Source of the DNA: Candidatus Latescibacterota bacterium
Lineage (GTDB): Bacteria; Latescibacterota; UBA2968; UBA8231
Direction: 5' to 3'
Length of the DNA: 64,000 nucleotides
Assembly (NCBI GenBank): GCA_965217585.1
Contig: OZ244561.1
Coordinates: 1,888,001 to 1,952,000, forward strand
The notes under the pieces are model-generated. The model was given only the letters and a program-made list of their open reading frames with translations. It searched no databases and had not been told where the DNA came from. Positions within the stretch are counted from its first letter, which is position 1, and each line of letters begins with the position of its first letter. The translations under genes were made by a program, and so were the position numbers. Below, in pieces: positions 1 to 64,000 of this stretch.

Positions 1-78
1 TACGTATAGGTCGCGTAGCACGTCGTCGGCAATACTCCAGATGTAGTTGGCGATCCAGTTAAGCTCGCCGTGCTGCAT
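1..78 (-). CDS. hsdM: Type I restriction-modification methyltransferase (M subunit), N-terminus; runs off the window
   Basis: Not in the ORF track. Minus strand reads GAGGAGG-N5-ATG, then MQHGELNWIANYIWSIADDVLRDLYV, matching the HsdM N-terminal pattern 'W(S/G)IADDVLRD(L/V)YV(RGKY)'. Confidence 0.8.
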   Translation of the reverse strand, partial: MQHGELNWIANYIWSIADDVLRDLYV

Positions 79-184
79 GGTTTCCTCCTCAATGTTTCTG
101 CGTAATTCTAACAGACGCCCCATCCCCCGACAAGCAAGCCGCCCGCGTCTTGCTCTCTCTACCACGCCCCGTATTTTACCCTAC

Positions 185-1021
185 ATGATCCGCAAGGTAC
201 AGTCCATCGCCATCGCCTTGCTCTTGGCGACCCATGCCAGTTGTCTGGCCCCGTCTGACGACGGCGCGGAACCCGCCGCCCTCCAGCCTCAACCGCCCGC
301 TGAAATCCCCACGTACTCCTACCGAGTCGCCCGCGCCTTTCCGCACGACCCGGACGCCTTCACCCAAGGGCTGCTCTACGACGACGGCTTTCTCTACGAA
401 AGCACCGGCCAGTACGGCCAGTCGTCCCTGCGCAAGGTCGAGCTCGAAACCGGGACCATTGTGCAGCTCCACCAGCTAGACGAGCGCTTCTTCGCCGAGG
501 GCCTCGCCCTCTTCGGCAATCGCCTCCTCCAGCTAACTTGGCGGGCCAACAAAGGCTTTGCCTATCGGCTCGATTCTTTTGAGCCGCTAGCGGAATTCGC
601 CTATCCCACCGAGGGCTGGGGGCTGACGTACAACGGCGAACTACTCATTATGAGCGATGGCAGCGCGACCCTTTACTTCCGCGATCCGTTTACCTTTGCC
701 GAGGTAGGCCGGGTCGCCGTGGTGGCCCAAGGCCGTCCCGTGTCTCAGCTCAACGAACTGGAATGGGTCGCCGGCGAGGTCTTTGCCAATATCTGGCAGA
801 CCGACACCATTGCCCGCATCGACCCGGCGACCGGCCAAGTCGCGGGGTGGATAGACCTGACCGGGCTGCTGAGCGACGCGGACCGCCGTGGCTCCAACGC
901 CGAGGTGCTCAATGGCATTGCCTACGACCCCAAAGGCGAGCGCCTCTTCGTCACCGGCAAGTGGTGGCCCAAGCTCTACCAAATCGAACTCGTATCCCCT
1001 TCACCAAGAGGTACCCCATGA
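185..1021 (+). CDS. Glutaminyl-peptide cyclotransferase (bacterial/plant beta-propeller type), probable lipoprotein
   Basis: Motifs PHDPDAFTQGL, LYESTGQYG, FFAEGL, QLTW, EGWGLT, SDGS, LNELE, NIWQ, VLNGIA, TGKWWP. Start moved to ATG185, followed by a hydrophobic stretch ending in ASC. Confidence 0.92.
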   Translation: MIRKVQSIAIALLLATHASCLAPSDDGAEPAALQPQPPAEIPTYSYRVARAFPHDPDAFTQGLLYDDGFLYESTGQYGQSSLRKVELETGTIVQLHQLDERFFAEGLALFGNRLLQLTWRANKGFAYRLDSFEPLAEFAYPTEGWGLTYNGELLIMSDGSATLYFRDPFTFAEVGRVAVVAQGRPVSQLNELEWVAGEVFANIWQTDTIARIDPATGQVAGWIDLTGLLSDADRRGSNAEVLNGIAYDPKGERLFVTGKWWPKLYQIELVSPSPRGTP

Positions 1022-1533
1022 CCCAAGACCGCGTTCCCGTGTGCATCGCCGTGCTCACGGTCTCCGACACCCGCGACGAAACAACCGACAAGTCCGGCAA
1101 GCTGCTGGCCGAGCGCCTCGCAGCGGCCGGCCACATCTTGCACGAAAAGCAAATCCTGCCCGACGACATCTATCAGCTCCGCGCCCAAGTCTCGCAGTGG
1201 ATCGCCGAGCCCCGCGTCCAAGCCATCGTCACTACCGGAGGTACCGGCCTCACGGGCCGCGATGGGACGCCCGAGGCCGTCAGCGTGCTCTTCGACAAGG
1301 AAATCGAGGGCTTTGGCGAGGTCTTTCGCGTGCTGTCCTACGATGAGATCGGCACCGCGACCTTGCAATCGCGCTGCGTGGCCGGCGTCGCCAACAGCAC
1401 CTACATCTTCTGCCTGCCCGGCTCCTCGGGGGCTTGCGCCACCGGCTGGGACAAGCTCATCGGGCCGCAGCTAGATTCCACCAACCAGCCCTGTAACCTC
1501 GTCGATCTGATGCCGAGATTGTCCGAAACTTAG
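1018..1533 (+). CDS. moaB: Molybdenum cofactor biosynthesis protein B
   Basis: Motifs AVLTVSDTR..DKSG, TTGGTGLTGRDGTPEA, FGEVFR, LQSR, FCLPGSSGAC, PCNLV. ATGA overlap with the upstream stop codon. Confidence 0.93.
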   Translation: MTQDRVPVCIAVLTVSDTRDETTDKSGKLLAERLAAAGHILHEKQILPDDIYQLRAQVSQWIAEPRVQAIVTTGGTGLTGRDGTPEAVSVLFDKEIEGFGEVFRVLSYDEIGTATLQSRCVAGVANSTYIFCLPGSSGACATGWDKLIGPQLDSTNQPCNLVDLMPRLSET

Positions 1534-1556
1534 ACGAGAGGAACTGCGCGCCTAGC

Positions 1557-4430
1557 TCAGTTCAAGTAGTTCTTGAGGAATTGCCCGGTGTACGACTCGC
1601 TCACCTCGGCGAGTTCCTCCGGGGTGCCCTGCCCGACGATCTGGCCGCCGTTGTGGCCGCCCTCGGGACCTAAGTCGATGATGTAGTCCGCGGTCTTGAT
1701 GACATCGAGGTGGTGCTCGATGACCAAGACCGTATGACCGGCCTCGACCAAGCGGTTGAGGCTGTCGAGCAGACGCTGAATATCTGCTAGGTGCAGCCCA
1801 GTGGTAGGCTCGTCGAGCAGGTAGAGGTTGCTCTTGCCGCGCTTGAGCTTGCCCAGCTCGTCGGCTAGCTTGACGCGCTGGGCCTCGCCGCCCGACAGCA
1901 GGGGAGCCGGGTGGCCAATTTGCAAATAGCCCAGCCCCAAATCGTTGAGTACGCCCAGCTTGTGGGCGATGAGCCGCTGGTCGGCGAAAAAATCCACCCC
2001 ATCCTCTATGGTCATCGCCAAGACCTCGGCGATGTTCTTGTCCTGATAGGTAACCTCGAGCGTGTCCTGATTGTAACGCGCGCCCTTGCAGGTGGGGCAA
2101 GGCACCTCCACATCGGCCATCAAATGCAGCTTAGTGGTGACCGTGCCCTCGCCGCCGCACTCCTCGCAGCGGCCTCCCTTGACGTTGAAGCTAAAGCGCG
2201 AGGCCGTATAACCGCGCTCCCCGGCCTCGGGCGTCTGGGCGAAGAGGCGGCGGATGTTGTCGTAGAAGCCGATGTACGTGGCCGGGTTGGAGCGGGGCGA
2301 GCGGCCGATGGGGGATTGGTCGATGTTGATCACATCGCTTATGTGCTCGACCCCGTCGAGGCGGTCGTGCGCGCCCGACAGCACGCGGCTGTCGTGGAAG
2401 ATGGAGTAGAGCTTCTTGTAGAGAATGTCGTGGACGAGGGAGCTCTTGCCCGAGCCAGAGGCCCCGCTGACGCAGACGAAGACCCCCAAGGGGATTTTGA
2501 CGTCGAGGTCGTCGAGGTTGTTGGCGCGGGCACCGCGGACGCGCAGGCTGTGGCCGTTGAGCGGGCGGCGCTCGACCGGCACGCTGATGTGCTGGCGGCC
2601 CGTGAGAAACTGGCCGGTTAGGGAGTTGGGGTTTTTCAATACCTGGCGAATGGTGCCCTCGGCGGCGATGCGACCACCGTGCACACCCGGCCCAGGGCCG
2701 AGCTCAATGATGTGATCGGCCGCCCGAATGGTCTCCTCGTCGTGCTCCACCACAATAACCGTGTTGCCGACATCGCGCAGGCGGCGCAGTGTCTCAATCA
2801 TCTTGACGTTGTCTTTGGGATGCAGGCCAATGGAAGGCTCGTCGAGCACGTAGAGCATGCCCATTAGGCCGGAACCGATCTGCGTGGACAGGCGAATGCG
2901 CTGGGCCTCGCCGCCGGAGAGGGTCCCCGCCCGGCGAGTGAGACTGAGATAATCCAAGCCAATGCCCATGATGAGGTCGAGCCGCAGTGCGAGCTCGCGC
3001 ACGATCTGCTCGCCGGCCTGCTTCCTCTGCACGGGCATGGGAACGTCGCTGAGAAAATCGCGCAGCTCCTGCAGGTGCATCTCGCACAGGTCGTGGATGG
3101 TGCGTCCGGCGACGGTGACGAGCATGCGCGTGGCTTTGAGCCGCGTGCCGCCGCAGTCCGGGCAGTCGTACTCGACCATGACCTTGCGCAGGTAGTCCTC
3201 CATCCCCGAATGCGCCACCCCTTGGCGGCGATAGCGGCGGTAGCGGCGATCAATCTGGTTGATGATCCCATCGAAAGAGACCTTGCGCCCTTTGTAGCGA
3301 CGGCCTTCGGTCGCGCCCGGCGGCAGGACAATAGTGAAGCGCTTGCCTTTGGTGCCGTAGAACAGCACGTCAACGATGCGGTCGGACAGCTCGGCAAAGG
3401 GCGTGTCCAAGTCGAAGCCGTAGTGTTGGGCCAAGCTGCATAAGATGCGGCCGCCCCACCCATTGCGGTCGTAGTTGAATGCCTCGCGCACAAAGGCACC
3501 GTCGATAATACTCCGGCTCTTGTCGGGTACCAGCAGATCGGGATGGACCTGTAGATAGGTGCCCAAGCCCGAACAGGTGACGCAGGCGGAGAGCGGCTCG
3601 TTGAAGGTGAAGTAGCCCTGGGTCAGCTCGGCCATGCTGAGGCGATGCTCGGGGCAGCCGAAGCCTTCGTAGAAGGCCGCGACCTCTTGGGCAGAAGCGA
3701 TTTGCGGATTCAGCAGGTGGAAGCTGAGAAAGTTCTCGCCCACCACTAGGCCGTGCTCAATGGAAGCGAGGAGCTGTTTCTGCAGGTCGCCGCCGATGAC
3801 GAAGCGGTCGATGACCACCTCGATGTGGAAATCCTCGTTCTCGTCGAGCTCGAGTTCCTCGCTCAGGTCGCATAGCTCGCCTTCGATGCGCACCCGCCGG
3901 TAGCCCTTGGTGCGAATGTCGTCAAAGAGGAAGGCGTAGTCCTCGCCGTAGATCTTAAACACCGGCGCGCGGATTTCTACCTCGGCCCCGGTCGGCAGGG
4001 ACAGCAAGTGCTCGGCCATCTGGTAGGGCGTGCGATAGGTGATGGGGCGGCGGCAATAGGGGCAGTGGGCTTGGCCCACCGTGGAGTAGAGCATGCGCAG
4101 GTATTCGTACAGGTCGGTCATGGTGCCGACGGTCGAGCGCGGATTGTTGAAGATGGTCTTCTGCTCAATGGAAATGACCGGCGAAAGCCCGGTGACGAAA
4201 TCGACATCCGGCTTCTTCATATGCTCGACGAAGCGCTTGGCATAGGTGGACATGGACTCCATGAAGCGCCGCTGGCCCTCGGCGTACACCGTGTCGAAGG
4301 CCAGCGAGGATTTGCCCGAGCCGCTGATGCCGGTGATGACGACCAGTTTATCGCGCGGGATGCTGATGTCGATGTTCCGCAGGTTGTTCTCGCGTGCGCC
4401 CTTAATGGCGATCGCGTCTCGCATAGCCAT
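1557..4430 (-). CDS. uvrA: Excinuclease ABC subunit A
   Basis: Two ABC modules ([26 protein letters not shown]; [18 protein letters not shown]), CxxC zinc fingers, [11 protein letters not shown]. Confidence 0.96.
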
Positions 4431-4446
4431 AGTGTGTCCTGTTGTG

Positions 4447-5385
4447 CTAGTGTAGGCCCCAATCGGACCCGTCGCCGTCGTAGTGATAGGCTGCTTCCTG
4501 TAGCTCTACGCGGCTCTTTTCGGTGAGGCGCAGCGGTGCCGACATCTTTTGTAGCAAGCCCTTTTCGACCAGCCACTCGCAGGCAAAGTCCGCGCCTTCC
4601 ATCTTGAAGTGCTCTTCTATTTCCGACACCGTGCGCATGGCCTCGGCCTCCTCCAAATAGTCAATCAGGGGCTGGAACAGGTCCCAGAGGTGGTCGTCGA
4701 GGTAGGTCTCTACGCGCTGGAGGGCCGCCTTGAGGGTGCGGGCGTTTTTGGGGGCGGCGATCAGATCCGTGTAGATGGCGTTGAAGAACTCGGGGTTAAA
4801 GGCGAGGGCTTGGTGAATGACCTCGCGGCCCGGGGCTTGGCCGTTGAGGATGCACTCGACGCTGGCGAGCTGATCGGCCACGTTGAGGAACCACAGGAAG
4901 CTGTAGTTGTAGTCCTTCTTCACCTGGTACCACTTCTGGGCTTTGGTCAAGGTGGCCAACAGCGGAAGGGCGCGCCGCAGCAACTGGTAGTCGCGGTCGC
5001 GCGCGCCGATGCGCTCGGCGTCTTTGTACCACGCGGCAATGGACTCGTCCTTGGAGAACAGGAGGGTGCTGTGGGCGAAGGTAAAGTCGAGCCAGCCGCC
5101 TTGGCGCGAGCCTTCTATGTTTAACTGGAACCGCTTGCGCGGGATGAGATTGGCGTGGATGATGACGCCTTCCTCGGTGAGGCAGTGGTCCTCGTAGCGC
5201 CGCACCTTGGGGTCATCGGCCATGACGATCCACAAGTCGATGTCGGACTTCTCCCAAACCTGATCGTACGAATAGGAACCATAGACGATGGCGGCCAAGA
5301 CCGTGCGGTCTTGTTGGAGTTTTTGGGTCAAGGCGTCGAGCGCCCGGCGATAGCGCTCTTGGACTGCTTGCTGAGACCGAGACAT
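4447..5385 (-). CDS. Nucleotidyltransferase-domain protein (Pol-beta-like/MNT fold) with a helical C-terminal region
   Basis: YGS....[12 protein letters not shown] fits the GS-x-DxD NTase motif. Start placed at ATG5385, downstream of the promoter. The stop is 16 nt before uvrA. Confidence 0.75.
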
Positions 5386-5425
5386 GGCAGTTCCTGACGA
5401 GGAAATCAACGTGCGAGCGGCACAA

Positions 5426-5454
5426 AATATACTGAACATACGTATAGTTGTCAA
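5426..5454 (-). promoter_or_regulatory. Sigma70 promoter (TTGACA-N17-TATATT) for the NTase-uvrA operon, with an SOS-box-like site in the spacer
   Basis: Minus strand: TTGACA (5454-5449), 17 nt, TATATT (5431-5426). The spacer contains GAAC-atac-GTAT (5434-5445 on +). Confidence 0.7.
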
Positions 5455-5537
5455 GGTGTCGCATGGCCTAGCTGTGTGGCGTCTTCCGAAGGCGTCCGTG
5501 AGCCGCTATATATAAAGGATAGAGACGCTGTTTTCTG

Positions 5538-5571
5538 AGCCACCCGCTTGCGAAAAGCAGGCGGCTTTTTT
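5538..5571 (+). terminator. Intrinsic terminator-like hairpin
   Basis: AGCCACCCGCTT-gcga-AAGCAGGCGGCT (imperfect stem) followed by a T run. Confidence 0.45.
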
Positions 5572-5572
5572 G

Positions 5573-5600
5573 TTGACAATGGAAATCGCCGCCCTATTTT
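5573..5600 (+). promoter_or_regulatory. Putative sigma70 promoter
   Basis: TTGACA-N16-TATTTT, about 150 nt upstream of ATG5752. Confidence 0.4.
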
Positions 5601-5751
5601 TGTTCGTGTTTTTATAACTGTTTACATAAAATCCTCTGATCATCGTGGATATCTTGAGATAGGGTACCTCCCTACTGACGACCACTCAAGAAACGCCCTC
5701 ATCCAATCGACCGAGCTGCTCAGACGATACCGACCTAATAAGGAGGAAAGA

Positions 5752-7149
5752 ATGGTACGAATAAATTGTCCGAAATGTTCGACTGAACTTAGCGATACTG
5801 CATTAAGATGCCCCAAATGCGGTGTTCGATTGACGAAGTCCAAAAGGGACTTTTGGGGTAATCTTCTTAAGTGGATTATTGGGTTCATTATTCTGATGGT
5901 TTTTTGGTTTATTTTTGGGACGAAGAGTATCATGGGATTCCTGTCAATGCTTGGGGGCATCATTTTTTTGACGATGATCGTTGGACTGATTAAGCCCTCA
6001 ATCCTGCGAATGCCGTCGTTGAGTTCAAGACTTCGTGTGTTTGGAGTAGGGACTTTCAGCCTTATTGTTCTCTCATTCATCCAAGAGTCGTTTGAGCCTC
6101 AGCCGACTCAAGATGGCAAGCGGAGCGTGGAGATAGAAAAGACCGAAATTTCCGATTCCGAGAGCAAATCTGATGTTAAGGAAAACGAAGAGAGGAAAGA
6201 ACGTATAGAGGCCGGAAAGCTCCGAGAAGCCGAACAGTTGCGCCGCCGAACGAAGGATCCAACCTACGTGAGTGATCTCAGGGCTGCTCTTAAAGAGGGT
6301 AAAAAACTAATCAGCGAGGCTGAATCCGCCCTTAAGGCGCGAAATTATAATCTGGCAAAATCACTGTTGGATTCGATATTAGAGACTCCAGACCTTTACG
6401 AACGACACAAGGTATATATTTTTCCCAAACATGTGAGTTTTGTGTTTTTGGAAAAGAAGTACTCTAAACCTTCCTCTTGGTTCCACCCGGAGGAAGAACA
6501 GGCCTACAATCAACGATTTCAGGCCGCACGACTTGATAATGTTGTCAGATTTCGGGAGGCTGAATCTCAGTACGAAGACGCAGGCGATCTGTCCACGAAG
6601 CGAGACAGTTTTGAGCGATTAGTAGAACTTGCTCTTCTGTGGGAATTTCGTTCTCACCATGATGCACTGATATATATCCTGTATGGAGGAGAATCATATA
6701 GATTTGTGAAGAACATTGACTTCACCGATGGACGTCTGACAGTCTCTCTTCGGGCGAAAGACTCCTACTCCATAGACCTATCCGACGGAACAGTAGAACC
6801 CAAGCACCCAGTTGATACAATAAAAAATTCGCATGATTTCATTCAATTGTTATTTACTAAGTATAGTACTCGTGTCCCTATATACTTTAGGAAAGAACTT
6901 GCGAAGGACTTCGACAAAGTAGATGAGGTGATTATTGCATTGTACTGGCCTGCTGCAACTGTGAAATCCGGTGGAGATCTCCTCGCTGCTCGGTATGGAA
7001 TCAAACGTACTAAATTCGACCGGAAGAAATGGAGAAAACTCAAGGCGAAGGATGGAACATTCCAGGACTATTTGAAGATACATGGGACCTACTATCTGCA
7101 TAAGGACATGCCCGACAAAGGCACTCCTGCCCACATTCTCAAAGGGTGA
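5752..7149 (+). CDS. Zinc-ribbon membrane protein of unknown function (lower GC)
   Basis: AAGGAGG RBS. N-terminal CPKC-x10-CPKC, about 3 TM segments, then a charged helical region and a soluble domain. AT-richer than the flanks. Confidence 0.8.
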   Translation: MVRINCPKCSTELSDTALRCPKCGVRLTKSKRDFWGNLLKWIIGFIILMVFWFIFGTKSIMGFLSMLGGIIFLTMIVGLIKPSILRMPSLSSRLRVFGVGTFSLIVLSFIQESFEPQPTQDGKRSVEIEKTEISDSESKSDVKENEERKERIEAGKLREAEQLRRRTKDPTYVSDLRAALKEGKKLISEAESALKARNYNLAKSLLDSILETPDLYERHKVYIFPKHVSFVFLEKKYSKPSSWFHPEEEQAYNQRFQAARLDNVVRFREAESQYEDAGDLSTKRDSFERLVELALLWEFRSHHDALIYILYGGESYRFVKNIDFTDGRLTVSLRAKDSYSIDLSDGTVEPKHPVDTIKNSHDFIQLLFTKYSTRVPIYFRKELAKDFDKVDEVIIALYWPAATVKSGGDLLAARYGIKRTKFDRKKWRKLKAKDGTFQDYLKIHGTYYLHKDMPDKGTPAHILKG

Positions 7150-7415
7150 TCCCATGGCTAATAAAATGACACTGGAGCAATTGTCGTCACAAGTAACCGA
7201 CAAAAAAACTGGTGAGGAGACGGCGGCTGAGGTGCTGCAACCAAAGGGGTTGTGAGAGGCGGTCGGGAGGATATACGAGTGATCTTGGAGTTGGATGACG
7301 AAGGCATCCACGTGATCTGTCCTAGAAGAGACATATCATGCTTAATTGACAAAAACTGAAACGACGCAGAACATCATTGCTCACATAAAACCATTCAAAA
7401 AGGAGCTGTTCGGCC

Positions 7416-8465
7416 ATGAGCAGATATTGGCTACACAGAATTTCTCATTGTCAAGAGACATCTCGGCCTCTTTTGGAGAAAGGCTTTTTGACCATCGGCT
7501 TTTCTGACTTCAGAAACCCCGAGTTTTTGAGTTACGGATGGAACGATTTTAACGAAGAATTCCAAAGACAATGGGGTTCCTTGCCAAACAATAGATTTTT
7601 CCTTTGGCGGTTTCTACATGAAATGAGCAACGACGACTTCGTCCTAGTCCCTGGGTACAGGACCTATTCGGTCTATGAGATCGAGGGCTGTGCGAAACCG
7701 ATCGGTGAAATTCCTATCTCTGATCTCAGAACATGGACTGGCGACATCGTAGAGAAGAGGGAAGGTCTTCTCTACGCACAAGGCCAACTCATTGACCTCG
7801 GTTTCTTTAGAAGAGTCAAATTGCACCGCATAGGGGGCGAAAACGGGCTGGAAGCCAAAGATATCAACAGATATGAATATGCCGACAACGCCTTGACCAA
7901 ACGCCTGAGATTCTTTGGAGCAACTTTAGATATATCCGACCTAGAAAACAGTATCAGGAGATCGTTGGCCCATTACCAAGATCAGAAACCTCTGAATCTC
8001 CATTCTCGGATAGTGGAAGAGATGACGGAGGGAATATTGGACCTGATTTGTGAAGAATTGACGCCTGACAAATTCGAGTCGCTGATTAAGTGGTATTTCA
8101 GGAGAATCGGAGCCAGCGAAATATATATCCCACCAAGAAACGAATCTGACAACGCAGGCGATGCGGACGTCATTGCAACTTTTGAGCCGATCAAAACGAT
8201 CATTTATGTTCAGGCCAAGTTCCACGAGCCGGATAGTGAGACGGATGAATGGGCTGTGGAGCAAATAAGAGAATACGTGGATTATAGAGATACAGAAGAC
8301 GATGGGTATTCCAAGATTTCTTGGGTCGTTTCGACATGCGACGGCTTTACCGAGCGTTGCCAGAATATGGCCAACTTGCACGGCGTTACTTTGATTAATG
8401 GCCAAGAGTTTGCACGTATGCTGATCCATGCTGGAATCGAAGGTCTCGATACGGCGTTCGACTGA
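7416..8465 (+). CDS. Mrr-like (type IV) restriction endonuclease
   Basis: AGGAG RBS. C-terminal Mrr_cat-like domain: 'PDKFESLIKWYF..G', DADVIA...YVQAKFH (D-x-QxK), 'LINGQEFARML'. N-terminal domain with GF(S)D and 'DFVLVP'. Confidence 0.8.
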   Translation: MSRYWLHRISHCQETSRPLLEKGFLTIGFSDFRNPEFLSYGWNDFNEEFQRQWGSLPNNRFFLWRFLHEMSNDDFVLVPGYRTYSVYEIEGCAKPIGEIPISDLRTWTGDIVEKREGLLYAQGQLIDLGFFRRVKLHRIGGENGLEAKDINRYEYADNALTKRLRFFGATLDISDLENSIRRSLAHYQDQKPLNLHSRIVEEMTEGILDLICEELTPDKFESLIKWYFRRIGASEIYIPPRNESDNAGDADVIATFEPIKTIIYVQAKFHEPDSETDEWAVEQIREYVDYRDTEDDGYSKISWVVSTCDGFTERCQNMANLHGVTLINGQEFARMLIHAGIEGLDTAFD

Positions 8466-8671
8466 TAGTGGTGGACTCTACGACGTATCCTTTGTGGACA
8501 TCATGGAGAAGAAGTCCCTGCCGATCGCATATACATATAGACGTTTCAGTGGGGCGTCGCGACATGTCCGCCAAAAAAACTTCGACGCCGTAGCTTCGAC
8601 GAGTACCGCCTCTCGTTACTCGCCCCATCAACACCTGTCTCCTGCAAGCACGTCCGAAGCACCCTCCACCA

Positions 8672-8739
8672 CCGATCTCTCCCGGCAAATCCCCGACCGT
8701 CCAGCGCCTGTCCCATAGCCCCGCCGCAAGTGCAGTCAC
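8672..8739 (-). pseudogene. Possible relic of an IS1-family transposase C-terminus
   Basis: Translates to TALAAGLWDRRWTVGDL, resembling the 'TPAMAAGLTDxxWTxxEL' tail of IS1-family transposases. No other IS parts seen. Confidence 0.3.
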
Positions 8740-8904
8740 GCAGACGATTTTGACGAAAAATGATCCTTTTACAAAAAAACTACCTGCGACACGATCTGTC
8801 GCACCTCTCAGGTAAGTTTCCTTTTACCACAATCAGAAGGGTGCCGGGCCATGCCTCCATCTCACAGATTCCACCACACTCTTCTGCCGAGGATCACCTA
8901 GCGC

Positions 8905-8974
8905 ATGTCGCCGGACAATACCTTGGCTTCTGGCTCGGCGGTGATAGCACCTGTTGCGCTGCCGCCGCCGAGCA
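8905..8974. repeat. Intergenic hairpin repeat, copy 1
   Basis: atgtcgccggacaa..cc..ggct..ggCTCGGC..atagcacctgttgcg..GCCGAG, similar to 9346-9390 and 11085-11147. Confidence 0.75.
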
Positions 8975-8990
8975 CTTCTGACGGGAGAGA

Positions 8991-9251
8991 CTATTGGGAA
9001 AGCGTCTGTAGTTCCTCGCGGATCACTTTGCGCAAGGTTTCCTCTAAGACAGAATCCTGAACTTGGATATATCGACGCAATGCCTCGTTAATCAAGGTCT
9101 GGTAATTGCCTCCGCCGGCCTCGTGTACCTGGTTCCTAAACCAGTTCAACACATCGTTGTCCAAGCGTATCGTGATGCGCGTCTTATTGGGAGCAGCCGG
9201 AACGAGTGCTCCTCGGTTGGCCTGAGTAAAATCAAATTCTTCCTTGCTCAT
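8991..9251 (-). CDS. brnA: BrnA-family antitoxin (ribbon-helix-helix)
   Basis: MSKEEFDF..RG..KTRITIRLDNDVLNWFR..GGNYQTLINEALR. AAGGAG RBS before ATG9251. Confidence 0.88.
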   Translation of the reverse strand: MSKEEFDFTQANRGALVPAAPNKTRITIRLDNDVLNWFRNQVHEAGGGNYQTLINEALRRYIQVQDSVLEETLRKVIREELQTLSQ

Positions 9252-9279
9252 AGTGTCTCCTTTCACGCGGCGTGGCTTC
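9232..9279 (-). pseudogene. 3' relic of the BrnT toxin gene
   Basis: Reads EATPRERRHYEQGRI*, overlapping the brnA start like the '(RK)ATxxERxxYE' end of BrnT. The rest of the toxin is absent. Confidence 0.65.
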
Positions 9280-9307
9280 AATATATGCACAAATGATGCA
9301 CAATCAA
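9280..9307 (-). promoter_or_regulatory. brnTA-type promoter with a TTGTGCAT direct repeat (possible RHH operator)
   Basis: TTGATT-N16-TATATT on the minus strand, with TTGTGCAT twice across the -35/spacer/-10. Confidence 0.5.
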
Positions 9308-9345
9308 GGTGCTTACCCTGCAACCTTTGAGCCGTAAGACCCCTG

Positions 9346-9390
9346 CCTCCCGGCTCGGCACAATAGTGCCTGTTGCGCTGTCGCCGAGCA
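9346..9390. repeat. Intergenic hairpin repeat, copy 2 (shorter)
   Basis: cctcccggCTCGGCacaatagtgcctgttgcgctgtcGCCGAGca. Confidence 0.7.
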
Positions 9391-9413
9391 TCAACAAAGC
9401 GCATCGCATTTCT

Positions 9414-9442
9414 TTGCAAGGGTTGGCCCTGTATCCTATCTT
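9414..9442 (+). promoter_or_regulatory. Sigma70-like promoter of the first AAA/nuclease gene
   Basis: TTGCAA-N17-TATCTT, conserved upstream of the second copy. Confidence 0.6.
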
Positions 9443-9506
9443 GTCGGCTATAGGCCCCAGATGTTCCCGGCACTCTACCCGTTGGCCGGGATGTGGAGTA
9501 AGACCC

Positions 9507-11084
9507 ATGCTAAAGATGGAACCCGAAGCGGGACAGACGGCCAAGCGCAAACTGCCCATCGGCATTCAGACCTTTCGCCAGATTCGCGAAGAACCCTACT
9601 ACTATGTCGATAAGACCGCCTACATAAGGCGGTTGGTCGCCGAGGGCAAGCACTACTTCCTGTCGCGCCCACGTCGCTTTGGCAAGAGCCTGTTTCTCGA
9701 TACGCTCAAGGAACTGTTCGAGGGCAACGAGCCGCTGTTTAAGGGGCTGGCCATTCACGACCAGTGGGATTGGTCGGTGCGCCATCCGGTGCTGCGGCTG
9801 AGCTTTGGCAGCGGCAACTTCAAGGAACCGGGCTTCCTGCACGAGAACTCGATGGAACAGCTAACCGCCATTGAACGCCGGGCAGGAGTGGTTGCCGAGT
9901 CCGGCACAGCACCGGGGCGGTTCGCCCACTTGCTAGAGACACTGCACGACGAGGCCGGCCAGCCAGTGGCGGTGCTGATTGACGAGTACGACAAGCCCAT
10001 TCTCGACGCACTGGAGGAACCAGAGATCGCCCGCGCCAACCGCGACTACTTGCGCGGCTTGTACGCGACGATCAAGGACAGCGACGCGCACATCGCGTTC
10101 TCCTTCCTCACCGGGGTAAGCAAGTTCTCCAAGGTCAGCCTGTTCTCCGGCCTCAACAACCTCATCGACATCACCCTAAACCCGCACTACTCCGCCATTT
10201 GCGGCTACACCGAGGCGGACTTGGACGCGGTGTTCGGACCGGAACTCCCCGGCTTGGACCGCAATGAAATACGCACGTGGTACAACGGCTACAACTGGCT
10301 GGGCGAGGAAGCCGTGTACAACCCCTTCGACGTGTTGTTGCTGTTCTACAACCGCCGGTTCGCCGCCTACTGGTTTGAGACAGGTACGCCGACGTTTCTG
10401 CTCGAGATGTTGGTGGCGCGGGGGATCAGTTCCCTGTCCTTGGACGACATGCCCAGCAGCGACGCGTTGTTGTCGGCCTTTGACGTGGATCACATTGCGA
10501 CCGAGGCACTGCTGTTCCAGACCGGCTACCTAACCATTCGCCGCACCGAGCTGCGCGGCGGGGAGCTATACTACCGGCTGGGCTACCCGAACCGGGAGGT
10601 GCAGCAGAGCCTGAACAAGAGCCTGCTGAACCACCTGACGGGCAACATCTCGCGTCAGGTCGAGCACAGTGCCCGGCTGTACGATCTGCTGCTGGTCAAC
10701 GACTTCGATAGCTTGAAAACGCTATTCGAGGCGTTCTTTGCCAGCATCCCCTACCAATGGCATACCAACAACGAGATTGCCAACTACGAGGGCTATTACG
10801 CCAACGTGTTCTACTCCTACTTCGCGTCGCTGGGGCTGGCGATCACAGTAGAGGACAGCAGCCAAGCGGGTCGCCTCGACATGGCGCTCCTGTTCAATGG
10901 GAATGTGTACCTGTTTGAGTTCAAGGTGGTGGAACGGGTGTCGGCGGGGGCGGCGATCAAGCAGCTAAAGGAGAGAGACTACGCAGCCAAGTATCGCGGA
11001 CGAGGCGAGCCGATTTACCTGATAGGAGTGGAGTTCAGCCGAGAGACCCGCGCCTTGGCGGGTTTTGAAGTGGAGCGCGTGTAA
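9507..11084 (+). CDS. AAA-ATPase-like / PD-(D/E)XK nuclease (PDDEXK_9-like) protein, copy 1
   Basis: KLPIGIQTF..YYYVDKT, Walker A RPRRFGKS, Walker B LIDEYDKP, FLTGVSKF, WYNGY, YNPF; C-terminal GRLDM..FEFK..AIKQLKERDY. Confidence 0.92.
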   Translation: MLKMEPEAGQTAKRKLPIGIQTFRQIREEPYYYVDKTAYIRRLVAEGKHYFLSRPRRFGKSLFLDTLKELFEGNEPLFKGLAIHDQWDWSVRHPVLRLSFGSGNFKEPGFLHENSMEQLTAIERRAGVVAESGTAPGRFAHLLETLHDEAGQPVAVLIDEYDKPILDALEEPEIARANRDYLRGLYATIKDSDAHIAFSFLTGVSKFSKVSLFSGLNNLIDITLNPHYSAICGYTEADLDAVFGPELPGLDRNEIRTWYNGYNWLGEEAVYNPFDVLLLFYNRRFAAYWFETGTPTFLLEMLVARGISSLSLDDMPSSDALLSAFDVDHIATEALLFQTGYLTIRRTELRGGELYYRLGYPNREVQQSLNKSLLNHLTGNISRQVEHSARLYDLLLVNDFDSLKTLFEAFFASIPYQWHTNNEIANYEGYYANVFYSYFASLGLAITVEDSSQAGRLDMALLFNGNVYLFEFKVVERVSAGAAIKQLKERDYAAKYRGRGEPIYLIGVEFSRETRALAGFEVERV

Positions 11085-11147
11085 ATGTCGCCGGACAACA
11101 CCTCGGCTCCCGGCTCGGCTTCTATAGCACCTATTACGCCGCCGAGC
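11085..11147. repeat. Intergenic hairpin repeat, copy 3
   Basis: atgtcgccggacaacacctcggctcccggCTCGGCttctatagcacctattacgccGCCGAGc, starting directly after the stop codon. Confidence 0.75.
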
Positions 11148-11184
11148 CCCTCATTCGCATCAACGTCCAAGGCATCGCATTTCT

Positions 11185-11213
11185 TTGCACGAGTTGGCCC
11201 TGTATCCTATTTT
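11185..11213 (+). promoter_or_regulatory. Sigma70-like promoter of the second AAA/nuclease gene
   Basis: TTGCAC-N17-TATTTT with a spacer nearly identical to 9420-9436. Confidence 0.6.
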
Positions 11214-11259
11214 GTCGGCTGTAGGTCCCATACTTCCCCGGTACTCTAGAGTAAGCCCC

Positions 11260-12825
11260 ATGCTAAAGATGGAACCCGAAGCGGGACAGACTGCTAGGCG
11301 CAAACTGCCCATCGGCATCCAGACCTTTCGCCAGATTCGCGAAGAACCCTACTACTATGTCGATAAGACCGCCTACATAAGGCGGCTGGTCGCCGAGGGC
11401 AAACACTATTTCCTATCGCGCCCACGTCGCTTTGGCAAGAGCCTGTTTCTCGATACGCTCAAGGAACTGTTCGAGGGCAACGAGCCTTTGTTTAAGGGGC
11501 TGGCCATCCACGACCAGTGGGATTGGTCGGTGTGCCATCCCGTGCTGCGGCTGAGCTTTGGCAGCGGCAATTTCAAGGAGCCGGGCAATCTGCACAAGGA
11601 GACGATGGCCCAATTGGACGCCATAGAGAAGGTTGACGGCTGCGACACTGCACCGGCTTACTTCCGGCATTTGCTGCGGACGCTGCATCAACGGACCGGC
11701 CAGCCGGTGGCGGTGCTAATTGACGAGTACGATAAGCCCATTCTAGACGCGCTGGAGGTGCCAGAAGTCGCCCGGGCCAACCGCGACTACTTGCGCGGCT
11801 TGTACGCGACGATCAAGGACAGCGACGCACACATCGCGTTCTCCTTCCTCACCGGGGTTAGCAAGTTCTCCAAGGTCAGCTTGTTCTCCGGCCTCAACAA
11901 TCTCAAGGACATTACCTTAGACCCACGCTATTCTGCCATTTGCGGCTATACCGAGGCGGACTTGGACGCGGTGTTCGCCCCAGAACTGCCCGGCTTGGAC
12001 CGAGAGGAAATCCGGCGCTGGTACAACGGCTACAACTGGCTGGGCGAGGAACAGGTGTACAACCCCTTCGACATCCTCCTGTTCTTCGACCGCCGTCAGT
12101 TCGGTGCCTATTGGTTCGAGACGGGTACGCCGACGTTTCTGCTCGAGATGTTGTTGGAGCGCGGGGTCAGTTCCTTGGCCTTGGACGACATGCTCGGCAG
12201 TGAGGAGTTGCTGTCGGCGTTTGACGTGGATCACATTGCGACCGAGGCCCTGCTGTTCCAGACCGGCTACCTAACCATTCGCCGCACTGAGTCGCGCGGC
12301 GGGGAGCTATACTACCGGCTGGGCTACCCGAACCGGGAGGTGCAGCAGAGCCTGAACAAGAGCCTGCTGAATCACCTGACGGGCAACCCCTCGCGCCAGG
12401 TCGAGCACAACGCCCGGCTGTACGACCTGCTGCTGGTCAACGATTTCGACGGCTTGAAAACGCTGTTCGAGGCGTTCTTTGCCAGCATTCCGTATCAGTG
12501 GCACACGAACAACGAGATTGCCAACTACGAGGGCTATTACGCCAGCGTGTTTTACTCGTACTTCGCGTCGCTGGGGCTGACGATCACGGTGGAGGACAGC
12601 AGCCAAGCGGGTCGCCTCGATATGGCGGTCCTGTTCAATGGGAATGTGTACCTGTTTGAGTTCAAGGTGGTGGAACGGGCGTCGGAGGGGGCGGCGATCA
12701 GGCAGTTGAAAGAGAGAGACTACGCAGCCAAGTATCGCGGACGAGGCGAGCCGATTTACCTGATCGGAGTGGAGTTTAGTCGGAAGACGCGCACCTTGGC
12801 GGCTTTTGAAGTGGAGCGTATGTGA
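11260..12825 (+). CDS. AAA-ATPase-like / PD-(D/E)XK nuclease protein, copy 2 (tandem paralog)
   Basis: Same motifs as 9507-11084, with long stretches nearly identical at the DNA level. Confidence 0.92.
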   Translation: MLKMEPEAGQTARRKLPIGIQTFRQIREEPYYYVDKTAYIRRLVAEGKHYFLSRPRRFGKSLFLDTLKELFEGNEPLFKGLAIHDQWDWSVCHPVLRLSFGSGNFKEPGNLHKETMAQLDAIEKVDGCDTAPAYFRHLLRTLHQRTGQPVAVLIDEYDKPILDALEVPEVARANRDYLRGLYATIKDSDAHIAFSFLTGVSKFSKVSLFSGLNNLKDITLDPRYSAICGYTEADLDAVFAPELPGLDREEIRRWYNGYNWLGEEQVYNPFDILLFFDRRQFGAYWFETGTPTFLLEMLLERGVSSLALDDMLGSEELLSAFDVDHIATEALLFQTGYLTIRRTESRGGELYYRLGYPNREVQQSLNKSLLNHLTGNPSRQVEHNARLYDLLLVNDFDGLKTLFEAFFASIPYQWHTNNEIANYEGYYASVFYSYFASLGLTITVEDSSQAGRLDMAVLFNGNVYLFEFKVVERASEGAAIRQLKERDYAAKYRGRGEPIYLIGVEFSRKTRTLAAFEVERM

Positions 12826-12827
12826 AT

Positions 12828-13841
12828 ATGTCCAGCACACCTGCCATCCAAACCACAACCGTCGGCTCCTATCCCGTCCCAGACTGGCTCCAAGCCCTGC
12901 CCTCCGAGCAGGCCCTCGTCGATGCCACCCGCGTAGTGTTCGACACCCAGCGCCAAGCCGGCATCGACCTGCCCACCGACGGCGAGCTGTACCGCTTCGA
13001 CATCAACCACCCGGACACCAACGGCATGATCGAGTACTTCGTCCGGCCCATGGGCGGCACCCGCGCAGAATTTGGCCGCCGCGAGGCCGAGGAGTTTGCC
13101 GCCAAACAAAGCATGGGCTTCCGGGCCAAGCCCGCGGCCGTGGTGGAAGCCGAACTCGGCGCGGGCAGCCTCGACCTGTTCGCCGACTGCGCCCGCGCCG
13201 CCGCCGTGGCCGGCGGCCCCTTCAAGTTCACCCTGACCAGTCCCTACATGCTGGCCCGCACCCTCCTCGATCACCACTACGGCGACTTTGCCGCGCTCTT
13301 GATGGGTGTTGCCCACGTCCTCGCCGACCAAGTCCGCGGCCTACCCTGCTCCTGCATCCAGATCGACGAGGCCAACATCCCCGGCAACCCAGCCGACGGC
13401 CCCCTCGCGGCCCGCGCCATCAATGCCGTACTCGACAGCATCGACGCGGGCACCCAAAAGGCCGTCCACTTCTGCTTTGGCAACTACGGAGGCCAGACCA
13501 TCCAGCAGGGCGAATGGCGCGCCCTGCTCGGCTTTCTCAACGAACTGCGTGCCGATCACTTGGTGCTTGAGCTCGCCCACCGCCCGGCGAGCGACCTGAG
13601 CGCCCTGCGACAAATCGACCCGCACATCGGCCTCGGCCTCGGCGTGATCGACATCAAGGTCAACCACATCGAGACGGCCGAAGAGATCGCCCGCCGCATA
13701 GAAGCCGCTGCTGCCGCCGCTGGACCCGACCGCATCCGCTTCGTCCACCCAGACTGCGGCTTTTGGATGCTCAAACGCTCCATCGCCGACCGCAAAATCA
13801 CGGCACTGGCCGAAGGACGCGATCTGTACTTGGGGCTTTAG
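12828..13841 (+). CDS. Cobalamin-independent methionine synthase-like protein (catalytic domain only)
   Basis: TTVGSYP, QxxAGIDLPTDGE, IQIDEA; Zn ligands HFCFGN, LE, HPDCG. Confidence 0.88.
   Translation: MSSTPAIQTTTVGSYPVPDWLQALPSEQALVDATRVVFDTQRQAGIDLPTDGELYRFDINHPDTNGMIEYFVRPMGGTRAEFGRREAEEFAAKQSMGFRAKPAAVVEAELGAGSLDLFADCARAAAVAGGPFKFTLTSPYMLARTLLDHHYGDFAALLMGVAHVLADQVRGLPCSCIQIDEANIPGNPADGPLAARAINAVLDSIDAGTQKAVHFCFGNYGGQTIQQGEWRALLGFLNELRADHLVLELAHRPASDLSALRQIDPHIGLGLGVIDIKVNHIETAEEIARRIEAAAAAAGPDRIRFVHPDCGFWMLKRSIADRKITALAEGRDLYLGL
13779..13841 (+). repeat. Left direct repeat (3' end of the methionine synthase-like gene; att-like)
   Basis: Matches 51434-51497. GATCTGTACTTGGGGCTTTA (13821-13840) is identical to 51477-51496. 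Confidence 0.88.
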
Positions 13842-13933
13842 AAGCTGCGGCCTAGTTAACGCTCGGCGCTGACTAAGGGCAGATGGGCCTCCCCATCCGA
13901 GGGCACAGCCCGCCTTTGGCTTGCTTGCAACCG

Positions 13934-15751
13934 ATGATGCAAAAAATAGCCTTCATTTTTTGCATGGCCTGGAGCCTGCCAGCCTGCGATTTAGGCTCTA
14001 ATACAGTGCAATTCGCGGATGTCACGGCCCAATCCGGGATTTCCTTTACCCATACCAATGGTTCTGCCGGGGAGTATTTTCTGATAGAAACGACCGGAGC
14101 GGGCGGGGCCTTCTTCGACTATGACAACGATGGCGACTTGGATGTTTACTTGGTGGATGGATTCGATCTGCAAGGCATCCGCTCGGTTCCCATCAATCTC
14201 GTGTACCAGCAGGGCGATCACTACTGGGTGAGGAAGCCGAACCAAGACGGGGGCGCGCGTTCAAGGGACGCGGCAAATTACGCGGTCGATCTTGCGCCTT
14301 GGCCCGACTCCGCCGGCGTCCCGCCCCGTAATGTGCTGTACCGGAACAATGGGGACGGCACCTTTACTGATACCGGCCAAAAGTCCAAGACGGGCGATAC
14401 GGGCTATGGCATGGGATGCGCGATAGCCGACTACGACAACGACGGCGATCAGGATCTCTACGTGACCAACTACGGGCCGAATGTGCTATACCAGAACAAT
14501 GGGGACGGCACTTTTGCCGATGGTACGGAGCGGGCGGCTGTGGGCGCATCCCAGTGGAGTACGAGCGCTGCTTTCCTAGACTACGACAACGACGGGGAGC
14601 TAGATCTCTACGTGGCTAACTACGTGGATTTCACTGTCGAGACCAACAAGGTATGCGGCGGATATGCGAGGACGAATTCCCAAGGCTACCGGGCCATCGT
14701 CGAGGCTACCCGTTCGTATTGCGCACCTCTGGAGTACAGAGGGGTGCCGGATGTACTGTATCACAACAACGGGGATGGGACCTTTGCCGATGTCTCGGTC
14801 GCGGCCGGGATCAATGATCCATCCGGCAAGGGGTTGGGCGTGGTCGCCTTGGACTACGATAGTGACGGAGATCAGGATTTGTTTGTCGCCAACGATGGGA
14901 CGCCGAACTTTCTCTACCAGAACCTAGGGGACGGAAGGTTTGCAAACGCGGCCTTAACAAAAGGTGTGGCCCACAACGGGGCCGGCGAGTCAGAGGCCGG
15001 CATGGGGGTGGATTTTGGGGATTACGACAACGACGGCGATTTTGATCTTTTTGTCGCCAATTTCTCTTACGAGACCAATACCCTCTACCGCAATGAGGGG
15101 GTTTTCTTCAAGGACGTGACGGCCGCGGTCGGGCTGGCCGAGCCGAGCCACCGCTTCCTCGGCTTTGGGACGAACTTCCTGGACTACGACAACGACGGCG
15201 ACCTCGACCTGTACGTGGCCAACGGGCATGTGCTGGACAAGATCGCCCTGTTCCAGTCGGGGGTCGAGTACATGCAGGAACACCAACTCTTCCGCAACGA
15301 CGGCGATGGGAGTTATACGGAAACCTCTTCGATCTCGGGCGAGTGGTTTTTGCACAAGCAGATCAGCCGTGGTGCCGCCTTCGGAGATTACGACGGAGAC
15401 GGGGATGTGGATGTCCTAGTGACCAACTGCGGTGGGGAAGCCAAACTGGTCCGCAACGACGGCGGCAGTCGAGAGAATTGGCTGATGGTGCGAACCGTGG
15501 GAACCCAGAGCAACAGGGACGGGATAGGAGCTAGGGTGCGGGTGGTAGCGGAGGGGCTGGAACAGATCCGTCAGGTGCGGAGCGGTTCCAGCTACCTGAC
15601 GGCGAGCGACCCACGGCTCCACTTTGGTTTGGAATCTAGGACCAAGGTCGATCTAGTAGAAGTGAGATGGCCCAGTGGTCTGGTGCAGCGATTAGAACAG
15701 GTCCCAATAAATGAAGTGTTAATCATCGAGGAAAAGGTCGCTTCGGAATAA
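13934..15751 (+). CDS. CRTAC1-like FG-GAP/VCBS repeat protein with C-terminal ASPIC/UnbV domain (module A)
   Basis: Many DYDNDGDxDLYVxN repeats, LYxNNGDGTF, NRDGIGARV, GSSYL..DPRLHFGL, VRWPSG. Possible lipobox LPAC. Confidence 0.9.
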   Translation: MMQKIAFIFCMAWSLPACDLGSNTVQFADVTAQSGISFTHTNGSAGEYFLIETTGAGGAFFDYDNDGDLDVYLVDGFDLQGIRSVPINLVYQQGDHYWVRKPNQDGGARSRDAANYAVDLAPWPDSAGVPPRNVLYRNNGDGTFTDTGQKSKTGDTGYGMGCAIADYDNDGDQDLYVTNYGPNVLYQNNGDGTFADGTERAAVGASQWSTSAAFLDYDNDGELDLYVANYVDFTVETNKVCGGYARTNSQGYRAIVEATRSYCAPLEYRGVPDVLYHNNGDGTFADVSVAAGINDPSGKGLGVVALDYDSDGDQDLFVANDGTPNFLYQNLGDGRFANAALTKGVAHNGAGESEAGMGVDFGDYDNDGDFDLFVANFSYETNTLYRNEGVFFKDVTAAVGLAEPSHRFLGFGTNFLDYDNDGDLDLYVANGHVLDKIALFQSGVEYMQEHQLFRNDGDGSYTETSSISGEWFLHKQISRGAAFGDYDGDGDVDVLVTNCGGEAKLVRNDGGSRENWLMVRTVGTQSNRDGIGARVRVVAEGLEQIRQVRSGSSYLTASDPRLHFGLESRTKVDLVEVRWPSGLVQRLEQVPINEVLIIEEKVASE

Positions 15752-15856
15752 GGTTAGTACTTCAATACACGACACCAAATTTACGTTGCCGCATAGCCCG
15801 GCGTTAGGTTTATTGGTGTTGCAAAAATTTCCTCGCTGATTGCGCCCAAACGACCT

Positions 15857-17842
15857 ATGCCCATACCTATTCCCGAGCATTACTTAGCTCCCCAGTCCGC
15901 TCCGCGAGAATCCTCCTCCGGTTTTACGATCAGAGCACTTATTATCGGAACCGCGCTCGCGTTTTTTATTGGTGTGGCGGCTCCGTACGGCAATATGATC
16001 ATTCGCGGATCGTATATGGCGCTGAATATCAGCACCCCTATCGCTTTTTTTATTTTCTTCGTGCTGGTGGGGGGCATAAATGTGGCGCTGCGCCTGATGC
16101 GGGTGAACTGGGCGCTAAAGCCGGCCGAACTGGTGCTCATCTACATCATGATGATCATCGCCGCTACAGTACCTACCAAGGGCTTTACCGAAGCCTGGCT
16201 TCCCAAGATCACGGGTCCCTATTACTACGCTACACCTGAGAACGATTGGGCCACGCTGGCCCATCCGCATATCAAAGCCTGGCTGACTCCCCGCGACCCG
16301 GAGATGATCAAGTATTTTTTTGAGGGGCTTCCCAAAGGCATGGAAATCCCCTGGGGGGTCTGGCTCGAACCTCTTTTTCACTGGAGCCTGTTTTTCCTGG
16401 TCCTCTGCTTTGTGATGATCTGCATATCGGTCATTCTGCACCGGCAATGGGCCCACAATGAACGACTGATCTACCCCTTGATCCAAGTCCCCTTGGACAT
16501 GATCAAAGAGGACTCAAAAGGTTCTCTGGTGAACCCCTTTTTCAAGAATACGGTAATGTGGGCGGGGTTTGCCATTTCCTTCTTCATCACCAGCGTAAAT
16601 GGTTTTCACAACTATTATGAAACCCTCCCCTCAATTGAGCTGGCCACCACTTTCAGCGCCTTTCGCGAGACGATGTCGATACCCATCCACCTGAGCTTTT
16701 CCATGATTGGGTTTTCATATCTCATCAGTCTGGATATCGCCTTCGGAATTTGGTTGTTCTACCTGCTGGGCACACTGGAGCAGGGGATATTCAACATCTT
16801 GGGGATAGCCAGTACGGAGACGCTGGATATATTCGCTACGGCTGCACCTATTATTGCGCATCAGGGAATGGGAGCCTTCATCGTCTTGGTGCTGGCGAGT
16901 CTGTGGGGGGCCCGCAGGCATCTGATGGATGTATTTAACAAGGCTTTTAGGCGGACTTCGACCGTCGATGATTCCCAGGAGTTGCTGTCGTACCGCACCG
17001 CGGTACTCGGCTTGATCGCCGGTTTGGGATTTATAGGGATCTGGCTCTACAAAGGCGGCCTAGCCGCTTGGCTGGTACCTATCTTTCTCTTTGCCGTTTT
17101 CGTCCTCTTTATCGCGCTGACCCGGGTGGTTGCCGAGGCCGGCTTGGCCGCGGTACGGGCTCCCCTAACACCCGTCTCATTTCTGATCTCTGGGGTCGGT
17201 TCATCTGCCATCGGTCCGGCCGGCCTAGTCTTCCTAGGACTCAGCTTTTCCTGGGCAGTCAACTTCAGGACCTTTGTGCTGGCCTCTGCTGCCAACGGGT
17301 TGAAGCTGAGCGACGAAGTTGGCGCAGGGCAGCGGAAAAGACCGCTGTTCTGGGCCATGATGCTGGCCGTAGTGGTCAGTCTGGTGGGTTCGACCTGGAT
17401 TATACTCGCCATGTGCTATAAGTATGGGGGAATCAATCTGGATCAATGGTTCTTCGTCGGCGGGGCCTCGAGGCCCTTTGATTTTGTGGTTCCGTACTTG
17501 ACCACACCTGTCGAGGCCAATCTAAGCGGCTGGTTGTGGACGGGTGTAGGAGGAGGGATCATGAATATATTGATCGTCATCCGACAAAAATTACTCTGGT
17601 GGCCGTTTCATCCACTCGGGTTCTTGATCAGCACCACGTGGATGGCGCAGTTCGTCTGGTTCAATGTATTTCTGGCTTGGCTCGTAAAACTCTTGGTCCT
17701 GCGCTACGGAGGGGCGCGGTTGTACCAAGCTAGCCGACCGTTTTTCTTAGGTTTGATCCTGGGGCACTTTACCGTTGCGGGAGTGTGGCTGATCGTGGAT
17801 CACTTTACCGGCATGACGGACAATCAACTGATGTGGTTGTAA
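15857..17842 (+). CDS. DUF6785/DUF6784-like polytopic membrane protein, putative peptide/oligomer transporter (module A)
   Basis: About 16 hydrophobic segments; YYATPENDW, RQW..ERL.YPL, DDS.ELLSYR.AV, YKYGGINL, WPFHPLG, K..VLRYGG..LY...RPFFLGL. Confidence 0.75.
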   Translation: MPIPIPEHYLAPQSAPRESSSGFTIRALIIGTALAFFIGVAAPYGNMIIRGSYMALNISTPIAFFIFFVLVGGINVALRLMRVNWALKPAELVLIYIMMIIAATVPTKGFTEAWLPKITGPYYYATPENDWATLAHPHIKAWLTPRDPEMIKYFFEGLPKGMEIPWGVWLEPLFHWSLFFLVLCFVMICISVILHRQWAHNERLIYPLIQVPLDMIKEDSKGSLVNPFFKNTVMWAGFAISFFITSVNGFHNYYETLPSIELATTFSAFRETMSIPIHLSFSMIGFSYLISLDIAFGIWLFYLLGTLEQGIFNILGIASTETLDIFATAAPIIAHQGMGAFIVLVLASLWGARRHLMDVFNKAFRRTSTVDDSQELLSYRTAVLGLIAGLGFIGIWLYKGGLAAWLVPIFLFAVFVLFIALTRVVAEAGLAAVRAPLTPVSFLISGVGSSAIGPAGLVFLGLSFSWAVNFRTFVLASAANGLKLSDEVGAGQRKRPLFWAMMLAVVVSLVGSTWIILAMCYKYGGINLDQWFFVGGASRPFDFVVPYLTTPVEANLSGWLWTGVGGGIMNILIVIRQKLLWWPFHPLGFLISTTWMAQFVWFNVFLAWLVKLLVLRYGGARLYQASRPFFLGLILGHFTVAGVWLIVDHFTGMTDNQLMWL

Positions 17843-17895
17843 ACGAAGTCGCGGATGAAGCCATAAGCGTCGACACCAGAAGCGGACAGAAAAAC

Positions 17896-17988
17896 TTGAC
17901 ATCTCTGATCTTATTTATTAATAGGTATCCAACTTGCGGGAGTTACAAAATCAAAAGAAGACATAACTTATTGATCCTCAGTAATTTA
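17896..17988 (+). promoter_or_regulatory. TTGACA promoter-like region plus a downstream imperfect palindrome
   Basis: TTGACA at 17896, followed by an AT-rich -10 zone. TAACTTATTGA-tcc-TCAGTAATTTA at 17964-17988. Confidence 0.4.
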
Positions 17989-18043
17989 GAAAATGGCGGT
18001 TCGCGAAAGGCCAAAATTGCAAAAAGTGTCTGAACTATTGACT

Positions 18044-18820
18044 ATGAAAGCCACTTTTCGGCTTGTGACGAAAGGGAGATCACAGCGGTTATCCGCTCTG
18101 GCCGCAGGTTTTTTACTGGCCGGTCTTTGCGCTACGTGCGGGTACAGGTACTACGCCGGTCCCTTGCAACCCCTCCCCGACGCCGAGCAACACACCGGCA
18201 TGCAAGTTAGCGATGACGGGACGGTGCTGTTCGTTCAGGAGAGATTTGAAGTCGGAGTGCGTCCCCAGACTGACGCGGAACTGAACCGGTTGTATCCTAT
18301 GTACTCCAAGGGCGGTATAGAGTCTATAAATCCCTATACCTACGGCGACTGGAAAGATCCCGAAACCGGCTCGACGCCGCAGCGCTTCACGATCTTCCTT
18401 TTAAAGGTTAAAAATTACAGCTATCCCAAAGTGCAAATCGACCCTTTGAAGATTTCGCTCATCGCTGCAAACGGTCGCGAATACCCGGCTCTAGATCCGC
18501 TCAAATTCGACGAGTACTATCGTCCGTACGCCACTGCTTATTCCGGGAATCTGTACGACCGCTACGAAGAGCGCAAAGACCTGTTCGCCTCTTCTAGATA
18601 CGGCTCTGAACCCGTATTCAGCGGTCAGGAAGCCCAAGGATTTCTGGTCTTTCCCGCCCTACATCCAGATGTGCGGGAATTGCGCCTCAAGCTCAAAGAT
18701 GTAGCGATCAGATTCGACTTTCGGGGCGATCCAATAGAAATGCTCGACCTCGAGTATCTTTTTTTTCGGGAAACCGGCCGGATTTATCCCGATGGGACGA
18801 CGAGATTGTCTTCGGGGTAA
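18044..18820 (+). CDS. Conserved putative lipoprotein of unknown function (module A)
   Basis: Hydrophobic leader ending CATCG. Homologous to 36340-37074 (DDG.V..V.ER.E.G.RP.TD.ELNR, NP.TYGDWK, T.FLL.VKNY.YPKV..DP, VFSG....G...FP.L..DV, RFD.R..P.E..DL). Confidence 0.8.
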   Translation: MKATFRLVTKGRSQRLSALAAGFLLAGLCATCGYRYYAGPLQPLPDAEQHTGMQVSDDGTVLFVQERFEVGVRPQTDAELNRLYPMYSKGGIESINPYTYGDWKDPETGSTPQRFTIFLLKVKNYSYPKVQIDPLKISLIAANGREYPALDPLKFDEYYRPYATAYSGNLYDRYEERKDLFASSRYGSEPVFSGQEAQGFLVFPALHPDVRELRLKLKDVAIRFDFRGDPIEMLDLEYLFFRETGRIYPDGTTRLSSG

Positions 18821-18837
18821 TCGGGCTATCTATCCTG

Positions 18838-18863
18838 CAAAACCGATGTGTTCGGTAAGCGTT
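18838..18863 (+). promoter_or_regulatory. ECF-sigma-like promoter (AAAC-N16-CGTT)
   Basis: AAC 18841-18843, 16 nt, CGTT 18860-18863. Same geometry as 54602-54626. Confidence 0.35.
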
Positions 18864-19043
18864 TTTTGCGAAAACACCTCAACTAGAATTTACAGAAAGG
18901 AGGTGGTTGAATGAGGTGAATCTTTTCCCGGGCAGGTGTGGACGGGATAATCGATTTTTTTCGACTCTACAGCGGGAATTGATAAGTCCTGCTGGTTTGC
19001 AATTTTGTTCCATCTCGTCATTCCGAATTGAGGAGTCTATTCA

Positions 19044-19979
19044 ATGAAACGATTAGCAATGCCTTTCATGGCGCTAGCTCTGGTAGCCATGCTGTCGAGC
19101 AGTTCCTGGGGCCATAAGCCCGATGGCGTAGAGTTCTTCGCGCCCCATATTCCGGATGAATTGATCCCGGATATAGATGGAAATTCCGCTGACTGGATGA
19201 ACTGGTTCCCGTCGGACCTGGTCATTACCCACGATATGCTGCTCTCGCGTGCCGGCAATGACCCGAGGGACATTTCGGACATCGACGTGAGTATGATGGT
19301 CGCTTGGAACGAGACCACCCAGAAACTCTACCTCGGTCTCGAAGCCTTCGACAATTTTATCCACCGCGATTCAGAGAACCGGGTGGATATATACACAGAG
19401 GATGGCTGGACCATCAGCACCGATCCCGATCACAGCGGTGGTTTCTTCCACGGCGGAGATCTGGAGCAGAACGAGATGGGTACCCAAGGGCAACAGTGGG
19501 TAGTCCATCCTCCCGCCCAAGGACCGGCGACTATGTGGATTTTCAGTTTCGGTGAGAACTTCTTTGAGAAGATTGAGACCCGCGAGTGGGACGCGATGTG
19601 GTTCGGCCATCCGCCGTGGGGCCATCTCGGCGTAGGTCCCCCAGAGGCCGTGCCGGTCAATGAAGGGGATACCAACGTCACCTTGTTCTATGAAATAGCT
19701 TGGTCCCTGTTCGATCATCTGGATTACGACGGCCCCGACTCCAGTGTGCCCCATGTATTCGAAGAAGAGCAAATCATCCACCTGAACATCCACTACCAGG
19801 ACCACGACGAAAACGGCGATGATTGGGATTCGCAGTGGGGCCTGAACGACGAAACCCACGCCACCCGGGACGGGTCCGCTGCACCTGACTGGGTTATGGT
19901 GAAGGTTCCCATCGAAGCCACCGAAGCCACGAGCGTAGAAGGAGAAACCTGGGGGAGGATCAAAGCCTCTTTCCGCTAA
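19044..19979 (+). CDS. Exported CBM9/DOMON-like protein with C-terminal WGxIK motif (module A)
   Basis: GAGGAG RBS and signal peptide; IDGNSADW, 'AWN....LY...D', YEIA, 'IHLNIHYQDHD'. Very acidic. Ends SVEGETWGRIKASFR. Confidence 0.75.
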   Translation: MKRLAMPFMALALVAMLSSSSWGHKPDGVEFFAPHIPDELIPDIDGNSADWMNWFPSDLVITHDMLLSRAGNDPRDISDIDVSMMVAWNETTQKLYLGLEAFDNFIHRDSENRVDIYTEDGWTISTDPDHSGGFFHGGDLEQNEMGTQGQQWVVHPPAQGPATMWIFSFGENFFEKIETREWDAMWFGHPPWGHLGVGPPEAVPVNEGDTNVTLFYEIAWSLFDHLDYDGPDSSVPHVFEEEQIIHLNIHYQDHDENGDDWDSQWGLNDETHATRDGSAAPDWVMVKVPIEATEATSVEGETWGRIKASFR

Positions 19980-20010
19980 AGACCTGGAGCTTTTTAGACT
20001 AGTCTTCAGA

Positions 20011-20050
20011 TAGATTGAAGGGATGGGATTTTTCTCATCCCTTCAATCTA
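20011..20050. terminator. Strong stem-loop after the WGxIK gene (terminator or mRNA stabiliser)
   Basis: TAGATTGAAGGGATG-gga-tttt-tct-CATCCCTTCAATCTA: 15 perfect bp plus 3 further pairs; no downstream U-tract. Confidence 0.7.
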
Positions 20051-20068
20051 GCCAATGGGAGAACAACA

Positions 20069-20440
20069 GTGAAGATCTACGCACTTGCAATTGCGGCGTT
20101 GACAAGCATCTGTGCTTTGGTCGCCTGTGAGGAGGTTGATCTTTCTACCGGACCTTCGGGGTCCACCGGCAGGACTGAACTAGTCAGATTCGATAACAAG
20201 TCGAATTTTGATCTCCAGATTACCATTGGCGCGTGCTTTCAGGATTTCGTCTTGGACGCTGGGCGCGAGCGGACCATTGAATGCAATCCGGCAGATGGCG
20301 CAGCAAGCTTTGACGTCGGCATCGTTCGAACAGATAAAGAAGACGCCAACTGGGCCGGCTCCGCTTCAAAGGGGCAGTCCCTCCTCATCCTCACCAATCC
20401 CTGGCACGGCGGATTCTTCACCGTAGAGGTTGAAGAATAA
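20069..20440 (+). CDS. Small lipoprotein of unknown function
   Basis: GGGAG RBS and GTG start; MKIYALAIAALTSICALVAC lipobox; beta-rich body. Confidence 0.7.
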   Translation: MKIYALAIAALTSICALVACEEVDLSTGPSGSTGRTELVRFDNKSNFDLQITIGACFQDFVLDAGRERTIECNPADGAASFDVGIVRTDKEDANWAGSASKGQSLLILTNPWHGGFFTVEVEE

Positions 20441-20471
20441 GCTAAGCGGGCGGATTCTCCGCACCGCGGGA

Positions 20472-22277
20472 ATGCAAAGCATGGAGCCGATTGGGCGAAA
20501 AGTTCTGCTGGTATCCACTTGGGTTTTGCTGGCACTGATCTCTGCCAAAAGCACCTGGGGCGTGGAAGTCTTGGGCATCGGCAACGAGCAGAACCCTTGG
20601 GAAGCTATGGGTACCATGGAGAACATTGATACCACCACGGATCCAGGGTGGATTCAGCCCCGACGCACCGAAGCCACGGAAAATTTGAGCCTCGGTGCCC
20701 AAGGAAGAGGGGGAGGTATGTCCACGCCCCAGCCATCTGTGCGCCAGGCCGGCAACCTGAACAATATGATAGATGGGGATGTAAACACGGTTTTCGACGG
20801 GAGCAGGGCCCGGCAAGTGGGGGGCAGAATGGATCTGGACCTGGGCTCGATTTTCGGTGGGGTCGAGAGAATTCGCTTCTACCCCAGCCCGACCTTCAGC
20901 GACAAGTTTCTGAAGGGGTACGAAGTGTACATCAACGACGGTAGCGCGGAAATGCAGGTTGGCGGGGTGCTGCAGTGGACGCTGGTGGAAAAGGCCGAGA
21001 AAAACACCGACAGTACCGTACAGATGCGAATTCCGTCCCAGTACGTGCGCCATGTCAGGATTGTGTTCACCACGCCGCTGCCTTGGGAAATTGCCGAGTT
21101 GGAGGTGTACAGCCGCGGCTTTGTACCCCGAGCAAACTATACTTCAGAGGTGATAGACCTAGGTGGGCTGGCTAATTTTGGCCAGTTGAAGTGGGCTGCA
21201 GAAGAGCAACCTCGAGCCTCGGTGCATATCTTTACCCGAACCGGAGCCACGCCCGATCCCCTTAAATATTACCAACTAAAAGAAAAAGGACTCAAGACCG
21301 AACAGACCGAGGTGTCCGCAGATGATTACAACAGCCTGAAAGAGGCCGAGCGGGAAAAGGGTTTGGATGCGGAGAACTGGAGTCCTTGGTCTCCGGTGTA
21401 TACCCGTGCATCTGGAGAACAGGTGGCCTTCGTCGAACCTCGGCGCTACTTCCAGTTCAAGTGTGAGTTTGCCAGTGATTTTTTTACCCAGGGAGCGCGG
21501 CTCGACTCGCTGGCGTTCGAATTTTCCACCCCTCCGGTAGCGCGTTTTGTCTGGGGTGAGGTCGGGCCGCTGGAGGTCAACGCCGGAGAACCCACTCTGT
21601 TTACCTATGTGGTGCGAGCCAAAATCGAGGAAAGCGATACGGGATTCGATGCCTTGGAGATCGCTACTCCTTCTCGGGCCACAATTGAGGAACTGAAAAT
21701 CGGTGGCACAGCGGTGGCGGATTTCGTCCAGGAAATCGAAGACGACCGCATGGTAATCCGCTTCCCCAATCATAGGGTCGTGGATACCACTCCGGTGGAG
21801 TTGAGTTTTGAGGGGGCGGTTCTGGTGTACGGGACGCGTTTTACCGGCAAAGTCTTCGATACCCAGACCGCGGAGTTACCGCAGCCCATTACCGCAGGGG
21901 ATACATCCCCGGATTTGCCCAACGACGACCTGGCGGTGGCCGTGTCGCTCGGAGAGACCATTGTCGCAGGTGGTCGCATGGTCCCCAATCCTTTCACCCC
22001 CAACGGCGACGGCGTGAACGATCTGGCCTCCATACACTACCAGATTCTCAAGTTGACCAAGGAGGTTCCGATCACCGTGGCGATCTACGACCTTTCGGGC
22101 AGACTGGTCCGCGATTTGTACTCGGGCACGGACGTGAGCGGGATTTATGCCTTGGATTGGGATGGTCTGGATAACAGTGGGCGTTTGGTAGTTCCGGGAC
22201 TCTACCTCAGTCGTATATCAGTTGACGCCGATAGGGGCGCAGGGGACAAGGTTGCACTCATAGCGGTGGTCTACTGA
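20472..22277 (+). CDS. Exported protein: discoidin-like domain plus C-terminal TPNGDGxND/FlgD-Ig tail (module A, short type 1)
   Basis: Signal peptide; MIDGD..T, LDLG..F...IRFYP, WEIAELEVY, RTG.TPDP..Y, NWSPWS, PNPFTPNGDGVND, IYDLSGRLVR, WDG.DNSG.LV.PGLY. Confidence 0.82.
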   Translation: MQSMEPIGRKVLLVSTWVLLALISAKSTWGVEVLGIGNEQNPWEAMGTMENIDTTTDPGWIQPRRTEATENLSLGAQGRGGGMSTPQPSVRQAGNLNNMIDGDVNTVFDGSRARQVGGRMDLDLGSIFGGVERIRFYPSPTFSDKFLKGYEVYINDGSAEMQVGGVLQWTLVEKAEKNTDSTVQMRIPSQYVRHVRIVFTTPLPWEIAELEVYSRGFVPRANYTSEVIDLGGLANFGQLKWAAEEQPRASVHIFTRTGATPDPLKYYQLKEKGLKTEQTEVSADDYNSLKEAEREKGLDAENWSPWSPVYTRASGEQVAFVEPRRYFQFKCEFASDFFTQGARLDSLAFEFSTPPVARFVWGEVGPLEVNAGEPTLFTYVVRAKIEESDTGFDALEIATPSRATIEELKIGGTAVADFVQEIEDDRMVIRFPNHRVVDTTPVELSFEGAVLVYGTRFTGKVFDTQTAELPQPITAGDTSPDLPNDDLAVAVSLGETIVAGGRMVPNPFTPNGDGVNDLASIHYQILKLTKEVPITVAIYDLSGRLVRDLYSGTDVSGIYALDWDGLDNSGRLVVPGLYLSRISVDADRGAGDKVALIAVVY

Positions 22278-22305
22278 TCGCCTAGTACAGATAGAGGTGA
22301 GCGAG

Positions 22306-24648
22306 ATGACACAATCGCATGTATGGGCGAGTCTCGTAGCAATGGTCGGCCTTTTGATCGGCGTAGCCCGCGCCGACACTATAGCATTCGGGTCCAAAGC
22401 CGACTGGGAGAAGTGGGTCTTTCCCGTGGGGACGCTGGAAGTCTCGGAGGATGGCCTCGTGAGGCCCAAGTTCGTCAAAAAGAATATCAATGCGAGTCTC
22501 AATGCCGGTGAGTTTGTCGTCGAGCGCGAGGGAAATAAACCTACCAAATGGGGAGGGATATCCGGTGTGGGATCCAATTCCGCCCGAGCGGCCAATATAT
22601 TTGACGGCGAGGTGGACACTTGGTGGGCACCCGACCCGGACGACGATATGGATACCTGGTGGATTGAGCTCGACTTGGGCCGATTGGTTTCTGCTACCAA
22701 GATCGCGTTGAAATTTTCACCTCAGGGCGAGCCGTTCAGGATGTTCAAGGTCTATACCTCCACCGGTGAGGAAGCGCTCTACTCTGGGTCGGGCAAAAAG
22801 GAGTACCTAGTGGTTGGACAGACCACCCAGCCGAACTTTGCCTACGAGCTGGAATATCCCTTAGGCCAGTTTGGCACGGCTCTCAGCACGGCAGAAGAAC
22901 CTAGGCAACTAGTCGGCTTTGTGCTAATCCAGGTCACTGCTCCGTTCGGCGATGCGCGTCTGGGCGAAGTTGAAGTCCACACTCTGGGCGACAACGTGGT
23001 GCTGGGAACGGTGGAGCGAGGCGGTCTGGCCATTCAGGCGAGTCCCGGCGGAGATCGCCGCATATTGACTAACAACGAGGTTCTGGATGGACGCTTTGAT
23101 ACCTACTGGAACTCAAGTGCCGGGTTTCTCGACTGGACCGAGAAGGGCTGGGTCAACATGAATCTGGGAGCACTGTTCTGGGTGGATACCATCCGGATCG
23201 TATCGGCCAGGGTGCATCAAGGTTCTAGGGTAGACCCGCTGTTTGGCTACAAGCTATTCGCCTCCGACGGCACCCTAGGACCAACGGCCCAACTCGGCAC
23301 GGAAAACGTCATGGGGAGTTTTGTGTGGGAAGAGGTGGGGGCTCTGGATGATAATTCCGTGGGATTTCTCACTTTTGAAGATACTTTTTCTCCCCGACCA
23401 GTACAACACATCTTCTTTTCCCACCGAAACGATGTCAGGGATACGGGCACTTATGGAAGCTTCAAAACCCTAGAGATTCAGGCTTATGGCGAGGGGTATA
23501 TTCCGGGCGTGTCCATGACTTCGGGCTTGCTCAACCTCGGTCGCTCCAAAAATATGTTGTCGATCGCGTGGGAAGCGGACATCCCGCCGGGAACCAAATT
23601 GGAGATCAGCACGCGAACGGGCGATCAGTTGGGCGAGAAATTGCACTACTTTGACAAAAAGGGCAATGAACTTACCAAAGAGAAGTGGGAGAGTCTGCCC
23701 AAATTCCGCAAAGAAGCCGATCCCGTAGTGGAGTTGGTTCCCGACCCCCAGACCTGGAGCCCGTGGAGCAAACCCTACCTCCATTCCGGTGCCCGCTTTG
23801 CCTCTCCTAGTCCGCGCCAGTACCTAGAGATACGGGCTATACTTTTGAGTACTATACCGGATCAGGCAGTTAGCCTGGACCGGATAGTGCTTTCTTTTGC
23901 CGATCCACTGGCCAGAACCCTGACTGCCGAGATCTGGCCGGATACAGCCCTAGCGGCAAAGCCCCAGGAGTTCAAATACTTCATCCGTCCTTCGTTCGCG
24001 GCCGGCGATCTCGGTTTTGATCAGGTACTCATCAAGACTCCTGCCCAAGCTGAATTGATAGGGGTAAAAGTCGCCTCTGACCCGCTGGCGCTGGAGGAGC
24101 TATCCGTATATTCGACCGCAGATTCTCTGCTAATTCAGCTTCCCTTGACAATCCAGTCTGCGGAGCTGGTAGAAGTCGAGTTCAAAAGCCAAGTCTTTTT
24201 GAACAACACAGTATTCGAGGGATTGGTCGGTAATTCTTCCAGAAAGTTGTGGCAGACCATAGACCCCGGGGACGCCGCCTCAGAGGCCATGAGCGATGTG
24301 CTAGTGGTGACCGTACCGATCCAGGACCGGCTAGTTGGCGATATGCAGATTGCTCCGGCGATTATTACTCCCAATGGGGATGGTCTAAACGATCAGATGA
24401 ACATTGACTTTTTGATATTCCAGATTGACCGGGCCCAGCCCATCACAGTAAAAGTGCACGATCTATCTGGCAGAATTGTCAGGGAAGTGATGGCCCAGCA
24501 CGGTATCAGCGGTGCACATCGGGCCGTCTGGGATGGCACGGATGGAGCCGGCGTCCTCGTTCCACCCGGCCTCTACATCTGCCGGGTCGAGATAGAAGCC
24601 AGCCAGGACGCCGCTGCCATTGTCCAGACCGTTGGGGTCGCCTTTTGA
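22306..24648 (+). CDS. Exported protein: two discoidin-like domains plus TPNGDGxND/FlgD-Ig tail (module A, long type)
   Basis: GAGGTG RBS and signal peptide; FDGEVDTWW, WIELDLGR, LDGRFDTYW, WSPWSK.Y, SPSPRQY, ITPNGDGLND. Homolog of 41009-43342. Confidence 0.82.
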   Translation: MTQSHVWASLVAMVGLLIGVARADTIAFGSKADWEKWVFPVGTLEVSEDGLVRPKFVKKNINASLNAGEFVVEREGNKPTKWGGISGVGSNSARAANIFDGEVDTWWAPDPDDDMDTWWIELDLGRLVSATKIALKFSPQGEPFRMFKVYTSTGEEALYSGSGKKEYLVVGQTTQPNFAYELEYPLGQFGTALSTAEEPRQLVGFVLIQVTAPFGDARLGEVEVHTLGDNVVLGTVERGGLAIQASPGGDRRILTNNEVLDGRFDTYWNSSAGFLDWTEKGWVNMNLGALFWVDTIRIVSARVHQGSRVDPLFGYKLFASDGTLGPTAQLGTENVMGSFVWEEVGALDDNSVGFLTFEDTFSPRPVQHIFFSHRNDVRDTGTYGSFKTLEIQAYGEGYIPGVSMTSGLLNLGRSKNMLSIAWEADIPPGTKLEISTRTGDQLGEKLHYFDKKGNELTKEKWESLPKFRKEADPVVELVPDPQTWSPWSKPYLHSGARFASPSPRQYLEIRAILLSTIPDQAVSLDRIVLSFADPLARTLTAEIWPDTALAAKPQEFKYFIRPSFAAGDLGFDQVLIKTPAQAELIGVKVASDPLALEELSVYSTADSLLIQLPLTIQSAELVEVEFKSQVFLNNTVFEGLVGNSSRKLWQTIDPGDAASEAMSDVLVVTVPIQDRLVGDMQIAPAIITPNGDGLNDQMNIDFLIFQIDRAQPITVKVHDLSGRIVREVMAQHGISGAHRAVWDGTDGAGVLVPPGLYICRVEIEASQDAAAIVQTVGVAF

Positions 24649-24686
24649 TATACATGCCCATCTGAAGTCCTGGGAGGGAGTTCACG

Positions 24687-27302
24687 ATGACTATTCGATG
24701 CAGAGATGTGTGGGGACTGGTACTCCTCTTCATTGGTCTGAGCGCATCCACGGGAGACGCTCAGCGGTCGGTCCCGTCTAGCCCGGAGCCGGTAGTCGAA
24801 GCCCTAGATCCGACCTTGATGAAATGGTACCAGCGTCAGGAACTTTACTATCAGTACAGATGGTCGTGGTGGAGGTACAGCAATTATGCAAGAGAGCCTT
24901 ACAAGCGTTACGTGGATGTGGGCTTAGAGGGCACTAGGTGGTACGACCTGTACGGGAAATACCTCACCAAGGGCTGGAAGATCTACGAATGGACCCAAGA
25001 AGTTCCCACTTCTTTCGGCAGCAATATTTTTAAGAGCAGCAGGTACTCCAATTGGTTCAACAATGTCGTGATTGGGCATACCTCCAGCGGACAGTACAAC
25101 TTGGCGATAACCCTAGGCGATGAAATCAGAACGACCCTGACGCCCATGACGTTCTCGAAACCAGCTTTCAATGGTATCCAGGCAGATTTTCGCTCCGACA
25201 AATACGCGCTCACCTTCCTGAGTTCCAGAGTCAATTTTCCGACGCGGGGACAAAATGTAGATGTTCCCGAGACCCGGATGACGGACTTTAACAACCTCTT
25301 CGGCTTCAGGGGCACAGTCCAAGTCGGCGACTTCGTAAACCTCGGGGCCACCTACGTCAACTCCCATCTCAGCCGCACCTCTACGGACTTACCTCTCAGT
25401 GGCTTTCAGGAAGGCCAGCTTACTTCGGTACAAAACCAAGATGTCATCCGCTGGATCGCCATCCGCATCACCGACGATTCGCCCGAGGATGGAGGAGGGG
25501 GAGGAGTACTGTTCTCCGAACAGATATTCATCAATAGAGGCAATGAAATGGAACCCGCGGCCATTGAACCCCGCATAGAGGGGGGATTGCCGGTGAGAGG
25601 AGCTTTGGCTGCAGATGGGATCGAAGCTATCACCCTGACCTATGTGATTCCCGATCCCGAGCTAAAAAGAAAAATAGGATTTGAACTGGTTCTGGCCAAC
25701 GATTACCGCGTTGAGACCACATCGAACCTGCAGACCAATGCCCTCGGCGAGCCGGTCTTTTTGCCGGTAGTGCGGGCGGACGGAAATGTTGACGACGGCT
25801 CAAACCAGAGGGTAGTCAAGTTCGATTACGGCCTGCCCACGGGAAACGAGATCATCGGATTTACCCTAGAAGTGCACGACCTGATGGGATTCACAGTGTG
25901 GGGCGAGGTGGATATCAACAACCGCTGGAGGCGATTCCCCAATATCAACTTTGAGCGTCACGCCCATGCTTCCACTCGTTCGGAGGCCTTTTTTCTGGCC
26001 GCACGCAAGGTCGCCTATCCCTGGTTCGGCTTTGGAGAAATATTCAGTATCGACGAGGGATATTCCACCTCTATGTTCATCTTGGACCGGACCGGCGAGA
26101 TCGACTATTCAAATGCGGAACGCAATCACTACGAGTTCGTCGATGACAACGATGACCAGGACCGATGGCCGGACTGGCAGCGAGCCAACCAGCCGCTCGA
26201 AGGGGAGGGATTGGCCCGGGGTGGTCCCCCTGCCGGGGGCATCTTTCCCGGACTGGACGAAAACAACGATTTCATCTCGGATTTCAACCAGAACAACAAT
26301 CTGCGGCCCGATTACGATGAACCCTTTTGGCGCTACGAGGTGGATCCCCCGGAGTTTCTATTTGGGATGGACCTAGATCACAACACCATTATTGATCGCT
26401 TTGAAGACGATGATGAGCCAGATTATCCCTACCAGCGGGACCACCGTGGGTACAATGGCTATGCGGGGCGGCGTCTCACCCCCGAATCAAAAGTCCTGAT
26501 CGGATATGCCAAGGAATGGTTGTGGTCCGATGAAAGGGAGAGCGAAGATTTTTATGGCTTGGTGACCTTTGACAAGGATTATGCCCAACTGGGCCGGTTA
26601 CAGATATTCGATAACCTGCGAATCGTCAAAGACAATCTCATCGACGACCAGCTTATCTGGACGCACCCGCCCGGTACATTCGGAGGCATACAAACCTTTC
26701 AGGATCGCCTAGTGGCTCAGGATGCGGTGATCAACACGGCCTTTCTGCGCTTCGATTACAAGGGGCTGCCCAATTTCAATGTGACCAATAAGGTCAAGTA
26801 CGAGATTTACAATCAGCAGAGCACGAATTTCGCTAGGCCGCTCCGAACCGGAGGCGTGCTCGAGGAGTTGAAGGATTCCTACTTCTTGGGGATTGTCAAT
26901 AAATGCGACTATGCCTTCTGGATCAGAGACTTCAAAATTCACCCCAAATTTAGAAGCTTGTACCGCCGCAGCACGGCCTTCATCAAAGGCGACGCGGATG
27001 TCCACAATCTAACTGAGATGGGTATCTTGACGGTCCGAACTCAGCCCATGCCAAAGCTCTGGCTCGAAGTGGGTACCGAGTTGGCCCAGTTCTACGACCT
27101 CGAGGAAGCACTGGGCAGCACAGGAGATTTTTTCGGCAGCGTCATCACGTCGCAGATTTCTATCAATAACAACTACCTAGGCTACGAGGTCATCATGAAC
27201 ATCGGGCACCAGTGGGAGAGAAGAAAATTTGAGAACAGAGATTCTCCAGAGACCATCACCAGTGCTTTCATCGTGGTGTTCGCCGGGCTCGGCTCCAGTT
27301 AG
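24687..27302 (+). CDS. Large exported, probable outer-membrane protein with Asp-rich Ca-binding-like repeats (module A)
   Basis: GGGAG RBS and signal peptide; aromatic-rich N-terminus; DDNDDQDRWPD, GLDENNDFISDFNQN, DLDHNTIIDRFEDD; alternating beta-strand pattern at the C-terminus. Homolog of 43348-46005. Confidence 0.75.
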   Translation: MTIRCRDVWGLVLLFIGLSASTGDAQRSVPSSPEPVVEALDPTLMKWYQRQELYYQYRWSWWRYSNYAREPYKRYVDVGLEGTRWYDLYGKYLTKGWKIYEWTQEVPTSFGSNIFKSSRYSNWFNNVVIGHTSSGQYNLAITLGDEIRTTLTPMTFSKPAFNGIQADFRSDKYALTFLSSRVNFPTRGQNVDVPETRMTDFNNLFGFRGTVQVGDFVNLGATYVNSHLSRTSTDLPLSGFQEGQLTSVQNQDVIRWIAIRITDDSPEDGGGGGVLFSEQIFINRGNEMEPAAIEPRIEGGLPVRGALAADGIEAITLTYVIPDPELKRKIGFELVLANDYRVETTSNLQTNALGEPVFLPVVRADGNVDDGSNQRVVKFDYGLPTGNEIIGFTLEVHDLMGFTVWGEVDINNRWRRFPNINFERHAHASTRSEAFFLAARKVAYPWFGFGEIFSIDEGYSTSMFILDRTGEIDYSNAERNHYEFVDDNDDQDRWPDWQRANQPLEGEGLARGGPPAGGIFPGLDENNDFISDFNQNNNLRPDYDEPFWRYEVDPPEFLFGMDLDHNTIIDRFEDDDEPDYPYQRDHRGYNGYAGRRLTPESKVLIGYAKEWLWSDERESEDFYGLVTFDKDYAQLGRLQIFDNLRIVKDNLIDDQLIWTHPPGTFGGIQTFQDRLVAQDAVINTAFLRFDYKGLPNFNVTNKVKYEIYNQQSTNFARPLRTGGVLEELKDSYFLGIVNKCDYAFWIRDFKIHPKFRSLYRRSTAFIKGDADVHNLTEMGILTVRTQPMPKLWLEVGTELAQFYDLEEALGSTGDFFGSVITSQISINNNYLGYEVIMNIGHQWERRKFENRDSPETITSAFIVVFAGLGSS

Positions 27303-27311
27303 GCGCAAGAG

Positions 27312-29162
27312 ATGAACGTGAGCAGGCGAAAATATAGCCTGTTGCTGCCGATGGGCTGTGCCTTATTGCTCTTTGCAGAATCAGCTCTCGGAGCGGCTAG
27401 ATGGACGGTTGGAACCGCGGACCGTCCATGGAGCGCTGCAGGTAGTTTTGCGGGGCTGGACGACACCGCGGAGGAGGGCTGGCTGCAACCCATCTTCGTG
27501 TCGAACCAGAATTTGTCCCTCAGTTCCATGGACAGAGGTGGGTGGGTAAATTCGGATTTCCGCATAGGGGTAGAACTGTTGCCCAAGATCATCAATGGAG
27601 ATCGCACTGCGGCTTTCCCGGACCTGTCCGACAGGAGCGTGGAACGCAGAGTAAACAAAGCAGATCTCCCCGTAACCCTGATCCTAGACTTGGGTGGGCC
27701 TTTCGGCGTGGACAGTCTTAGCTTCTATCCCCGGGAAGGGTTAGAACAAGCCTTTATGAGAGGATACCAAGTCTGGGTCCACGATGGGGTCGGGCTCGAT
27801 GAACTCAAACTCCCCCTCGGAGGACACTGGTTTAATGTCGTAAAAGACTGGAAGCTGGTAGCGGAAAAGGCCCAGACGGATAACCCTTTCGCCCATATAA
27901 AACTCCCCTTGCAGGTGGTGCGCTACGTGGCCATCTCAGACACCATCAGTTTGCCCGATCCCACCTTGTGGGAGATTGACGAACTCGAGGTCTGGGGCAA
28001 TGGATACGCCCTCGTGGGCCACTACGAGTCAGACGTGATCGATCTGGGCGACCGGGCCAGTCTCGGGAATCTGACGTGGTCGGCTCTGAGCGATTCGGGC
28101 AGTGCTCTGCTGATCCGCACGCGCACCGGGCAGACGGAAGACCCCTTTGTGTACCATCGTCTGACTGGTCTGGGGCTGGCAGGGGAAGAACGGGTAACGC
28201 GAGCTCAGTACAAAAAACTCAGACCGACAGAAAAAGGATCCATCCAGCCCGATACCGAGAATTGGAGCGGCTGGTCGGCTCCTTATCCTTCAACTGGGGA
28301 GGAACCCCTCATCGCTTTAGCTCCGGCACAATACGTTCAGTTCAGAATCGATTTTCAATCCTTCTCTCCGCTGTCCAGGAGCCGGATTGATTCTCTAGCA
28401 GTGGAATTTTCCACGCCTCTATTCGGCAGGGAATTCATAGCCGAGTTGACTCCCCAACAAGTCATTCCCGGCAAAAAGACGGCCTTCACCTATGCGGTGC
28501 GCGCTATCTTGGAGTCCGAGGACGGCGGCATTGACGGTCTGCAAGTAGCCACGCCTTTGCCGGCGGCAATCAAGGAAGTCAGGATCAATGGCAATCCGGT
28601 CGAATACTCCGAGGACGTGGGGGCAGACGGTTTCGCGGTCTCGTTTCCAGAGAACCGGATAACTGAACACGCAACCTTGCTCGAAGTGGACTTTGACGCC
28701 GAAGTACTGGTGTACGGCACGCGCTTCACCGGCCGGGTATTCGATACCAAGAGGGAGGGAGATATACCGCAGATCATCGTGCCGGGAGATGCCACGCCGG
28801 ACATTGATACGGATGACCTGCTGGTGAAATGGGACCTGGATAGATCTCTACTTGCATCCGTAGAGATTTCGCAGCGCCATCTGACACCCAATGGCGATGG
28901 GGTGAATGATGCAGTAGAAATATCTTACAGCCTGCTACAGGTCATCCAGTCCATTCAGGTATCTGTTGAGATCTTTGATCTTTCTGGCCAGCGGATTTGG
29001 CACCGCTCCGCAGAGCAGGCCAACGGGCAATACGCTATATCTTGGAGGGGCTTTGACGATGCCGGGCAGGTGGTGCCGCCGGGCCTGTACGTTTACCAAC
29101 TAGTTGCCGATGCCGACCAAGGAAACAATGTGTACATGGGAACCCTAGCGGTTGTGTATTAA
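27312..29162 (+). CDS. Exported protein: discoidin-like domain plus TPNGDGxND/FlgD-Ig tail (module A, short type 2)
   Basis: Signal peptide; LDLGGPF...FYP, WEIDELEVWG.G, RTGQTEDP..Y, NWSGWS, LTPNGDGVND, FDLSG, G.VVPPGLY. Confidence 0.82.
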   Translation: MNVSRRKYSLLLPMGCALLLFAESALGAARWTVGTADRPWSAAGSFAGLDDTAEEGWLQPIFVSNQNLSLSSMDRGGWVNSDFRIGVELLPKIINGDRTAAFPDLSDRSVERRVNKADLPVTLILDLGGPFGVDSLSFYPREGLEQAFMRGYQVWVHDGVGLDELKLPLGGHWFNVVKDWKLVAEKAQTDNPFAHIKLPLQVVRYVAISDTISLPDPTLWEIDELEVWGNGYALVGHYESDVIDLGDRASLGNLTWSALSDSGSALLIRTRTGQTEDPFVYHRLTGLGLAGEERVTRAQYKKLRPTEKGSIQPDTENWSGWSAPYPSTGEEPLIALAPAQYVQFRIDFQSFSPLSRSRIDSLAVEFSTPLFGREFIAELTPQQVIPGKKTAFTYAVRAILESEDGGIDGLQVATPLPAAIKEVRINGNPVEYSEDVGADGFAVSFPENRITEHATLLEVDFDAEVLVYGTRFTGRVFDTKREGDIPQIIVPGDATPDIDTDDLLVKWDLDRSLLASVEISQRHLTPNGDGVNDAVEISYSLLQVIQSIQVSVEIFDLSGQRIWHRSAEQANGQYAISWRGFDDAGQVVPPGLYVYQLVADADQGNNVYMGTLAVVY

Positions 29163-29165
29163 TTA

Positions 29166-30941
29166 ATGTCTCAAAGGAACATGAGAAGACGCAGGACGGG
29201 AAGTGGGTGGGGTCAGCTCTCTCGCCTTTTTCTACTTGGTCTATTCACCGCGTGTACTACAACATCCGAGGACCCTCCCCAAGCCGCGCCCGGCGTGGTG
29301 GCGCGGATTGGAGATACGGTCCTCCAAGCCGGCGAGTTGCGCGACTTCGCCATTTCCACCCCTCGGAGTCTGCGTTCCAAGCAGGAGGGAGCGGCAGCGC
29401 GGGAGGACTATCTGCGCAGTTTGCTGGTCAAGCACCTGCTCTACCTAGAGGCCCAAGTTTGGGAATTGCAGGAGTCGATGGAGGTCCAAAAGCGGCTTAC
29501 AGCGAGCTGGCACCAACACCTCATCGAAGTTTATCGCAACGAGCAGCCACCCATCCAGGTAGAAGTTGACGAGGCGGATATCCGCAGGCATTTCGAGGAA
29601 AAGGACCTAGGGCGTCAGCGCCAACTAGCCGGTATTCTAGTCGAGGAAGAATCCCAGGCCCAAGAGGTGCTCGCAAAGCTCGCCGCTGGCGAAATTTTCG
29701 CGGATTTGGCCGGACAATACTCCGTCCACAAGGGGTCGGCCACCCAAGGTGGCGTATGGGGGTATATTTCGCGGCAGCAAGCCCGCCGATTAAAAATTCC
29801 AGATGAGGTATTCCGCGAACTGCCGGTGGGCGTCGTGTCCGACATCCTGCCCATCAATAAACGCTACTTGGTCATGCGCTTTCTCCAGGACCGGCCCGGG
29901 AGCCTAAATGAACACCGGTCCCGCATTCGCTCCGTGCTCCATGCAGGAAAGCTCAAAGAGGCCAAAAGAGAAAAGGGCCGGTCTCTAGCCCGGGAGTTTG
30001 GCTGGAAAATCGAATCCGCAGGGTTAGAACTTCTCCTGAAAAAAGCGGCCGCGTACTCCCCGGTGCATCGCCGGCATTTTTCAGCTAGAGAAGCGTTCCA
30101 GCCCCTCTTCACCTATCAGGGCGGGCAGGTGACTGTGGGAGAATGCGTGGATGCGCTGTGGGAAGATGCCGGGCGGGCGCTCTCTGGCTCGGGGATGAAG
30201 GACAGCGCTGAGGTAGTTGCAGCCGCTGAGTCCACCGTCATGGAGTCAGCCATTTTGCTGGAGGCGGCAAAGAGAGCGGGCATCCCCGAACGACCAGAAG
30301 AACAAAATTGGCTGGAGCAGACGCGCTGGGAGTTCATGGTTCGGCAAGCCCGCAGGGAAGAAGTGGAAGACAAGGCCGTAGTCAGCGAGGAAGAGGCGCA
30401 GGAGTTCTATCAGTCGCACGAGGATTTGTTTCGCAAATCCGACCAGTTTGATCTGATCGAATTACTGGTCGAAACCCAAGAAAAAGCGCGGGATCTGCTC
30501 ACAACATTGGAGCGCGGGGACGCAACCCTTATCGACCTAGCCCGGAAACACACCATCCGCACCGAGTCGCAGGAAGAGCCGGGACAGGTACACCTGCACG
30601 GCCGCGATCGCTATGTCAACCCGCAGCTCTACGAGGCCGTACAGGAGGCCGAACTAGGGGAAATCGTTGGACCTGTCCAGGTCAAGGGTGGGTACAGCCT
30701 GTTCAAAGTACTCCGCCGCGTAGAAGGAGAACTCCCTCCGTTTTCCAAAGTGGCACGACGGGCGCACTCACTGCTGCGTCGGCAGAAAGAAGACCGTCTC
30801 TTCGAGGAACTAGTCGACGATTTGCTGGAGAAGTACCAAGATCGCATCACAGTGTACCAAGACGAGTTGGAAGCGGCTTTGCCCGATACCTTGATACAGC
30901 GACTGGCGGCTACTGAGGGAGCTTGGAGAGATGGAGAATAG
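29166..30941 (+). CDS. Parvulin-type peptidyl-prolyl isomerase / foldase lipoprotein (module A)
   Basis: FTAC lipobox; VVARIG; FADLAGQYS...SA..GG.WG; second PPIase unit LARKHT..GEIVGPV...GGY. Confidence 0.82.
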   Translation: MSQRNMRRRRTGSGWGQLSRLFLLGLFTACTTTSEDPPQAAPGVVARIGDTVLQAGELRDFAISTPRSLRSKQEGAAAREDYLRSLLVKHLLYLEAQVWELQESMEVQKRLTASWHQHLIEVYRNEQPPIQVEVDEADIRRHFEEKDLGRQRQLAGILVEEESQAQEVLAKLAAGEIFADLAGQYSVHKGSATQGGVWGYISRQQARRLKIPDEVFRELPVGVVSDILPINKRYLVMRFLQDRPGSLNEHRSRIRSVLHAGKLKEAKREKGRSLAREFGWKIESAGLELLLKKAAAYSPVHRRHFSAREAFQPLFTYQGGQVTVGECVDALWEDAGRALSGSGMKDSAEVVAAAESTVMESAILLEAAKRAGIPERPEEQNWLEQTRWEFMVRQARREEVEDKAVVSEEEAQEFYQSHEDLFRKSDQFDLIELLVETQEKARDLLTTLERGDATLIDLARKHTIRTESQEEPGQVHLHGRDRYVNPQLYEAVQEAELGEIVGPVQVKGGYSLFKVLRRVEGELPPFSKVARRAHSLLRRQKEDRLFEELVDDLLEKYQDRITVYQDELEAALPDTLIQRLAATEGAWRDGE

Positions 30942-30969
30942 GAGTCCATACAAAAATTTGGGACGGAAA

Positions 30970-31707
30970 TCATCTGTCCGCACAGTCGCCGGGATTCTCT
31001 TCGCAATTTGATCTCTTTATCAATTGCCCTTTTTCCCACACATCCCGCCTTACCTTATTGCCCTGGACATCAAAGATTACAAAAATTCCATCGGGATTTC
31101 CGTCTGTGTAGGATCCCTCCCATTTTTTTTGCCCGTTTTCGTAGTAGGAGACAAGGGGCCCGTTTGTCTTTTTTGCTGATTCGTCGTAATGAGTCCAGAT
31201 CCCGCTCTCGCGGCCGTTTGTATAGAACCCTTCTAGCCATTTATTCCCGTTGCGGTAGTAACTGATATAGGGGCCGTGCCATTGACCGTCTTTGAAGACT
31301 ACGGATAATTCTATTTGCCCGTTTGCATAGTACTTGGTATAGGCTCCGTGGAACTGCCCCGCTTTATAGGTTCCTTTCGAACGTTTGGTTCCATCCTCAT
31401 AATAGTCTGTAAAGGGGCCGTGGAGGCTACCTGCGCTATAAGTCTCTGCCGATTTTCTGGTCCCATCTTCAAAGTAATAGACAATTTTTCCATCTTTCTT
31501 GTTGTCCTTGTACATGCCCTGTGTTTGCGGATTGCCGCTTATATAATACGCTATATAGGGGCCGTGTTTGATTAACTCGTTTGCTTCGTTTTTGTAGTAC
31601 TGGTATTTAACTTTGACCCGTCCATCGGGATATGTCTCAGTTTTAACTTTTGGGCCACAGCCATATAGTGCGATTGCCGCACCGATAACAATCGGCATCC
31701 ATTTCAC
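30970..31707 (-). CDS. MORN-variant repeat lipoprotein (lower GC)
   Basis: LYGC lipobox (start GTG31707 or ATG31698); repeats of HG.Y..YYE(D/N)G....G.Y..G. Confidence 0.8.
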   Translation of the reverse strand: MKWMPIVIGAAIALYGCGPKVKTETYPDGRVKVKYQYYKNEANELIKHGPYIAYYISGNPQTQGMYKDNKKDGKIVYYFEDGTRKSAETYSAGSLHGPFTDYYEDGTKRSKGTYKAGQFHGAYTKYYANGQIELSVVFKDGQWHGPYISYYRNGNKWLEGFYTNGRESGIWTHYDESAKKTNGPLVSYYENGQKKWEGSYTDGNPDGIFVIFDVQGNKVRRDVWEKGQLIKRSNCEENPGDCADR

Positions 31708-31781
31708 GATTGAAAGTCCCGCTGACAGAATGTAGTTTGCTATAATTTGGACCGAAAACCGGGAGAGCATAGAGACCCAAC

Positions 31782-33092
31782 TCAACGCGCCAAGATATCC
31801 CAGTCCGTGGTCTGCAGAATGTCTCGCCGATTGGCTTCCTTCAGTTCCAGATCGTAGCTGTCCAGCGGATTGTAGTCGTCGCGCAGAATGATGGCCGGCA
31901 CCCCCTCGTCGAAGGAAAACTGCCTGAAGGTGGAGATCCTTTTCCTAGCGAAAGGGTGGATCGTCTCGCCGGCGAACAGATCCGATGGAAAGGCCGCCTC
32001 GTCACCGAAGTAAGCCAGCACCACGACGTTTCCCCACTCGTCCTCGTCTGGATCGAAGGTAGGGATCAGGTCAACTTGGTCGAATACCTGCCGGAGGGTC
32101 TTCACGATCGAGGCAGTCATCAGGGTTTTCCCCTTCAACGTCGCCACCAGATTGATGCCGAGTACGCCCTCGTCGCTGAGATTCCGGCCGATCAACTCGA
32201 AGGCCTCGAGGCTGATCACGTGCGAGGGTGTCGTATCGCCGTTAAAGACATCGAGGATGATAAAATTCCCGCCCTGTACCAACCCGTCGATGATCAGTTC
32301 GCGATTGCGCTTATTCTTGAACACATACTGCACGACCTTCACGTTGCCGTAGTAGCTATCCTGGTGTGCCAATAGCTCGATGCGAGCACCGTTCGGCAGG
32401 CTGCGGACCGCCGCATCGCTCTCGTCGTGCGCCCAGAGTAGCGCCAAGAAGAAGACCGCAGCCGCAGCCCAAGCAGCGCGCCGAAAGAAGAAGAAGTAAC
32501 ATCCGGCCAGCAGAATCAGCAGGCAGCCTACCAAGAGGAAGATGTGGCTGACCTCCATGTAGGCGATGAGGACGAAGCCGGTGAGCACGGTGCCGCAGAC
32601 GCTGCCAATGGTCGATACAGCATAGAAGGCACCCACCGTCCGTCCAATGTTAGAGACTTCCCTGGCCACGATCTTGATCAGGAAAGGGGATACGCAGCCG
32701 AGCAGGAACAGGGATGGCCCAAACAGAACCATGGTGCTAAAAAACGCACCTGCCCGCAGGCCGAGCGCTACGCCCAACTTCAGAACGGGAACCTTAACGA
32801 AGGGAATGGGTAGGACCGCAAGGCCGGCCAGAAAGATGATGCCGTAGAGAAATCGGGCGTCGGCGTGCCGGTCGGCGAAGATCCCACCTGCCGCGTAGCC
32901 AGCGGCCAAGGAGATCATGGCGACCGCAATCAGCGACGTCCAGACAAACAGACTGACGCCGAAGAAGGGACCAATGACCCGCGAGCCCAGAACCTCGATC
33001 ACCATGATCAACAAACCGCAGCAGAAGGCGGTTGCCACGAGAAAGACTAGGTAGATCCGGGAATGTGTCGGGCTTGTGCTCTCGGCTTTCAC
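31782..33092 (-). pseudogene. Fused membrane/spermidine-synthase-like protein with an in-frame internal deletion
   Basis: The N-terminal TM domain is intact (EVLGSRVIGPFFG.SL.VW, G..VG..YA.STIGS..G). The C-domain jumps from IDGLVQGG straight to NFIILDVF, with no LxIGLGxG SAM-binding or 'DGR' segments. Confidence 0.7.
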
Positions 33093-33193
33093 GTTTACCT
33101 CTCGTCTTCATCCACTAGGCCATCGGCAATGAATTGAGTTCGTCCGTGACAGACGTTTCGGTCCAAGGCATAAAAGGACCCCTTCTGAGATTT

Positions 33194-34897
33194 TCAGCCC
33201 GTCGGCAGAGCATCCAGCACGTGCTGGTAAATCACGATCTGGGGGGCGTATTGCTGGCGGAGCGTCTCCATGTACTGTTCGAATGCGATCTCAATTTCCC
33301 TGTAGCGTTCGGCCCTGACTTTGCGGCGCACCGTCTGCTGGACCTCGGACGCGGTGAAAGGAAGGATATGGGACGGTCGCATCTCCAACAGTTTGAGAAC
33401 GACAAAGCCTGTCTGATTATTTGCAAAGCGGATCACCACCGGGCCACGGATCTCGCCTAGTACCATCCCGTCTGCCGCCTCGACCATAGCATCCCGAGCA
33501 CCTGTCGTGTCGCCGGGGGCGATGGTGAACACGTCGTACTTGCGGAACTCTCCCAGAAACAGGGGATAGTCCGCCATGATCTCGAAGAGATCTTCGCCGG
33601 CTTTTGCTCGCGCGGCGACGGCCGTCGCCTGCTGGCTTGAAGACAGGATGCCACCTTCGACGACGGTACGTGCTTCGACTCGAAACTCATCCTGGTGATC
33701 GTCGTAGTAGGAACGAAGCAAGGGCTCGCCGAGGAAGGGCTCTTCCACCTCGACGCGACGAAGGCGGTCCACCAGCAGTTCCTCGAGCTTCTGCGCTAGG
33801 GCCCGACGCATCTGCCGCTCCTCCAGCCAGCCCCGTTCTCTGGCGATCTGCGGGAGGATGTGGGTTATGAGTGCTTCGGTCCGTACGAAATGAGTGATGT
33901 CCGCGCTATCGACGGGCGAGGGGCGGCGACGAGCGGAGACGGCCCGGAGCATCTCCACGTATTCGGCCAGCCCGATCGAGCCGCCGTCGAAGCGGCATAG
34001 AACCCGCTGCCCGTCCTGCGGCGCCACAGTGGGGATCAAGTCCTGGGCACGTCGCCCCTGTTGGATCAGAAAATCGAGCGTGCTCTGGTCGATCTCAAAT
34101 CCAGATCGCTCTGCTTGTGTATCGAGGTAGGTGCGCCAACGCGCGTCCTTTTTCTGCCGTTCAAGGGACCGCTGGATCCCTGCGGCCTGCCGCTCGAATC
34201 CGACGAGTTGCTCCTCCGTGGCCTGGATCAGGTGATAGCCGCCCCGCGCGTCTCGGTACGGCTCGGATATTTCCCCGATGTCGAGCGCGAAGAGGGTCTC
34301 GACGAATCCACTGCGCTGGGCATCCTGCTCTTGCCAGAATCCCATATCGCCGCCCTTGGCAGCCGAGGCCGAATCAAGCGAGGACTGCCGGGCCAGTTCG
34401 GCAAAGTCCGCGCCGTTTTGCAACTGCTCCAGCATCCGCGCGGCCTCTCCTTCGGTGGCCACGGCGATGTGGCGGCCACGGACTTCCCTCTTGCGATCCA
34501 AGCCGAGGGCTTGGTACTGCGCACGGATTTCGGCTTCCGACACAGAGATCGACTGGGATACTTCCTGTAGATACAGGCGATCGACGAGACGCTGGTTCCT
34601 GGCGGCCTCAAGCTGTGCCAAAACTAGCGAGTCGGCAGCCAATCCCCGCGCTTCGGCTTCTAGGAACAGGATCTTCCGGTCAATCAGGGGGCGCAAAGCC
34701 TGCGCCGGAGATAGCTGATCGCGACCCAATCGCAGGAGGCGTTTTCGGATCCGGGCCACATCGTCCGTGGTAATCGCTTGGTCTGCTACCCGGGCGACGA
34801 CGGTCGTGTCGGGCACGAGAGAGCCGTGGGGGTCTGCCCAGCCCATCACAGCGGTCCAACCGAATAGAGGGGAGTGGAGAAGCAAGCGGAACAGCAT
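33194..34897 (-). CDS. Parvulin-type peptidyl-prolyl isomerase / foldase (module B, divergent)
   Basis: GGAG RBS at ATG34897; VVARV, RHIAV, GADFAELARQSSLD..SA.KGGDMG, GEISEP...GGYH. Same layout as 29166-30941. Confidence 0.85.
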   Translation of the reverse strand: MLFRLLLHSPLFGWTAVMGWADPHGSLVPDTTVVARVADQAITTDDVARIRKRLLRLGRDQLSPAQALRPLIDRKILFLEAEARGLAADSLVLAQLEAARNQRLVDRLYLQEVSQSISVSEAEIRAQYQALGLDRKREVRGRHIAVATEGEAARMLEQLQNGADFAELARQSSLDSASAAKGGDMGFWQEQDAQRSGFVETLFALDIGEISEPYRDARGGYHLIQATEEQLVGFERQAAGIQRSLERQKKDARWRTYLDTQAERSGFEIDQSTLDFLIQQGRRAQDLIPTVAPQDGQRVLCRFDGGSIGLAEYVEMLRAVSARRRPSPVDSADITHFVRTEALITHILPQIARERGWLEERQMRRALAQKLEELLVDRLRRVEVEEPFLGEPLLRSYYDDHQDEFRVEARTVVEGGILSSSQQATAVAARAKAGEDLFEIMADYPLFLGEFRKYDVFTIAPGDTTGARDAMVEAADGMVLGEIRGPVVIRFANNQTGFVVLKLLEMRPSHILPFTASEVQQTVRRKVRAERYREIEIAFEQYMETLRQQYAPQIVIYQHVLDALPTG

Positions 34898-35109
34898 GCG
34901 GTTCGCTCCAGTCGCGGCGCAACAATGAGCGGGAATCCGGAAGAATGCCCGCTCGAGATGGTCTAATGCCCTCAGAAAGGGCATTTTATAGTTATAGTAA
35001 CATCCACTTCTATCGCAAGAGTCTGCGCTATTCCTGCCGCCAGGGGTTAGGGGCCATTACACGGCCGGTTATCTCGCGGCAATTAATATAATACCTTATT
35101 TATCTTATC

Positions 35110-35139
35110 TTGACATTCGTCGGATATCTTACTTATTTT
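35110..35139 (+). promoter_or_regulatory. Putative sigma70 promoter of module B
   Basis: TTGACA-N18-TATTTT in an AT-rich divergent intergenic region. Confidence 0.5.
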
Positions 35140-35256
35140 GGCCCTTTCTTGCACGAAGATGTGCCTTAGCACCGAGAGACGGTGCTGGGATTAATTCGTC
35201 CAAGCTATGGGCGATGTATCTGAAGCCTACCCATAGCGAAACGAAGGAGAAGAAGT

Positions 35257-36162
35257 ATGTTGCTGAGGAAAGCTATCCTCCTAGCTGCCGCGCTGCTAAT
35301 AGGAGCATCCGCCAGCTTTGCCGGTAATGCCAACGGTATCGGTTACTTCGCCTTGGAGATTCCGACTGGTGCCACCATTACCATCGATGGTAATGGTGAC
35401 GACTGGGCTTGGTTCGACCAGACCTTTGCCTATGGTCCCGACGATATGATCGAGATCATCACCGGTGAAATTCCCTCCAAGGCTGACATCGATGTCATCG
35501 TCATGACGGGCTGGACGGGTGCGGATCGCGACAACCGCCTCTATGGTTTCGCCCGCGTCACCGATGATACGCTGCATATAGCGCAGACCGAGTCGGACAA
35601 CGGCTGGCTCGACGATGACCTTGAGATCATTCCCGACGCCGACAACAGCGGCGGCCCAATGAAGGGCGAGGGTCTCGTCCACAGCGCCAACGGTCAGCAG
35701 TTCACGATGCATATTTCGGAGCCAGGCGGCTACGACACGGGGTACGGCAACGGCACGTGGTGGCTGCGCCACCAAGCACCGCCCGAGATGCACTGGGTTG
35801 ACGCCCTGGCGGAGGCCAACATCGTCGTGGAACCAGCCGGGGCCACGAATCTGACGCCGAACGTGATCGTCAGCTACGAGTACGCGATGCCGATCTTCGA
35901 CGACCTCTCGCTCGAGGGCGAGGCCGCCAGTGTTCGGCATATCCTGACCGCTGGCGAGACGATCGGTCTCACCTACCAGTTGAACGAAGCCGACACCGGA
36001 AACCGCGATGTGCAGCTATCGACTGCAGCCGAGAACGGTGCTGCTTGGGATGCTACCTTCGCCTCCGACTACACCCTGCTGGCCGTCGGCGAATACGACA
36101 TGATGGCCACGGCGGTGGAGAACAACAGTTGGGGGATGATCAAGGCATCGTTCGACAAGTAG
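35257..36162 (+). CDS. Exported CBM9/DOMON-like protein with C-terminal WGxIK motif (module B)
   Basis: AAGGAG RBS and signal peptide (ASFA); ITIDGNGDDW, GW......RLY..RVTDD, D.DNSGG, YEYA.P.FD, IGL..Q.NEAD. Ends AVENNSWGMIKASFDK. Confidence 0.78.
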   Translation: MLLRKAILLAAALLIGASASFAGNANGIGYFALEIPTGATITIDGNGDDWAWFDQTFAYGPDDMIEIITGEIPSKADIDVIVMTGWTGADRDNRLYGFARVTDDTLHIAQTESDNGWLDDDLEIIPDADNSGGPMKGEGLVHSANGQQFTMHISEPGGYDTGYGNGTWWLRHQAPPEMHWVDALAEANIVVEPAGATNLTPNVIVSYEYAMPIFDDLSLEGEAASVRHILTAGETIGLTYQLNEADTGNRDVQLSTAAENGAAWDATFASDYTLLAVGEYDMMATAVENNSWGMIKASFDK

Positions 36163-36272
36163 TGCCTCTGATCTGGCTAGATGGACCAGAGGTATCTTGA
36201 CTGCGTCCATCTAGCCGGCAAGTCTGCTTCCGGTGGTGATCTCGTGTCGCCGCCGCGCTCCACAATTGCCTC

Positions 36273-36304
36273 CCGGCCCGGCCCGCACAAACGGGCCGGG
36301 CTGG
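36273..36304. terminator. GC-rich stem-loop after the WGxIK gene
   Basis: CCGGCCCGGCCCG-cacaaa-CGGGCCGGGCTGG (13 bp, one G.U), followed by ATTTCCTT. Confidence 0.65.
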
Positions 36305-36339
36305 ATTTCCTTAAGGATCGACTCCCGACGAAAGCGGCC

Positions 36340-37074
36340 ATGAAACAGTTCCGCGTACTGCAACTGTCATTCCTAGTGCTCCTGGCCGGCTGTGGCAGAT
36401 ACTTCGGCGGGCCGATCCATCCGGTTCCCGAAGCCTCGCAAGAAGCCCACATGGTCGTGGGAGACGACGGCTCGGTTACCTACGTCTTTGAACGTCTGGA
36501 GATCGGCCTGCGGCCGATGACGGACGAGGAGCTGAACAGACAGTTCCCTGCCCACTCCACGGGAGGGGCGACGGCTACCAATCCCTTCACCTACGGCGAC
36601 TGGAAACCTCTCGGTGAGAGCTTCACGCCACCGAAGTACACGGTGTTCCTCTTGTCGGTGAAGAATTATGCCTATCCGAAGGTCCGCGTTGATCCTGCGC
36701 GGATGGAACTGGTGTCCTCCACGAGTCGCCGCACCTACAAAGCCCTCACCTTCGCGGAAGTGGTTGAGTACTACTACTCCCAGGCCCAAGCATACACCGG
36801 CAACAACTACAACGACTATCAGGAGCGGCGGGACCTACTGCGCCGCAACCTCTACACGGCAGATGTCGTGTTCAGCGGTCTGGACTTGGCAGGCTACGTC
36901 CTGTTCCCCAAGCTGGACCACGACGTCACTGAGTTCGCCGTGCATATCGATGATGTCGCCGTGCGTTTCGACTACCGCAACGAGCCCACGGAAACCATCG
37001 ATCTGACCTTCCGCTACCAGCGCGAAGTGCACAGAGGATACCAACCTCCTCCTGAACTCACCGCCCAGAGGTGA
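36340..37074 (+). CDS. Conserved lipoprotein of unknown function (module B)
   Basis: MKQFRVLQLSFLVLLAGC lipobox. Homolog of 18044-18820. Confidence 0.85.
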   Translation: MKQFRVLQLSFLVLLAGCGRYFGGPIHPVPEASQEAHMVVGDDGSVTYVFERLEIGLRPMTDEELNRQFPAHSTGGATATNPFTYGDWKPLGESFTPPKYTVFLLSVKNYAYPKVRVDPARMELVSSTSRRTYKALTFAEVVEYYYSQAQAYTGNNYNDYQERRDLLRRNLYTADVVFSGLDLAGYVLFPKLDHDVTEFAVHIDDVAVRFDYRNEPTETIDLTFRYQREVHRGYQPPPELTAQR

Positions 37075-38993
37075 GCAGGTTCGCGATGCGCGTCCGTTGG
37101 GTCCTACTCGTGGCGGGCATCGCCATCTCGGCGCACGCTCAGACAGAGATCTGGCTTGTCGACCGAGGCGGTGCCAGTTGGTCCACGCACGCGGACATCG
37201 CCGCCGGCATCGATCTCACGACGCCCGAGATTCTGAGCCCAGTCGTCTTCTCCCTCGCAGACAACGTGACCCAAGCTGTCCAGTGGAAGAACTCTCCGCC
37301 GAAGGACTTCGTCTCCGATGGGAGCGGCCATATCTGGGACAACGCGGCCTTGACGGGTGCCGCCGAGAACCGCAGCACCATCCTCGTCGATGGAGATGTC
37401 ACTACCTCGACGGGCGATCGGTTCAAGACCTTCGGCGTCAACCAAGAGGGGCGGATCTTCTTCATGGATCTGGGAACCTCCTTCCCTGCCAGCAGCATCA
37501 TCTTCTACCCGCGACCAACAGCGCAGGAAGACTTTATTCGCTCCTACGAGATTGCCGTTAGCGATGGTCGCAGCTACAGCAAGGAAGGCGCGCCGCTCTA
37601 CGAGATCGTCCGGCAGGTGCAGCTAAGCCGCAACTGGCGGGCCCAGATCGACTTCCCCACGCAGTTGCTACGCTTCGTGCGCCTGCGAGTTCTGTCGGCC
37701 AATCCCTTTGAACTAGCTGAAATCGAAATCCACGGCGAAGGGTTTGTGCCCAAGGGAACCTACCAATCTTCTCTCATCCAGCTACCGACAGTGGTCAACT
37801 TTGGGACGCTCTCTTTCCGAGTGACAAAGGTCCGCCGGCAGGAGGACGGGACGCTGGTTCCGACCCCTGACGCAGAGGCCCGCGTGACGCTGCAACTGCA
37901 CAACGGACAAGACGACACGCCCCTTCGCTACTACGAGATCGTCGACGAGAGGACGGGCCGTGAGGAAGAGACCACCGGCTCCGCCTACGCGGGTCTTTCG
38001 GACAGAGTCAAGGGGTCCATCGTGCAGGATCTCGTGAATTGGAGCAACTGGACCGATCCGATCGAAGCGGACTCCACCGGTTTGTATTCCACGAAGCTCG
38101 ACCACCTGCCCGGCCCGCGTGACTACTTCCGGTTTAACTTGCAGTTCGCCAGCACCACGTCGGACGCCATGCAGGTGGACAGCCTCGCAATCACCTACTC
38201 CACACCAGTCGCAGCAGGTGCAGTGGGGGAGGTCGCCCTCCTCGAGGAGCCCAATCCACCACTCGGACGGACCTCCGTCCGGGCCGGAGTCGACACGACG
38301 CTGACCTACGACATCCGCGTAGATATGGGGGATCCCCCCTTCTCGGGCTTCGACGGAGTGCGGATCGTCACGCCCGCCCGCCCGGAGTTCCTGCAACTGC
38401 AGATCGGTTCTCCTCTAAGCAACGTCGAGCCGGACAGCGTCCGGGAAGAAGATGGCGGGCTGAGGGTATATTTCCCCAGCAATCGCGTCGAGCAAGGTCG
38501 GGACGAACGACTTCGAGTGACCTTCCGTACCCGTTCGCTCCTGTTCACGACGTTCCTCGAAGGGCAGCTAATCGATACGAGGGGCAGGTTGCCGCAGAAC
38601 ATCGCCGAGGGCGACGCCAATGAGGAAGTTAGCACTAACTCCCTGAGAATCTTCTTCTCCGGTAGCGGTGGGAGCGTCATCAATGCCTTCACTATGGCTC
38701 CCGCCGTGATCTCGCCCAATGGGGATGGCATAAACGACGAGGGCGTCTTCTCCTCCTCGATCATCCGCCTCGTAGAAGCGACGGATGTTAGCCTAGCTAT
38801 CTACGATCTGTCCGGCCGCGTCGTCCGCGAAGTGTCCAACACCCCGCGTCGTGCTGGCTCGTTCGAGGATCCTTGGGATGGCAGGGACCAAGCCGGCAAT
38901 CTCGTCGTAGCGGGAATTTACGTGGCTCGCCTCACGGTGATGACCGGACAAGAAGGACTCAGCCAAGTGAGGATAGTCCATGTCGTTTATTGA
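37071..38993 (+). CDS. Exported protein: discoidin-like domain plus SPNGDGxND/FlgD-Ig tail (module B, short type 1)
   Basis: Signal peptide AHA|Q; LVDGD..T, MDLG.SF....FYP, ELAEIEIHGEG, NWSNW, ISPNGDGIND, IYDLSGRVVR, WDGRDQAGNLV. Confidence 0.82.
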   Translation: MSRFAMRVRWVLLVAGIAISAHAQTEIWLVDRGGASWSTHADIAAGIDLTTPEILSPVVFSLADNVTQAVQWKNSPPKDFVSDGSGHIWDNAALTGAAENRSTILVDGDVTTSTGDRFKTFGVNQEGRIFFMDLGTSFPASSIIFYPRPTAQEDFIRSYEIAVSDGRSYSKEGAPLYEIVRQVQLSRNWRAQIDFPTQLLRFVRLRVLSANPFELAEIEIHGEGFVPKGTYQSSLIQLPTVVNFGTLSFRVTKVRRQEDGTLVPTPDAEARVTLQLHNGQDDTPLRYYEIVDERTGREEETTGSAYAGLSDRVKGSIVQDLVNWSNWTDPIEADSTGLYSTKLDHLPGPRDYFRFNLQFASTTSDAMQVDSLAITYSTPVAAGAVGEVALLEEPNPPLGRTSVRAGVDTTLTYDIRVDMGDPPFSGFDGVRIVTPARPEFLQLQIGSPLSNVEPDSVREEDGGLRVYFPSNRVEQGRDERLRVTFRTRSLLFTTFLEGQLIDTRGRLPQNIAEGDANEEVSTNSLRIFFSGSGGSVINAFTMAPAVISPNGDGINDEGVFSSSIIRLVEATDVSLAIYDLSGRVVREVSNTPRRAGSFEDPWDGRDQAGNLVVAGIYVARLTVMTGQEGLSQVRIVHVVY

Positions 38994-40995
38994 ATTTGGA
39001 CCTAGACGAGTCGCATGGGGCCTGTGGGGTGTGTTCCTCGCTATGGCTTGGACGACGGTCGTCACAGCCGAGGTGCGTCACTTGGTCATCGGCCAAGGGG
39101 GTGTGCCTTGGGCGGACGTCGCGCAGGAGATCGCCGCCCTCGAGGATACGACCGCCCAGGGCAGTCTACAGCCGCGTCGGTTCCTGCCGGAGGAGAACAT
39201 CCTCCACGGAGGGACCGGCGATCTGGGACAAATCATCAACCTCCTCGGATTCACTTGGACGACTAGAAAGTCGGGGCAGGGCACCTCGGGGTTCAAGCTC
39301 AACCTGACGCCCCGCTTCTGGCGGATCCAAAGCGGGATACGGGGTGGCAACCCCTTGTTGATTGACGGGGATCCTCTCGGTGCTCTCACTCCTTTCTTCA
39401 CCCAGTGGACCTTCGATCTGGGCGTACCCATGCCCGTTTGGCGCATAGTCTTCTATGCGCCAAACGCAGGATACTCGGTCGCAGGAGAGGAGTTCAAGAA
39501 CTTGTTCCCGCGAGGCTACGAGATCACCGGCGCCCTCGAACCCACGGATCTGCTCCTGCTGGCCAATGAAACGTCCTACCACCCTCTGGACATCGAGATC
39601 GCCAAGAGCTTCAATAACCAACAACGGGTCGTCGATCTGTCGCTGCCGCCTACCATGATGCGCTTTCTTCGCTTCAATTTTAGCCTAGGCGTCTCTGGCG
39701 GGTTCACGGAGACCCTCTCCGAAATCGAGGCCTACGCCGACGGATATCCGACGCGAACCTGGTTCGTATCTTACCTACTCGATATGGGTGGGCCGTTCAA
39801 TTTCGGCCGCGTCAACTGGGACCTGACGCCCTTCCGGCAAATCGGTGACGAGGCCCTACTCGACTCCACGGCTCAGGTTCACCTGTCAATGCAAACGCGA
39901 ACCGGCCACGACGATACGCCTCTGGTCTACCACGTCATCACGCAGATCGGCCGCGAGCGCGAGGTCACCGAGGCGGAGTTCAACAAGGCCCTCCCGCCAA
40001 CCGCCACCGGGGTAGTACGTCCCGGACTCCGGGGCTCTGTAGTCAACGATGTCGACAACTGGTCCTTCTGGTCTTCGCCGAGCCGGACGTCCGGAGCACC
40101 CGTCCAGTCTCCTGATGGGCGTCGCTTCCTGCAGTTTCAGTTCACCATCGAGAGCGAGGATGTCCAGACCTTCGGCCGTCTCAATTCCATCGACTTTGAA
40201 ATCTCCGAGCTGCTGGCGAGCCGAGTCGTTGGGGAAGTGGCTCTACGGGACGATCCTCAACCGCTGGCCGGTATCGCCAGGACCGAGGTGGGTCGCGACA
40301 CGGTGTTCACCTTCGACCTGCGCGCCAGCTTCGCAGGCGACCAAGAAGGCTTCGACGCCGTACGGCTCTTCACGCCGTCAACGCCCGAATTCGTCGGCTT
40401 CGAAATGGGTGATCCCCTCGTTCCGGTTGAACCGGACAGCTTTCGTACGGCACCTCAGGAGTTGACCGTCTACTTCCCCTCTCACCGCGTCCAGCCGTCG
40501 GATAACCCGCCGGTGCGCATTCTCTTCCGAGGGGCGTCTTTGAGTTTCAGTTCGCACTTCACGGGAACTGTGCTCTCGACGACCGGCGAGGTGCTGCCGC
40601 AGTCGATCGATCCGGGTGATGCGAATCCCGACGTAACGACGAACGACATCGAGGTGCAGTCCGAGATCACCCGACTCGAAGTGATACCTAGTCTAGAATT
40701 GATTCCATCGGTGCTGACGCCAAACGGCGACGGGGTCAACGACGCAACGACGGTCTCCTTTGCGCTGCTCGGGGTCAAGGGGGTGAGAGTGAGTGTCGGC
40801 ATCTATGATCTGTCTGGCCGACTAGTACGCTCGTTGCTCGAGGACCAGCTAGATCAGGAGATCTACGGGATCAACTGGGACGGCATGTTGGACGATGGCC
40901 GCCTGGCGATGCCCGGACTCTACGCCTGTCGCGTGCGGGTCGAGACCCACGCGGGTCCGGTCGATAAACTGCGCATTGTCGCCGTGGCGTACTGA
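38980..40995 (+). CDS. Exported protein with TPNGDGxND/FlgD-Ig tail (module B, short type 2)
   Basis: Signal peptide; IG.GG.PW, FDLG.P.....FY, LSEIEAYADG, RTG.DDTP..Y, NWSFWS, LTPNGDGVND, IYDLSGRLVR. Confidence 0.82.
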   Translation: MSFIEFGPRRVAWGLWGVFLAMAWTTVVTAEVRHLVIGQGGVPWADVAQEIAALEDTTAQGSLQPRRFLPEENILHGGTGDLGQIINLLGFTWTTRKSGQGTSGFKLNLTPRFWRIQSGIRGGNPLLIDGDPLGALTPFFTQWTFDLGVPMPVWRIVFYAPNAGYSVAGEEFKNLFPRGYEITGALEPTDLLLLANETSYHPLDIEIAKSFNNQQRVVDLSLPPTMMRFLRFNFSLGVSGGFTETLSEIEAYADGYPTRTWFVSYLLDMGGPFNFGRVNWDLTPFRQIGDEALLDSTAQVHLSMQTRTGHDDTPLVYHVITQIGREREVTEAEFNKALPPTATGVVRPGLRGSVVNDVDNWSFWSSPSRTSGAPVQSPDGRRFLQFQFTIESEDVQTFGRLNSIDFEISELLASRVVGEVALRDDPQPLAGIARTEVGRDTVFTFDLRASFAGDQEGFDAVRLFTPSTPEFVGFEMGDPLVPVEPDSFRTAPQELTVYFPSHRVQPSDNPPVRILFRGASLSFSSHFTGTVLSTTGEVLPQSIDPGDANPDVTTNDIEVQSEITRLEVIPSLELIPSVLTPNGDGVNDATTVSFALLGVKGVRVSVGIYDLSGRLVRSLLEDQLDQEIYGINWDGMLDDGRLAMPGLYACRVRVETHAGPVDKLRIVAVAY

Positions 40996-41008
40996 GAGAG
41001 ATCATAAG

Positions 41009-43342
41009 ATGAACTATCGACATGGTACATGGACGCTGGCGCTGCTGTTTTTCCTGACTGCCCTAGGGCAGAGCGTCGAAGCGGGGACGTACCGGATCCA
41101 GAGTCGCGCCGCCTGGAAGACCTGGAGCCTGCCCGGCGACGCGGTGGTGCTGGCAAACGATGGCAGTATCCGTCTGCGTCGCTATCGGCACAGCATCAAT
41201 GCCGCGGCCAACGCCTTCGAGTTCGAGCACCTGACCAAGGATGATGGGCTGGTCTTCGGCGGGGTGCGACGGGTGGGGTCGGGCCAGACGACGGCGTCGC
41301 GCGTCATCGACAGCGACATCACGACCTGGTGGCAACCCTCGCCAAGTGACGATCTGGAGGACCTGTGGCTCGAAGTGGATCTCGGTCGGACTGTGATCGC
41401 CAACAGAATCCGGCTGGTGTTCCCAGATACCAGCGGTGCCCGTCCCTTTCGGGACTTCACGCTGTACACCGCCGAGGGCGCACGGACCAGTCTTAAAAAC
41501 GACGTCTTCCTGTTCACCCGAATCGGCAGTACGATTGAGCCCAACACCAAGACCGTCATCGACTACGACTTGAGCATCATTGATCCAGCCGGCGCGACCG
41601 GCGCGTATCTAGCCACGGGCGACACCCTGAGCTTCAATGTCGTGCAGTATATCCGCTTCGTGGTTGACAAGGCGCAGGCTGACGCCGCCTTGGCAGAGAT
41701 CGAAGTGTGGACGCCGGGCGATAACATTGCCCTCGGCACCCTGAACCGCGGCGGCAACATCGTCTCCGGGACCGACACGGAAGGCGTCGCTAGTGTAATG
41801 GACGGCGATATGAATGAATGGTGGTCGGTGACTGCCGAGCGGGACGCGGCGGGAGACTGGGAGTTTTCGGGAGCCTGGTACGAGTGGGACCTCGGCGCGA
41901 CCTTCTGGCTCGATCGCCACGTGGCGATCAGCTTCCGCGAAGGCTTCGGCACCTCCGGCGGCGGGAGCAACCGTCAACACGGCTTCATCATGTTCACGTC
42001 CGACGGCGAAGAACTGACCGGCTTCTCAGGGGATCGCGTCGAGAGCAACTTCGACTATGAGGAACTGACCGAGGTCGACAACCTCTTGGTCGCCCCGCCC
42101 CGTTACATCTATGACTTCCAGTTCCCAATGCGGCCGGTGCGCTACGTGTTCTACCACGTGGTCAACAAGTTCAACGCGAATGGGGATCCCTACAACCACT
42201 TCATCCGGCTCTGGGAGCACCTGTGGTTCGGTGGGGGGTACCCGGCGACCGTGGAGATGACCTCCGACTACATCAACCTCGGGGCGACCAAGAGCATCAC
42301 CAGCATCGAGTGGGATCTGGACGCGCCGCCGGAAGCATCCATCGAGCTGCGCTCCCGGACGGGGGATACCTTCATCATAGAAAGCAAGTACTACAACAAG
42401 GCGGGGGTGGAGATTCCCGTTGCGCTGTGGAACAAACTGCCCAAGTCGCAGAAGCAGCCCGTCGTGGAGATCAGACGCCCTGGTTCCGACTGGAGCACCT
42501 GGAGTCGCACCTACTTGCGGTCTGGTCAACCGTTCCTCTCGCCGAGCCCACGTAGCTTCGTGCAGTTGCAGGTTCGGTTGCTCAGCGACACTCCCGACAC
42601 CGCGGCGACCCTGCGGTCTATCGCCATCAACTTCGAGGATCCCCTCCTGCGCGGCGGCGTGACCGGCCGGATCCTACCCCGCGAGGCAGGACTCGACTCG
42701 CTCCAACGCTTCGACTACCTCATCAAGCCGGCTATCGGCGCCGGGCCGGGCTTCAATCAGGTCCTCATCCTCGTGCCCCGCCCGGTCGATAATGTGACGA
42801 TCCGCATCGGGGAAAACGACGCAGAACCGATCGCCGTTGAGATGCGGGACGACTCCCTGAGCGTCACCTTGCCGACATTCAATCGCCGCGACCCGGTGAC
42901 GATCTCCTTTGCAACCCGGCTGATCGAGGCCGCGACCCGCTTCGACGCCTGGGTGCGGAATTCGGACACGGGTGTTTTGCAGGGCGTGCGAGAAGAGGAG
43001 GCGGGCCTGACATCCGTGTACGTACCCGCCGCTGCGGGGGGCCGCTTGATCCGCAACCTCGACCTGAGTCCTAACCTTGTGACGCCAAACGGAGATGGGG
43101 TCAACGATCAGCTCGAGATCCGCTTCCTCCTGACCAAGGTCCGCGCCGAACCCGACGTCGAGATCTTCTCGTTGAGTGGGCAGTTGGTTCGCGTCCTCGA
43201 GGCAGCCGATGGGATCCATGCCTGGGACGGGAGGAATCAGGCGGGCAAGTTAGTACCTCCAGGCGCGTATATCTGCCAGCTTCGCGTCTCTGCTGATGCC
43301 GGCGATGAGGTTCTGCACCGAATCATCGATGTAGCCTACTGA
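41009..43342 (+). CDS. Exported protein: two discoidin-like domains plus TPNGDGxND/FlgD-Ig tail (module B, long type)
   Basis: Signal peptide; W..W..P...DG..R...INA..NA.EF, D.DITTWW, WLEVDLGR, SPSPR, VTPNGDGVND. Homolog of 22306-24648. Confidence 0.82.
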   Translation: MNYRHGTWTLALLFFLTALGQSVEAGTYRIQSRAAWKTWSLPGDAVVLANDGSIRLRRYRHSINAAANAFEFEHLTKDDGLVFGGVRRVGSGQTTASRVIDSDITTWWQPSPSDDLEDLWLEVDLGRTVIANRIRLVFPDTSGARPFRDFTLYTAEGARTSLKNDVFLFTRIGSTIEPNTKTVIDYDLSIIDPAGATGAYLATGDTLSFNVVQYIRFVVDKAQADAALAEIEVWTPGDNIALGTLNRGGNIVSGTDTEGVASVMDGDMNEWWSVTAERDAAGDWEFSGAWYEWDLGATFWLDRHVAISFREGFGTSGGGSNRQHGFIMFTSDGEELTGFSGDRVESNFDYEELTEVDNLLVAPPRYIYDFQFPMRPVRYVFYHVVNKFNANGDPYNHFIRLWEHLWFGGGYPATVEMTSDYINLGATKSITSIEWDLDAPPEASIELRSRTGDTFIIESKYYNKAGVEIPVALWNKLPKSQKQPVVEIRRPGSDWSTWSRTYLRSGQPFLSPSPRSFVQLQVRLLSDTPDTAATLRSIAINFEDPLLRGGVTGRILPREAGLDSLQRFDYLIKPAIGAGPGFNQVLILVPRPVDNVTIRIGENDAEPIAVEMRDDSLSVTLPTFNRRDPVTISFATRLIEAATRFDAWVRNSDTGVLQGVREEEAGLTSVYVPAAAGGRLIRNLDLSPNLVTPNGDGVNDQLEIRFLLTKVRAEPDVEIFSLSGQLVRVLEAADGIHAWDGRNQAGKLVPPGAYICQLRVSADAGDEVLHRIIDVAY

Positions 43343-43347
43343 GAGAG

Positions 43348-46005
43348 ATGGTCATGGGTATAGGTAAAAAGACTCGGTCAACGGTCATTGCAGCCGTTTT
43401 GATGTTATTAGTTCTGCAGGGGCGAGTTGCCGCTGACTTAGCGGCAGGTTTTTTCGACCCCTATGTCACGTCCGGTCCGCGCGTCTCTGCGGAGACGATC
43501 GCCCCTGTGCTGCGGAAGTGGTATCTGCCCCAGACCCTCTACCAGATGTATGAGTGGAAGAACTGGGAGTACACCAACTACGCGCGCCGCCAGTACAGCC
43601 GCTACGTGAATACCGAACTCGAGGGTGATCGCTACTACGATCTCTACGGCAACTACATCACCCGGGGCTGGCGAATTTACGAGTGGAGCCAGGCGCAGCC
43701 GACGGAGCTCGGAAGCGGCGTGTTCAAGTCGCCAGAGTTTGGCTCTTGGTTCAACCGTCTCGTGGTCTCGTCCACTTCTCAAGGGCAGTTCCATTCGTCC
43801 TTCATGGTAGGTGAGTTGATACGAACAACCCTGACACCGATGACTTTCTCGAAGCCTCTCTTTGACGGTGTCCAGTGGGATTTGGCGACGGACAAGTACG
43901 AGATGACTCTGCTGGCTTCTCGTGCCAACAATCCAGCGCCCGTGGCTATCTCGCGCGACAATCCGTCCTCGGCGACGACGGTATTCACCAATCTGCTCGG
44001 CTGGCGTGGTATCATGCAGATGGGGGACTTCCTGAAGCTTGGCGGTACCTACGTGAACGCCGGGCACTGGAACAGCAACCTCAACGTGACACAGAATTCG
44101 ATGAAGGGGACGCTCTCGGGCCGTCTGAATACGGGAAATGTCCGCCGTCTCGTCGTGCGTCTGTCCGATGATTCACCCGAGGACGGAGTCGGTGGCACCC
44201 TTCTGTACCGCGAGCGAATCTTCATCGACGGCGTCGAGCATCCGGAGATCAAGCCCCTCGTCGACGGCGGCGTACAGCGGCGGGGGCTCATCGAGGCCAG
44301 CGGTGGCGATGTCGTTCTGCTGACATACGACATCGAGCGCGACTTCTTCCCGACCCTTGAGGACTCGATCACGGATCTCAAGGAGATCCGCCGGATTGAG
44401 GTCGAGTTGGTCGTGGCCAACGATTACTTCGTGGAGATGACGTCGAACCTGCAGACGAACAACACCGGCGAGCCGGTGTTCCTGCCCCAGGCGAGGGCCG
44501 CCGGCAACATCCGGGACGGGTCGAATCAGCAAGTCCTGCGCTTCGACTATGGACTGCCGACAGCCAACGAGATCCTTGGGATGACTTTCGAGGTCTCGGA
44601 CCTGGCCGGATTCAACCTGCGAGGCGAGTTCGACCTCAACCGCCGGTTCCGCCGGTTCCCGAATGAGGGCATCACTCGCAATCAGCAACTAGCCAAGAAC
44701 CAAGCTCAGGCCTACTACGTGACGGCTTCGCAGATGCGGTATCCGTGGTTCGTCTATGGCGAAGCCTTCAGTATGGACCCCGACTATAACACGAGCATGT
44801 TCATCCCCGACTCTCGCGGCGTCGTAAACTACGAGAACGAACTCGTGTACTTGTACGAGTTCATCGACGACAACGATGACCAGGACCGGTACCCTGATTG
44901 GAAACGGCGCTACACCGGGGGCGGAAGCTCCGATACGGATTTGCAGTTCTCCGATCGCGAAGTCTTTCCCGGGTACGACGAGAACAACGATCTCGTGTCC
45001 GACTTCAACCAGAACGACAACTCCCAGCCTGACTACGTGGAGCCCTTCATTCGCTACCGAGTAGATCCGTTGGAGTTCCTGTTTGGCACGGACATGAACA
45101 ACAACACGATCATCGACCGGTTCGAGAACGACCGCGAGCCCGACTTTCCCTACAAGCGGGATCACGAGGGCTACAATGTCTACGTCGGCGTCGAGATCAC
45201 GCCGGGCAGCCGCGTGATGATCGGTCGTTTCCGAGAGGACCAGTTGGGCAGTAACCGACGCAGCAAGTCGACCTATGGCATGCTGACCTGGGCAGCAGAC
45301 TATCCAAGTCACGGCCTAGAGCTCCAGTACTTCGACTTCCTGCGGAGCGTCCAAGACAACATCCCCGACGACGTGATCATGTGGGTCCAGCCCCCTCTGT
45401 CTGGCGGCGGGATGGAGGATGTTCTCGACCCGCTGATCGCTCAGGATGCCCTGACCAACACGGCTTATCTGCAGGCCGACTACCTGCGTTGGGCACCGCT
45501 GAACCTGCACGCGAAGCTGAAGCACGAGGTCTACCATCAGCGCGGGGATCAGGGGGAAATTAATCGGGATCAGCATCTGCTCGGTCTGGTCACCAAGGCC
45601 GACTACAATATCGACATAGGTCCGCTATGGAAAATTCAGCCCAAGTGGAAACAGCTCTACATGCGCAAGACGCCCGCCCAGCGCGACCAGCTCAAAACGC
45701 AGGAGTTGGCACAGATCTTCTTCCTCGTGAGCCAGAACGAGCTTACGAATACGCTCTGGCTCGAGTCTGGCCTCGAGTACGAGATTTTCCGCAATCTCAG
45801 GTCGCGGCCGGACCCAGTACCGGTGGGCTATCTCGATGACTTCAGGCAGTTTGTGCTAGCAGCGCAGTTCACGAACGCGTCCGCCTACCTCGGATACCAA
45901 CTCACGGCGAATATCGGATGCCGCTGGGAACGGCGCGATTTCCGCGACGAGTCAGAGTCGAACACGGTGATCTTTCTGAGGATGATTGCCGGCCTCCAAG
46001 AGTGA
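43348..46005 (+). CDS. Large exported, probable outer-membrane protein with Asp-rich repeats (module B)
   Basis: Collinear with 24687-27302 (KWY..Q.LY, NYAR..Y.RYV, YDLYG.Y.T.GW.IYEW.Q, IRTTLTPMTFSKP.F, DDSPEDG, TSNLQTN, FDYGLPT.NEI, DDNDDQDR.PDW). Ends ..MIAGLQE. Confidence 0.75.
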   Translation: MVMGIGKKTRSTVIAAVLMLLVLQGRVAADLAAGFFDPYVTSGPRVSAETIAPVLRKWYLPQTLYQMYEWKNWEYTNYARRQYSRYVNTELEGDRYYDLYGNYITRGWRIYEWSQAQPTELGSGVFKSPEFGSWFNRLVVSSTSQGQFHSSFMVGELIRTTLTPMTFSKPLFDGVQWDLATDKYEMTLLASRANNPAPVAISRDNPSSATTVFTNLLGWRGIMQMGDFLKLGGTYVNAGHWNSNLNVTQNSMKGTLSGRLNTGNVRRLVVRLSDDSPEDGVGGTLLYRERIFIDGVEHPEIKPLVDGGVQRRGLIEASGGDVVLLTYDIERDFFPTLEDSITDLKEIRRIEVELVVANDYFVEMTSNLQTNNTGEPVFLPQARAAGNIRDGSNQQVLRFDYGLPTANEILGMTFEVSDLAGFNLRGEFDLNRRFRRFPNEGITRNQQLAKNQAQAYYVTASQMRYPWFVYGEAFSMDPDYNTSMFIPDSRGVVNYENELVYLYEFIDDNDDQDRYPDWKRRYTGGGSSDTDLQFSDREVFPGYDENNDLVSDFNQNDNSQPDYVEPFIRYRVDPLEFLFGTDMNNNTIIDRFENDREPDFPYKRDHEGYNVYVGVEITPGSRVMIGRFREDQLGSNRRSKSTYGMLTWAADYPSHGLELQYFDFLRSVQDNIPDDVIMWVQPPLSGGGMEDVLDPLIAQDALTNTAYLQADYLRWAPLNLHAKLKHEVYHQRGDQGEINRDQHLLGLVTKADYNIDIGPLWKIQPKWKQLYMRKTPAQRDQLKTQELAQIFFLVSQNELTNTLWLESGLEYEIFRNLRSRPDPVPVGYLDDFRQFVLAAQFTNASAYLGYQLTANIGCRWERRDFRDESESNTVIFLRMIAGLQE

Positions 46006-46078
46006 GAGGCATGCCGCTGCGTTTGGTTGACTACCTGCTGCCCAACCTAGTGGACTCCTAGCAAAATTCAGGGGGCGT

Positions 46079-47872
46079 TTGCACCTGCCAGCCAAAGTGA
46101 TCGGACCCCCGCCAAGCCGCCGACAGCCCGCCAGTTGGTTGTTCGGGGGGCTCCTGCTTGCCAGTCTGGTGGGAGGCGGATGTGGGGACGAGGACGCAGA
46201 ACCGGAAGCGGACGGGGACGAGCTAATTGGGGCCCAGTACGTGGACATAACCGCCGAGGCTGGGATCGATTTCTCCCACGTAAATGGAGCCAGTGGTCGT
46301 TATTATTACGTGGAGACGTACGGGTCGGGCGCTGCCTTCCTCGACTTTGATGCAGACGGTCATCAGGATCTCTACGTCGTCAACAGCGGCCCTCTGCCGG
46401 GTTTTGCGGTTGAGGGCGAGGGCGAGCCGCCGGCAAATGTCCTCTACCGCAACGACGGGGCTGGATCGTTCCAAAATGTGACAGCCGCCGCCGGCGTAGG
46501 GGATCGATCATACGGGATGGGAACATGTGCCGGGGACATCGACAACGACGGCTACGTGGACCTGTATGTCACGAACTTCGGTGCCAATGTCCTCTACCGG
46601 AACCACGGGAACGGTACGTTCACCGATGTCACCGACGACGCCGGTGTCGGTGACGAGCGCGTCGGTTCAAGCGCTGCTTTCGCCGATTGGGACCGGGACG
46701 GCGACCTCGATCTCTACGTGGCGAACTACGCCAAGTTCTCCGTGGACGCGGATCAGGCCTGTTTTCAGGGGAAGATCCGGGTCTACTGTGATCCAGCGCA
46801 ATACGAGGGAGACTCGGGCGTGTTCTACCGGAACGACGGTACCTGGCGCTTTGCCGACGTGACGCGGGAAGTGGGTGGCTACACCGAGGCGGGCCGACAA
46901 CTCGGAGTCGTCTTCGGCGACTACGATGATGACGGGGACGCGGACCTCTACGTTGCCAACGACGGCATGGCCAACTTCCTCTTCAACAACGACGGGAAGG
47001 GCTTCTTCACGGAGGTGGGAATGGTCTCGGGCGTGGCCCTGAACAATGGAGGACGTCCCGAGGCCGGCATGGGGACCGACTTCGGGGACTACGACGGCGA
47101 TGGCGATTTCGATCTGGTTGTCTGCAACTTTCAATGGGAGAACAACCGGCTCTACCGCAACGAAGGCAAGGGGTTCTTCTTTGATGCCACGGCCCTGACC
47201 CGGGTCGGCGCGGCAACGCTTCCCGTGCTGACCTTCGGGACGGATTTCTATGACTACGACAACGACGGCGACCTCGATCTTTTCATGGCCAACGGGCACG
47301 TGAACGACAAGGCCCAACTCTTTGACCAAGCCGTCACGTTCGCGCAACAGGACCAGTTGTTTCGCAACGAGGGAGACGGCACCTTCACCGACGTGACACA
47401 GCAGTCGGGGCCCGGCCTGCAATGGCAGCTCGTCGGACGCGGTGCGGCCCTGAGCGACTACGACAACGACGGTGACACGGACCTCTACGTATGCAACAAC
47501 AATGGCCCTGGTATCCTGCTGCAGAATGACGGCGGCAACCGCGGCCACTGGATCACGGTGAAGACGGTCGGTACAGTGAGCAATCGCGACGGGATCGGCG
47601 CGCGGATCACTGTGCGGGCCGGAGACCTAGTGATGATCGAGGAGGTGCGCAGCGGCAGCGGTTATCTGTCGCAGAACGATCTCAGGGTTCACTTCGGCCT
47701 AGGCGAGAGGACGATGGTCGATGAGATCTGCATCCGCTGGCCCAGCGGGATCGTACAGACGATTGGGCCGGTGCGCGTTGACCAATTCCTCATCGCCACT
47801 GAGCCGGCGGGGATAGAGCCCTATTCGGTCCACGCAGCCGGCCGAGAGCCTTCGTGTCATCCTTCCCGCTAG
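46079..47872 (+). CDS. CRTAC1-like FG-GAP/ASPIC-UnbV protein (module B); start uncertain
   Basis: DxDNDGDxDLYV repeats, NRDGIGARI, GSGYLSQNDLRVHFGLG, IRWPSG. Possible lipobox GGGC. Confidence 0.88.
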   Translation: MHLPAKVIGPPPSRRQPASWLFGGLLLASLVGGGCGDEDAEPEADGDELIGAQYVDITAEAGIDFSHVNGASGRYYYVETYGSGAAFLDFDADGHQDLYVVNSGPLPGFAVEGEGEPPANVLYRNDGAGSFQNVTAAAGVGDRSYGMGTCAGDIDNDGYVDLYVTNFGANVLYRNHGNGTFTDVTDDAGVGDERVGSSAAFADWDRDGDLDLYVANYAKFSVDADQACFQGKIRVYCDPAQYEGDSGVFYRNDGTWRFADVTREVGGYTEAGRQLGVVFGDYDDDGDADLYVANDGMANFLFNNDGKGFFTEVGMVSGVALNNGGRPEAGMGTDFGDYDGDGDFDLVVCNFQWENNRLYRNEGKGFFFDATALTRVGAATLPVLTFGTDFYDYDNDGDLDLFMANGHVNDKAQLFDQAVTFAQQDQLFRNEGDGTFTDVTQQSGPGLQWQLVGRGAALSDYDNDGDTDLYVCNNNGPGILLQNDGGNRGHWITVKTVGTVSNRDGIGARITVRAGDLVMIEEVRSGSGYLSQNDLRVHFGLGERTMVDEICIRWPSGIVQTIGPVRVDQFLIATEPAGIEPYSVHAAGREPSCHPSR

Positions 47873-49389
47873 TCGTTTGTTGCATGGCAGGGGTCCTAAC
47901 CCTGCTGGCCGGGCTCGGATGCGAAACGGAGCCGGCTGACCCCGCGGTCCATCTAGCCGCCAGTCGGCAGGCCGTCGAGAGCGACCCGGACGACCTCGAT
48001 GCTCGCTACGAGTTAGGTGTGGCAGCGCTGGAGGCCGGCTCCCATCGCGAAGCGCTGGCTTACTTTGATCGCATTCTGCGCGCGGATTCGAGTCACGTCG
48101 GGTCGTGGTCTGGCACTGGCCAAGTCCTGTCCCTCCTTGGCCAGGAGGATAGGGCTATGGCTGCCTTCCGCCGTGCCCTCTCTCTTAATCCCGACGATGT
48201 GGCCGCTCACCGCGGACTGGGACTGATCGCTCTGCACCAACAGCGATACGCAGAAGCGCGCCAGTCGTATGGCCGTGCCGTCGAACTGATGCCCGGACAC
48301 GCACCGTCCCGCTACAATCTTGGAGTGGCCTACTCCAAGGCGAGCGCCTACGAAGAGGCCGTGCGTCAGATGCGGCAGGCGATCGAACTGGACGAGGAGT
48401 ATGTCCTGCCCTACATCGCCCTCGGCAGGATATACTGCGCCAAGCTGGGAGACTGTGAGGAAGGTATCCGACTTCTGCGGCAGGCGCTGGAACACCTCCC
48501 CGACGAGCCCCTGCTGCACACGGAGTTCGGTAGTGCCGAGTTGCAGCTCGGACGCGCCGATCAGGCGGTGGCGGCCTTCCAGCGGGCCCTGCGTCTGGAT
48601 TCGGTCGCCGTCGAGGCCCACGTCGGCCTCGGGACAGCGCAGGCGCAACTCGGCCAGTGGGCGGCGTCCGAGGCGGCTCTGCAGCGCGCCGTCGAGTTGA
48701 ACCCAGTCTTCCCGGAGGCTCACTATCAGCTCTCCCTGCTTTTCATGAGACAGGGCCGGACCACCGAGGCGAAACGGAAGATGGAGACTTTCGAGCGCAT
48801 CAATGTCTACTTCGATCGGATCCGCCACTACCGCTCCCTGCTGGCCGACGATGCGCGTAACGTCGATGCCCTGATCGGCTTGGGCACGATCCTATCGCGA
48901 CTCGGCATGCCGGCACGGGCGGCCGCGCAGTACGAAAAGGCACTGGCCGTTGCGCCAAGCCACGCCGAGGCCTGGCACAACTTGGGCAGCGCCTACTTCC
49001 GTCTCGGCCGGCTGGAGGAGGCGATCCAAGCCTATCGGCGGGCAGTGGACCTAGTGGATGGGTACGCCCAAGCTTGGACCAATCTGGGAACCGCGCAGCT
49101 AGTAGCGGGAGAGACGGTGGCGGCACGCAGCTCGTTTCAACGAGCCCTTGCCTTGGCACCCGATGCTGCCGATGCCTACAGCGGCCTAGGAAACGCGCAT
49201 CTACGCGAAGGGGATCCCCGTGCGGCGATCAGACGCTTCCAAGAGGCGCTGCGGCTAGATTCCGCCCTGACCAGCGGGCACTACGGCTTGGCGATGGCGT
49301 ATGGTGCGTTGGGCGATACGGTCCGGGCGGCACAGCAGCTACGGTTCTTCCAGCGATATGCAGAACTGCAGCCAGCAAGCGCGCCTTGA
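47854..49389 (+). CDS. TPR-repeat (lipo)protein
   Basis: More than 10 TPR units (A.YNLG..Y..G..EEA...Y.RA); LAGLGC lipobox-like sequence. Confidence 0.88.
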   Translation: MSSFPLVVCCMAGVLTLLAGLGCETEPADPAVHLAASRQAVESDPDDLDARYELGVAALEAGSHREALAYFDRILRADSSHVGSWSGTGQVLSLLGQEDRAMAAFRRALSLNPDDVAAHRGLGLIALHQQRYAEARQSYGRAVELMPGHAPSRYNLGVAYSKASAYEEAVRQMRQAIELDEEYVLPYIALGRIYCAKLGDCEEGIRLLRQALEHLPDEPLLHTEFGSAELQLGRADQAVAAFQRALRLDSVAVEAHVGLGTAQAQLGQWAASEAALQRAVELNPVFPEAHYQLSLLFMRQGRTTEAKRKMETFERINVYFDRIRHYRSLLADDARNVDALIGLGTILSRLGMPARAAAQYEKALAVAPSHAEAWHNLGSAYFRLGRLEEAIQAYRRAVDLVDGYAQAWTNLGTAQLVAGETVAARSSFQRALALAPDAADAYSGLGNAHLREGDPRAAIRRFQEALRLDSALTSGHYGLAMAYGALGDTVRAAQQLRFFQRYAELQPASAP

Positions 49390-49461
49390 ACGCCTTGTTT
49401 CTAGGCTCTGATCCGTGGTGCCACCTATCTCTGGATATAACACAGACTAAGAGGACGCAGT

Positions 49462-51399
49462 ATGGATCACGCCACACACGTGCGTCATTCGGTCTCGCTA
49501 AGAGCAGCCCTAATGGGGCTGGTTTGCTGCCTAGTGATCGCCGCGGGCGAACCATATGGCGTGCTCTTTCTGAGGGGATCCGCGCTGGCTGCCGATTTCT
49601 CCACCGGGGCGGCCCTCTGCCTCTTTCTCCTGCTCACCCTGTTGCTCAATCCCGCCGCCAGGCTGTTGACCGGTTCCCAGTTGCGGAGTGGCGAACTGGC
49701 CACCGTGTACATCATGATGATCGTGGCCTCGGCCATCCCTTCTTGGGGACTCACCATGAACCTGATTCCCCTGCTGGGAGGTTTCTTCTATTACGCCACC
49801 CCTGAAAATGAGTGGACCTCGTCAATCGTGCCGCATCTGCCCGAGTGGCTGGTTCCCACGGATCGCGAGGCCCTGTGGAAACTCTTCGAGGGAAGCGCAC
49901 GCGGCGAGGGGGTGCCGTGGGAGGCGTGGGGCACACCGCTGCTGGCCTGGTCTCTGTTCAGTACCACCATCTACTTCGTCACCCTCTGCTTGCTGGTCAT
50001 CCTGCGCAAGCAGTGGGTTGAGCACGAGCGGCTGCTGTTCCCGCTGGCCATCCTCCCCTTGGAGATGAGCACCCGGCAGGAAGATAGGTGGCTGCCGGCC
50101 TTCTTGCGCAACCCTTTGATGTGGATCGGTTTCCTGATCCCCGCCGCGATCAACAGCATCAATGCCCTGCATGCCTACTTCAACTTCATCCCCCGGATCA
50201 ACTTGAATGTTTCTCTGCCGATCCTGCGCGATTCCGTCAGTCTCAACTTCACGCCGCGGTTCGAGGTGATCGGTCTTTCCTATCTGCTCAGCCTAGACGT
50301 CTCCTTCGGAGTGTGGTTCTTCGCCTTCCTGGCCCATCTGCAAACGGGCATCGAGCGGATGATGGGCTGGAGCATCGGGCCTATCCAGCCTTTTTCCGAT
50401 CCGGGGACTCCCAGCGTCGCGCATCTGGCCCTAGGGGCTCTGTTTTTCCTCGTTGGCGCGAGTTTCTGGAATGGCCGGCAGCATCTCAGGGACGTGTTGC
50501 GCAAGGCTTTCCGAGGCGATCTGCAAGTCGACGACAGCGTCGAACTGCTCTCCTATCGGACGGCGGTGTTCGGCACTTTCCTGGGCAGTCTGCTGGCGCT
50601 GGCCTGGCTCCTAATCGCTGGTCTGAACCTGCTGCCCGCGTTGATTTTCCTGATCTCGGCCCTAGTGATCTTCGTCGGCCTGGCGCGCATCATCTCTCAG
50701 ACCGGCCTGGCCTATGCTCGGGCTCCGGTGACAGCCCCGGTTTTGACAGTCAATACCCTCGGCTCCTCGCTGGTGGGACCGGGCGGTCTGGCCATTCTCG
50801 GTCTGAACTTCGCCTGGGCAGCCGACGTCAGGACTTTTGTCATGGCTTCGGCTGCCACCGGTCTGAAGATAGCCGAGGTGATGCGCCTAGAATATCGCCG
50901 TCTGTTTTGGGTGATCATGGTGGCTATCGTTGCCAGCCTCATCGGTTCGATCTGGTCCGTCGTCACGCTAGCCTATACCTATGGAGGAATTAATCTGGAT
51001 GGGTGGTTCTTCAATGGTCTGTCCCACTATGCCGGCGACTGGATCACCCGGAACATCAACAATCCCCAACCGATACACGGTTGGCACTTGGGGTTTGCCG
51101 GAATCGGGGCGGTATTGATGGGCTGCATGACCTACATCAAAAGCCATTTCGTCGGTTTTCCCATCCATCCAGTGGGCATGGCTCTCGGCCTGACGGCACC
51201 TATCTACCAAGTGTGGTTTTCCATTTTCATCGCCTGGCTCCTCAAGGTTTTCATCCTCAAATACGGCGGTGTTAAGCTCTATCGGCATCTGCGTCCATTC
51301 TTTTTAGGTATGACGCTGGGGATGTTTACCTCGGCAGGGCTGTGGCTGATTATCGATTTCTGGAACGGCATGTCGGGGAATCGCCTTACCGTGGGATGA
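49462..51399 (+). CDS. DUF6785/DUF6784-like polytopic membrane protein (module B)
   Basis: GAGG RBS; YYATPENEW, RKQWVEHERL.FPL, DDSVELLSYR, YTYGGINL, FPIHPVG, LKYGG..LY..LRPFFLG. Confidence 0.75.
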   Translation: MDHATHVRHSVSLRAALMGLVCCLVIAAGEPYGVLFLRGSALAADFSTGAALCLFLLLTLLLNPAARLLTGSQLRSGELATVYIMMIVASAIPSWGLTMNLIPLLGGFFYYATPENEWTSSIVPHLPEWLVPTDREALWKLFEGSARGEGVPWEAWGTPLLAWSLFSTTIYFVTLCLLVILRKQWVEHERLLFPLAILPLEMSTRQEDRWLPAFLRNPLMWIGFLIPAAINSINALHAYFNFIPRINLNVSLPILRDSVSLNFTPRFEVIGLSYLLSLDVSFGVWFFAFLAHLQTGIERMMGWSIGPIQPFSDPGTPSVAHLALGALFFLVGASFWNGRQHLRDVLRKAFRGDLQVDDSVELLSYRTAVFGTFLGSLLALAWLLIAGLNLLPALIFLISALVIFVGLARIISQTGLAYARAPVTAPVLTVNTLGSSLVGPGGLAILGLNFAWAADVRTFVMASAATGLKIAEVMRLEYRRLFWVIMVAIVASLIGSIWSVVTLAYTYGGINLDGWFFNGLSHYAGDWITRNINNPQPIHGWHLGFAGIGAVLMGCMTYIKSHFVGFPIHPVGMALGLTAPIYQVWFSIFIAWLLKVFILKYGGVKLYRHLRPFFLGMTLGMFTSAGLWLIIDFWNGMSGNRLTVG

Positions 51400-51433
51400 G
51401 GCTGAAGCGCGAAGTCAAACAGAAGACGGAAAG

Positions 51434-51497
51434 TCCATAGCCGACCGCAAGATCGCGGCACTTGGCCAAAGAGCGGGATCTGTACTTGGGGCTTTAA
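51434..51497 (+). repeat. Right direct repeat: degenerate copy of the methionine synthase-like 3' end
   Basis: Encodes SIADRKIAAL(+1 nt)AKERDLYLGL* versus SIADRKITALAEGRDLYLGL* at 13779-13841. Confidence 0.88.
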
Positions 51498-51504
51498 GTA
51501 GGAG

Positions 51505-52239
51505 TTAAGGACTAGTGCGGCGCATGATGCTGAGGATCTGGCCGGTCATGCCGCTGGCCGGGGGTTGCGCGGCGAGGAAAAGTGCCGAGGCAACGACCTG
51601 TTCTGGCTCCTTCCACGGGTCGCTCGCGGCGCGGAAGCTGCTAGCTGCTTGCCAAGATGGTTTTGACAGCTCCGTCTTGACCGGGCCGGGTATGAGCACA
51701 TTGGCGATGATGCCCTCGCTCCACACTTCTTCTGCAATGGCTTGGGTCAACCCGTGCAAGGCCGCTTTGGACGCGCAATAGACGCTGAGATCCGCGTGGC
51801 CGACTTGGCCCATGCCGGAGCCGACGTTGATGATGTTCCCGCTGCCCTGTCGCTGCATAATGGGCAATACCGCGCGGCAACAGCGGACGACGCCCATGAC
51901 GTTAATTTGCCACGCTTGCTCCCACTCATCATCCGTCGCGTCTAAAAACAGCCCGCGCGGATTGACGCCGGCGTTGTTGACGAGAATATCGATCCGACCG
52001 AACCGCTCTACTGTTTTCTGCACGAGGCGTTCCACCTCTGCGCTCACCCGCAAATCGGTCGGCACAGTGAAGGATTCACCGCCCTGCGCGGCAATCGCCG
52101 CGGCGACTTCGTCGAGCTGAGCCGTGCTGCGCGCGGCAATGGCGACCTGCGCACCCTCGGCAGCGTAGCCCATAGCAATAGCGCGGCCAATGCCGCGACC
52201 CCCGCCCGTGATGAGAGCGACCTTGTCTTTGAGTTGCAT
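51505..52239 (-). CDS. Short-chain dehydrogenase/reductase
   Basis: TGGGRGIG, DILVNNAG, YCASK (YxxxK), PG.V.T. Confidence 0.93.
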   Translation of the reverse strand: MQLKDKVALITGGGRGIGRAIAMGYAAEGAQVAIAARSTAQLDEVAAAIAAQGGESFTVPTDLRVSAEVERLVQKTVERFGRIDILVNNAGVNPRGLFLDATDDEWEQAWQINVMGVVRCCRAVLPIMQRQGSGNIINVGSGMGQVGHADLSVYCASKAALHGLTQAIAEEVWSEGIIANVLIPGPVKTELSKPSWQAASSFRAASDPWKEPEQVVASALFLAAQPPASGMTGQILSIMRRTSP

Positions 52240-52246
52240 GGTTGAG

Positions 52247-53218
52247 TTATCCGCGCAAGTACCCAGCGACCTCTTTGGCGAAATAAGTCAAGATCATATC
52301 CGCGCCGGCCCGCTTGATCCCGGTCAACACTTCCATAACGGCCTGCTCGCGCTGGACCCACCCCCGCTCCGCAGCCGCCACAATCATCCCATACTCGCCG
52401 GAGACATTGTACGCGGCAATCGGCACGTCAAAGTCTTGGCGAGCGGCGGCGATTACGTCGAGATAGGCCAGCGCCGGCTTGACCATCACCACATCGGCTC
52501 CTTCCTCAATGTCGAGCGCGATCTCCACGAGTGCCTCGCGGCCATTGGCCGGATCCATCTGATAGGTCTTCTTGTCGCCCTTCTTGGGGGCCGACTGGAG
52601 CGCGTCGCGGAACGGGCCGTAAAAGCACGAGGCATATTTAGCCGAATACGCCAAGATGCCGACGTTTTTATAACCAGCCGCGTCGAGCGCGCGGCGGATG
52701 CCGCCGACTCGGCCATCCATCATGTCTGAGGGCGCGACCCAATCGACGCCCGCTTCGGCGTGCGAAAGGGCCATCCTGCACAGCACCTCTATGGTCTCGT
52801 CGTTGACGACCTCGCCATCGACGACCAAGCCGTCGTGGCCGTGGTGGGTATAGGGGTCGAGGGCCACATCGGTCTGCACGCAGAGTTCGGGCACCGCGGC
52901 TTTGATACTGCGGATCGCTCGTTGGATCAAGCCCTGCGGGTCGTAGGACTGGGTGGCCTGATCGTCTTTTTGGGTCGAGTAGCCGAAGAGATTGACCGCT
53001 GGGATGCCTAACTCCCACAACTCGCGGCATTCATCGACCAGCTCGTCGACCGAGAAGCGGTATTGGCCGGGCATGTCGTCGATGGGCGCGCGCGTTTTTT
53101 CGCCTTCGGTGACAAACAGCGGGCAGATCAGATCATCGACGTGCAAATGGGTCTCGCGCACTAAGCTGCGCGCCGCTTCTGAACGCCTGAGTCGTCGGGG
53201 CCTCTTGGTCAATTCCAC
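52247..53218 (-). CDS. hemB: Porphobilinogen synthase (Zn-independent type)
   Basis: RPRRLR, DVALDPYT.HGHDG, APSDMMDGR, SAKYAS.FYGPFRDA, YQMDPAN, MVKPAL.YLD, AYNVSGEY. Confidence 0.97.
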   Translation of the reverse strand: MELTKRPRRLRRSEAARSLVRETHLHVDDLICPLFVTEGEKTRAPIDDMPGQYRFSVDELVDECRELWELGIPAVNLFGYSTQKDDQATQSYDPQGLIQRAIRSIKAAVPELCVQTDVALDPYTHHGHDGLVVDGEVVNDETIEVLCRMALSHAEAGVDWVAPSDMMDGRVGGIRRALDAAGYKNVGILAYSAKYASCFYGPFRDALQSAPKKGDKKTYQMDPANGREALVEIALDIEEGADVVMVKPALAYLDVIAAARQDFDVPIAAYNVSGEYGMIVAAAERGWVQREQAVMEVLTGIKRAGADMILTYFAKEVAGYLRG

Positions 53219-53245
53219 GGCAGTCTCCTAGTCAAATTTCTCATT

Positions 53246-54526
53246 TCAGAAACTCGTCCTCTGTTTTTTGCACCATGCTCGCAGGCGACGGCGATGGTCG
53301 TCGAGTTCGTCCTTGAACCGCGCGTTGACGGCGAGGTTGACCATTTCGCCCGGGTCTGTTTGCAAATCGACGAGCTGCTCGCGGTAGCGGCCCATGGGAT
53401 AGGCGCTGTATTTGTAGCGGTCGGTAAGCACGGCGCGCGAAGCACCGCCACCGCCTGGACCGGGGCCAATGTCCATGATGGTCTCAACGACGAGCTCCCT
53501 GCGCCACTCGTCGGGCGCGTCGCCCTCGGCAAGCGGTCGCAAACTCAGCCCTTCGAGACCATCGGGCACGCTCGCACCGCCGACATCGCATAGCGTGGGC
53601 AGCAAGTCGAGACCGAGGGAGACCAGATGGGTGTTGTCAACGCCACCGGCTCGTGTAATCCCTTTGTGACTGATAATAAAAGGGATGTTGATGACTTCCT
53701 CGTAGAGGCTGGTTTTTTGATTCCAGTTGTGGGCACCGTGTCCGTCACCGTGATCCGAGGTGAAAACGATATAGGTATCTTCTTCGAGGCCGAGGTCGCG
53801 CAGGCCATTGAGCAGCACGCCGATTTCAGCATCGACTTTTTCGCACAGGCGATAATATAAAAAGCGGAGCCGTCGCCAGTCGTCTTCAGTGTATTCGATG
53901 GTGGGATAGACGCGGCGATTGGCCTGTCGCAGCATCTGCAGGATGTCGGGTGCATAGGGTGGGATGGCGAAGTTTGCGGGCAGACTCGGGCATTCTTCGA
54001 CAGTGGCCGGTTCTGGTACCGGGCCTTGTGGCAGTGGCTGATTGCGGGCGACTTGGCAGATGTCGTGGGGATTGATGAATGACGCGAAAAGGAAGAAGGG
54101 ATTGTCGCGGTCGCGTTGCATGAATTCGATGGCGCGCAGAGGCACCTCGTCGTCCCGACTGCCGCAGATGACTTCGAGGCCGCTCTCTTCGGGCGTGGTG
54201 CCGGGGACGTGCCATTTTCCCGACAGGGCGCAGTCATACCCCGCGTTGGCGAGGAAGTTGCCGAGCGTTCGGCCTCTGTATTCGGGCTTGATTGGTGTGT
54301 TATTGCTGGTCGCGCCATTTTGATGGGGAAAAAGACCGGTCATAAAGCTGGCGCGCTGGGGACCGCATAAGGGATGCGTGCAATAGGCGCGGGTGAACCG
54401 CACCCCCGTTGCGGCGAGGCGGTCCATATTGGGGGTGGACACGTCGGGGTTGCCGGCACAGGACATGACTCCGGCGTATTGCTGGTCCGTGATGATGAAA
54501 AGAATATTGGGACGACGCTCTGGCAT
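53246..54526 (-). CDS. Sulfatase (formylglycine-dependent, Cys-type)
   Basis: RPNILFIITDQ, CGPQRAS (CxPxR), GKWH, NPHD, FTSDHGD, DPGEM.NL. Confidence 0.93.
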   Translation of the reverse strand: MPERRPNILFIITDQQYAGVMSCAGNPDVSTPNMDRLAATGVRFTRAYCTHPLCGPQRASFMTGLFPHQNGATSNNTPIKPEYRGRTLGNFLANAGYDCALSGKWHVPGTTPEESGLEVICGSRDDEVPLRAIEFMQRDRDNPFFLFASFINPHDICQVARNQPLPQGPVPEPATVEECPSLPANFAIPPYAPDILQMLRQANRRVYPTIEYTEDDWRRLRFLYYRLCEKVDAEIGVLLNGLRDLGLEEDTYIVFTSDHGDGHGAHNWNQKTSLYEEVINIPFIISHKGITRAGGVDNTHLVSLGLDLLPTLCDVGGASVPDGLEGLSLRPLAEGDAPDEWRRELVVETIMDIGPGPGGGGASRAVLTDRYKYSAYPMGRYREQLVDLQTDPGEMVNLAVNARFKDELDDHRRRLRAWCKKQRTSF

Positions 54527-54601
54527 ACTTTCTTTGCTCCTAGATAGTCTTCAGTCTGAAGGCGAAAATACGAATCAGCAGATGGAACGTCCAACACCGA
54601 A

Positions 54602-54626
54602 GTAACAAACCGCCCTCGACATCGTT
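54602..54626 (+). promoter_or_regulatory. ECF sigma-type promoter (GTAAC-N16-CGTT), probably autoregulatory
   Basis: Lies 53 nt upstream of the ECF sigma start, flanked by a GTCCAACACC direct repeat (54589-54598, 54652-54661). Confidence 0.55.
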
Positions 54627-54679
54627 CTATAAGCGTGTGCACACGAGAATTGTCCAACACCTGACATCATGGAGATGCA

Positions 54680-55201
54680 ATGCACGTAGAACAGGCGGTT
54701 GAAAGATTCGGGCCGCTGGTCATGAGTCTGATCTGGCGGATCAACGGAAACCAAGAAGAGACAGCCGACCTCTACCAAGAAGTATTCGTGAAGTTCCACG
54801 AGACTACGAGCGAGCGCGGTCCGCTGCAACAGCCCAAGGCGTGGTTGTGCCGCACGGCGATCAACTCTGCTATTGACTCCAACCGCCAGCGAGCGCGATT
54901 TGTCTCTTGGAGCGAATCGGCGGAGAAACCTCACAACTGGGAGACGAACAATGCACTCGATAATGGTCTTATGGTCGAAAAAATTCGCCATCTCGCTGTG
55001 GATTTGCCCGAGCGCCGCAGAGAAGTCTTCGTCCTCCGCTACTTCCAAGGCTGTTCCTTCGCGCAGATCGCCCAGTTGCTAAATTGCTCTCCAGGAGCAG
55101 CGCGAGCCGCAGCGTTCCAAGCCGCAAAACAGATTCGCGCGTGGCTCACCTGCGACAGTCCATCCGCAACGACATCAAACCCCAAGGAAGCTAACCAATG
55201 A
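54680..55201 (+). CDS. ECF RNA polymerase sigma factor
   Basis: Region 2 DLYQEVF..KAWLCRTAIN.AID; region 4 LPERRREVFVLRY..G.S..QIA.LL. Confidence 0.9.
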   Translation: MHVEQAVERFGPLVMSLIWRINGNQEETADLYQEVFVKFHETTSERGPLQQPKAWLCRTAINSAIDSNRQRARFVSWSESAEKPHNWETNNALDNGLMVEKIRHLAVDLPERRREVFVLRYFQGCSFAQIAQLLNCSPGAARAAAFQAAKQIRAWLTCDSPSATTSNPKEANQ

Positions 55202-56019
55202 TTACGACTAAGCAGTTTGAACACAAACTCATCGAATACCTCGACGGCGAGCTGTCCGACGCCGAAAAGCGAGAAGTAGAGGAGTACCTGCAGGCCCATC
55301 CCGAAGCCATCGAGCTCAAAGGCGATTTCTCCCTGCTGTGCGCGGCCGGAAAATCAATCCGCGAGTCCGCCTTTCCCGCGGATTTGCTCTTGGAAGCCAA
55401 TCGCAAGCTCGCCGCTCGCTTGGCCGATTCGCGACGCGAGAATGTGGCTTCTCCACGCGGATCAACTCCCGTCGCGTCCGACAACGGATCGCCAGAGACC
55501 GTCCCCAGCCGGACCTGGCTGCCGAACCTCCGGCGGCGGTTGCGGCCGCCCGTACTCGCCGCCGTACTCGCCGCACTAGCGATCCTCCTAGTAGGTGCTG
55601 TCACTCAGAGGGCGGCCCTCGCCGACATTGCCAGCAGCCTGCTGCAGCGAATCACGGTGACCTTCAACGACGAGCCCCTGTCCGATAGCCAACAGCAGGC
55701 GTTCGACGAGGTTGTTGAGATTACGGAAACCTTGGATGAGAATGGCGATCAGGTCGTCACCGTCAACGTGGAGGCCGATCAGATGCCCCAGGAGTTTAGA
55801 GACGGTGTCCTGAAAATGGTGGTCAGCGGCGATGAAAGCAGTGAAGCAGTAAGCGTGAGCGCATCGGCGCACGTTTTCGCCGACTCAGACCCTATTGTAG
55901 TGAACCTCGATTCGCTGCGCGCTGCGAAGATCGGCTCTCAGTCTCCAAACGTCGCCGAGGATAAGAGCTGGGGCGACATCAAGAGAGCCGCCGGTTCCAC
56001 CACCGACGACTCTCCCTGA
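55198..56019 (+). CDS. Membrane-anchored anti-sigma factor with a WGxIK motif near the C-terminus
   Basis: ATGA overlap with the sigma gene; LIEYLDGELS.....VEEYL (ASD/zf-HC2-like but without Cys ligands); one TM helix; acidic outer domain ending VAEDKSWGDIKR. Confidence 0.8.
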   Translation: MITTKQFEHKLIEYLDGELSDAEKREVEEYLQAHPEAIELKGDFSLLCAAGKSIRESAFPADLLLEANRKLAARLADSRRENVASPRGSTPVASDNGSPETVPSRTWLPNLRRRLRPPVLAAVLAALAILLVGAVTQRAALADIASSLLQRITVTFNDEPLSDSQQQAFDEVVEITETLDENGDQVVTVNVEADQMPQEFRDGVLKMVVSGDESSEAVSVSASAHVFADSDPIVVNLDSLRAAKIGSQSPNVAEDKSWGDIKRAAGSTTDDSP

Positions 56020-56058
56020 TCAAGCGGATTGCTCGGCTTCAAGCCAAGCCTTCAAAGA

Positions 56059-56095
56059 GAACGGGCCCTAGGTCGTCATCGACCGGGGCCCGTTC
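56059..56095. terminator. Stem-loop between the convergent anti-sigma and toxin genes
   Basis: GAACGGGCCCTaGGTCG-tcat-CGACCGGGGCCCGTTC. Confidence 0.65.
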
Positions 56096-56118
56096 GTCAT
56101 CTCCAAGGGGGGATCCTA

Positions 56119-56373
56119 TCATTGAATCAGCTTATCGTATTCTGCGTGTGTTCCAATCCAGAACCAAACCAAGCCTTCCTCAACCTCCACGGCGACAGTC
56201 CGATATTTGATTCCTACTCTTGCAGACCAATACCTTTCGACTTTCTTCAAATGTAAGGATGGATGTCTCGTATCTCGTTTCATCAATTTGAAATTTTCAT
56301 CTGCTAGGTTCTGAATATTTTGCGGGAGTTTTCGATAACACTCCCAAAACGAAGGAGCTGCAAAGTGATTCAC
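56119..56373 (-). CDS. ParE/RelE-like toxin
   Basis: FW.CY..LP..IQ..A...F.L......HPSL.LKKV..YWSARVG..YR..A......WFWIG.H.EYD. GTGA overlap with the upstream gene. Confidence 0.85.
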   Translation of the reverse strand: MNHFAAPSFWECYRKLPQNIQNLADENFKLMKRDTRHPSLHLKKVERYWSARVGIKYRTVAVEVEEGLVWFWIGTHAEYDKLIQ

Positions 56374-56570
56374 AATTCTTTGCACTTCCCTGCCCGAAAA
56401 TCCACAATTGCTTGATTGGCAAGTTGATCTAACCTTCCTGATTTCGCATCTTTTTCAAACTGTCGATCCCAAACTTCGGCATCGAATTCATCAAACCATT
56501 CCCTGAAACGGGCAAGTTCATCCGCCGAAAGTTGGGAAACGGCTGATTGAAGTTCTTGCACAGCTTGCAT
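56370..56570 (-). CDS. Putative cognate antitoxin
   Basis: 66 aa, acidic; 'LS..EL..FREWF.EFDA..WDRQFE.D...GRLD.LA'; translationally coupled to the toxin. Confidence 0.8.
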   Translation of the reverse strand: MQAVQELQSAVSQLSADELARFREWFDEFDAEVWDRQFEKDAKSGRLDQLANQAIVDFRAGKCKEL

Positions 56571-56842
56571 GACTAAATCCCCTTTTTTACTAAAGTCTCT
56601 TCGATCTGATGCTTTCACCCGACGTGCCACCTCAAACTCGCTTTCAGTTCCAAGAGCGAAACGTCGCTCACCCCACCCGGATCCATTGAGAATTTTCCAC
56701 TCTGCCGCGCCATTTCGTCCTTCACAATAATCGTTCCTTCTGATAGCCTCACGGCCTTCCGGCCGGGGATGGTCGTTTTAAGATACCCAAAACAGACGAC
56801 CCCACAACGACGGCCACCACACAAAGGTCCACTATAAAGCCG

Positions 56843-57532
56843 ATGAGCCATTCCGTCCGACGCCATCTGCGCCTTGAAATCGAGGCATACGATAAGACCA
56901 TCCGCGCTTTCATTCCCGCCTACGAAGAAATGCTGGCGCGAGCCGCAGACGCCGTTGCCGAAACCAAGCCGAAAAAAGTAATCGATCTCGGCGCTGGCAC
57001 GGGCGCCTTGGCACAAGCCGTATTGCAGCGATGCGAAGGAGCCAAAGTCGAACTAATTGACGCCGACGCCGAGATGCTCGATCAGGCCCGCGAGCGACTC
57101 GCGCCCTTTGCTACCCGAGTGCAGTACACCGTGCGAGCGTTCCAAGGCCCGCTACCCGCCTGCGACGCGGTGGTCGCCTCCCTCGCGCTGCACCACGTTC
57201 CCACAATGACCGAAAAACGGACGATCTTCAGCGCGATTCACGCCGCGTTGCGCCCGGGCGGCGTGTTCGTCAACGCGGATGCGACCATGCCCGCCGATCC
57301 GTCCGTCCGCCAAGCCGAATACGAGACTTGGGCGGCCCACCTCGTCTCCTGCGGCATCGCCGAAGAACGCGCCTATAGCCATTTCGAAGAATGGGCCGAC
57401 GAAGACACCTACTTTCCAGTGGAAGACGAACTCGCCGCGCTGACAGACGCTGGTTTTGACGCGACCTGTCTGTGGCGCGTCGTACCCGTCACAGTCATAA
57501 AAGCGGTTAAAGCCGCAGCACGGGATGAGTAA
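56843..57532 (+). CDS. Class I SAM-dependent methyltransferase
   Basis: YD..IR..IP.Y.EM, DLGAGTG, SLALHH, LRPGGVFVNAD. Confidence 0.9.
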   Translation: MSHSVRRHLRLEIEAYDKTIRAFIPAYEEMLARAADAVAETKPKKVIDLGAGTGALAQAVLQRCEGAKVELIDADAEMLDQARERLAPFATRVQYTVRAFQGPLPACDAVVASLALHHVPTMTEKRTIFSAIHAALRPGGVFVNADATMPADPSVRQAEYETWAAHLVSCGIAEERAYSHFEEWADEDTYFPVEDELAALTDAGFDATCLWRVVPVTVIKAVKAAARDE

Positions 57533-57630
57533 CGAGTCGCGGCAAGAGACTACCGTGCGGCTTGGTACCGTCCGTCGATGATCGGCCGCAATCAATCAGG
57601 AGGCGTTGGCGAGCCCCAGATGCCGAGCGG

Positions 57631-58569
57631 CTACAGCAGCTTGGGCAGCAGTAGGGCGAGGGCGACGCTGACGAGGAGGCCAGCGAAGATCTTCGTGAGG
57701 TCGGAGAGCACCAGCCGGGACACCTCCTGACGGCTGCGGTGCTTCTCGTTCCAAGCAATGGCGATCTCGCGTCCAGCTAGCAGACCGACGAAGACCCAAG
57801 TCGTGCTCATCGGGATGTGGCTGACCTCCTTAAACAGGAACAGCACGATGCCGTAGATCAGGTCCACGAACGTCGCCGAGCGGATGTCGGTGGTGTTCGT
57901 CTTAGTCAGCACCACCTTCTGGATGGCACCGCCATGGGAGTAAAAGATGAAGCCGAGCAAGCCGAGCATGAAGACGATGGACACGAAGAACCATCCCGCA
58001 GGCAACTCGCGCGGCAGGAAAACATAGATGTTCGCCAGATCCTGTATAAGCCACTGGCTCCAGAGGAAACCAGTCGAGCACCACTGAGCCACGATCCACC
58101 AAGGACTCGTCGGTCCCTCCGTGCGGTTGAAGCGAGACTCGAGACTCCGGGTGATCAACTTGTACACGACGATGGCGACCACGAAGGCCGTCGCATACCC
58201 CAGCAACGACTTGAGCAGCATGCTCGACAGGGCCTTCGGCGCGAAGATCGTTAGCGTCAGGAAGGTGGTGCTGACCGGGATGCCCCAGCGGGTCAGCAAG
58301 AGCAGAACGAAAGGCGGGACGCAGTAAATCCAGCTAAAGTGATCCGGTACTGGGATCGCCTGCAGCCTGCCGTAGGAGACATCGCCGTGAACCATCCACC
58401 CATATACTAGGACTACTGTCGGGATGCTGCCGGCAAAGAGCCAGAGCACCCACCACGGACGGTGGTCGTTGGAACTGAGAAAGGTCCCCAAGGTCTGAAT
58501 TGCGTCGTTGCCGACGATCGAATACGAGCCGAGCAAGAACCCGACGATCATCAGTACTTCCTGACTCAT
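57631..58569 (-). CDS. PiT/PHO4-like anion permease-related membrane protein
   Basis: Polytopic; GNDAIQTLG, duplicated GIPVSTT / HIPMSTT, and QDLANI. Confidence 0.65.
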   Translation of the reverse strand: MSQEVLMIVGFLLGSYSIVGNDAIQTLGTFLSSNDHRPWWVLWLFAGSIPTVVLVYGWMVHGDVSYGRLQAIPVPDHFSWIYCVPPFVLLLLTRWGIPVSTTFLTLTIFAPKALSSMLLKSLLGYATAFVVAIVVYKLITRSLESRFNRTEGPTSPWWIVAQWCSTGFLWSQWLIQDLANIYVFLPRELPAGWFFVSIVFMLGLLGFIFYSHGGAIQKVVLTKTNTTDIRSATFVDLIYGIVLFLFKEVSHIPMSTTWVFVGLLAGREIAIAWNEKHRSRQEVSRLVLSDLTKIFAGLLVSVALALLLPKLL

Positions 58570-58762
58570 TTTTAAATACTCTTCGGGAGTTTCCGATAAT
58601 ATTCAGGAAATGAAAATCAACCACCTCGGCGAGCGAATGTATCTACTCGGCCGCAACCGAGCAATGACCGCACCTGTTCTGCACTCGGCAAAGAAAGTTT
58701 TTGCCTTGGCCCACTGCGCCATTATTTTCTCAGGCCACCATTCACCGCAGCCCCGAGCTATT

Positions 58763-60511
58763 ATGACCGCTAAAATCCTCGCCGTCCTCCTCCTATTCGC
58801 CTTACCTATTCAAGCCAAAACTCGCATCGAAGCGGCCTACGCAGCCGGCGAACTCGACTTGGAGACGGCCCTGATCTACCAAGTCCTCAGCGTGCGCGCT
58901 CCCGACCAACTGCCGGCCATTTACCGAGAGTCTGGCGGGCTGGCGGTTTGCGGAACCCCACACCTAGTCCAAGCTATGAGCGCGGCCCCAACACTGAGCC
59001 CCGACTACCAAGCGCGCTTGGCCAAGCTGGTAAAAAACCGGCCGGACGCCCAGCACACTCTCCTCTCGCCATCAGGGCACTTTCGCGTCCACTACGATAC
59101 CGCAGGAGTCAACGCGGTTTCGTCTAGAGACGACGACGCCAACGACATCCCGGACTACATCGACCGCACGCTCTCCATCCTCGACAGCACTTGGGTGCTC
59201 GAAATCGAGCAACTCGGCTACCATCCGCCCCCTTCGGACAACGGCTTGGGCGGTGGAGACGAATACGACGTTCATGTTGTCGAGCTAGGAGTCGGCAGGA
59301 GTTTTTATGGGTTCGCCTATCCTGGGACGTCCGGCGTGACCACCTACAGCCACCTCGAAATTGACAACGACTTCACCGACCCAGGCTATAAGCAGACCCG
59401 CGGCCTGGACGCCCTGCGAGTGACCATCGCCCACGAGTTCCACCACGCCCTTCAGTTTGGCTACTACGCAACATTCGACGGCAGTTGGTGGCAGGAGTCA
59501 ACCTCGACGTGGATGGAGGAAGTGGCCTATCCACACATCGACGATTATCTCCAGTACTTGACCTACTTCCTCAGCGAACCCCAACGCGCCCTCAACTCCG
59601 GCAAGTATGGCACTCTCCACACTTACGGCAGTGCGATCTTTTCTCACTTCCTCGATCAGCGCTACAGCCGCGAGCTCAACCGCCTGATCTGGGAAGAAGT
59701 GGGCCGGCGCAAAAGCGTCAATCTCGATCATTTCGACCGCGTCATCCGCCAAGTTGAGCCGGGGGGGCTAGGGGTCGTCGTGGGCGAATTTGCCGTCTGG
59801 AACTATTTCACGGGGATTCACTACCGCGACCAATACTATGCCGAAGGGGACAAATACCCGCCCGTCCCCACTCGCGACATCACCGTCGCCGCCGAGACCG
59901 TCGTCCGCGACACCAGCCTAGTAGTCGAAGCCACCGGCAGCGTCTATCTGCGCCTTGAACCGCAACTGCGCCCGGGCGGGGTCGATCTGTTCTTTGACGC
60001 AGACCAAGGGGCGTGGCGTCGCCACTTGCTCTTAGTCGGCCCAGATAGCGTCTCCGTGCAGCTAGTTTCCGAATCGCCAATCCGCGTCACCGGCTGGGAT
60101 CAGTTCGACGAGGTCGTCCTCGTCGCTACCTCGGCCGAGCACACGGGCCTCGCCTACGAGCACCTGTTTACTGCGCAATTCGATCCCGACCTAACCGACA
60201 TGCCGGCCGCCCTAGCCACCCTGCTCAAGCCCAACTACCCCAATCCATTCCGCCCCGGCCAACACCCGCACACCCGGCTGGCTTTCGACTTAGCCTTCCC
60301 CAGCACCCAGACCCGTCTGTCGATCTTTTCGGCCAATGGCGATTTGGTTTGGTGGGATGACTTAGGCCCACGCGCGGCACGCGCAGGCTATGAGGAGGAG
60401 TGGGACGGCCGCAACGCCGCTGGCAACCTCGTGGCCAGCGGCATCTATCACCTGCTCCTCGAAGCCGACGGCACAGCGGCCAAGCGCACGCTGGCAGTGG
60501 TGCGAGATTGA
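58763..60511 (+). CDS. Exported zinc metalloprotease (MXAN_6640-like) with NYPNPF/FlgD-Ig C-terminal tail
   Basis: Signal peptide; CGT prodomain-like motif; HFRVHYD..G, D.NDIPDYID, IAHEFHHALQFGY, WWQESTSTWMEE, NYPNPF, WDGRN.AGN.VASGIY. Confidence 0.85.
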   Translation: MTAKILAVLLLFALPIQAKTRIEAAYAAGELDLETALIYQVLSVRAPDQLPAIYRESGGLAVCGTPHLVQAMSAAPTLSPDYQARLAKLVKNRPDAQHTLLSPSGHFRVHYDTAGVNAVSSRDDDANDIPDYIDRTLSILDSTWVLEIEQLGYHPPPSDNGLGGGDEYDVHVVELGVGRSFYGFAYPGTSGVTTYSHLEIDNDFTDPGYKQTRGLDALRVTIAHEFHHALQFGYYATFDGSWWQESTSTWMEEVAYPHIDDYLQYLTYFLSEPQRALNSGKYGTLHTYGSAIFSHFLDQRYSRELNRLIWEEVGRRKSVNLDHFDRVIRQVEPGGLGVVVGEFAVWNYFTGIHYRDQYYAEGDKYPPVPTRDITVAAETVVRDTSLVVEATGSVYLRLEPQLRPGGVDLFFDADQGAWRRHLLLVGPDSVSVQLVSESPIRVTGWDQFDEVVLVATSAEHTGLAYEHLFTAQFDPDLTDMPAALATLLKPNYPNPFRPGQHPHTRLAFDLAFPSTQTRLSIFSANGDLVWWDDLGPRAARAGYEEEWDGRNAAGNLVASGIYHLLLEADGTAAKRTLAVVRD

Positions 60512-60566
60512 AGGACCCAACGGTGCAGCACTCCCCGCCAGCCGACGCCTAAAGGGGAGTTGTTTT

Positions 60567-61955
60567 ATGATCTTGACGCTAGCTATCGGAATATTGCTAT
60601 CTACAGTACACGACAATCACGCAGAAACACCGACACAGCGCGCCCCGACCGCACTGCGCTGCGGCACCCCCTACTTGCTCCAAGCCATGGACGCAAGCAC
60701 CGAGCACCAGCGTCTAAAACTTGTGCAGCGCCGGCCTAGCACGCAGCACCAACTATTAACGCCTTCCGGCCATTTCCGCGTCCACTACGACACCGAAGGC
60801 CGCGACGCGATTGATCTCACGGACGACGACGCGAATGGCATCCCGGACTACATCGACCTAGCCGTCACCGTCCTCGATAGCATCTGGGTGTTGGAAGTAG
60901 AACAACTCGGCTACTATGCACACGGAGACGGCAGTTGGTGGCAGGAATCAACCTCGACTTGGATGGAGGAAGTCGCCTATCCGCACATCGACGATTATCT
61001 CCAGTACTTGACCTACTTCCTCGGCGAGCCCCAACGCGCCCTCAACTCCGGCCGTCCCAAAGAACTTCATCTCTACGGCACCTCGATCTTTTCCCACTTT
61101 CTCGATCAGCACTATAGCCGCGATCTCAATCGCCTGATCTGGGAAGAACTCAAGGAGCGCGGAAGCGTCAATCTCGATCATTTCGACCGCGTCCTCCGCC
61201 AAGTTGAGCCGGGGGGGCTAGGGGTCGTCGCGGGCGAATTTGCCGTCTGGAACTACTTCACCGGCACTCGCCACCGCGACGAATACTATGCCGAAGGAGA
61301 TAAATACCCGTCCGTCCTCATCCGCGACATGGATGTTGCCGCAGCGGTCGTCCGCGACACCAGCCTGATAGATGCCACCGGCAGCGTCTATCTGCGCCTT
61401 CAGCCGCAACTGCGCCCAGGCGGAGTCGATTTATTCTTAGACTCGATCCGTGGAGCGTGGCGTCGCCATTTGCTCTTAGTCGGCCCCGACACCCTCTCCG
61501 TGCAGCTAGTCTCCGAGCCGACGATCCGCATCAGCGGCTGGGATCAGTTCGACGAGATCGTCCTCGTCGCCTCCTCAGCCGAGCGCACTGGCTTGGCCTA
61601 CCAGCACCTCTTTACCGCGCAATTCGACCCCAACCTAACCGACCGCCCGGCCGCCCTCGCCACCCTGCTCAAGCCCAACTACCCCAACCCGTTCCGCCCC
61701 GGCCAACACGCGCACACCCGGCTGGCGTTCGACTTAGCCTTCCCCAGCATGGAAACCCGCCTCGCGCTCTTTACTGCCAACGGCACGCTCGTCTGGGAGC
61801 AAGACTTAGGCGAGCGTGCAGCGCGCGAAGACCACGCTGTACTGTGGGATGGCCGCAACCTCGCCGGCAACCTCGTGGCCAGCGGCATCTATCATCTGCT
61901 CCTCGAAGCCGACGGCACGGCGGCCAAGCGCTCGCTAGCGGTGGTGCGCCATTGA
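60567..61955 (+). CDS. Paralog of the upstream metalloprotease lacking the HEXXH segment (in-frame deletion; pseudoenzyme or pseudogene)
   Basis: EQLGY is joined directly to YAHGDGSWWQES; the remainder is collinear with 58763-60511. GGGGAG RBS before ATG60567. Confidence 0.8.
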   Translation: MILTLAIGILLSTVHDNHAETPTQRAPTALRCGTPYLLQAMDASTEHQRLKLVQRRPSTQHQLLTPSGHFRVHYDTEGRDAIDLTDDDANGIPDYIDLAVTVLDSIWVLEVEQLGYYAHGDGSWWQESTSTWMEEVAYPHIDDYLQYLTYFLGEPQRALNSGRPKELHLYGTSIFSHFLDQHYSRDLNRLIWEELKERGSVNLDHFDRVLRQVEPGGLGVVAGEFAVWNYFTGTRHRDEYYAEGDKYPSVLIRDMDVAAAVVRDTSLIDATGSVYLRLQPQLRPGGVDLFLDSIRGAWRRHLLLVGPDTLSVQLVSEPTIRISGWDQFDEIVLVASSAERTGLAYQHLFTAQFDPNLTDRPAALATLLKPNYPNPFRPGQHAHTRLAFDLAFPSMETRLALFTANGTLVWEQDLGERAAREDHAVLWDGRNLAGNLVASGIYHLLLEADGTAAKRSLAVVRH

Positions 61956-63886
61956 TACCTTCATCCCCGCGCCGCGTCTCCCTCCGCGCCATCGCCATCG
62001 GGGCCATCGGCTGCCTCGCCATCGCCGCGGGCGAACCGTTTGGCGTCTTGGTGATGCGAAGCTCGCCCATGGCCGCCGACTACTCAACCGGCGCGGCCCT
62101 GTTCTTGTTTTTTCTTTTTACCTTACTAATCAACCCGCTCGCCCAATGGCTCACCGGTACCAGCCTGCACACCGGCGAGCTGGCCACCGTGTACATAATG
62201 ATGGTCGTGGGGGCCGCCATTCCCTCTTGGGGCCTGACCATGAACCTGATCCCGCTCCTCGGCGGGTTCTTTTACTACGCCACTCCGGAAAACGACTGGG
62301 CCAATACCATCCAGCCCTATATATCGCAGCTCCTCGTGCCGGAAGACAGCGCCGCCATCCAAAAGCTGTTCGAAGGCAACGCCCAAGGCGAACGCATCCC
62401 TTGGGGAGCTTGGGCGACGCCGCTGATGGCGTGGAGCCTGTTTGTCGTCAACATGTACTTCACCACGCTGTGCGTGCTCGTCGTACTGCGCAAACAGTGG
62501 GTCGAGCGCGAGCGGCTCAACTTCCCGCTGGCCACCTTGCCCATCGAAATGAGCGCCCGCACCAAGGACCAAGCCGTCGCACCCTTTTACCGCAATTACC
62601 TGACCTGGGTCGGCTTTGCCATTCCCGCGCTCATCGGCTCGGTCAACGCCCTGCACCGCTATTTCAACTTCGTCCCACAGATTGACCTAAACCTCTGGGT
62701 GCCCCTTTTGCGCCGCTCCATCTGGGTCAACTTTCGCCCGCACTTCGAGGTCGTCGGCCTGTCTTACTTGCTCAATCTCGACATCTCCATGGGCGTGTGG
62801 TTTTTTGCCTTCCTCAACATGGTGGCCATCGGCTTGTGCCGCATGGCAGGGTGGAACATCGGCCCAGAGCAACCCTATTCCTCGCCCTCCCCGCCCAGCC
62901 TCGCCCACATCGCCCTCGGTGCGTTGTTTTTTCTCGTGCTGTCCAGCTTGTGGAGCGGGCGTCAGCACTTGCGCCAGGTCTGGCGCAAGGCCCTGCGCGG
63001 CGACGACTCCATCGACGACAGCGGGGAATTGCTCTCGTACCGGGTGGCGGTATTCGGCTTTCTCATCAGCTTTTTGCTCGGCCTAACCGCTCTCTACGCC
63101 ACCAACATGAACCTGCCGACCGCCTTTGTCTTTCAGCTTTCGGCCCTCGTGATCTTCGTCGGCCTGGCCCGCATCATCTCGCAGGCCGGGCTGGCCTATT
63201 GTCGCGCTCCAGTGGCTCCGGCCGTGTTTACCGTCAACACCCTTGGGTCGTCGTCGGTGGGAGCCCCGGGCCTGACGGCACTGGCGCTCAACTTCCCGTG
63301 GTCGGCCGACATCCGCACCTTTGTCATGGCCTCGGCCGCTACGGGCCTCAAGCTAGCGGAAGTGACGCGCCTCGAATACCGCCGCTTGTTCTGGGCCATT
63401 GCCGCGGCCATTGTCGTCACTATGGTCGGCTCGATCACCGCGGTCATCCACCTCGCTTACTCCTACGGCGGCATCAATCTGAGCAGTTGGCAGTTCGGCT
63501 ATATGACGACCTATACCGGCAACTGGATCACCAACAACCTCAACAACCTCCAGCCCACCCACGTTTGGCATTTGTCCTTTGCCGGCCTCGGCGCGCTGTT
63601 GATGGGCCTGTTGACGTTTATAAAAAACCGCTTCGTCGGCTTTCCCATTCACCCCATCGGCTTGGCCATCGGGCTGCCGCATCCCGTGCAGCTAATCTGG
63701 CCGTCGGTCTTTATGGCTTGGCTGCTCAAGGCGCTCATTCTCAAATACGGCGGCCCCCGGCTCTACACCCGCCTGCGCCCGTTCTTTTTGGGGCTAGTGC
63801 TGGGCGCGTTTGGCACGGCCGGCCTCTGGCTCATCATCGACTCCTTCACCGGCCTGACGGGCAACCGGCTGATTAACATCGGCTGA
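61952..63886 (+). CDS. DUF6785/DUF6784-like polytopic membrane protein (third copy)
   Basis: TTG start overlapping the upstream TGA. Closely similar to 49462-51399 (IPSWGLTMNLIPLLGGFFYYATPEN, RTFVMASAATGLK). Confidence 0.75.
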   Translation: MIPSSPRRVSLRAIAIGAIGCLAIAAGEPFGVLVMRSSPMAADYSTGAALFLFFLFTLLINPLAQWLTGTSLHTGELATVYIMMVVGAAIPSWGLTMNLIPLLGGFFYYATPENDWANTIQPYISQLLVPEDSAAIQKLFEGNAQGERIPWGAWATPLMAWSLFVVNMYFTTLCVLVVLRKQWVERERLNFPLATLPIEMSARTKDQAVAPFYRNYLTWVGFAIPALIGSVNALHRYFNFVPQIDLNLWVPLLRRSIWVNFRPHFEVVGLSYLLNLDISMGVWFFAFLNMVAIGLCRMAGWNIGPEQPYSSPSPPSLAHIALGALFFLVLSSLWSGRQHLRQVWRKALRGDDSIDDSGELLSYRVAVFGFLISFLLGLTALYATNMNLPTAFVFQLSALVIFVGLARIISQAGLAYCRAPVAPAVFTVNTLGSSSVGAPGLTALALNFPWSADIRTFVMASAATGLKLAEVTRLEYRRLFWAIAAAIVVTMVGSITAVIHLAYSYGGINLSSWQFGYMTTYTGNWITNNLNNLQPTHVWHLSFAGLGALLMGLLTFIKNRFVGFPIHPIGLAIGLPHPVQLIWPSVFMAWLLKALILKYGGPRLYTRLRPFFLGLVLGAFGTAGLWLIIDSFTGLTGNRLINIG

Positions 63887-64000
63887 TTACAACTCGTGAT
63901 CGATGCCGAGCTTGATCGAACGCTCGGGATGCTGGTCGATCTCCATGTAGGCGTCGGCCGCCTGCGCAAAGGGCACAATCGGGTCAATGAGGTCGTCGGC
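63887..64000 (-). CDS. C-terminus of a probable zinc-binding (MDR) alcohol dehydrogenase; starts outside the window
   Basis: Not in the ORF track. Reads ADDLIDPIVPFAQAADAYMEIDQHPERSIKLGIDHEL*, like MDR-family C-termini. Confidence 0.55.
   Translation of the reverse strand, partial: ADDLIDPIVPFAQAADAYMEIDQHPERSIKLGIDHEL

Follow-up and report, generated by a model that had tools for sequence, protein, structure and literature searches.

A repeated, undescribed surface cassette of Latescibacterota combining a predicted large outer-membrane barrel, sugar-binding-type proteins and a chaperone

In the type B T9SS of Bacteroidota, a barrel anchors the secreted cargo (PMC9143113). Such type-B cargo with its PorP/SprF anchors, together with the SusCD loci, comes closest in logic to the genes described here. 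The OPT transporters (PF03169), to which one of these genes appears to be remotely related, have peptides and metal chelates as their known substrates; sugars are not known to be among them.

The window analysed here, a stretch of 64,000 nucleotides from the 7.3 Mb genome of an uncultured Latescibacterota bacterium, carries two gene modules, A and B (Table 1). All 20 open reading frames (ORFs) listed in an earlier note on this DNA are present where it had placed them, its assignment of the parts to the envelope is supported, and Pfam and BLASTP (26-46% identity) bear out a part list that is common to both modules and diverged. That note had the module occurring twice; both copies are real, but 55 runs of core genes with an O (barrel) gene were counted in the whole genome, and modules A and B belong to a set of about 55 diverged cassettes. 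By crude ORF picking, on which both gene calls and family labels rest, the genome holds 78-80 O genes (80 ORFs at E <= 1e-8), 160-181 genes for FlgD-Ig/CHU_C-tailed proteins, I (181 ORFs at this threshold), 43-45 for double parvulins, P (45), 40-43 for CBM9-like proteins, C (43), and 25 ORFs for a lipoprotein, L, at the same threshold. DUF6785 genes (T) number 78 in the whole genome, and a profile search with PF20581 gave 78 matches here and none in 14 control genomes. Eight families, cassettes and separable membrane importer family together, make up 14.3% of the genome, about one seventh. I is present in 45 of the 55 cassettes, each with one to six, usually one to three, paralogous secreted copies. 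In agreement with the earlier note, a literature search found no published description of the cassette; this surface cassette, with its predicted large outer-membrane barrel, sugar-binding-type proteins and chaperone, is undescribed.

Table 1. Features of modules A and B and of their flanks (window coordinates).
Feature	Position	Strand	Assignment	Basis or remark
A1	13883..15751	+	FG-GAP/ASPIC-UnbV (CRTAC1-type) protein	Pfam FG-GAP_3 171.6 bits, UnbV_ASPIC 78.2 bits
A2 (T)	15857..17842	+	DUF6785+DUF6784 polytopic membrane protein	Pfam 456.8 + 107.3 bits; 12 hydrophobic segments
A3 (L)	17993..18820	+	conserved lipoprotein, fold unknown	no Pfam/NCBIfam family; 44% to B3
A4 (C)	19044..19979	+	secreted CBM9-like protein	C-terminal tag TSVEGETWGRIKASFR
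A5	20015..20440	+	small putative lipoprotein	module A-specific
A6 (I, short)	20430..22277	+	secreted multi-beta-sandwich protein, TPNGDGVND + FlgD-Ig/CHU_C tail	CHU_C 30.6, FlgD_ig 30.0 bits
A7 (I, long)	22297..24648	+	F5/8-type-C domain, beta domains, TPNGDGxND + FlgD-Ig/CHU_C tail	F5_F8_type_C_2 34.1, CHU_C 29.4, FlgD_ig 29.6 bits
A8 (O)	24687..27302	+	predicted outer-membrane beta-barrel	AF2 model; no Pfam/NCBIfam family
A9 (I, short)	27312..29162	+		CHU_C 39.6 bits; 37% identical to A6
A10 (P)	29166..30941	+	double-parvulin (SurA/PpiD/PrsA-like) lipoprotein	Rotamase_2 74.8, Rotamase 59.5 bits, two stretches; lipobox FTAC
B1 (P)	33194..34984	-	double parvulin, divergent from rest of module B	Pfam; 26% to A10, E 6.5e-24
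B2 (C)	35257..36162	+	CBM9-like, C-terminal tag SWGMIKASF	CBM9_1 20.7 bits, E 4e-4, below 23.4-bit cut-off; alignment
B3 (L)	36181..37074	+	lipoprotein	44% identical to A3
B4 (I, short)	37071..38993	+		FlgD_ig 37.2, CHU_C 30.8 bits
B5 (I, short)	38980..40995	+		CHU_C 21.8, FlgD_ig 21.0 bits, both below cut-off; 32% to B4 and A6
B6 (I, long)	40895..43342	+		CHU_C 38.7, F5_F8_type_C 27.5 bits
B7 (O)	43348..46005	+	predicted outer-membrane barrel	46% identity to A8 (863 residues)
B8	46079..47872	+	FG-GAP/ASPIC lipoprotein	Pfam FG-GAP_3 + UnbV_ASPIC
B9	47854..49389	+	TPR lipoprotein	Pfam TPR families
B10 (T)	49462..51399	+	DUF6785+DUF6784 permease	Pfam 415.3 + 93.3 bits
SDR + sulfatase	51505-54526	-		just downstream of module B
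Third, partial locus	58610..63886	+	two FlgD-Ig-tailed proteins (58610-60511, 60390-61955), other subfamily, + third DUF6785 gene	Pfam

A1, with its seven DxDxDG motifs, likely has its true start at 13934, followed by the lipobox LPAC, and its product is probably a lipoprotein. For B6, a true start near 41006 is probable, with a signal peptide after M38; the third DUF6785 ORF (61457-63886, 395.3 bits) probably also starts later than drawn. A5 is conserved only in five close genomes (L001-L005) and has two phmmer matches in the genome.

Between the modules, pairwise BLASTP identities are 45% for A1/B8, 41% for A2/B10, 44% for A3/B3, 34% for A7/B6 and 46% for A8/B7, and fall to 29% for A4/B2 (E 5e-21) and 26% for A10/B1 (E 6.5e-24); the short I proteins share 27-37% with one another. 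Module B was ruled out as the nearest paralogue of module A, since the best matches to every C-I-I-O-I-L part, position for position, lie in a cassette at 7,006,430-7,021,481 of the genome. Module A is syntenic throughout in the five close genomes, and a C-(L)-I-I-O core is conserved in distant ones. RNA libraries labelled sponge metagenome also contain the locus, with contigs from two studies (7691 and 4695 nt) covering L-C-A5-I-I(-O), although a contig is not a transcript and DNA carry-over is possible.

Linkage and divergence delimit the unit. Within six genes of O, I is found in 90% of cases (29% expected), P in 51% (9% expected), C in 49% (8%) and T in 45% (14%), and 40 of the 78 O genes have an I gene as their immediate upstream neighbour on the same strand. 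Mantel correlations with O, which a few deep clades may inflate, are 0.47 for I, 0.50 for P, 0.66 for C, 0.52 for T, 0.87 for L and 0.31 for the TPR family (p = 0.001 each), whereas the FG-GAP/ASPIC family does not co-diverge with O (r = -0.16, p = 0.80). Cassette parts have thus been duplicated and have diverged together, in line with the earlier view that the gene sets recur and are not a recent duplication. Among 61 Latescibacterota genomes, 29 contain both I and O, seven only O, one only I and 24 neither; for DUF6785 and O, 23 contain both, 24 only DUF6785, 13 only O and one neither. The proposal of a single nine-gene functional unit is therefore not supported: DUF6785 and O do occur independently, I and O occur together, and the co-divergence with O that I, T, C, L and P all show is missing in FG-GAP. 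I and O form the tight core; C, P and L often accompany them, and DUF6785 and the FG-GAP/TPR pair are separable neighbours. A TPR-family gene stands within six genes of an FG gene in 57% of cases against 12% expected; the TPR family is the usual partner of FG-GAP, and FG-GAP/ASPIC and the TPR lipoprotein form an independent unit that frequently neighbours the cassettes.

O is predicted to be a plug-less outer-membrane beta-barrel of about 870 aa, from a family without annotation, with about 24 strands as read from predicted secondary structure. The AF2 model of A8 (pLDDT 82.4, pTM 0.83) has an inserted beta domain at about 264-382 and a conserved acidic loop at about 456-585. With few exceptions, the Foldseek matches listed for this model are outer-membrane barrels, at low TM-scores (0.1-0.37); VIA-align 2 listed 50 matches, every one a membrane beta-barrel and almost every one from a bacterial outer membrane. 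Pfam and NCBIfam gave no family for A8 even at E 10, nor did Pfam for B7, and none of 25 Plug matches falls inside an O ORF.

The I proteins are modelled as chains of discoidin/CBM-like and Ig-like domains that end in a type-B-CTD-like tail (TPNGDGxND + FlgD-Ig). Pfam places FlgD_ig/CHU_C tails in A6, A7, A9, B4, B5 and B6, with CHU_C above cut-off in five of the six, and a TPNGDGxND or SPNGDGIND motif occurs in all six. Of these six, only the long pair, A7 and B6, has F5/8-type-C above the cut-off; the match in B4 stays below (18.3 < 28.2). The AF2 model of A6 (pLDDT 88.3) matched in Foldseek a discoidin/CBM module (4zz5, TMt 0.79), F-lectin, galactose oxidase and PorU, with no catalytic fold among the matches. 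The C family profile matches the CBM9 structure 1i82_A at E 1.7e-5, and Pfam CBM9_1 appears in the two modules only in B2, below cut-off (20.7 < 23.4 bits). Both A4 and B2 have WGxIK at the C-terminus; the tag TSVEGETWGRIKASFR is C-terminal in 33 of 40 C proteins and resembles a beta-signal at its end, with alternating hydrophobic residues and a terminal F. The L alignment shows a G-C-G-type lipobox column; neither A3 nor B3 has a Pfam family, and A3 has no NCBIfam family. Pfam finds two parvulin domains each in A10 and B1.

Profile comparison indicates that T is a remote relative of the OPT superfamily. In hhalign, DUF6785+DUF6784 gave an end-to-end alignment with true OPT proteins of Latescibacterota over 521 columns (89.5% probability, E 2e-6), against 0.1% for reversed OPT and 0.2-0.4% for four unrelated polytopic families, and the OPT model gave weak colinear matches in three T genes (best 17.8 bits, below the 25.8 cut-off). 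T, expanded to 73-78 copies per genome, adjoins many cassettes and is found still more often next to genes of catabolism (PhyH dioxygenases, sulfatases, GFO/IDH/MocA oxidoreductases). Among 119 neighbouring ORFs scanned, PhyH was found in 14, sulfatase in seven, Amidohydro_2 and GFO_IDH_MocA in four each, MR_MLE in three, and GH32 and BNR_2 in two each; sigma54/Reg_prop/Y_Y_Y regulators and ExbD also lie nearby. These neighbours suggest catabolism of sugars or sulfated compounds, not of peptides.

The reading that we favour, and to which we give about an even chance, is that each cassette captures a particular substrate at the cell surface, that the loci are PUL-like, and that the OPT-like importer of the inner membrane has been recruited to many of them. 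Proteins I and C would stay on the cell surface, attached to the barrel or next to it, where they would bind a glycan or glycoconjugate specific to their cassette; the predicted barrel would let fragments through into the periplasm, P may escort the barrel or its partners there, and T, as a separable module, would be a proton-coupled inner-membrane importer. Jointly, the loci could act like polysaccharide-utilisation loci without SusC/SusD. Since T and O occur independently across the families of the phylum, import via O and then T is not obligatory. Several observations point against capture and import: this separability, the lack of any glycoside hydrolase or lyase in the Pfam scan of modules A and B, the substrates known for OPT, and the 25 Plug-domain TonB-dependent receptors in the genome.

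A tentative alternative, which we hold unlikely but not negligible, is that the cassettes serve only for display or adhesion: O, taking the role of PorP/SprF, would anchor the neighbouring type-B-CTD-like lectins, exported by a SprA-type translocon, for attachment to host or particle matrices instead of uptake. The I tails and motifs, the position of I immediately upstream of O, the separability of T and the sponge-labelled libraries are all in agreement with this, as is the binding of type B cargo to PorP-like barrels reported for Bacteroidota (PMC9143113). Additionally, SprA_N has a match in the genome (80.3 bits, in a frame of 2153 aa), which also contains a PorV-like ORF (153.8 bits, E 1.5e-44, below its cut-off). 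However, PorP/SprF are much smaller than O, PF11751 had no match in the genome (the controls of that search were silent too), the genome search did not find GldM and gave no GldK match above cut-off, and NCBIfam TIGR04131 stayed below cut-off in all three module-A I proteins tested. The frequency of T near O, its co-divergence with O, and the catabolic genes and sugar-sensor-type regulators nearby likewise speak against display alone.

It is improbable that O instead works like an usher or TpsB, as the pore through which its own I (and C) proteins are exported, with P as the delivering chaperone and the Ig-like tail or WGxIK tag as targeting signal. The strand number, FimD/PapC ushers among the fold matches, the dedicated parvulin near half of the O genes, the beta-signal-like end of the C tag and the failure to detect a complete T9SS motor in the genome fit such a role, but even a threshold of E 10 brings no match of O to an usher, POTRA or TpsB family, the folds it resembles are those of large barrels in general, the genome has a SprA-like gene, and P is included in only 28 of the 55 O runs. 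That there is no system, only independently expanded envelope families that are neighbours by chance in a rich genome, is disfavoured as very improbable: T and FG-GAP do behave as independent units, and chance neighbours are common because the families are so numerous (29% of random genes have I within six genes), but linkage far exceeds expectation, component distances correlate, cassettes are paralogous position for position, gene order is the same in distant genomes, and genomes of the phylum tend to have both I and O or neither.

Compared with described systems, O gave its longest structural alignments (Z 10.6-11.4) with large plug-less or partner-filled barrels, namely SlpA of Deinococcus (415 residues), MtrB (397), LptD (356-361) and the FimD/PapC ushers, although low TM-scores (0.13-0.37) and the absence of any sequence relation reduce this resemblance to that of a large barrel. 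T resembles OPT in its end-to-end alignment and differs from it in scoring below the Pfam cut-off, in its copy number and in its catabolic neighbours. As in T9SS type B (SprB-SprF, PG1035-PorP-PorE), the C-terminal domain of the secreted surface proteins is CHU_C/type-B-like and starts with PNGDGxND, and an outer-membrane barrel gene adjoins the cargo genes in many cargo-barrel pairs per genome; unlike it, the phylum is Latescibacterota and not Bacteroidota, O has no PorP_SprF match in a search whose controls were silent, each barrel usually comes with one to three cargoes that are paralogues of one another, alongside a CBM9-like protein and a parvulin chaperone, and the only T9SS components found in the genome are SprA_N and the sub-cut-off PorV-like ORF. 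From SusC/SusD PULs the cassettes differ in that O has no TonB-dependent plug, the Pfam scan of modules A and B found no SusD, the binding proteins carry CTD tails rather than lipid anchors, the importer is OPT-like and not MFS, and a locus often has its own parvulin chaperone. As in PULs, dozens of diverged loci per genome combine a barrel with surface proteins of carbohydrate-binding type, often adjoined by an inner-membrane importer, catabolic enzymes such as sulfatases and oxidoreductases, and Reg_prop/Y_Y_Y sensor regulators.

Mapping of open reading frames (ORFs) together with Pfam scans bore out the part list that an earlier note had read from the sequence: modules A and B (genes A1-A10 and B1-B10) encode the same families in a different order, with a TPR protein (B9) extra in module B. 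The shared families are an ~870-aa outer-membrane barrel (O; A8 and B7), secreted proteins with a FlgD-Ig/CHU_C tail (I; A6, A7, A9, B4, B5 and B6), a DUF6785+DUF6784 protein (T; A2 and B10), a CBM9-like protein (C; A4 and B2), a double parvulin (P; A10 and B1), a lipoprotein (L; A3 and B3) and an FG-GAP/ASPIC protein (FG-GAP; A1 and B8). Cognate proteins of the two modules share 26-46% identity (E-values 5e-21 down to 0), all six tailed I proteins contain TPNGDGxND or SPNGDGIND, A4 and B2 both end in WGxIK, and the genes running from L or C via I and O to P are tightly packed, with overlaps or gaps of 3-38 nt. Collectively, the part list, the cognate identities, the motifs and the packing indicate that, at the sequence level, the duplication of the gene set is real and far exceeds chance. 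A promoter and terminator scan of module A returned a number of sites no higher than in shuffles.

Features in the window and in related sequences (window positions unless marked)
Feature	Location	Strand	Contents or remark
Module A	13883-30941	+	FG-GAP/ASPIC (A1), DUF6785+DUF6784 (A2), lipoprotein (A3), CBM9-like (A4), small lipoprotein (A5), FlgD-Ig/CHU_C-tailed A6, A7 and A9 flanking the 871-aa family-less A8, then double parvulin (A10)
Module B	33194-51399		B1-B10
C-terminal tags of the C genes	19930-19979 and 36110-36162		C-terminal ends of the two C genes
Stretch upstream of module A	4447-12825		Nucleotidyltransferase, zinc-ribbon protein, Mrr_cat restriction endonuclease, two tandem AAA-ATPase_like + PDDEXK_9 paralogues
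Stretch between modules A and B	30970-33092	-	MORN-repeat lipoprotein and family-less 8-TM protein
Third, partial locus	58610-63886		Two proteins with FlgD-Ig tails, from a different subfamily, then a third DUF6785/DUF6784 gene
RNA-library contig, 7691 nt	17700-25357		L, C, A5, A6, A7, into O
RNA-library contig, 4695 nt	18534-23235
Module A segments lacking RNA-library cover	13500-14100, 30328-30928		Not counted as silence
Nearest paralogue of module A	genome 7,006,430-7,021,481		Cassette
Extended L protein	genome 6005699-6007087	-	TonB_C match above cut-off, 25.6 bits
Extended L protein	genome 7049248-7050486		No Pfam match in extension
Extended L protein	genome 4907541-4908776
Extended L protein	genome 1298998-1300197		Adjoins Plug-domain receptor gene
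716-aa polytopic protein	genome 1035669-1037819	-	Family of three members
Counterpart of module B	L015 3791-14203		P, C, O and T in short ORF pieces; I genes absent; FG-GAP and TPR intact

The surroundings of the modules have features of their own. The G+C content is 0.548 in module A versus 0.606 in module B and 0.595 in the genome (0.49-0.64 among O genes), and the low value of module A could reflect age, transfer or expression level. Upstream of module A lies a low-G+C stretch (0.455 at 6001-8000) whose gene content looks like that of a defence or mobile islet. The 8-TM protein encoded between the modules has six paralogues in the genome, several of them adjoining parvulin or O genes, and one FlgD-Ig protein of the third locus has a weak match to DUF6055.

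The claim that the module occurs twice gave way to a much larger number: the window is part of a 7.32-Mb single-contig genome in which 55 O-containing runs of core genes (cassettes) were counted. Loci nearly identical to those of the window occur in other sequences, with the label Candidatus Latescibacterota. The DUF6785 model (PF20581) matches this genome 78 times, always above cut-off, and gave no match to any of 14 control genomes. When all ORFs of at least 90 aa were compared by phmmer with the window proteins and assigned to the best family at E <= 1e-8, 181 I, 80 O, 78 T, 62 TPR, 58 FG-GAP, 45 P, 43 C and 25 L ORFs were obtained; in a non-overlapping set of 5650 ORFs the numbers were 160 I, 78 O (75 of them full-length), 73 T, 58 TPR, 54 FG-GAP, 43 P, 40 C and 22 L, and the eight families jointly made up 14.3% of the genome. 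At least one I gene was present in 45 of the 55 O runs, P in 28, C in 18 and L in 12; T lay within three genes in 23, and C, at least two I, O and P were combined in 15, all of these being lower bounds because the run definition is strict. The nearest paralogue of module A is another cassette and not module B: for A3, A4, A6, A7, A8 and A9 alike, the best match is the positionally equivalent gene of that cassette, and the parts of module B rank 2nd to 93rd as matches of module A parts. On another Latescibacteria chromosome (L015), the fragmented counterpart of module B is either a decaying cassette or a product of assembly frameshift errors.

Even at E 10, neither Pfam nor NCBIfam has a family that matches the O proteins of the window. 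At 50% identity, their homologues form 654 clusters in a set of 1.84 billion representatives, and at 90% identity more than 1200; the 120 listed of these 90% clusters are all "hypothetical" or unnamed and lack a Pfam domain, and the labelled ones among them are mostly from Latescibacteria(ota), a few being MAGs labelled Gemmatimonadota, Firmicutes or Desulfobacterales. An AF2 model from a 58-sequence alignment (pLDDT 82.4, pTM 0.83) has long antiparallel strands. Nearly all Foldseek matches listed for it are outer-membrane barrels, and the 50 VIA-align 2 matches listed are membrane beta-barrels, bacterial outer-membrane ones nearly throughout (Z 9.2-14.1), the longest structural alignments being with SlpA, MtrB and LptD. 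All of these matches have a low TM-score or a mid Z, and therefore O has no close solved relative. With a signal peptide, a modelled closed antiparallel barrel and matches to solved barrels, O is predicted to be an outer-membrane beta-barrel, of about 24 strands according to the strand list of the model, with a periplasmic N-terminus. By strand parity, a beta insert (~264-382) and an acidic loop (~456-585) would face outwards. This acidic loop is the best-conserved region of the family; the D, N and G columns that are invariant or nearly so lie mostly at residues 487-585. The AF2 model contains no plug, and all 25 Plug matches of the genome fall outside the O ORFs. DUF6029, an Atlas suggestion (0.89) for the identity of O, was rejected, since PF19494 matches a different ORF of 555 aa instead.

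The 81 I homologues found are unnamed or "hypothetical", except for one "gliding motility-associated C-terminal domain" protein. The AF2 model of A6 is a string of beta-sandwich domains (pLDDT 88.3), matched in Foldseek by modules of discoidin/CBM type (4zz5, TMt 0.79; F-lectin; the N-terminal region of galactose oxidase), as well as by the tail region of PorU and by Ig-like chains; none of the matches has a catalytic fold. CHU_C (PF13585) exceeds its cut-off of 27 bits in five of the six I proteins (29.4-39.6 bits; 21.8 in B5), the three module-A I proteins tested against NCBIfam TIGR04131 stay below its cut-off of 35 (23.5, 18.4 and 18.9), and a sequence search of the PDB with A7 returned FlgD as the sole match. 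As for C, Pfam CBM9_1 is below cut-off in B2 (20.7 < 23.4) and has no match in A4; a profile of 13 C proteins aligns with the CBM9 structure 1i82_A (E 1.7e-5, 112 positions). C may be called CBM9-like, with a putative sugar-binding role. At the extreme C-terminus of 33 of the 40 C proteins stands the tag TAVExxSWGRIKAxF, which also ends 34 non-C proteins genome-wide (six of the second FlgD-Ig family, five of a 323-aa family of unknown function, one FGE-sulfatase and 22 unclassified). This tag has the appearance of a so far undescribed signal for sorting or docking; in its alternation of hydrophobic residues and its final F it is similar to a beta-signal.

In both A10 and B1, Rotamase and Rotamase_2 exceed their cut-offs at two sites, so that P is an exported protein with parvulin PPIase domains of the SurA/PpiD/PrsA type; all NCBIfam equivalogs are below cut-off, and therefore no specific orthologue can be assigned. 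NCBIfam has no name for T, O, L, C or FG-GAP. C-terminal extensions of ~150-180 aa occur in four of the 22 L-family lipoproteins. A TonB_C look-alike in the L protein at L073:2417-3652 was ruled out, having no Pfam match at E 0.001.

The lead for T came from the Atlas, where 11% of the members of one DUF6785 cluster are annotated as OPT. The OPT model (PF03169) gives weak, colinear matches on three T genes, the best with 17.8 bits (E 0.002; cut-off 25.8); no T gene has an OPT match above the curated cut-off, and A2 and B10 have none at E 10. In profile-profile comparison by hhalign, 67 T paralogues align with 13 true Latescibacterota OPT proteins at 89.5% probability (E 2e-6, 521 columns); as controls, the reversed OPT alignment reached 0.1% and four polytopic families without relation to OPT 0.2-0.4%. 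This full-length, colinear similarity above the controls shows T to be a remote relative of the OPT superfamily. A PDB sequence search with T found no match. A 716-aa polytopic family, intended as a fifth control, reached 94.7% with DUF6785; being related to DUF6785 and adjoining a DUF6785 gene, it belongs to this transporter superfamily as a divergent branch.

Within the genome, O is strongly linked to its partners. Within six genes of O, the observed (expected) frequencies are 90% (29%) for I, 51% (9%) for P, 49% (8%) for C, 45% (14%) for T and 32% (5%) for L. Mantel correlations between the distance matrices of O and of its nearest neighbours (999 permutations) are 0.47 for I, 0.50 for P, 0.66 for C, 0.52 for T, 0.87 for L and 0.31 for TPR (p = 0.001 each), from which it follows that cassettes were duplicated as blocks, the attached T included. 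For FG-GAP the correlation is -0.16 (p = 0.80), and by its sequence distances this protein is an independent neighbour of O.

Across the phylum the parts separate. DUF6785 is present in 137 of the 151 genomes sampled. In family f2, T occurs in 30 of 30 genomes, and O and I each in none of 16; families f3 and f8 likewise have T without O (G063, G039 and G071 are examples across the three families). Genomes of all three families carry 25-68 first-look DUF6785 candidates each and no I save in one f8 genome. DUF6785 would therefore work with other outer-membrane partners in these three families, rich in DUF6785 and devoid of O. Family f10 has O in 13 of 13 genomes and T in none of the 13. Among 61 genomes, T and O are both found in 23, T only in 24, O only in 13 and neither in 1; I and O are both found in 29, O only in 7, I only in 1 and neither in 24. 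Thus, the obligate core consists of I and O, and T is a separable module. The proposal of a single nine-gene unit is consequently not supported: linkage to O is strong and most parts co-diverge with it within the genome, but T and O separate across the phylum and FG-GAP does not co-diverge. In Latescibacterota at large, where independent occurrence of the families would count against a single unit, I and O keep together, but T and O occur independently.

The neighbours of T genes are mostly non-module genes. When 977 neighbours of T, O, I, C, P, FG-GAP and L genes were clustered and the cluster representatives scanned with Pfam, the clusters included the second FlgD-Ig family (35 members genome-wide near module genes; the subfamily of the third locus), GFO/IDH/MocA (20), PhyH (19 and 10 in two paralogue clusters), sulfatases (15), MR/MLE enolases (15), aldo-keto reductases (12), sigma54 activators with Reg_prop/Y_Y_Y sensor domains (8), FGE-sulfatase and ExbD. 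Around 20 randomly chosen T genes lie 123 non-module ORFs of at least 200 aa; an unbiased scan of 119 of them found 14 PhyH, 7 sulfatase, 4 Amidohydro_2, 4 GFO_IDH_MocA, 3 MR_MLE, 2 GH32 and 2 BNR_2 domains; the other four ORFs were scanned separately, L027 being a TPR protein of 1086 aa. Judged by these domains, the surroundings of T have the make-up of a catabolic locus, though glycoside hydrolases are few. PhyH-family dioxygenases are the most frequent DUF6785 neighbours, which hints at a shared substrate class.

Part of the I-I-O-I stretch was found in 18 RNA-library runs from five studies, and four runs from four studies were aligned to module A, yielding contigs of 95-99% identity. These contigs are only a hint of the expression of module A, as DNA carry-over and chimeric assembly are possible. 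Relatives of this genome are present in RNA libraries that bear the label sponge metagenome; the naming of a habitat disregarded runs whose word shares were small.

Overall, the observation that set off this analysis holds: a multi-copy envelope cassette is real, large and apparently unpublished, and its description at the level of structure is solid. The eight families, about one-seventh of the 7.3-Mb genome, bear DUF names only (DUF6785/DUF6784), no Pfam family (O, L and C) or generic domains (the other four). The interpretation of the earlier note is partly supported, the function of the cassette being inferred. Capture and import has about an even chance of being that function, in a setting of lectin-like I modules, OPT-like T proteins and catabolic neighbours. 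With T separable from O, the cassette might instead serve display only, which we regard as less likely; as adhesion arrays, the cassettes would be candidates for a repertoire with which symbionts recognise host matrices. Returning to capture and import, its fullest form is put forward tentatively: a previously unrecognised nutrient-capture machine of Latescibacterota, in which a plug-less, TonB-independent barrel of ~24 strands would be capped by a CBM9-like protein and as many as three lectins tethered through their CTDs, be assembled with its own parvulin chaperone and exist in dozens of substrate-specific versions, and would represent, with the expanded OPT-like permeases, an independent invention of the PUL strategy. 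If the cassettes are uptake machines, they would imply SusCD-free feeding on complex organic matter in a widespread uncultured phylum, and would give clues to the functions of DUF6785/DUF6784 (OPT-like importers) and of a large barrel family without a Pfam family, as well as of type-B-like CTDs outside Bacteroidota and of a new C-terminal tag.

Regarding the export route, the genome contains SprA_N (80.3 bits, in a 2153-aa frame) and a PorV-like ORF below cut-off (153.8 bits; cut-off 250). GldM_1st has no match in the genome, and the GldK search gave FGE-domain matches alone, below cut-off; searches for GldL and for PorP/SprF (PF11751) found no match and carry no information because their controls were likewise silent. 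The I tails may be true T9SS signals or may dock directly to O. That the cassette is dedicated to secretion is improbable.

The earlier note knew of no described system of this composition, and no published description was found. Likewise, no paper was found that names DUF6785 or DUF6784 or links Latescibacteria with T9SS, and titles and abstract openings of the literature on Latescibacterota polysaccharide utilisation do not feature this cassette. The 2015 Latescibacteria genome analysis invokes only non-specific porins for outer-membrane passage (PMC4454575). Among known systems, the chaperone-usher pathway requires an usher and a PapD-type chaperone, whereas neither family is among the module proteins and the FimD/PapC ushers appear only as generic barrel matches of O. 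A SusC/SusD PUL has a TonB-dependent SusC with a Plug domain, whereas O has no Plug, A8 and B7 lack any Pfam match at E 10, and none of the 20 module proteins belongs to the SusD family. In the type B CTD system, cargo is anchored by PorP/SprF-like barrels (PMC9143113), and a cognate barrel of that family is expected beside the cargo; the adjacent O has no Pfam family at E 10. By analogy, the nearest known logic would be that of type B CTD cargo with PorP/SprF-like barrel anchors, together with the locus logic of the SusCD PUL.
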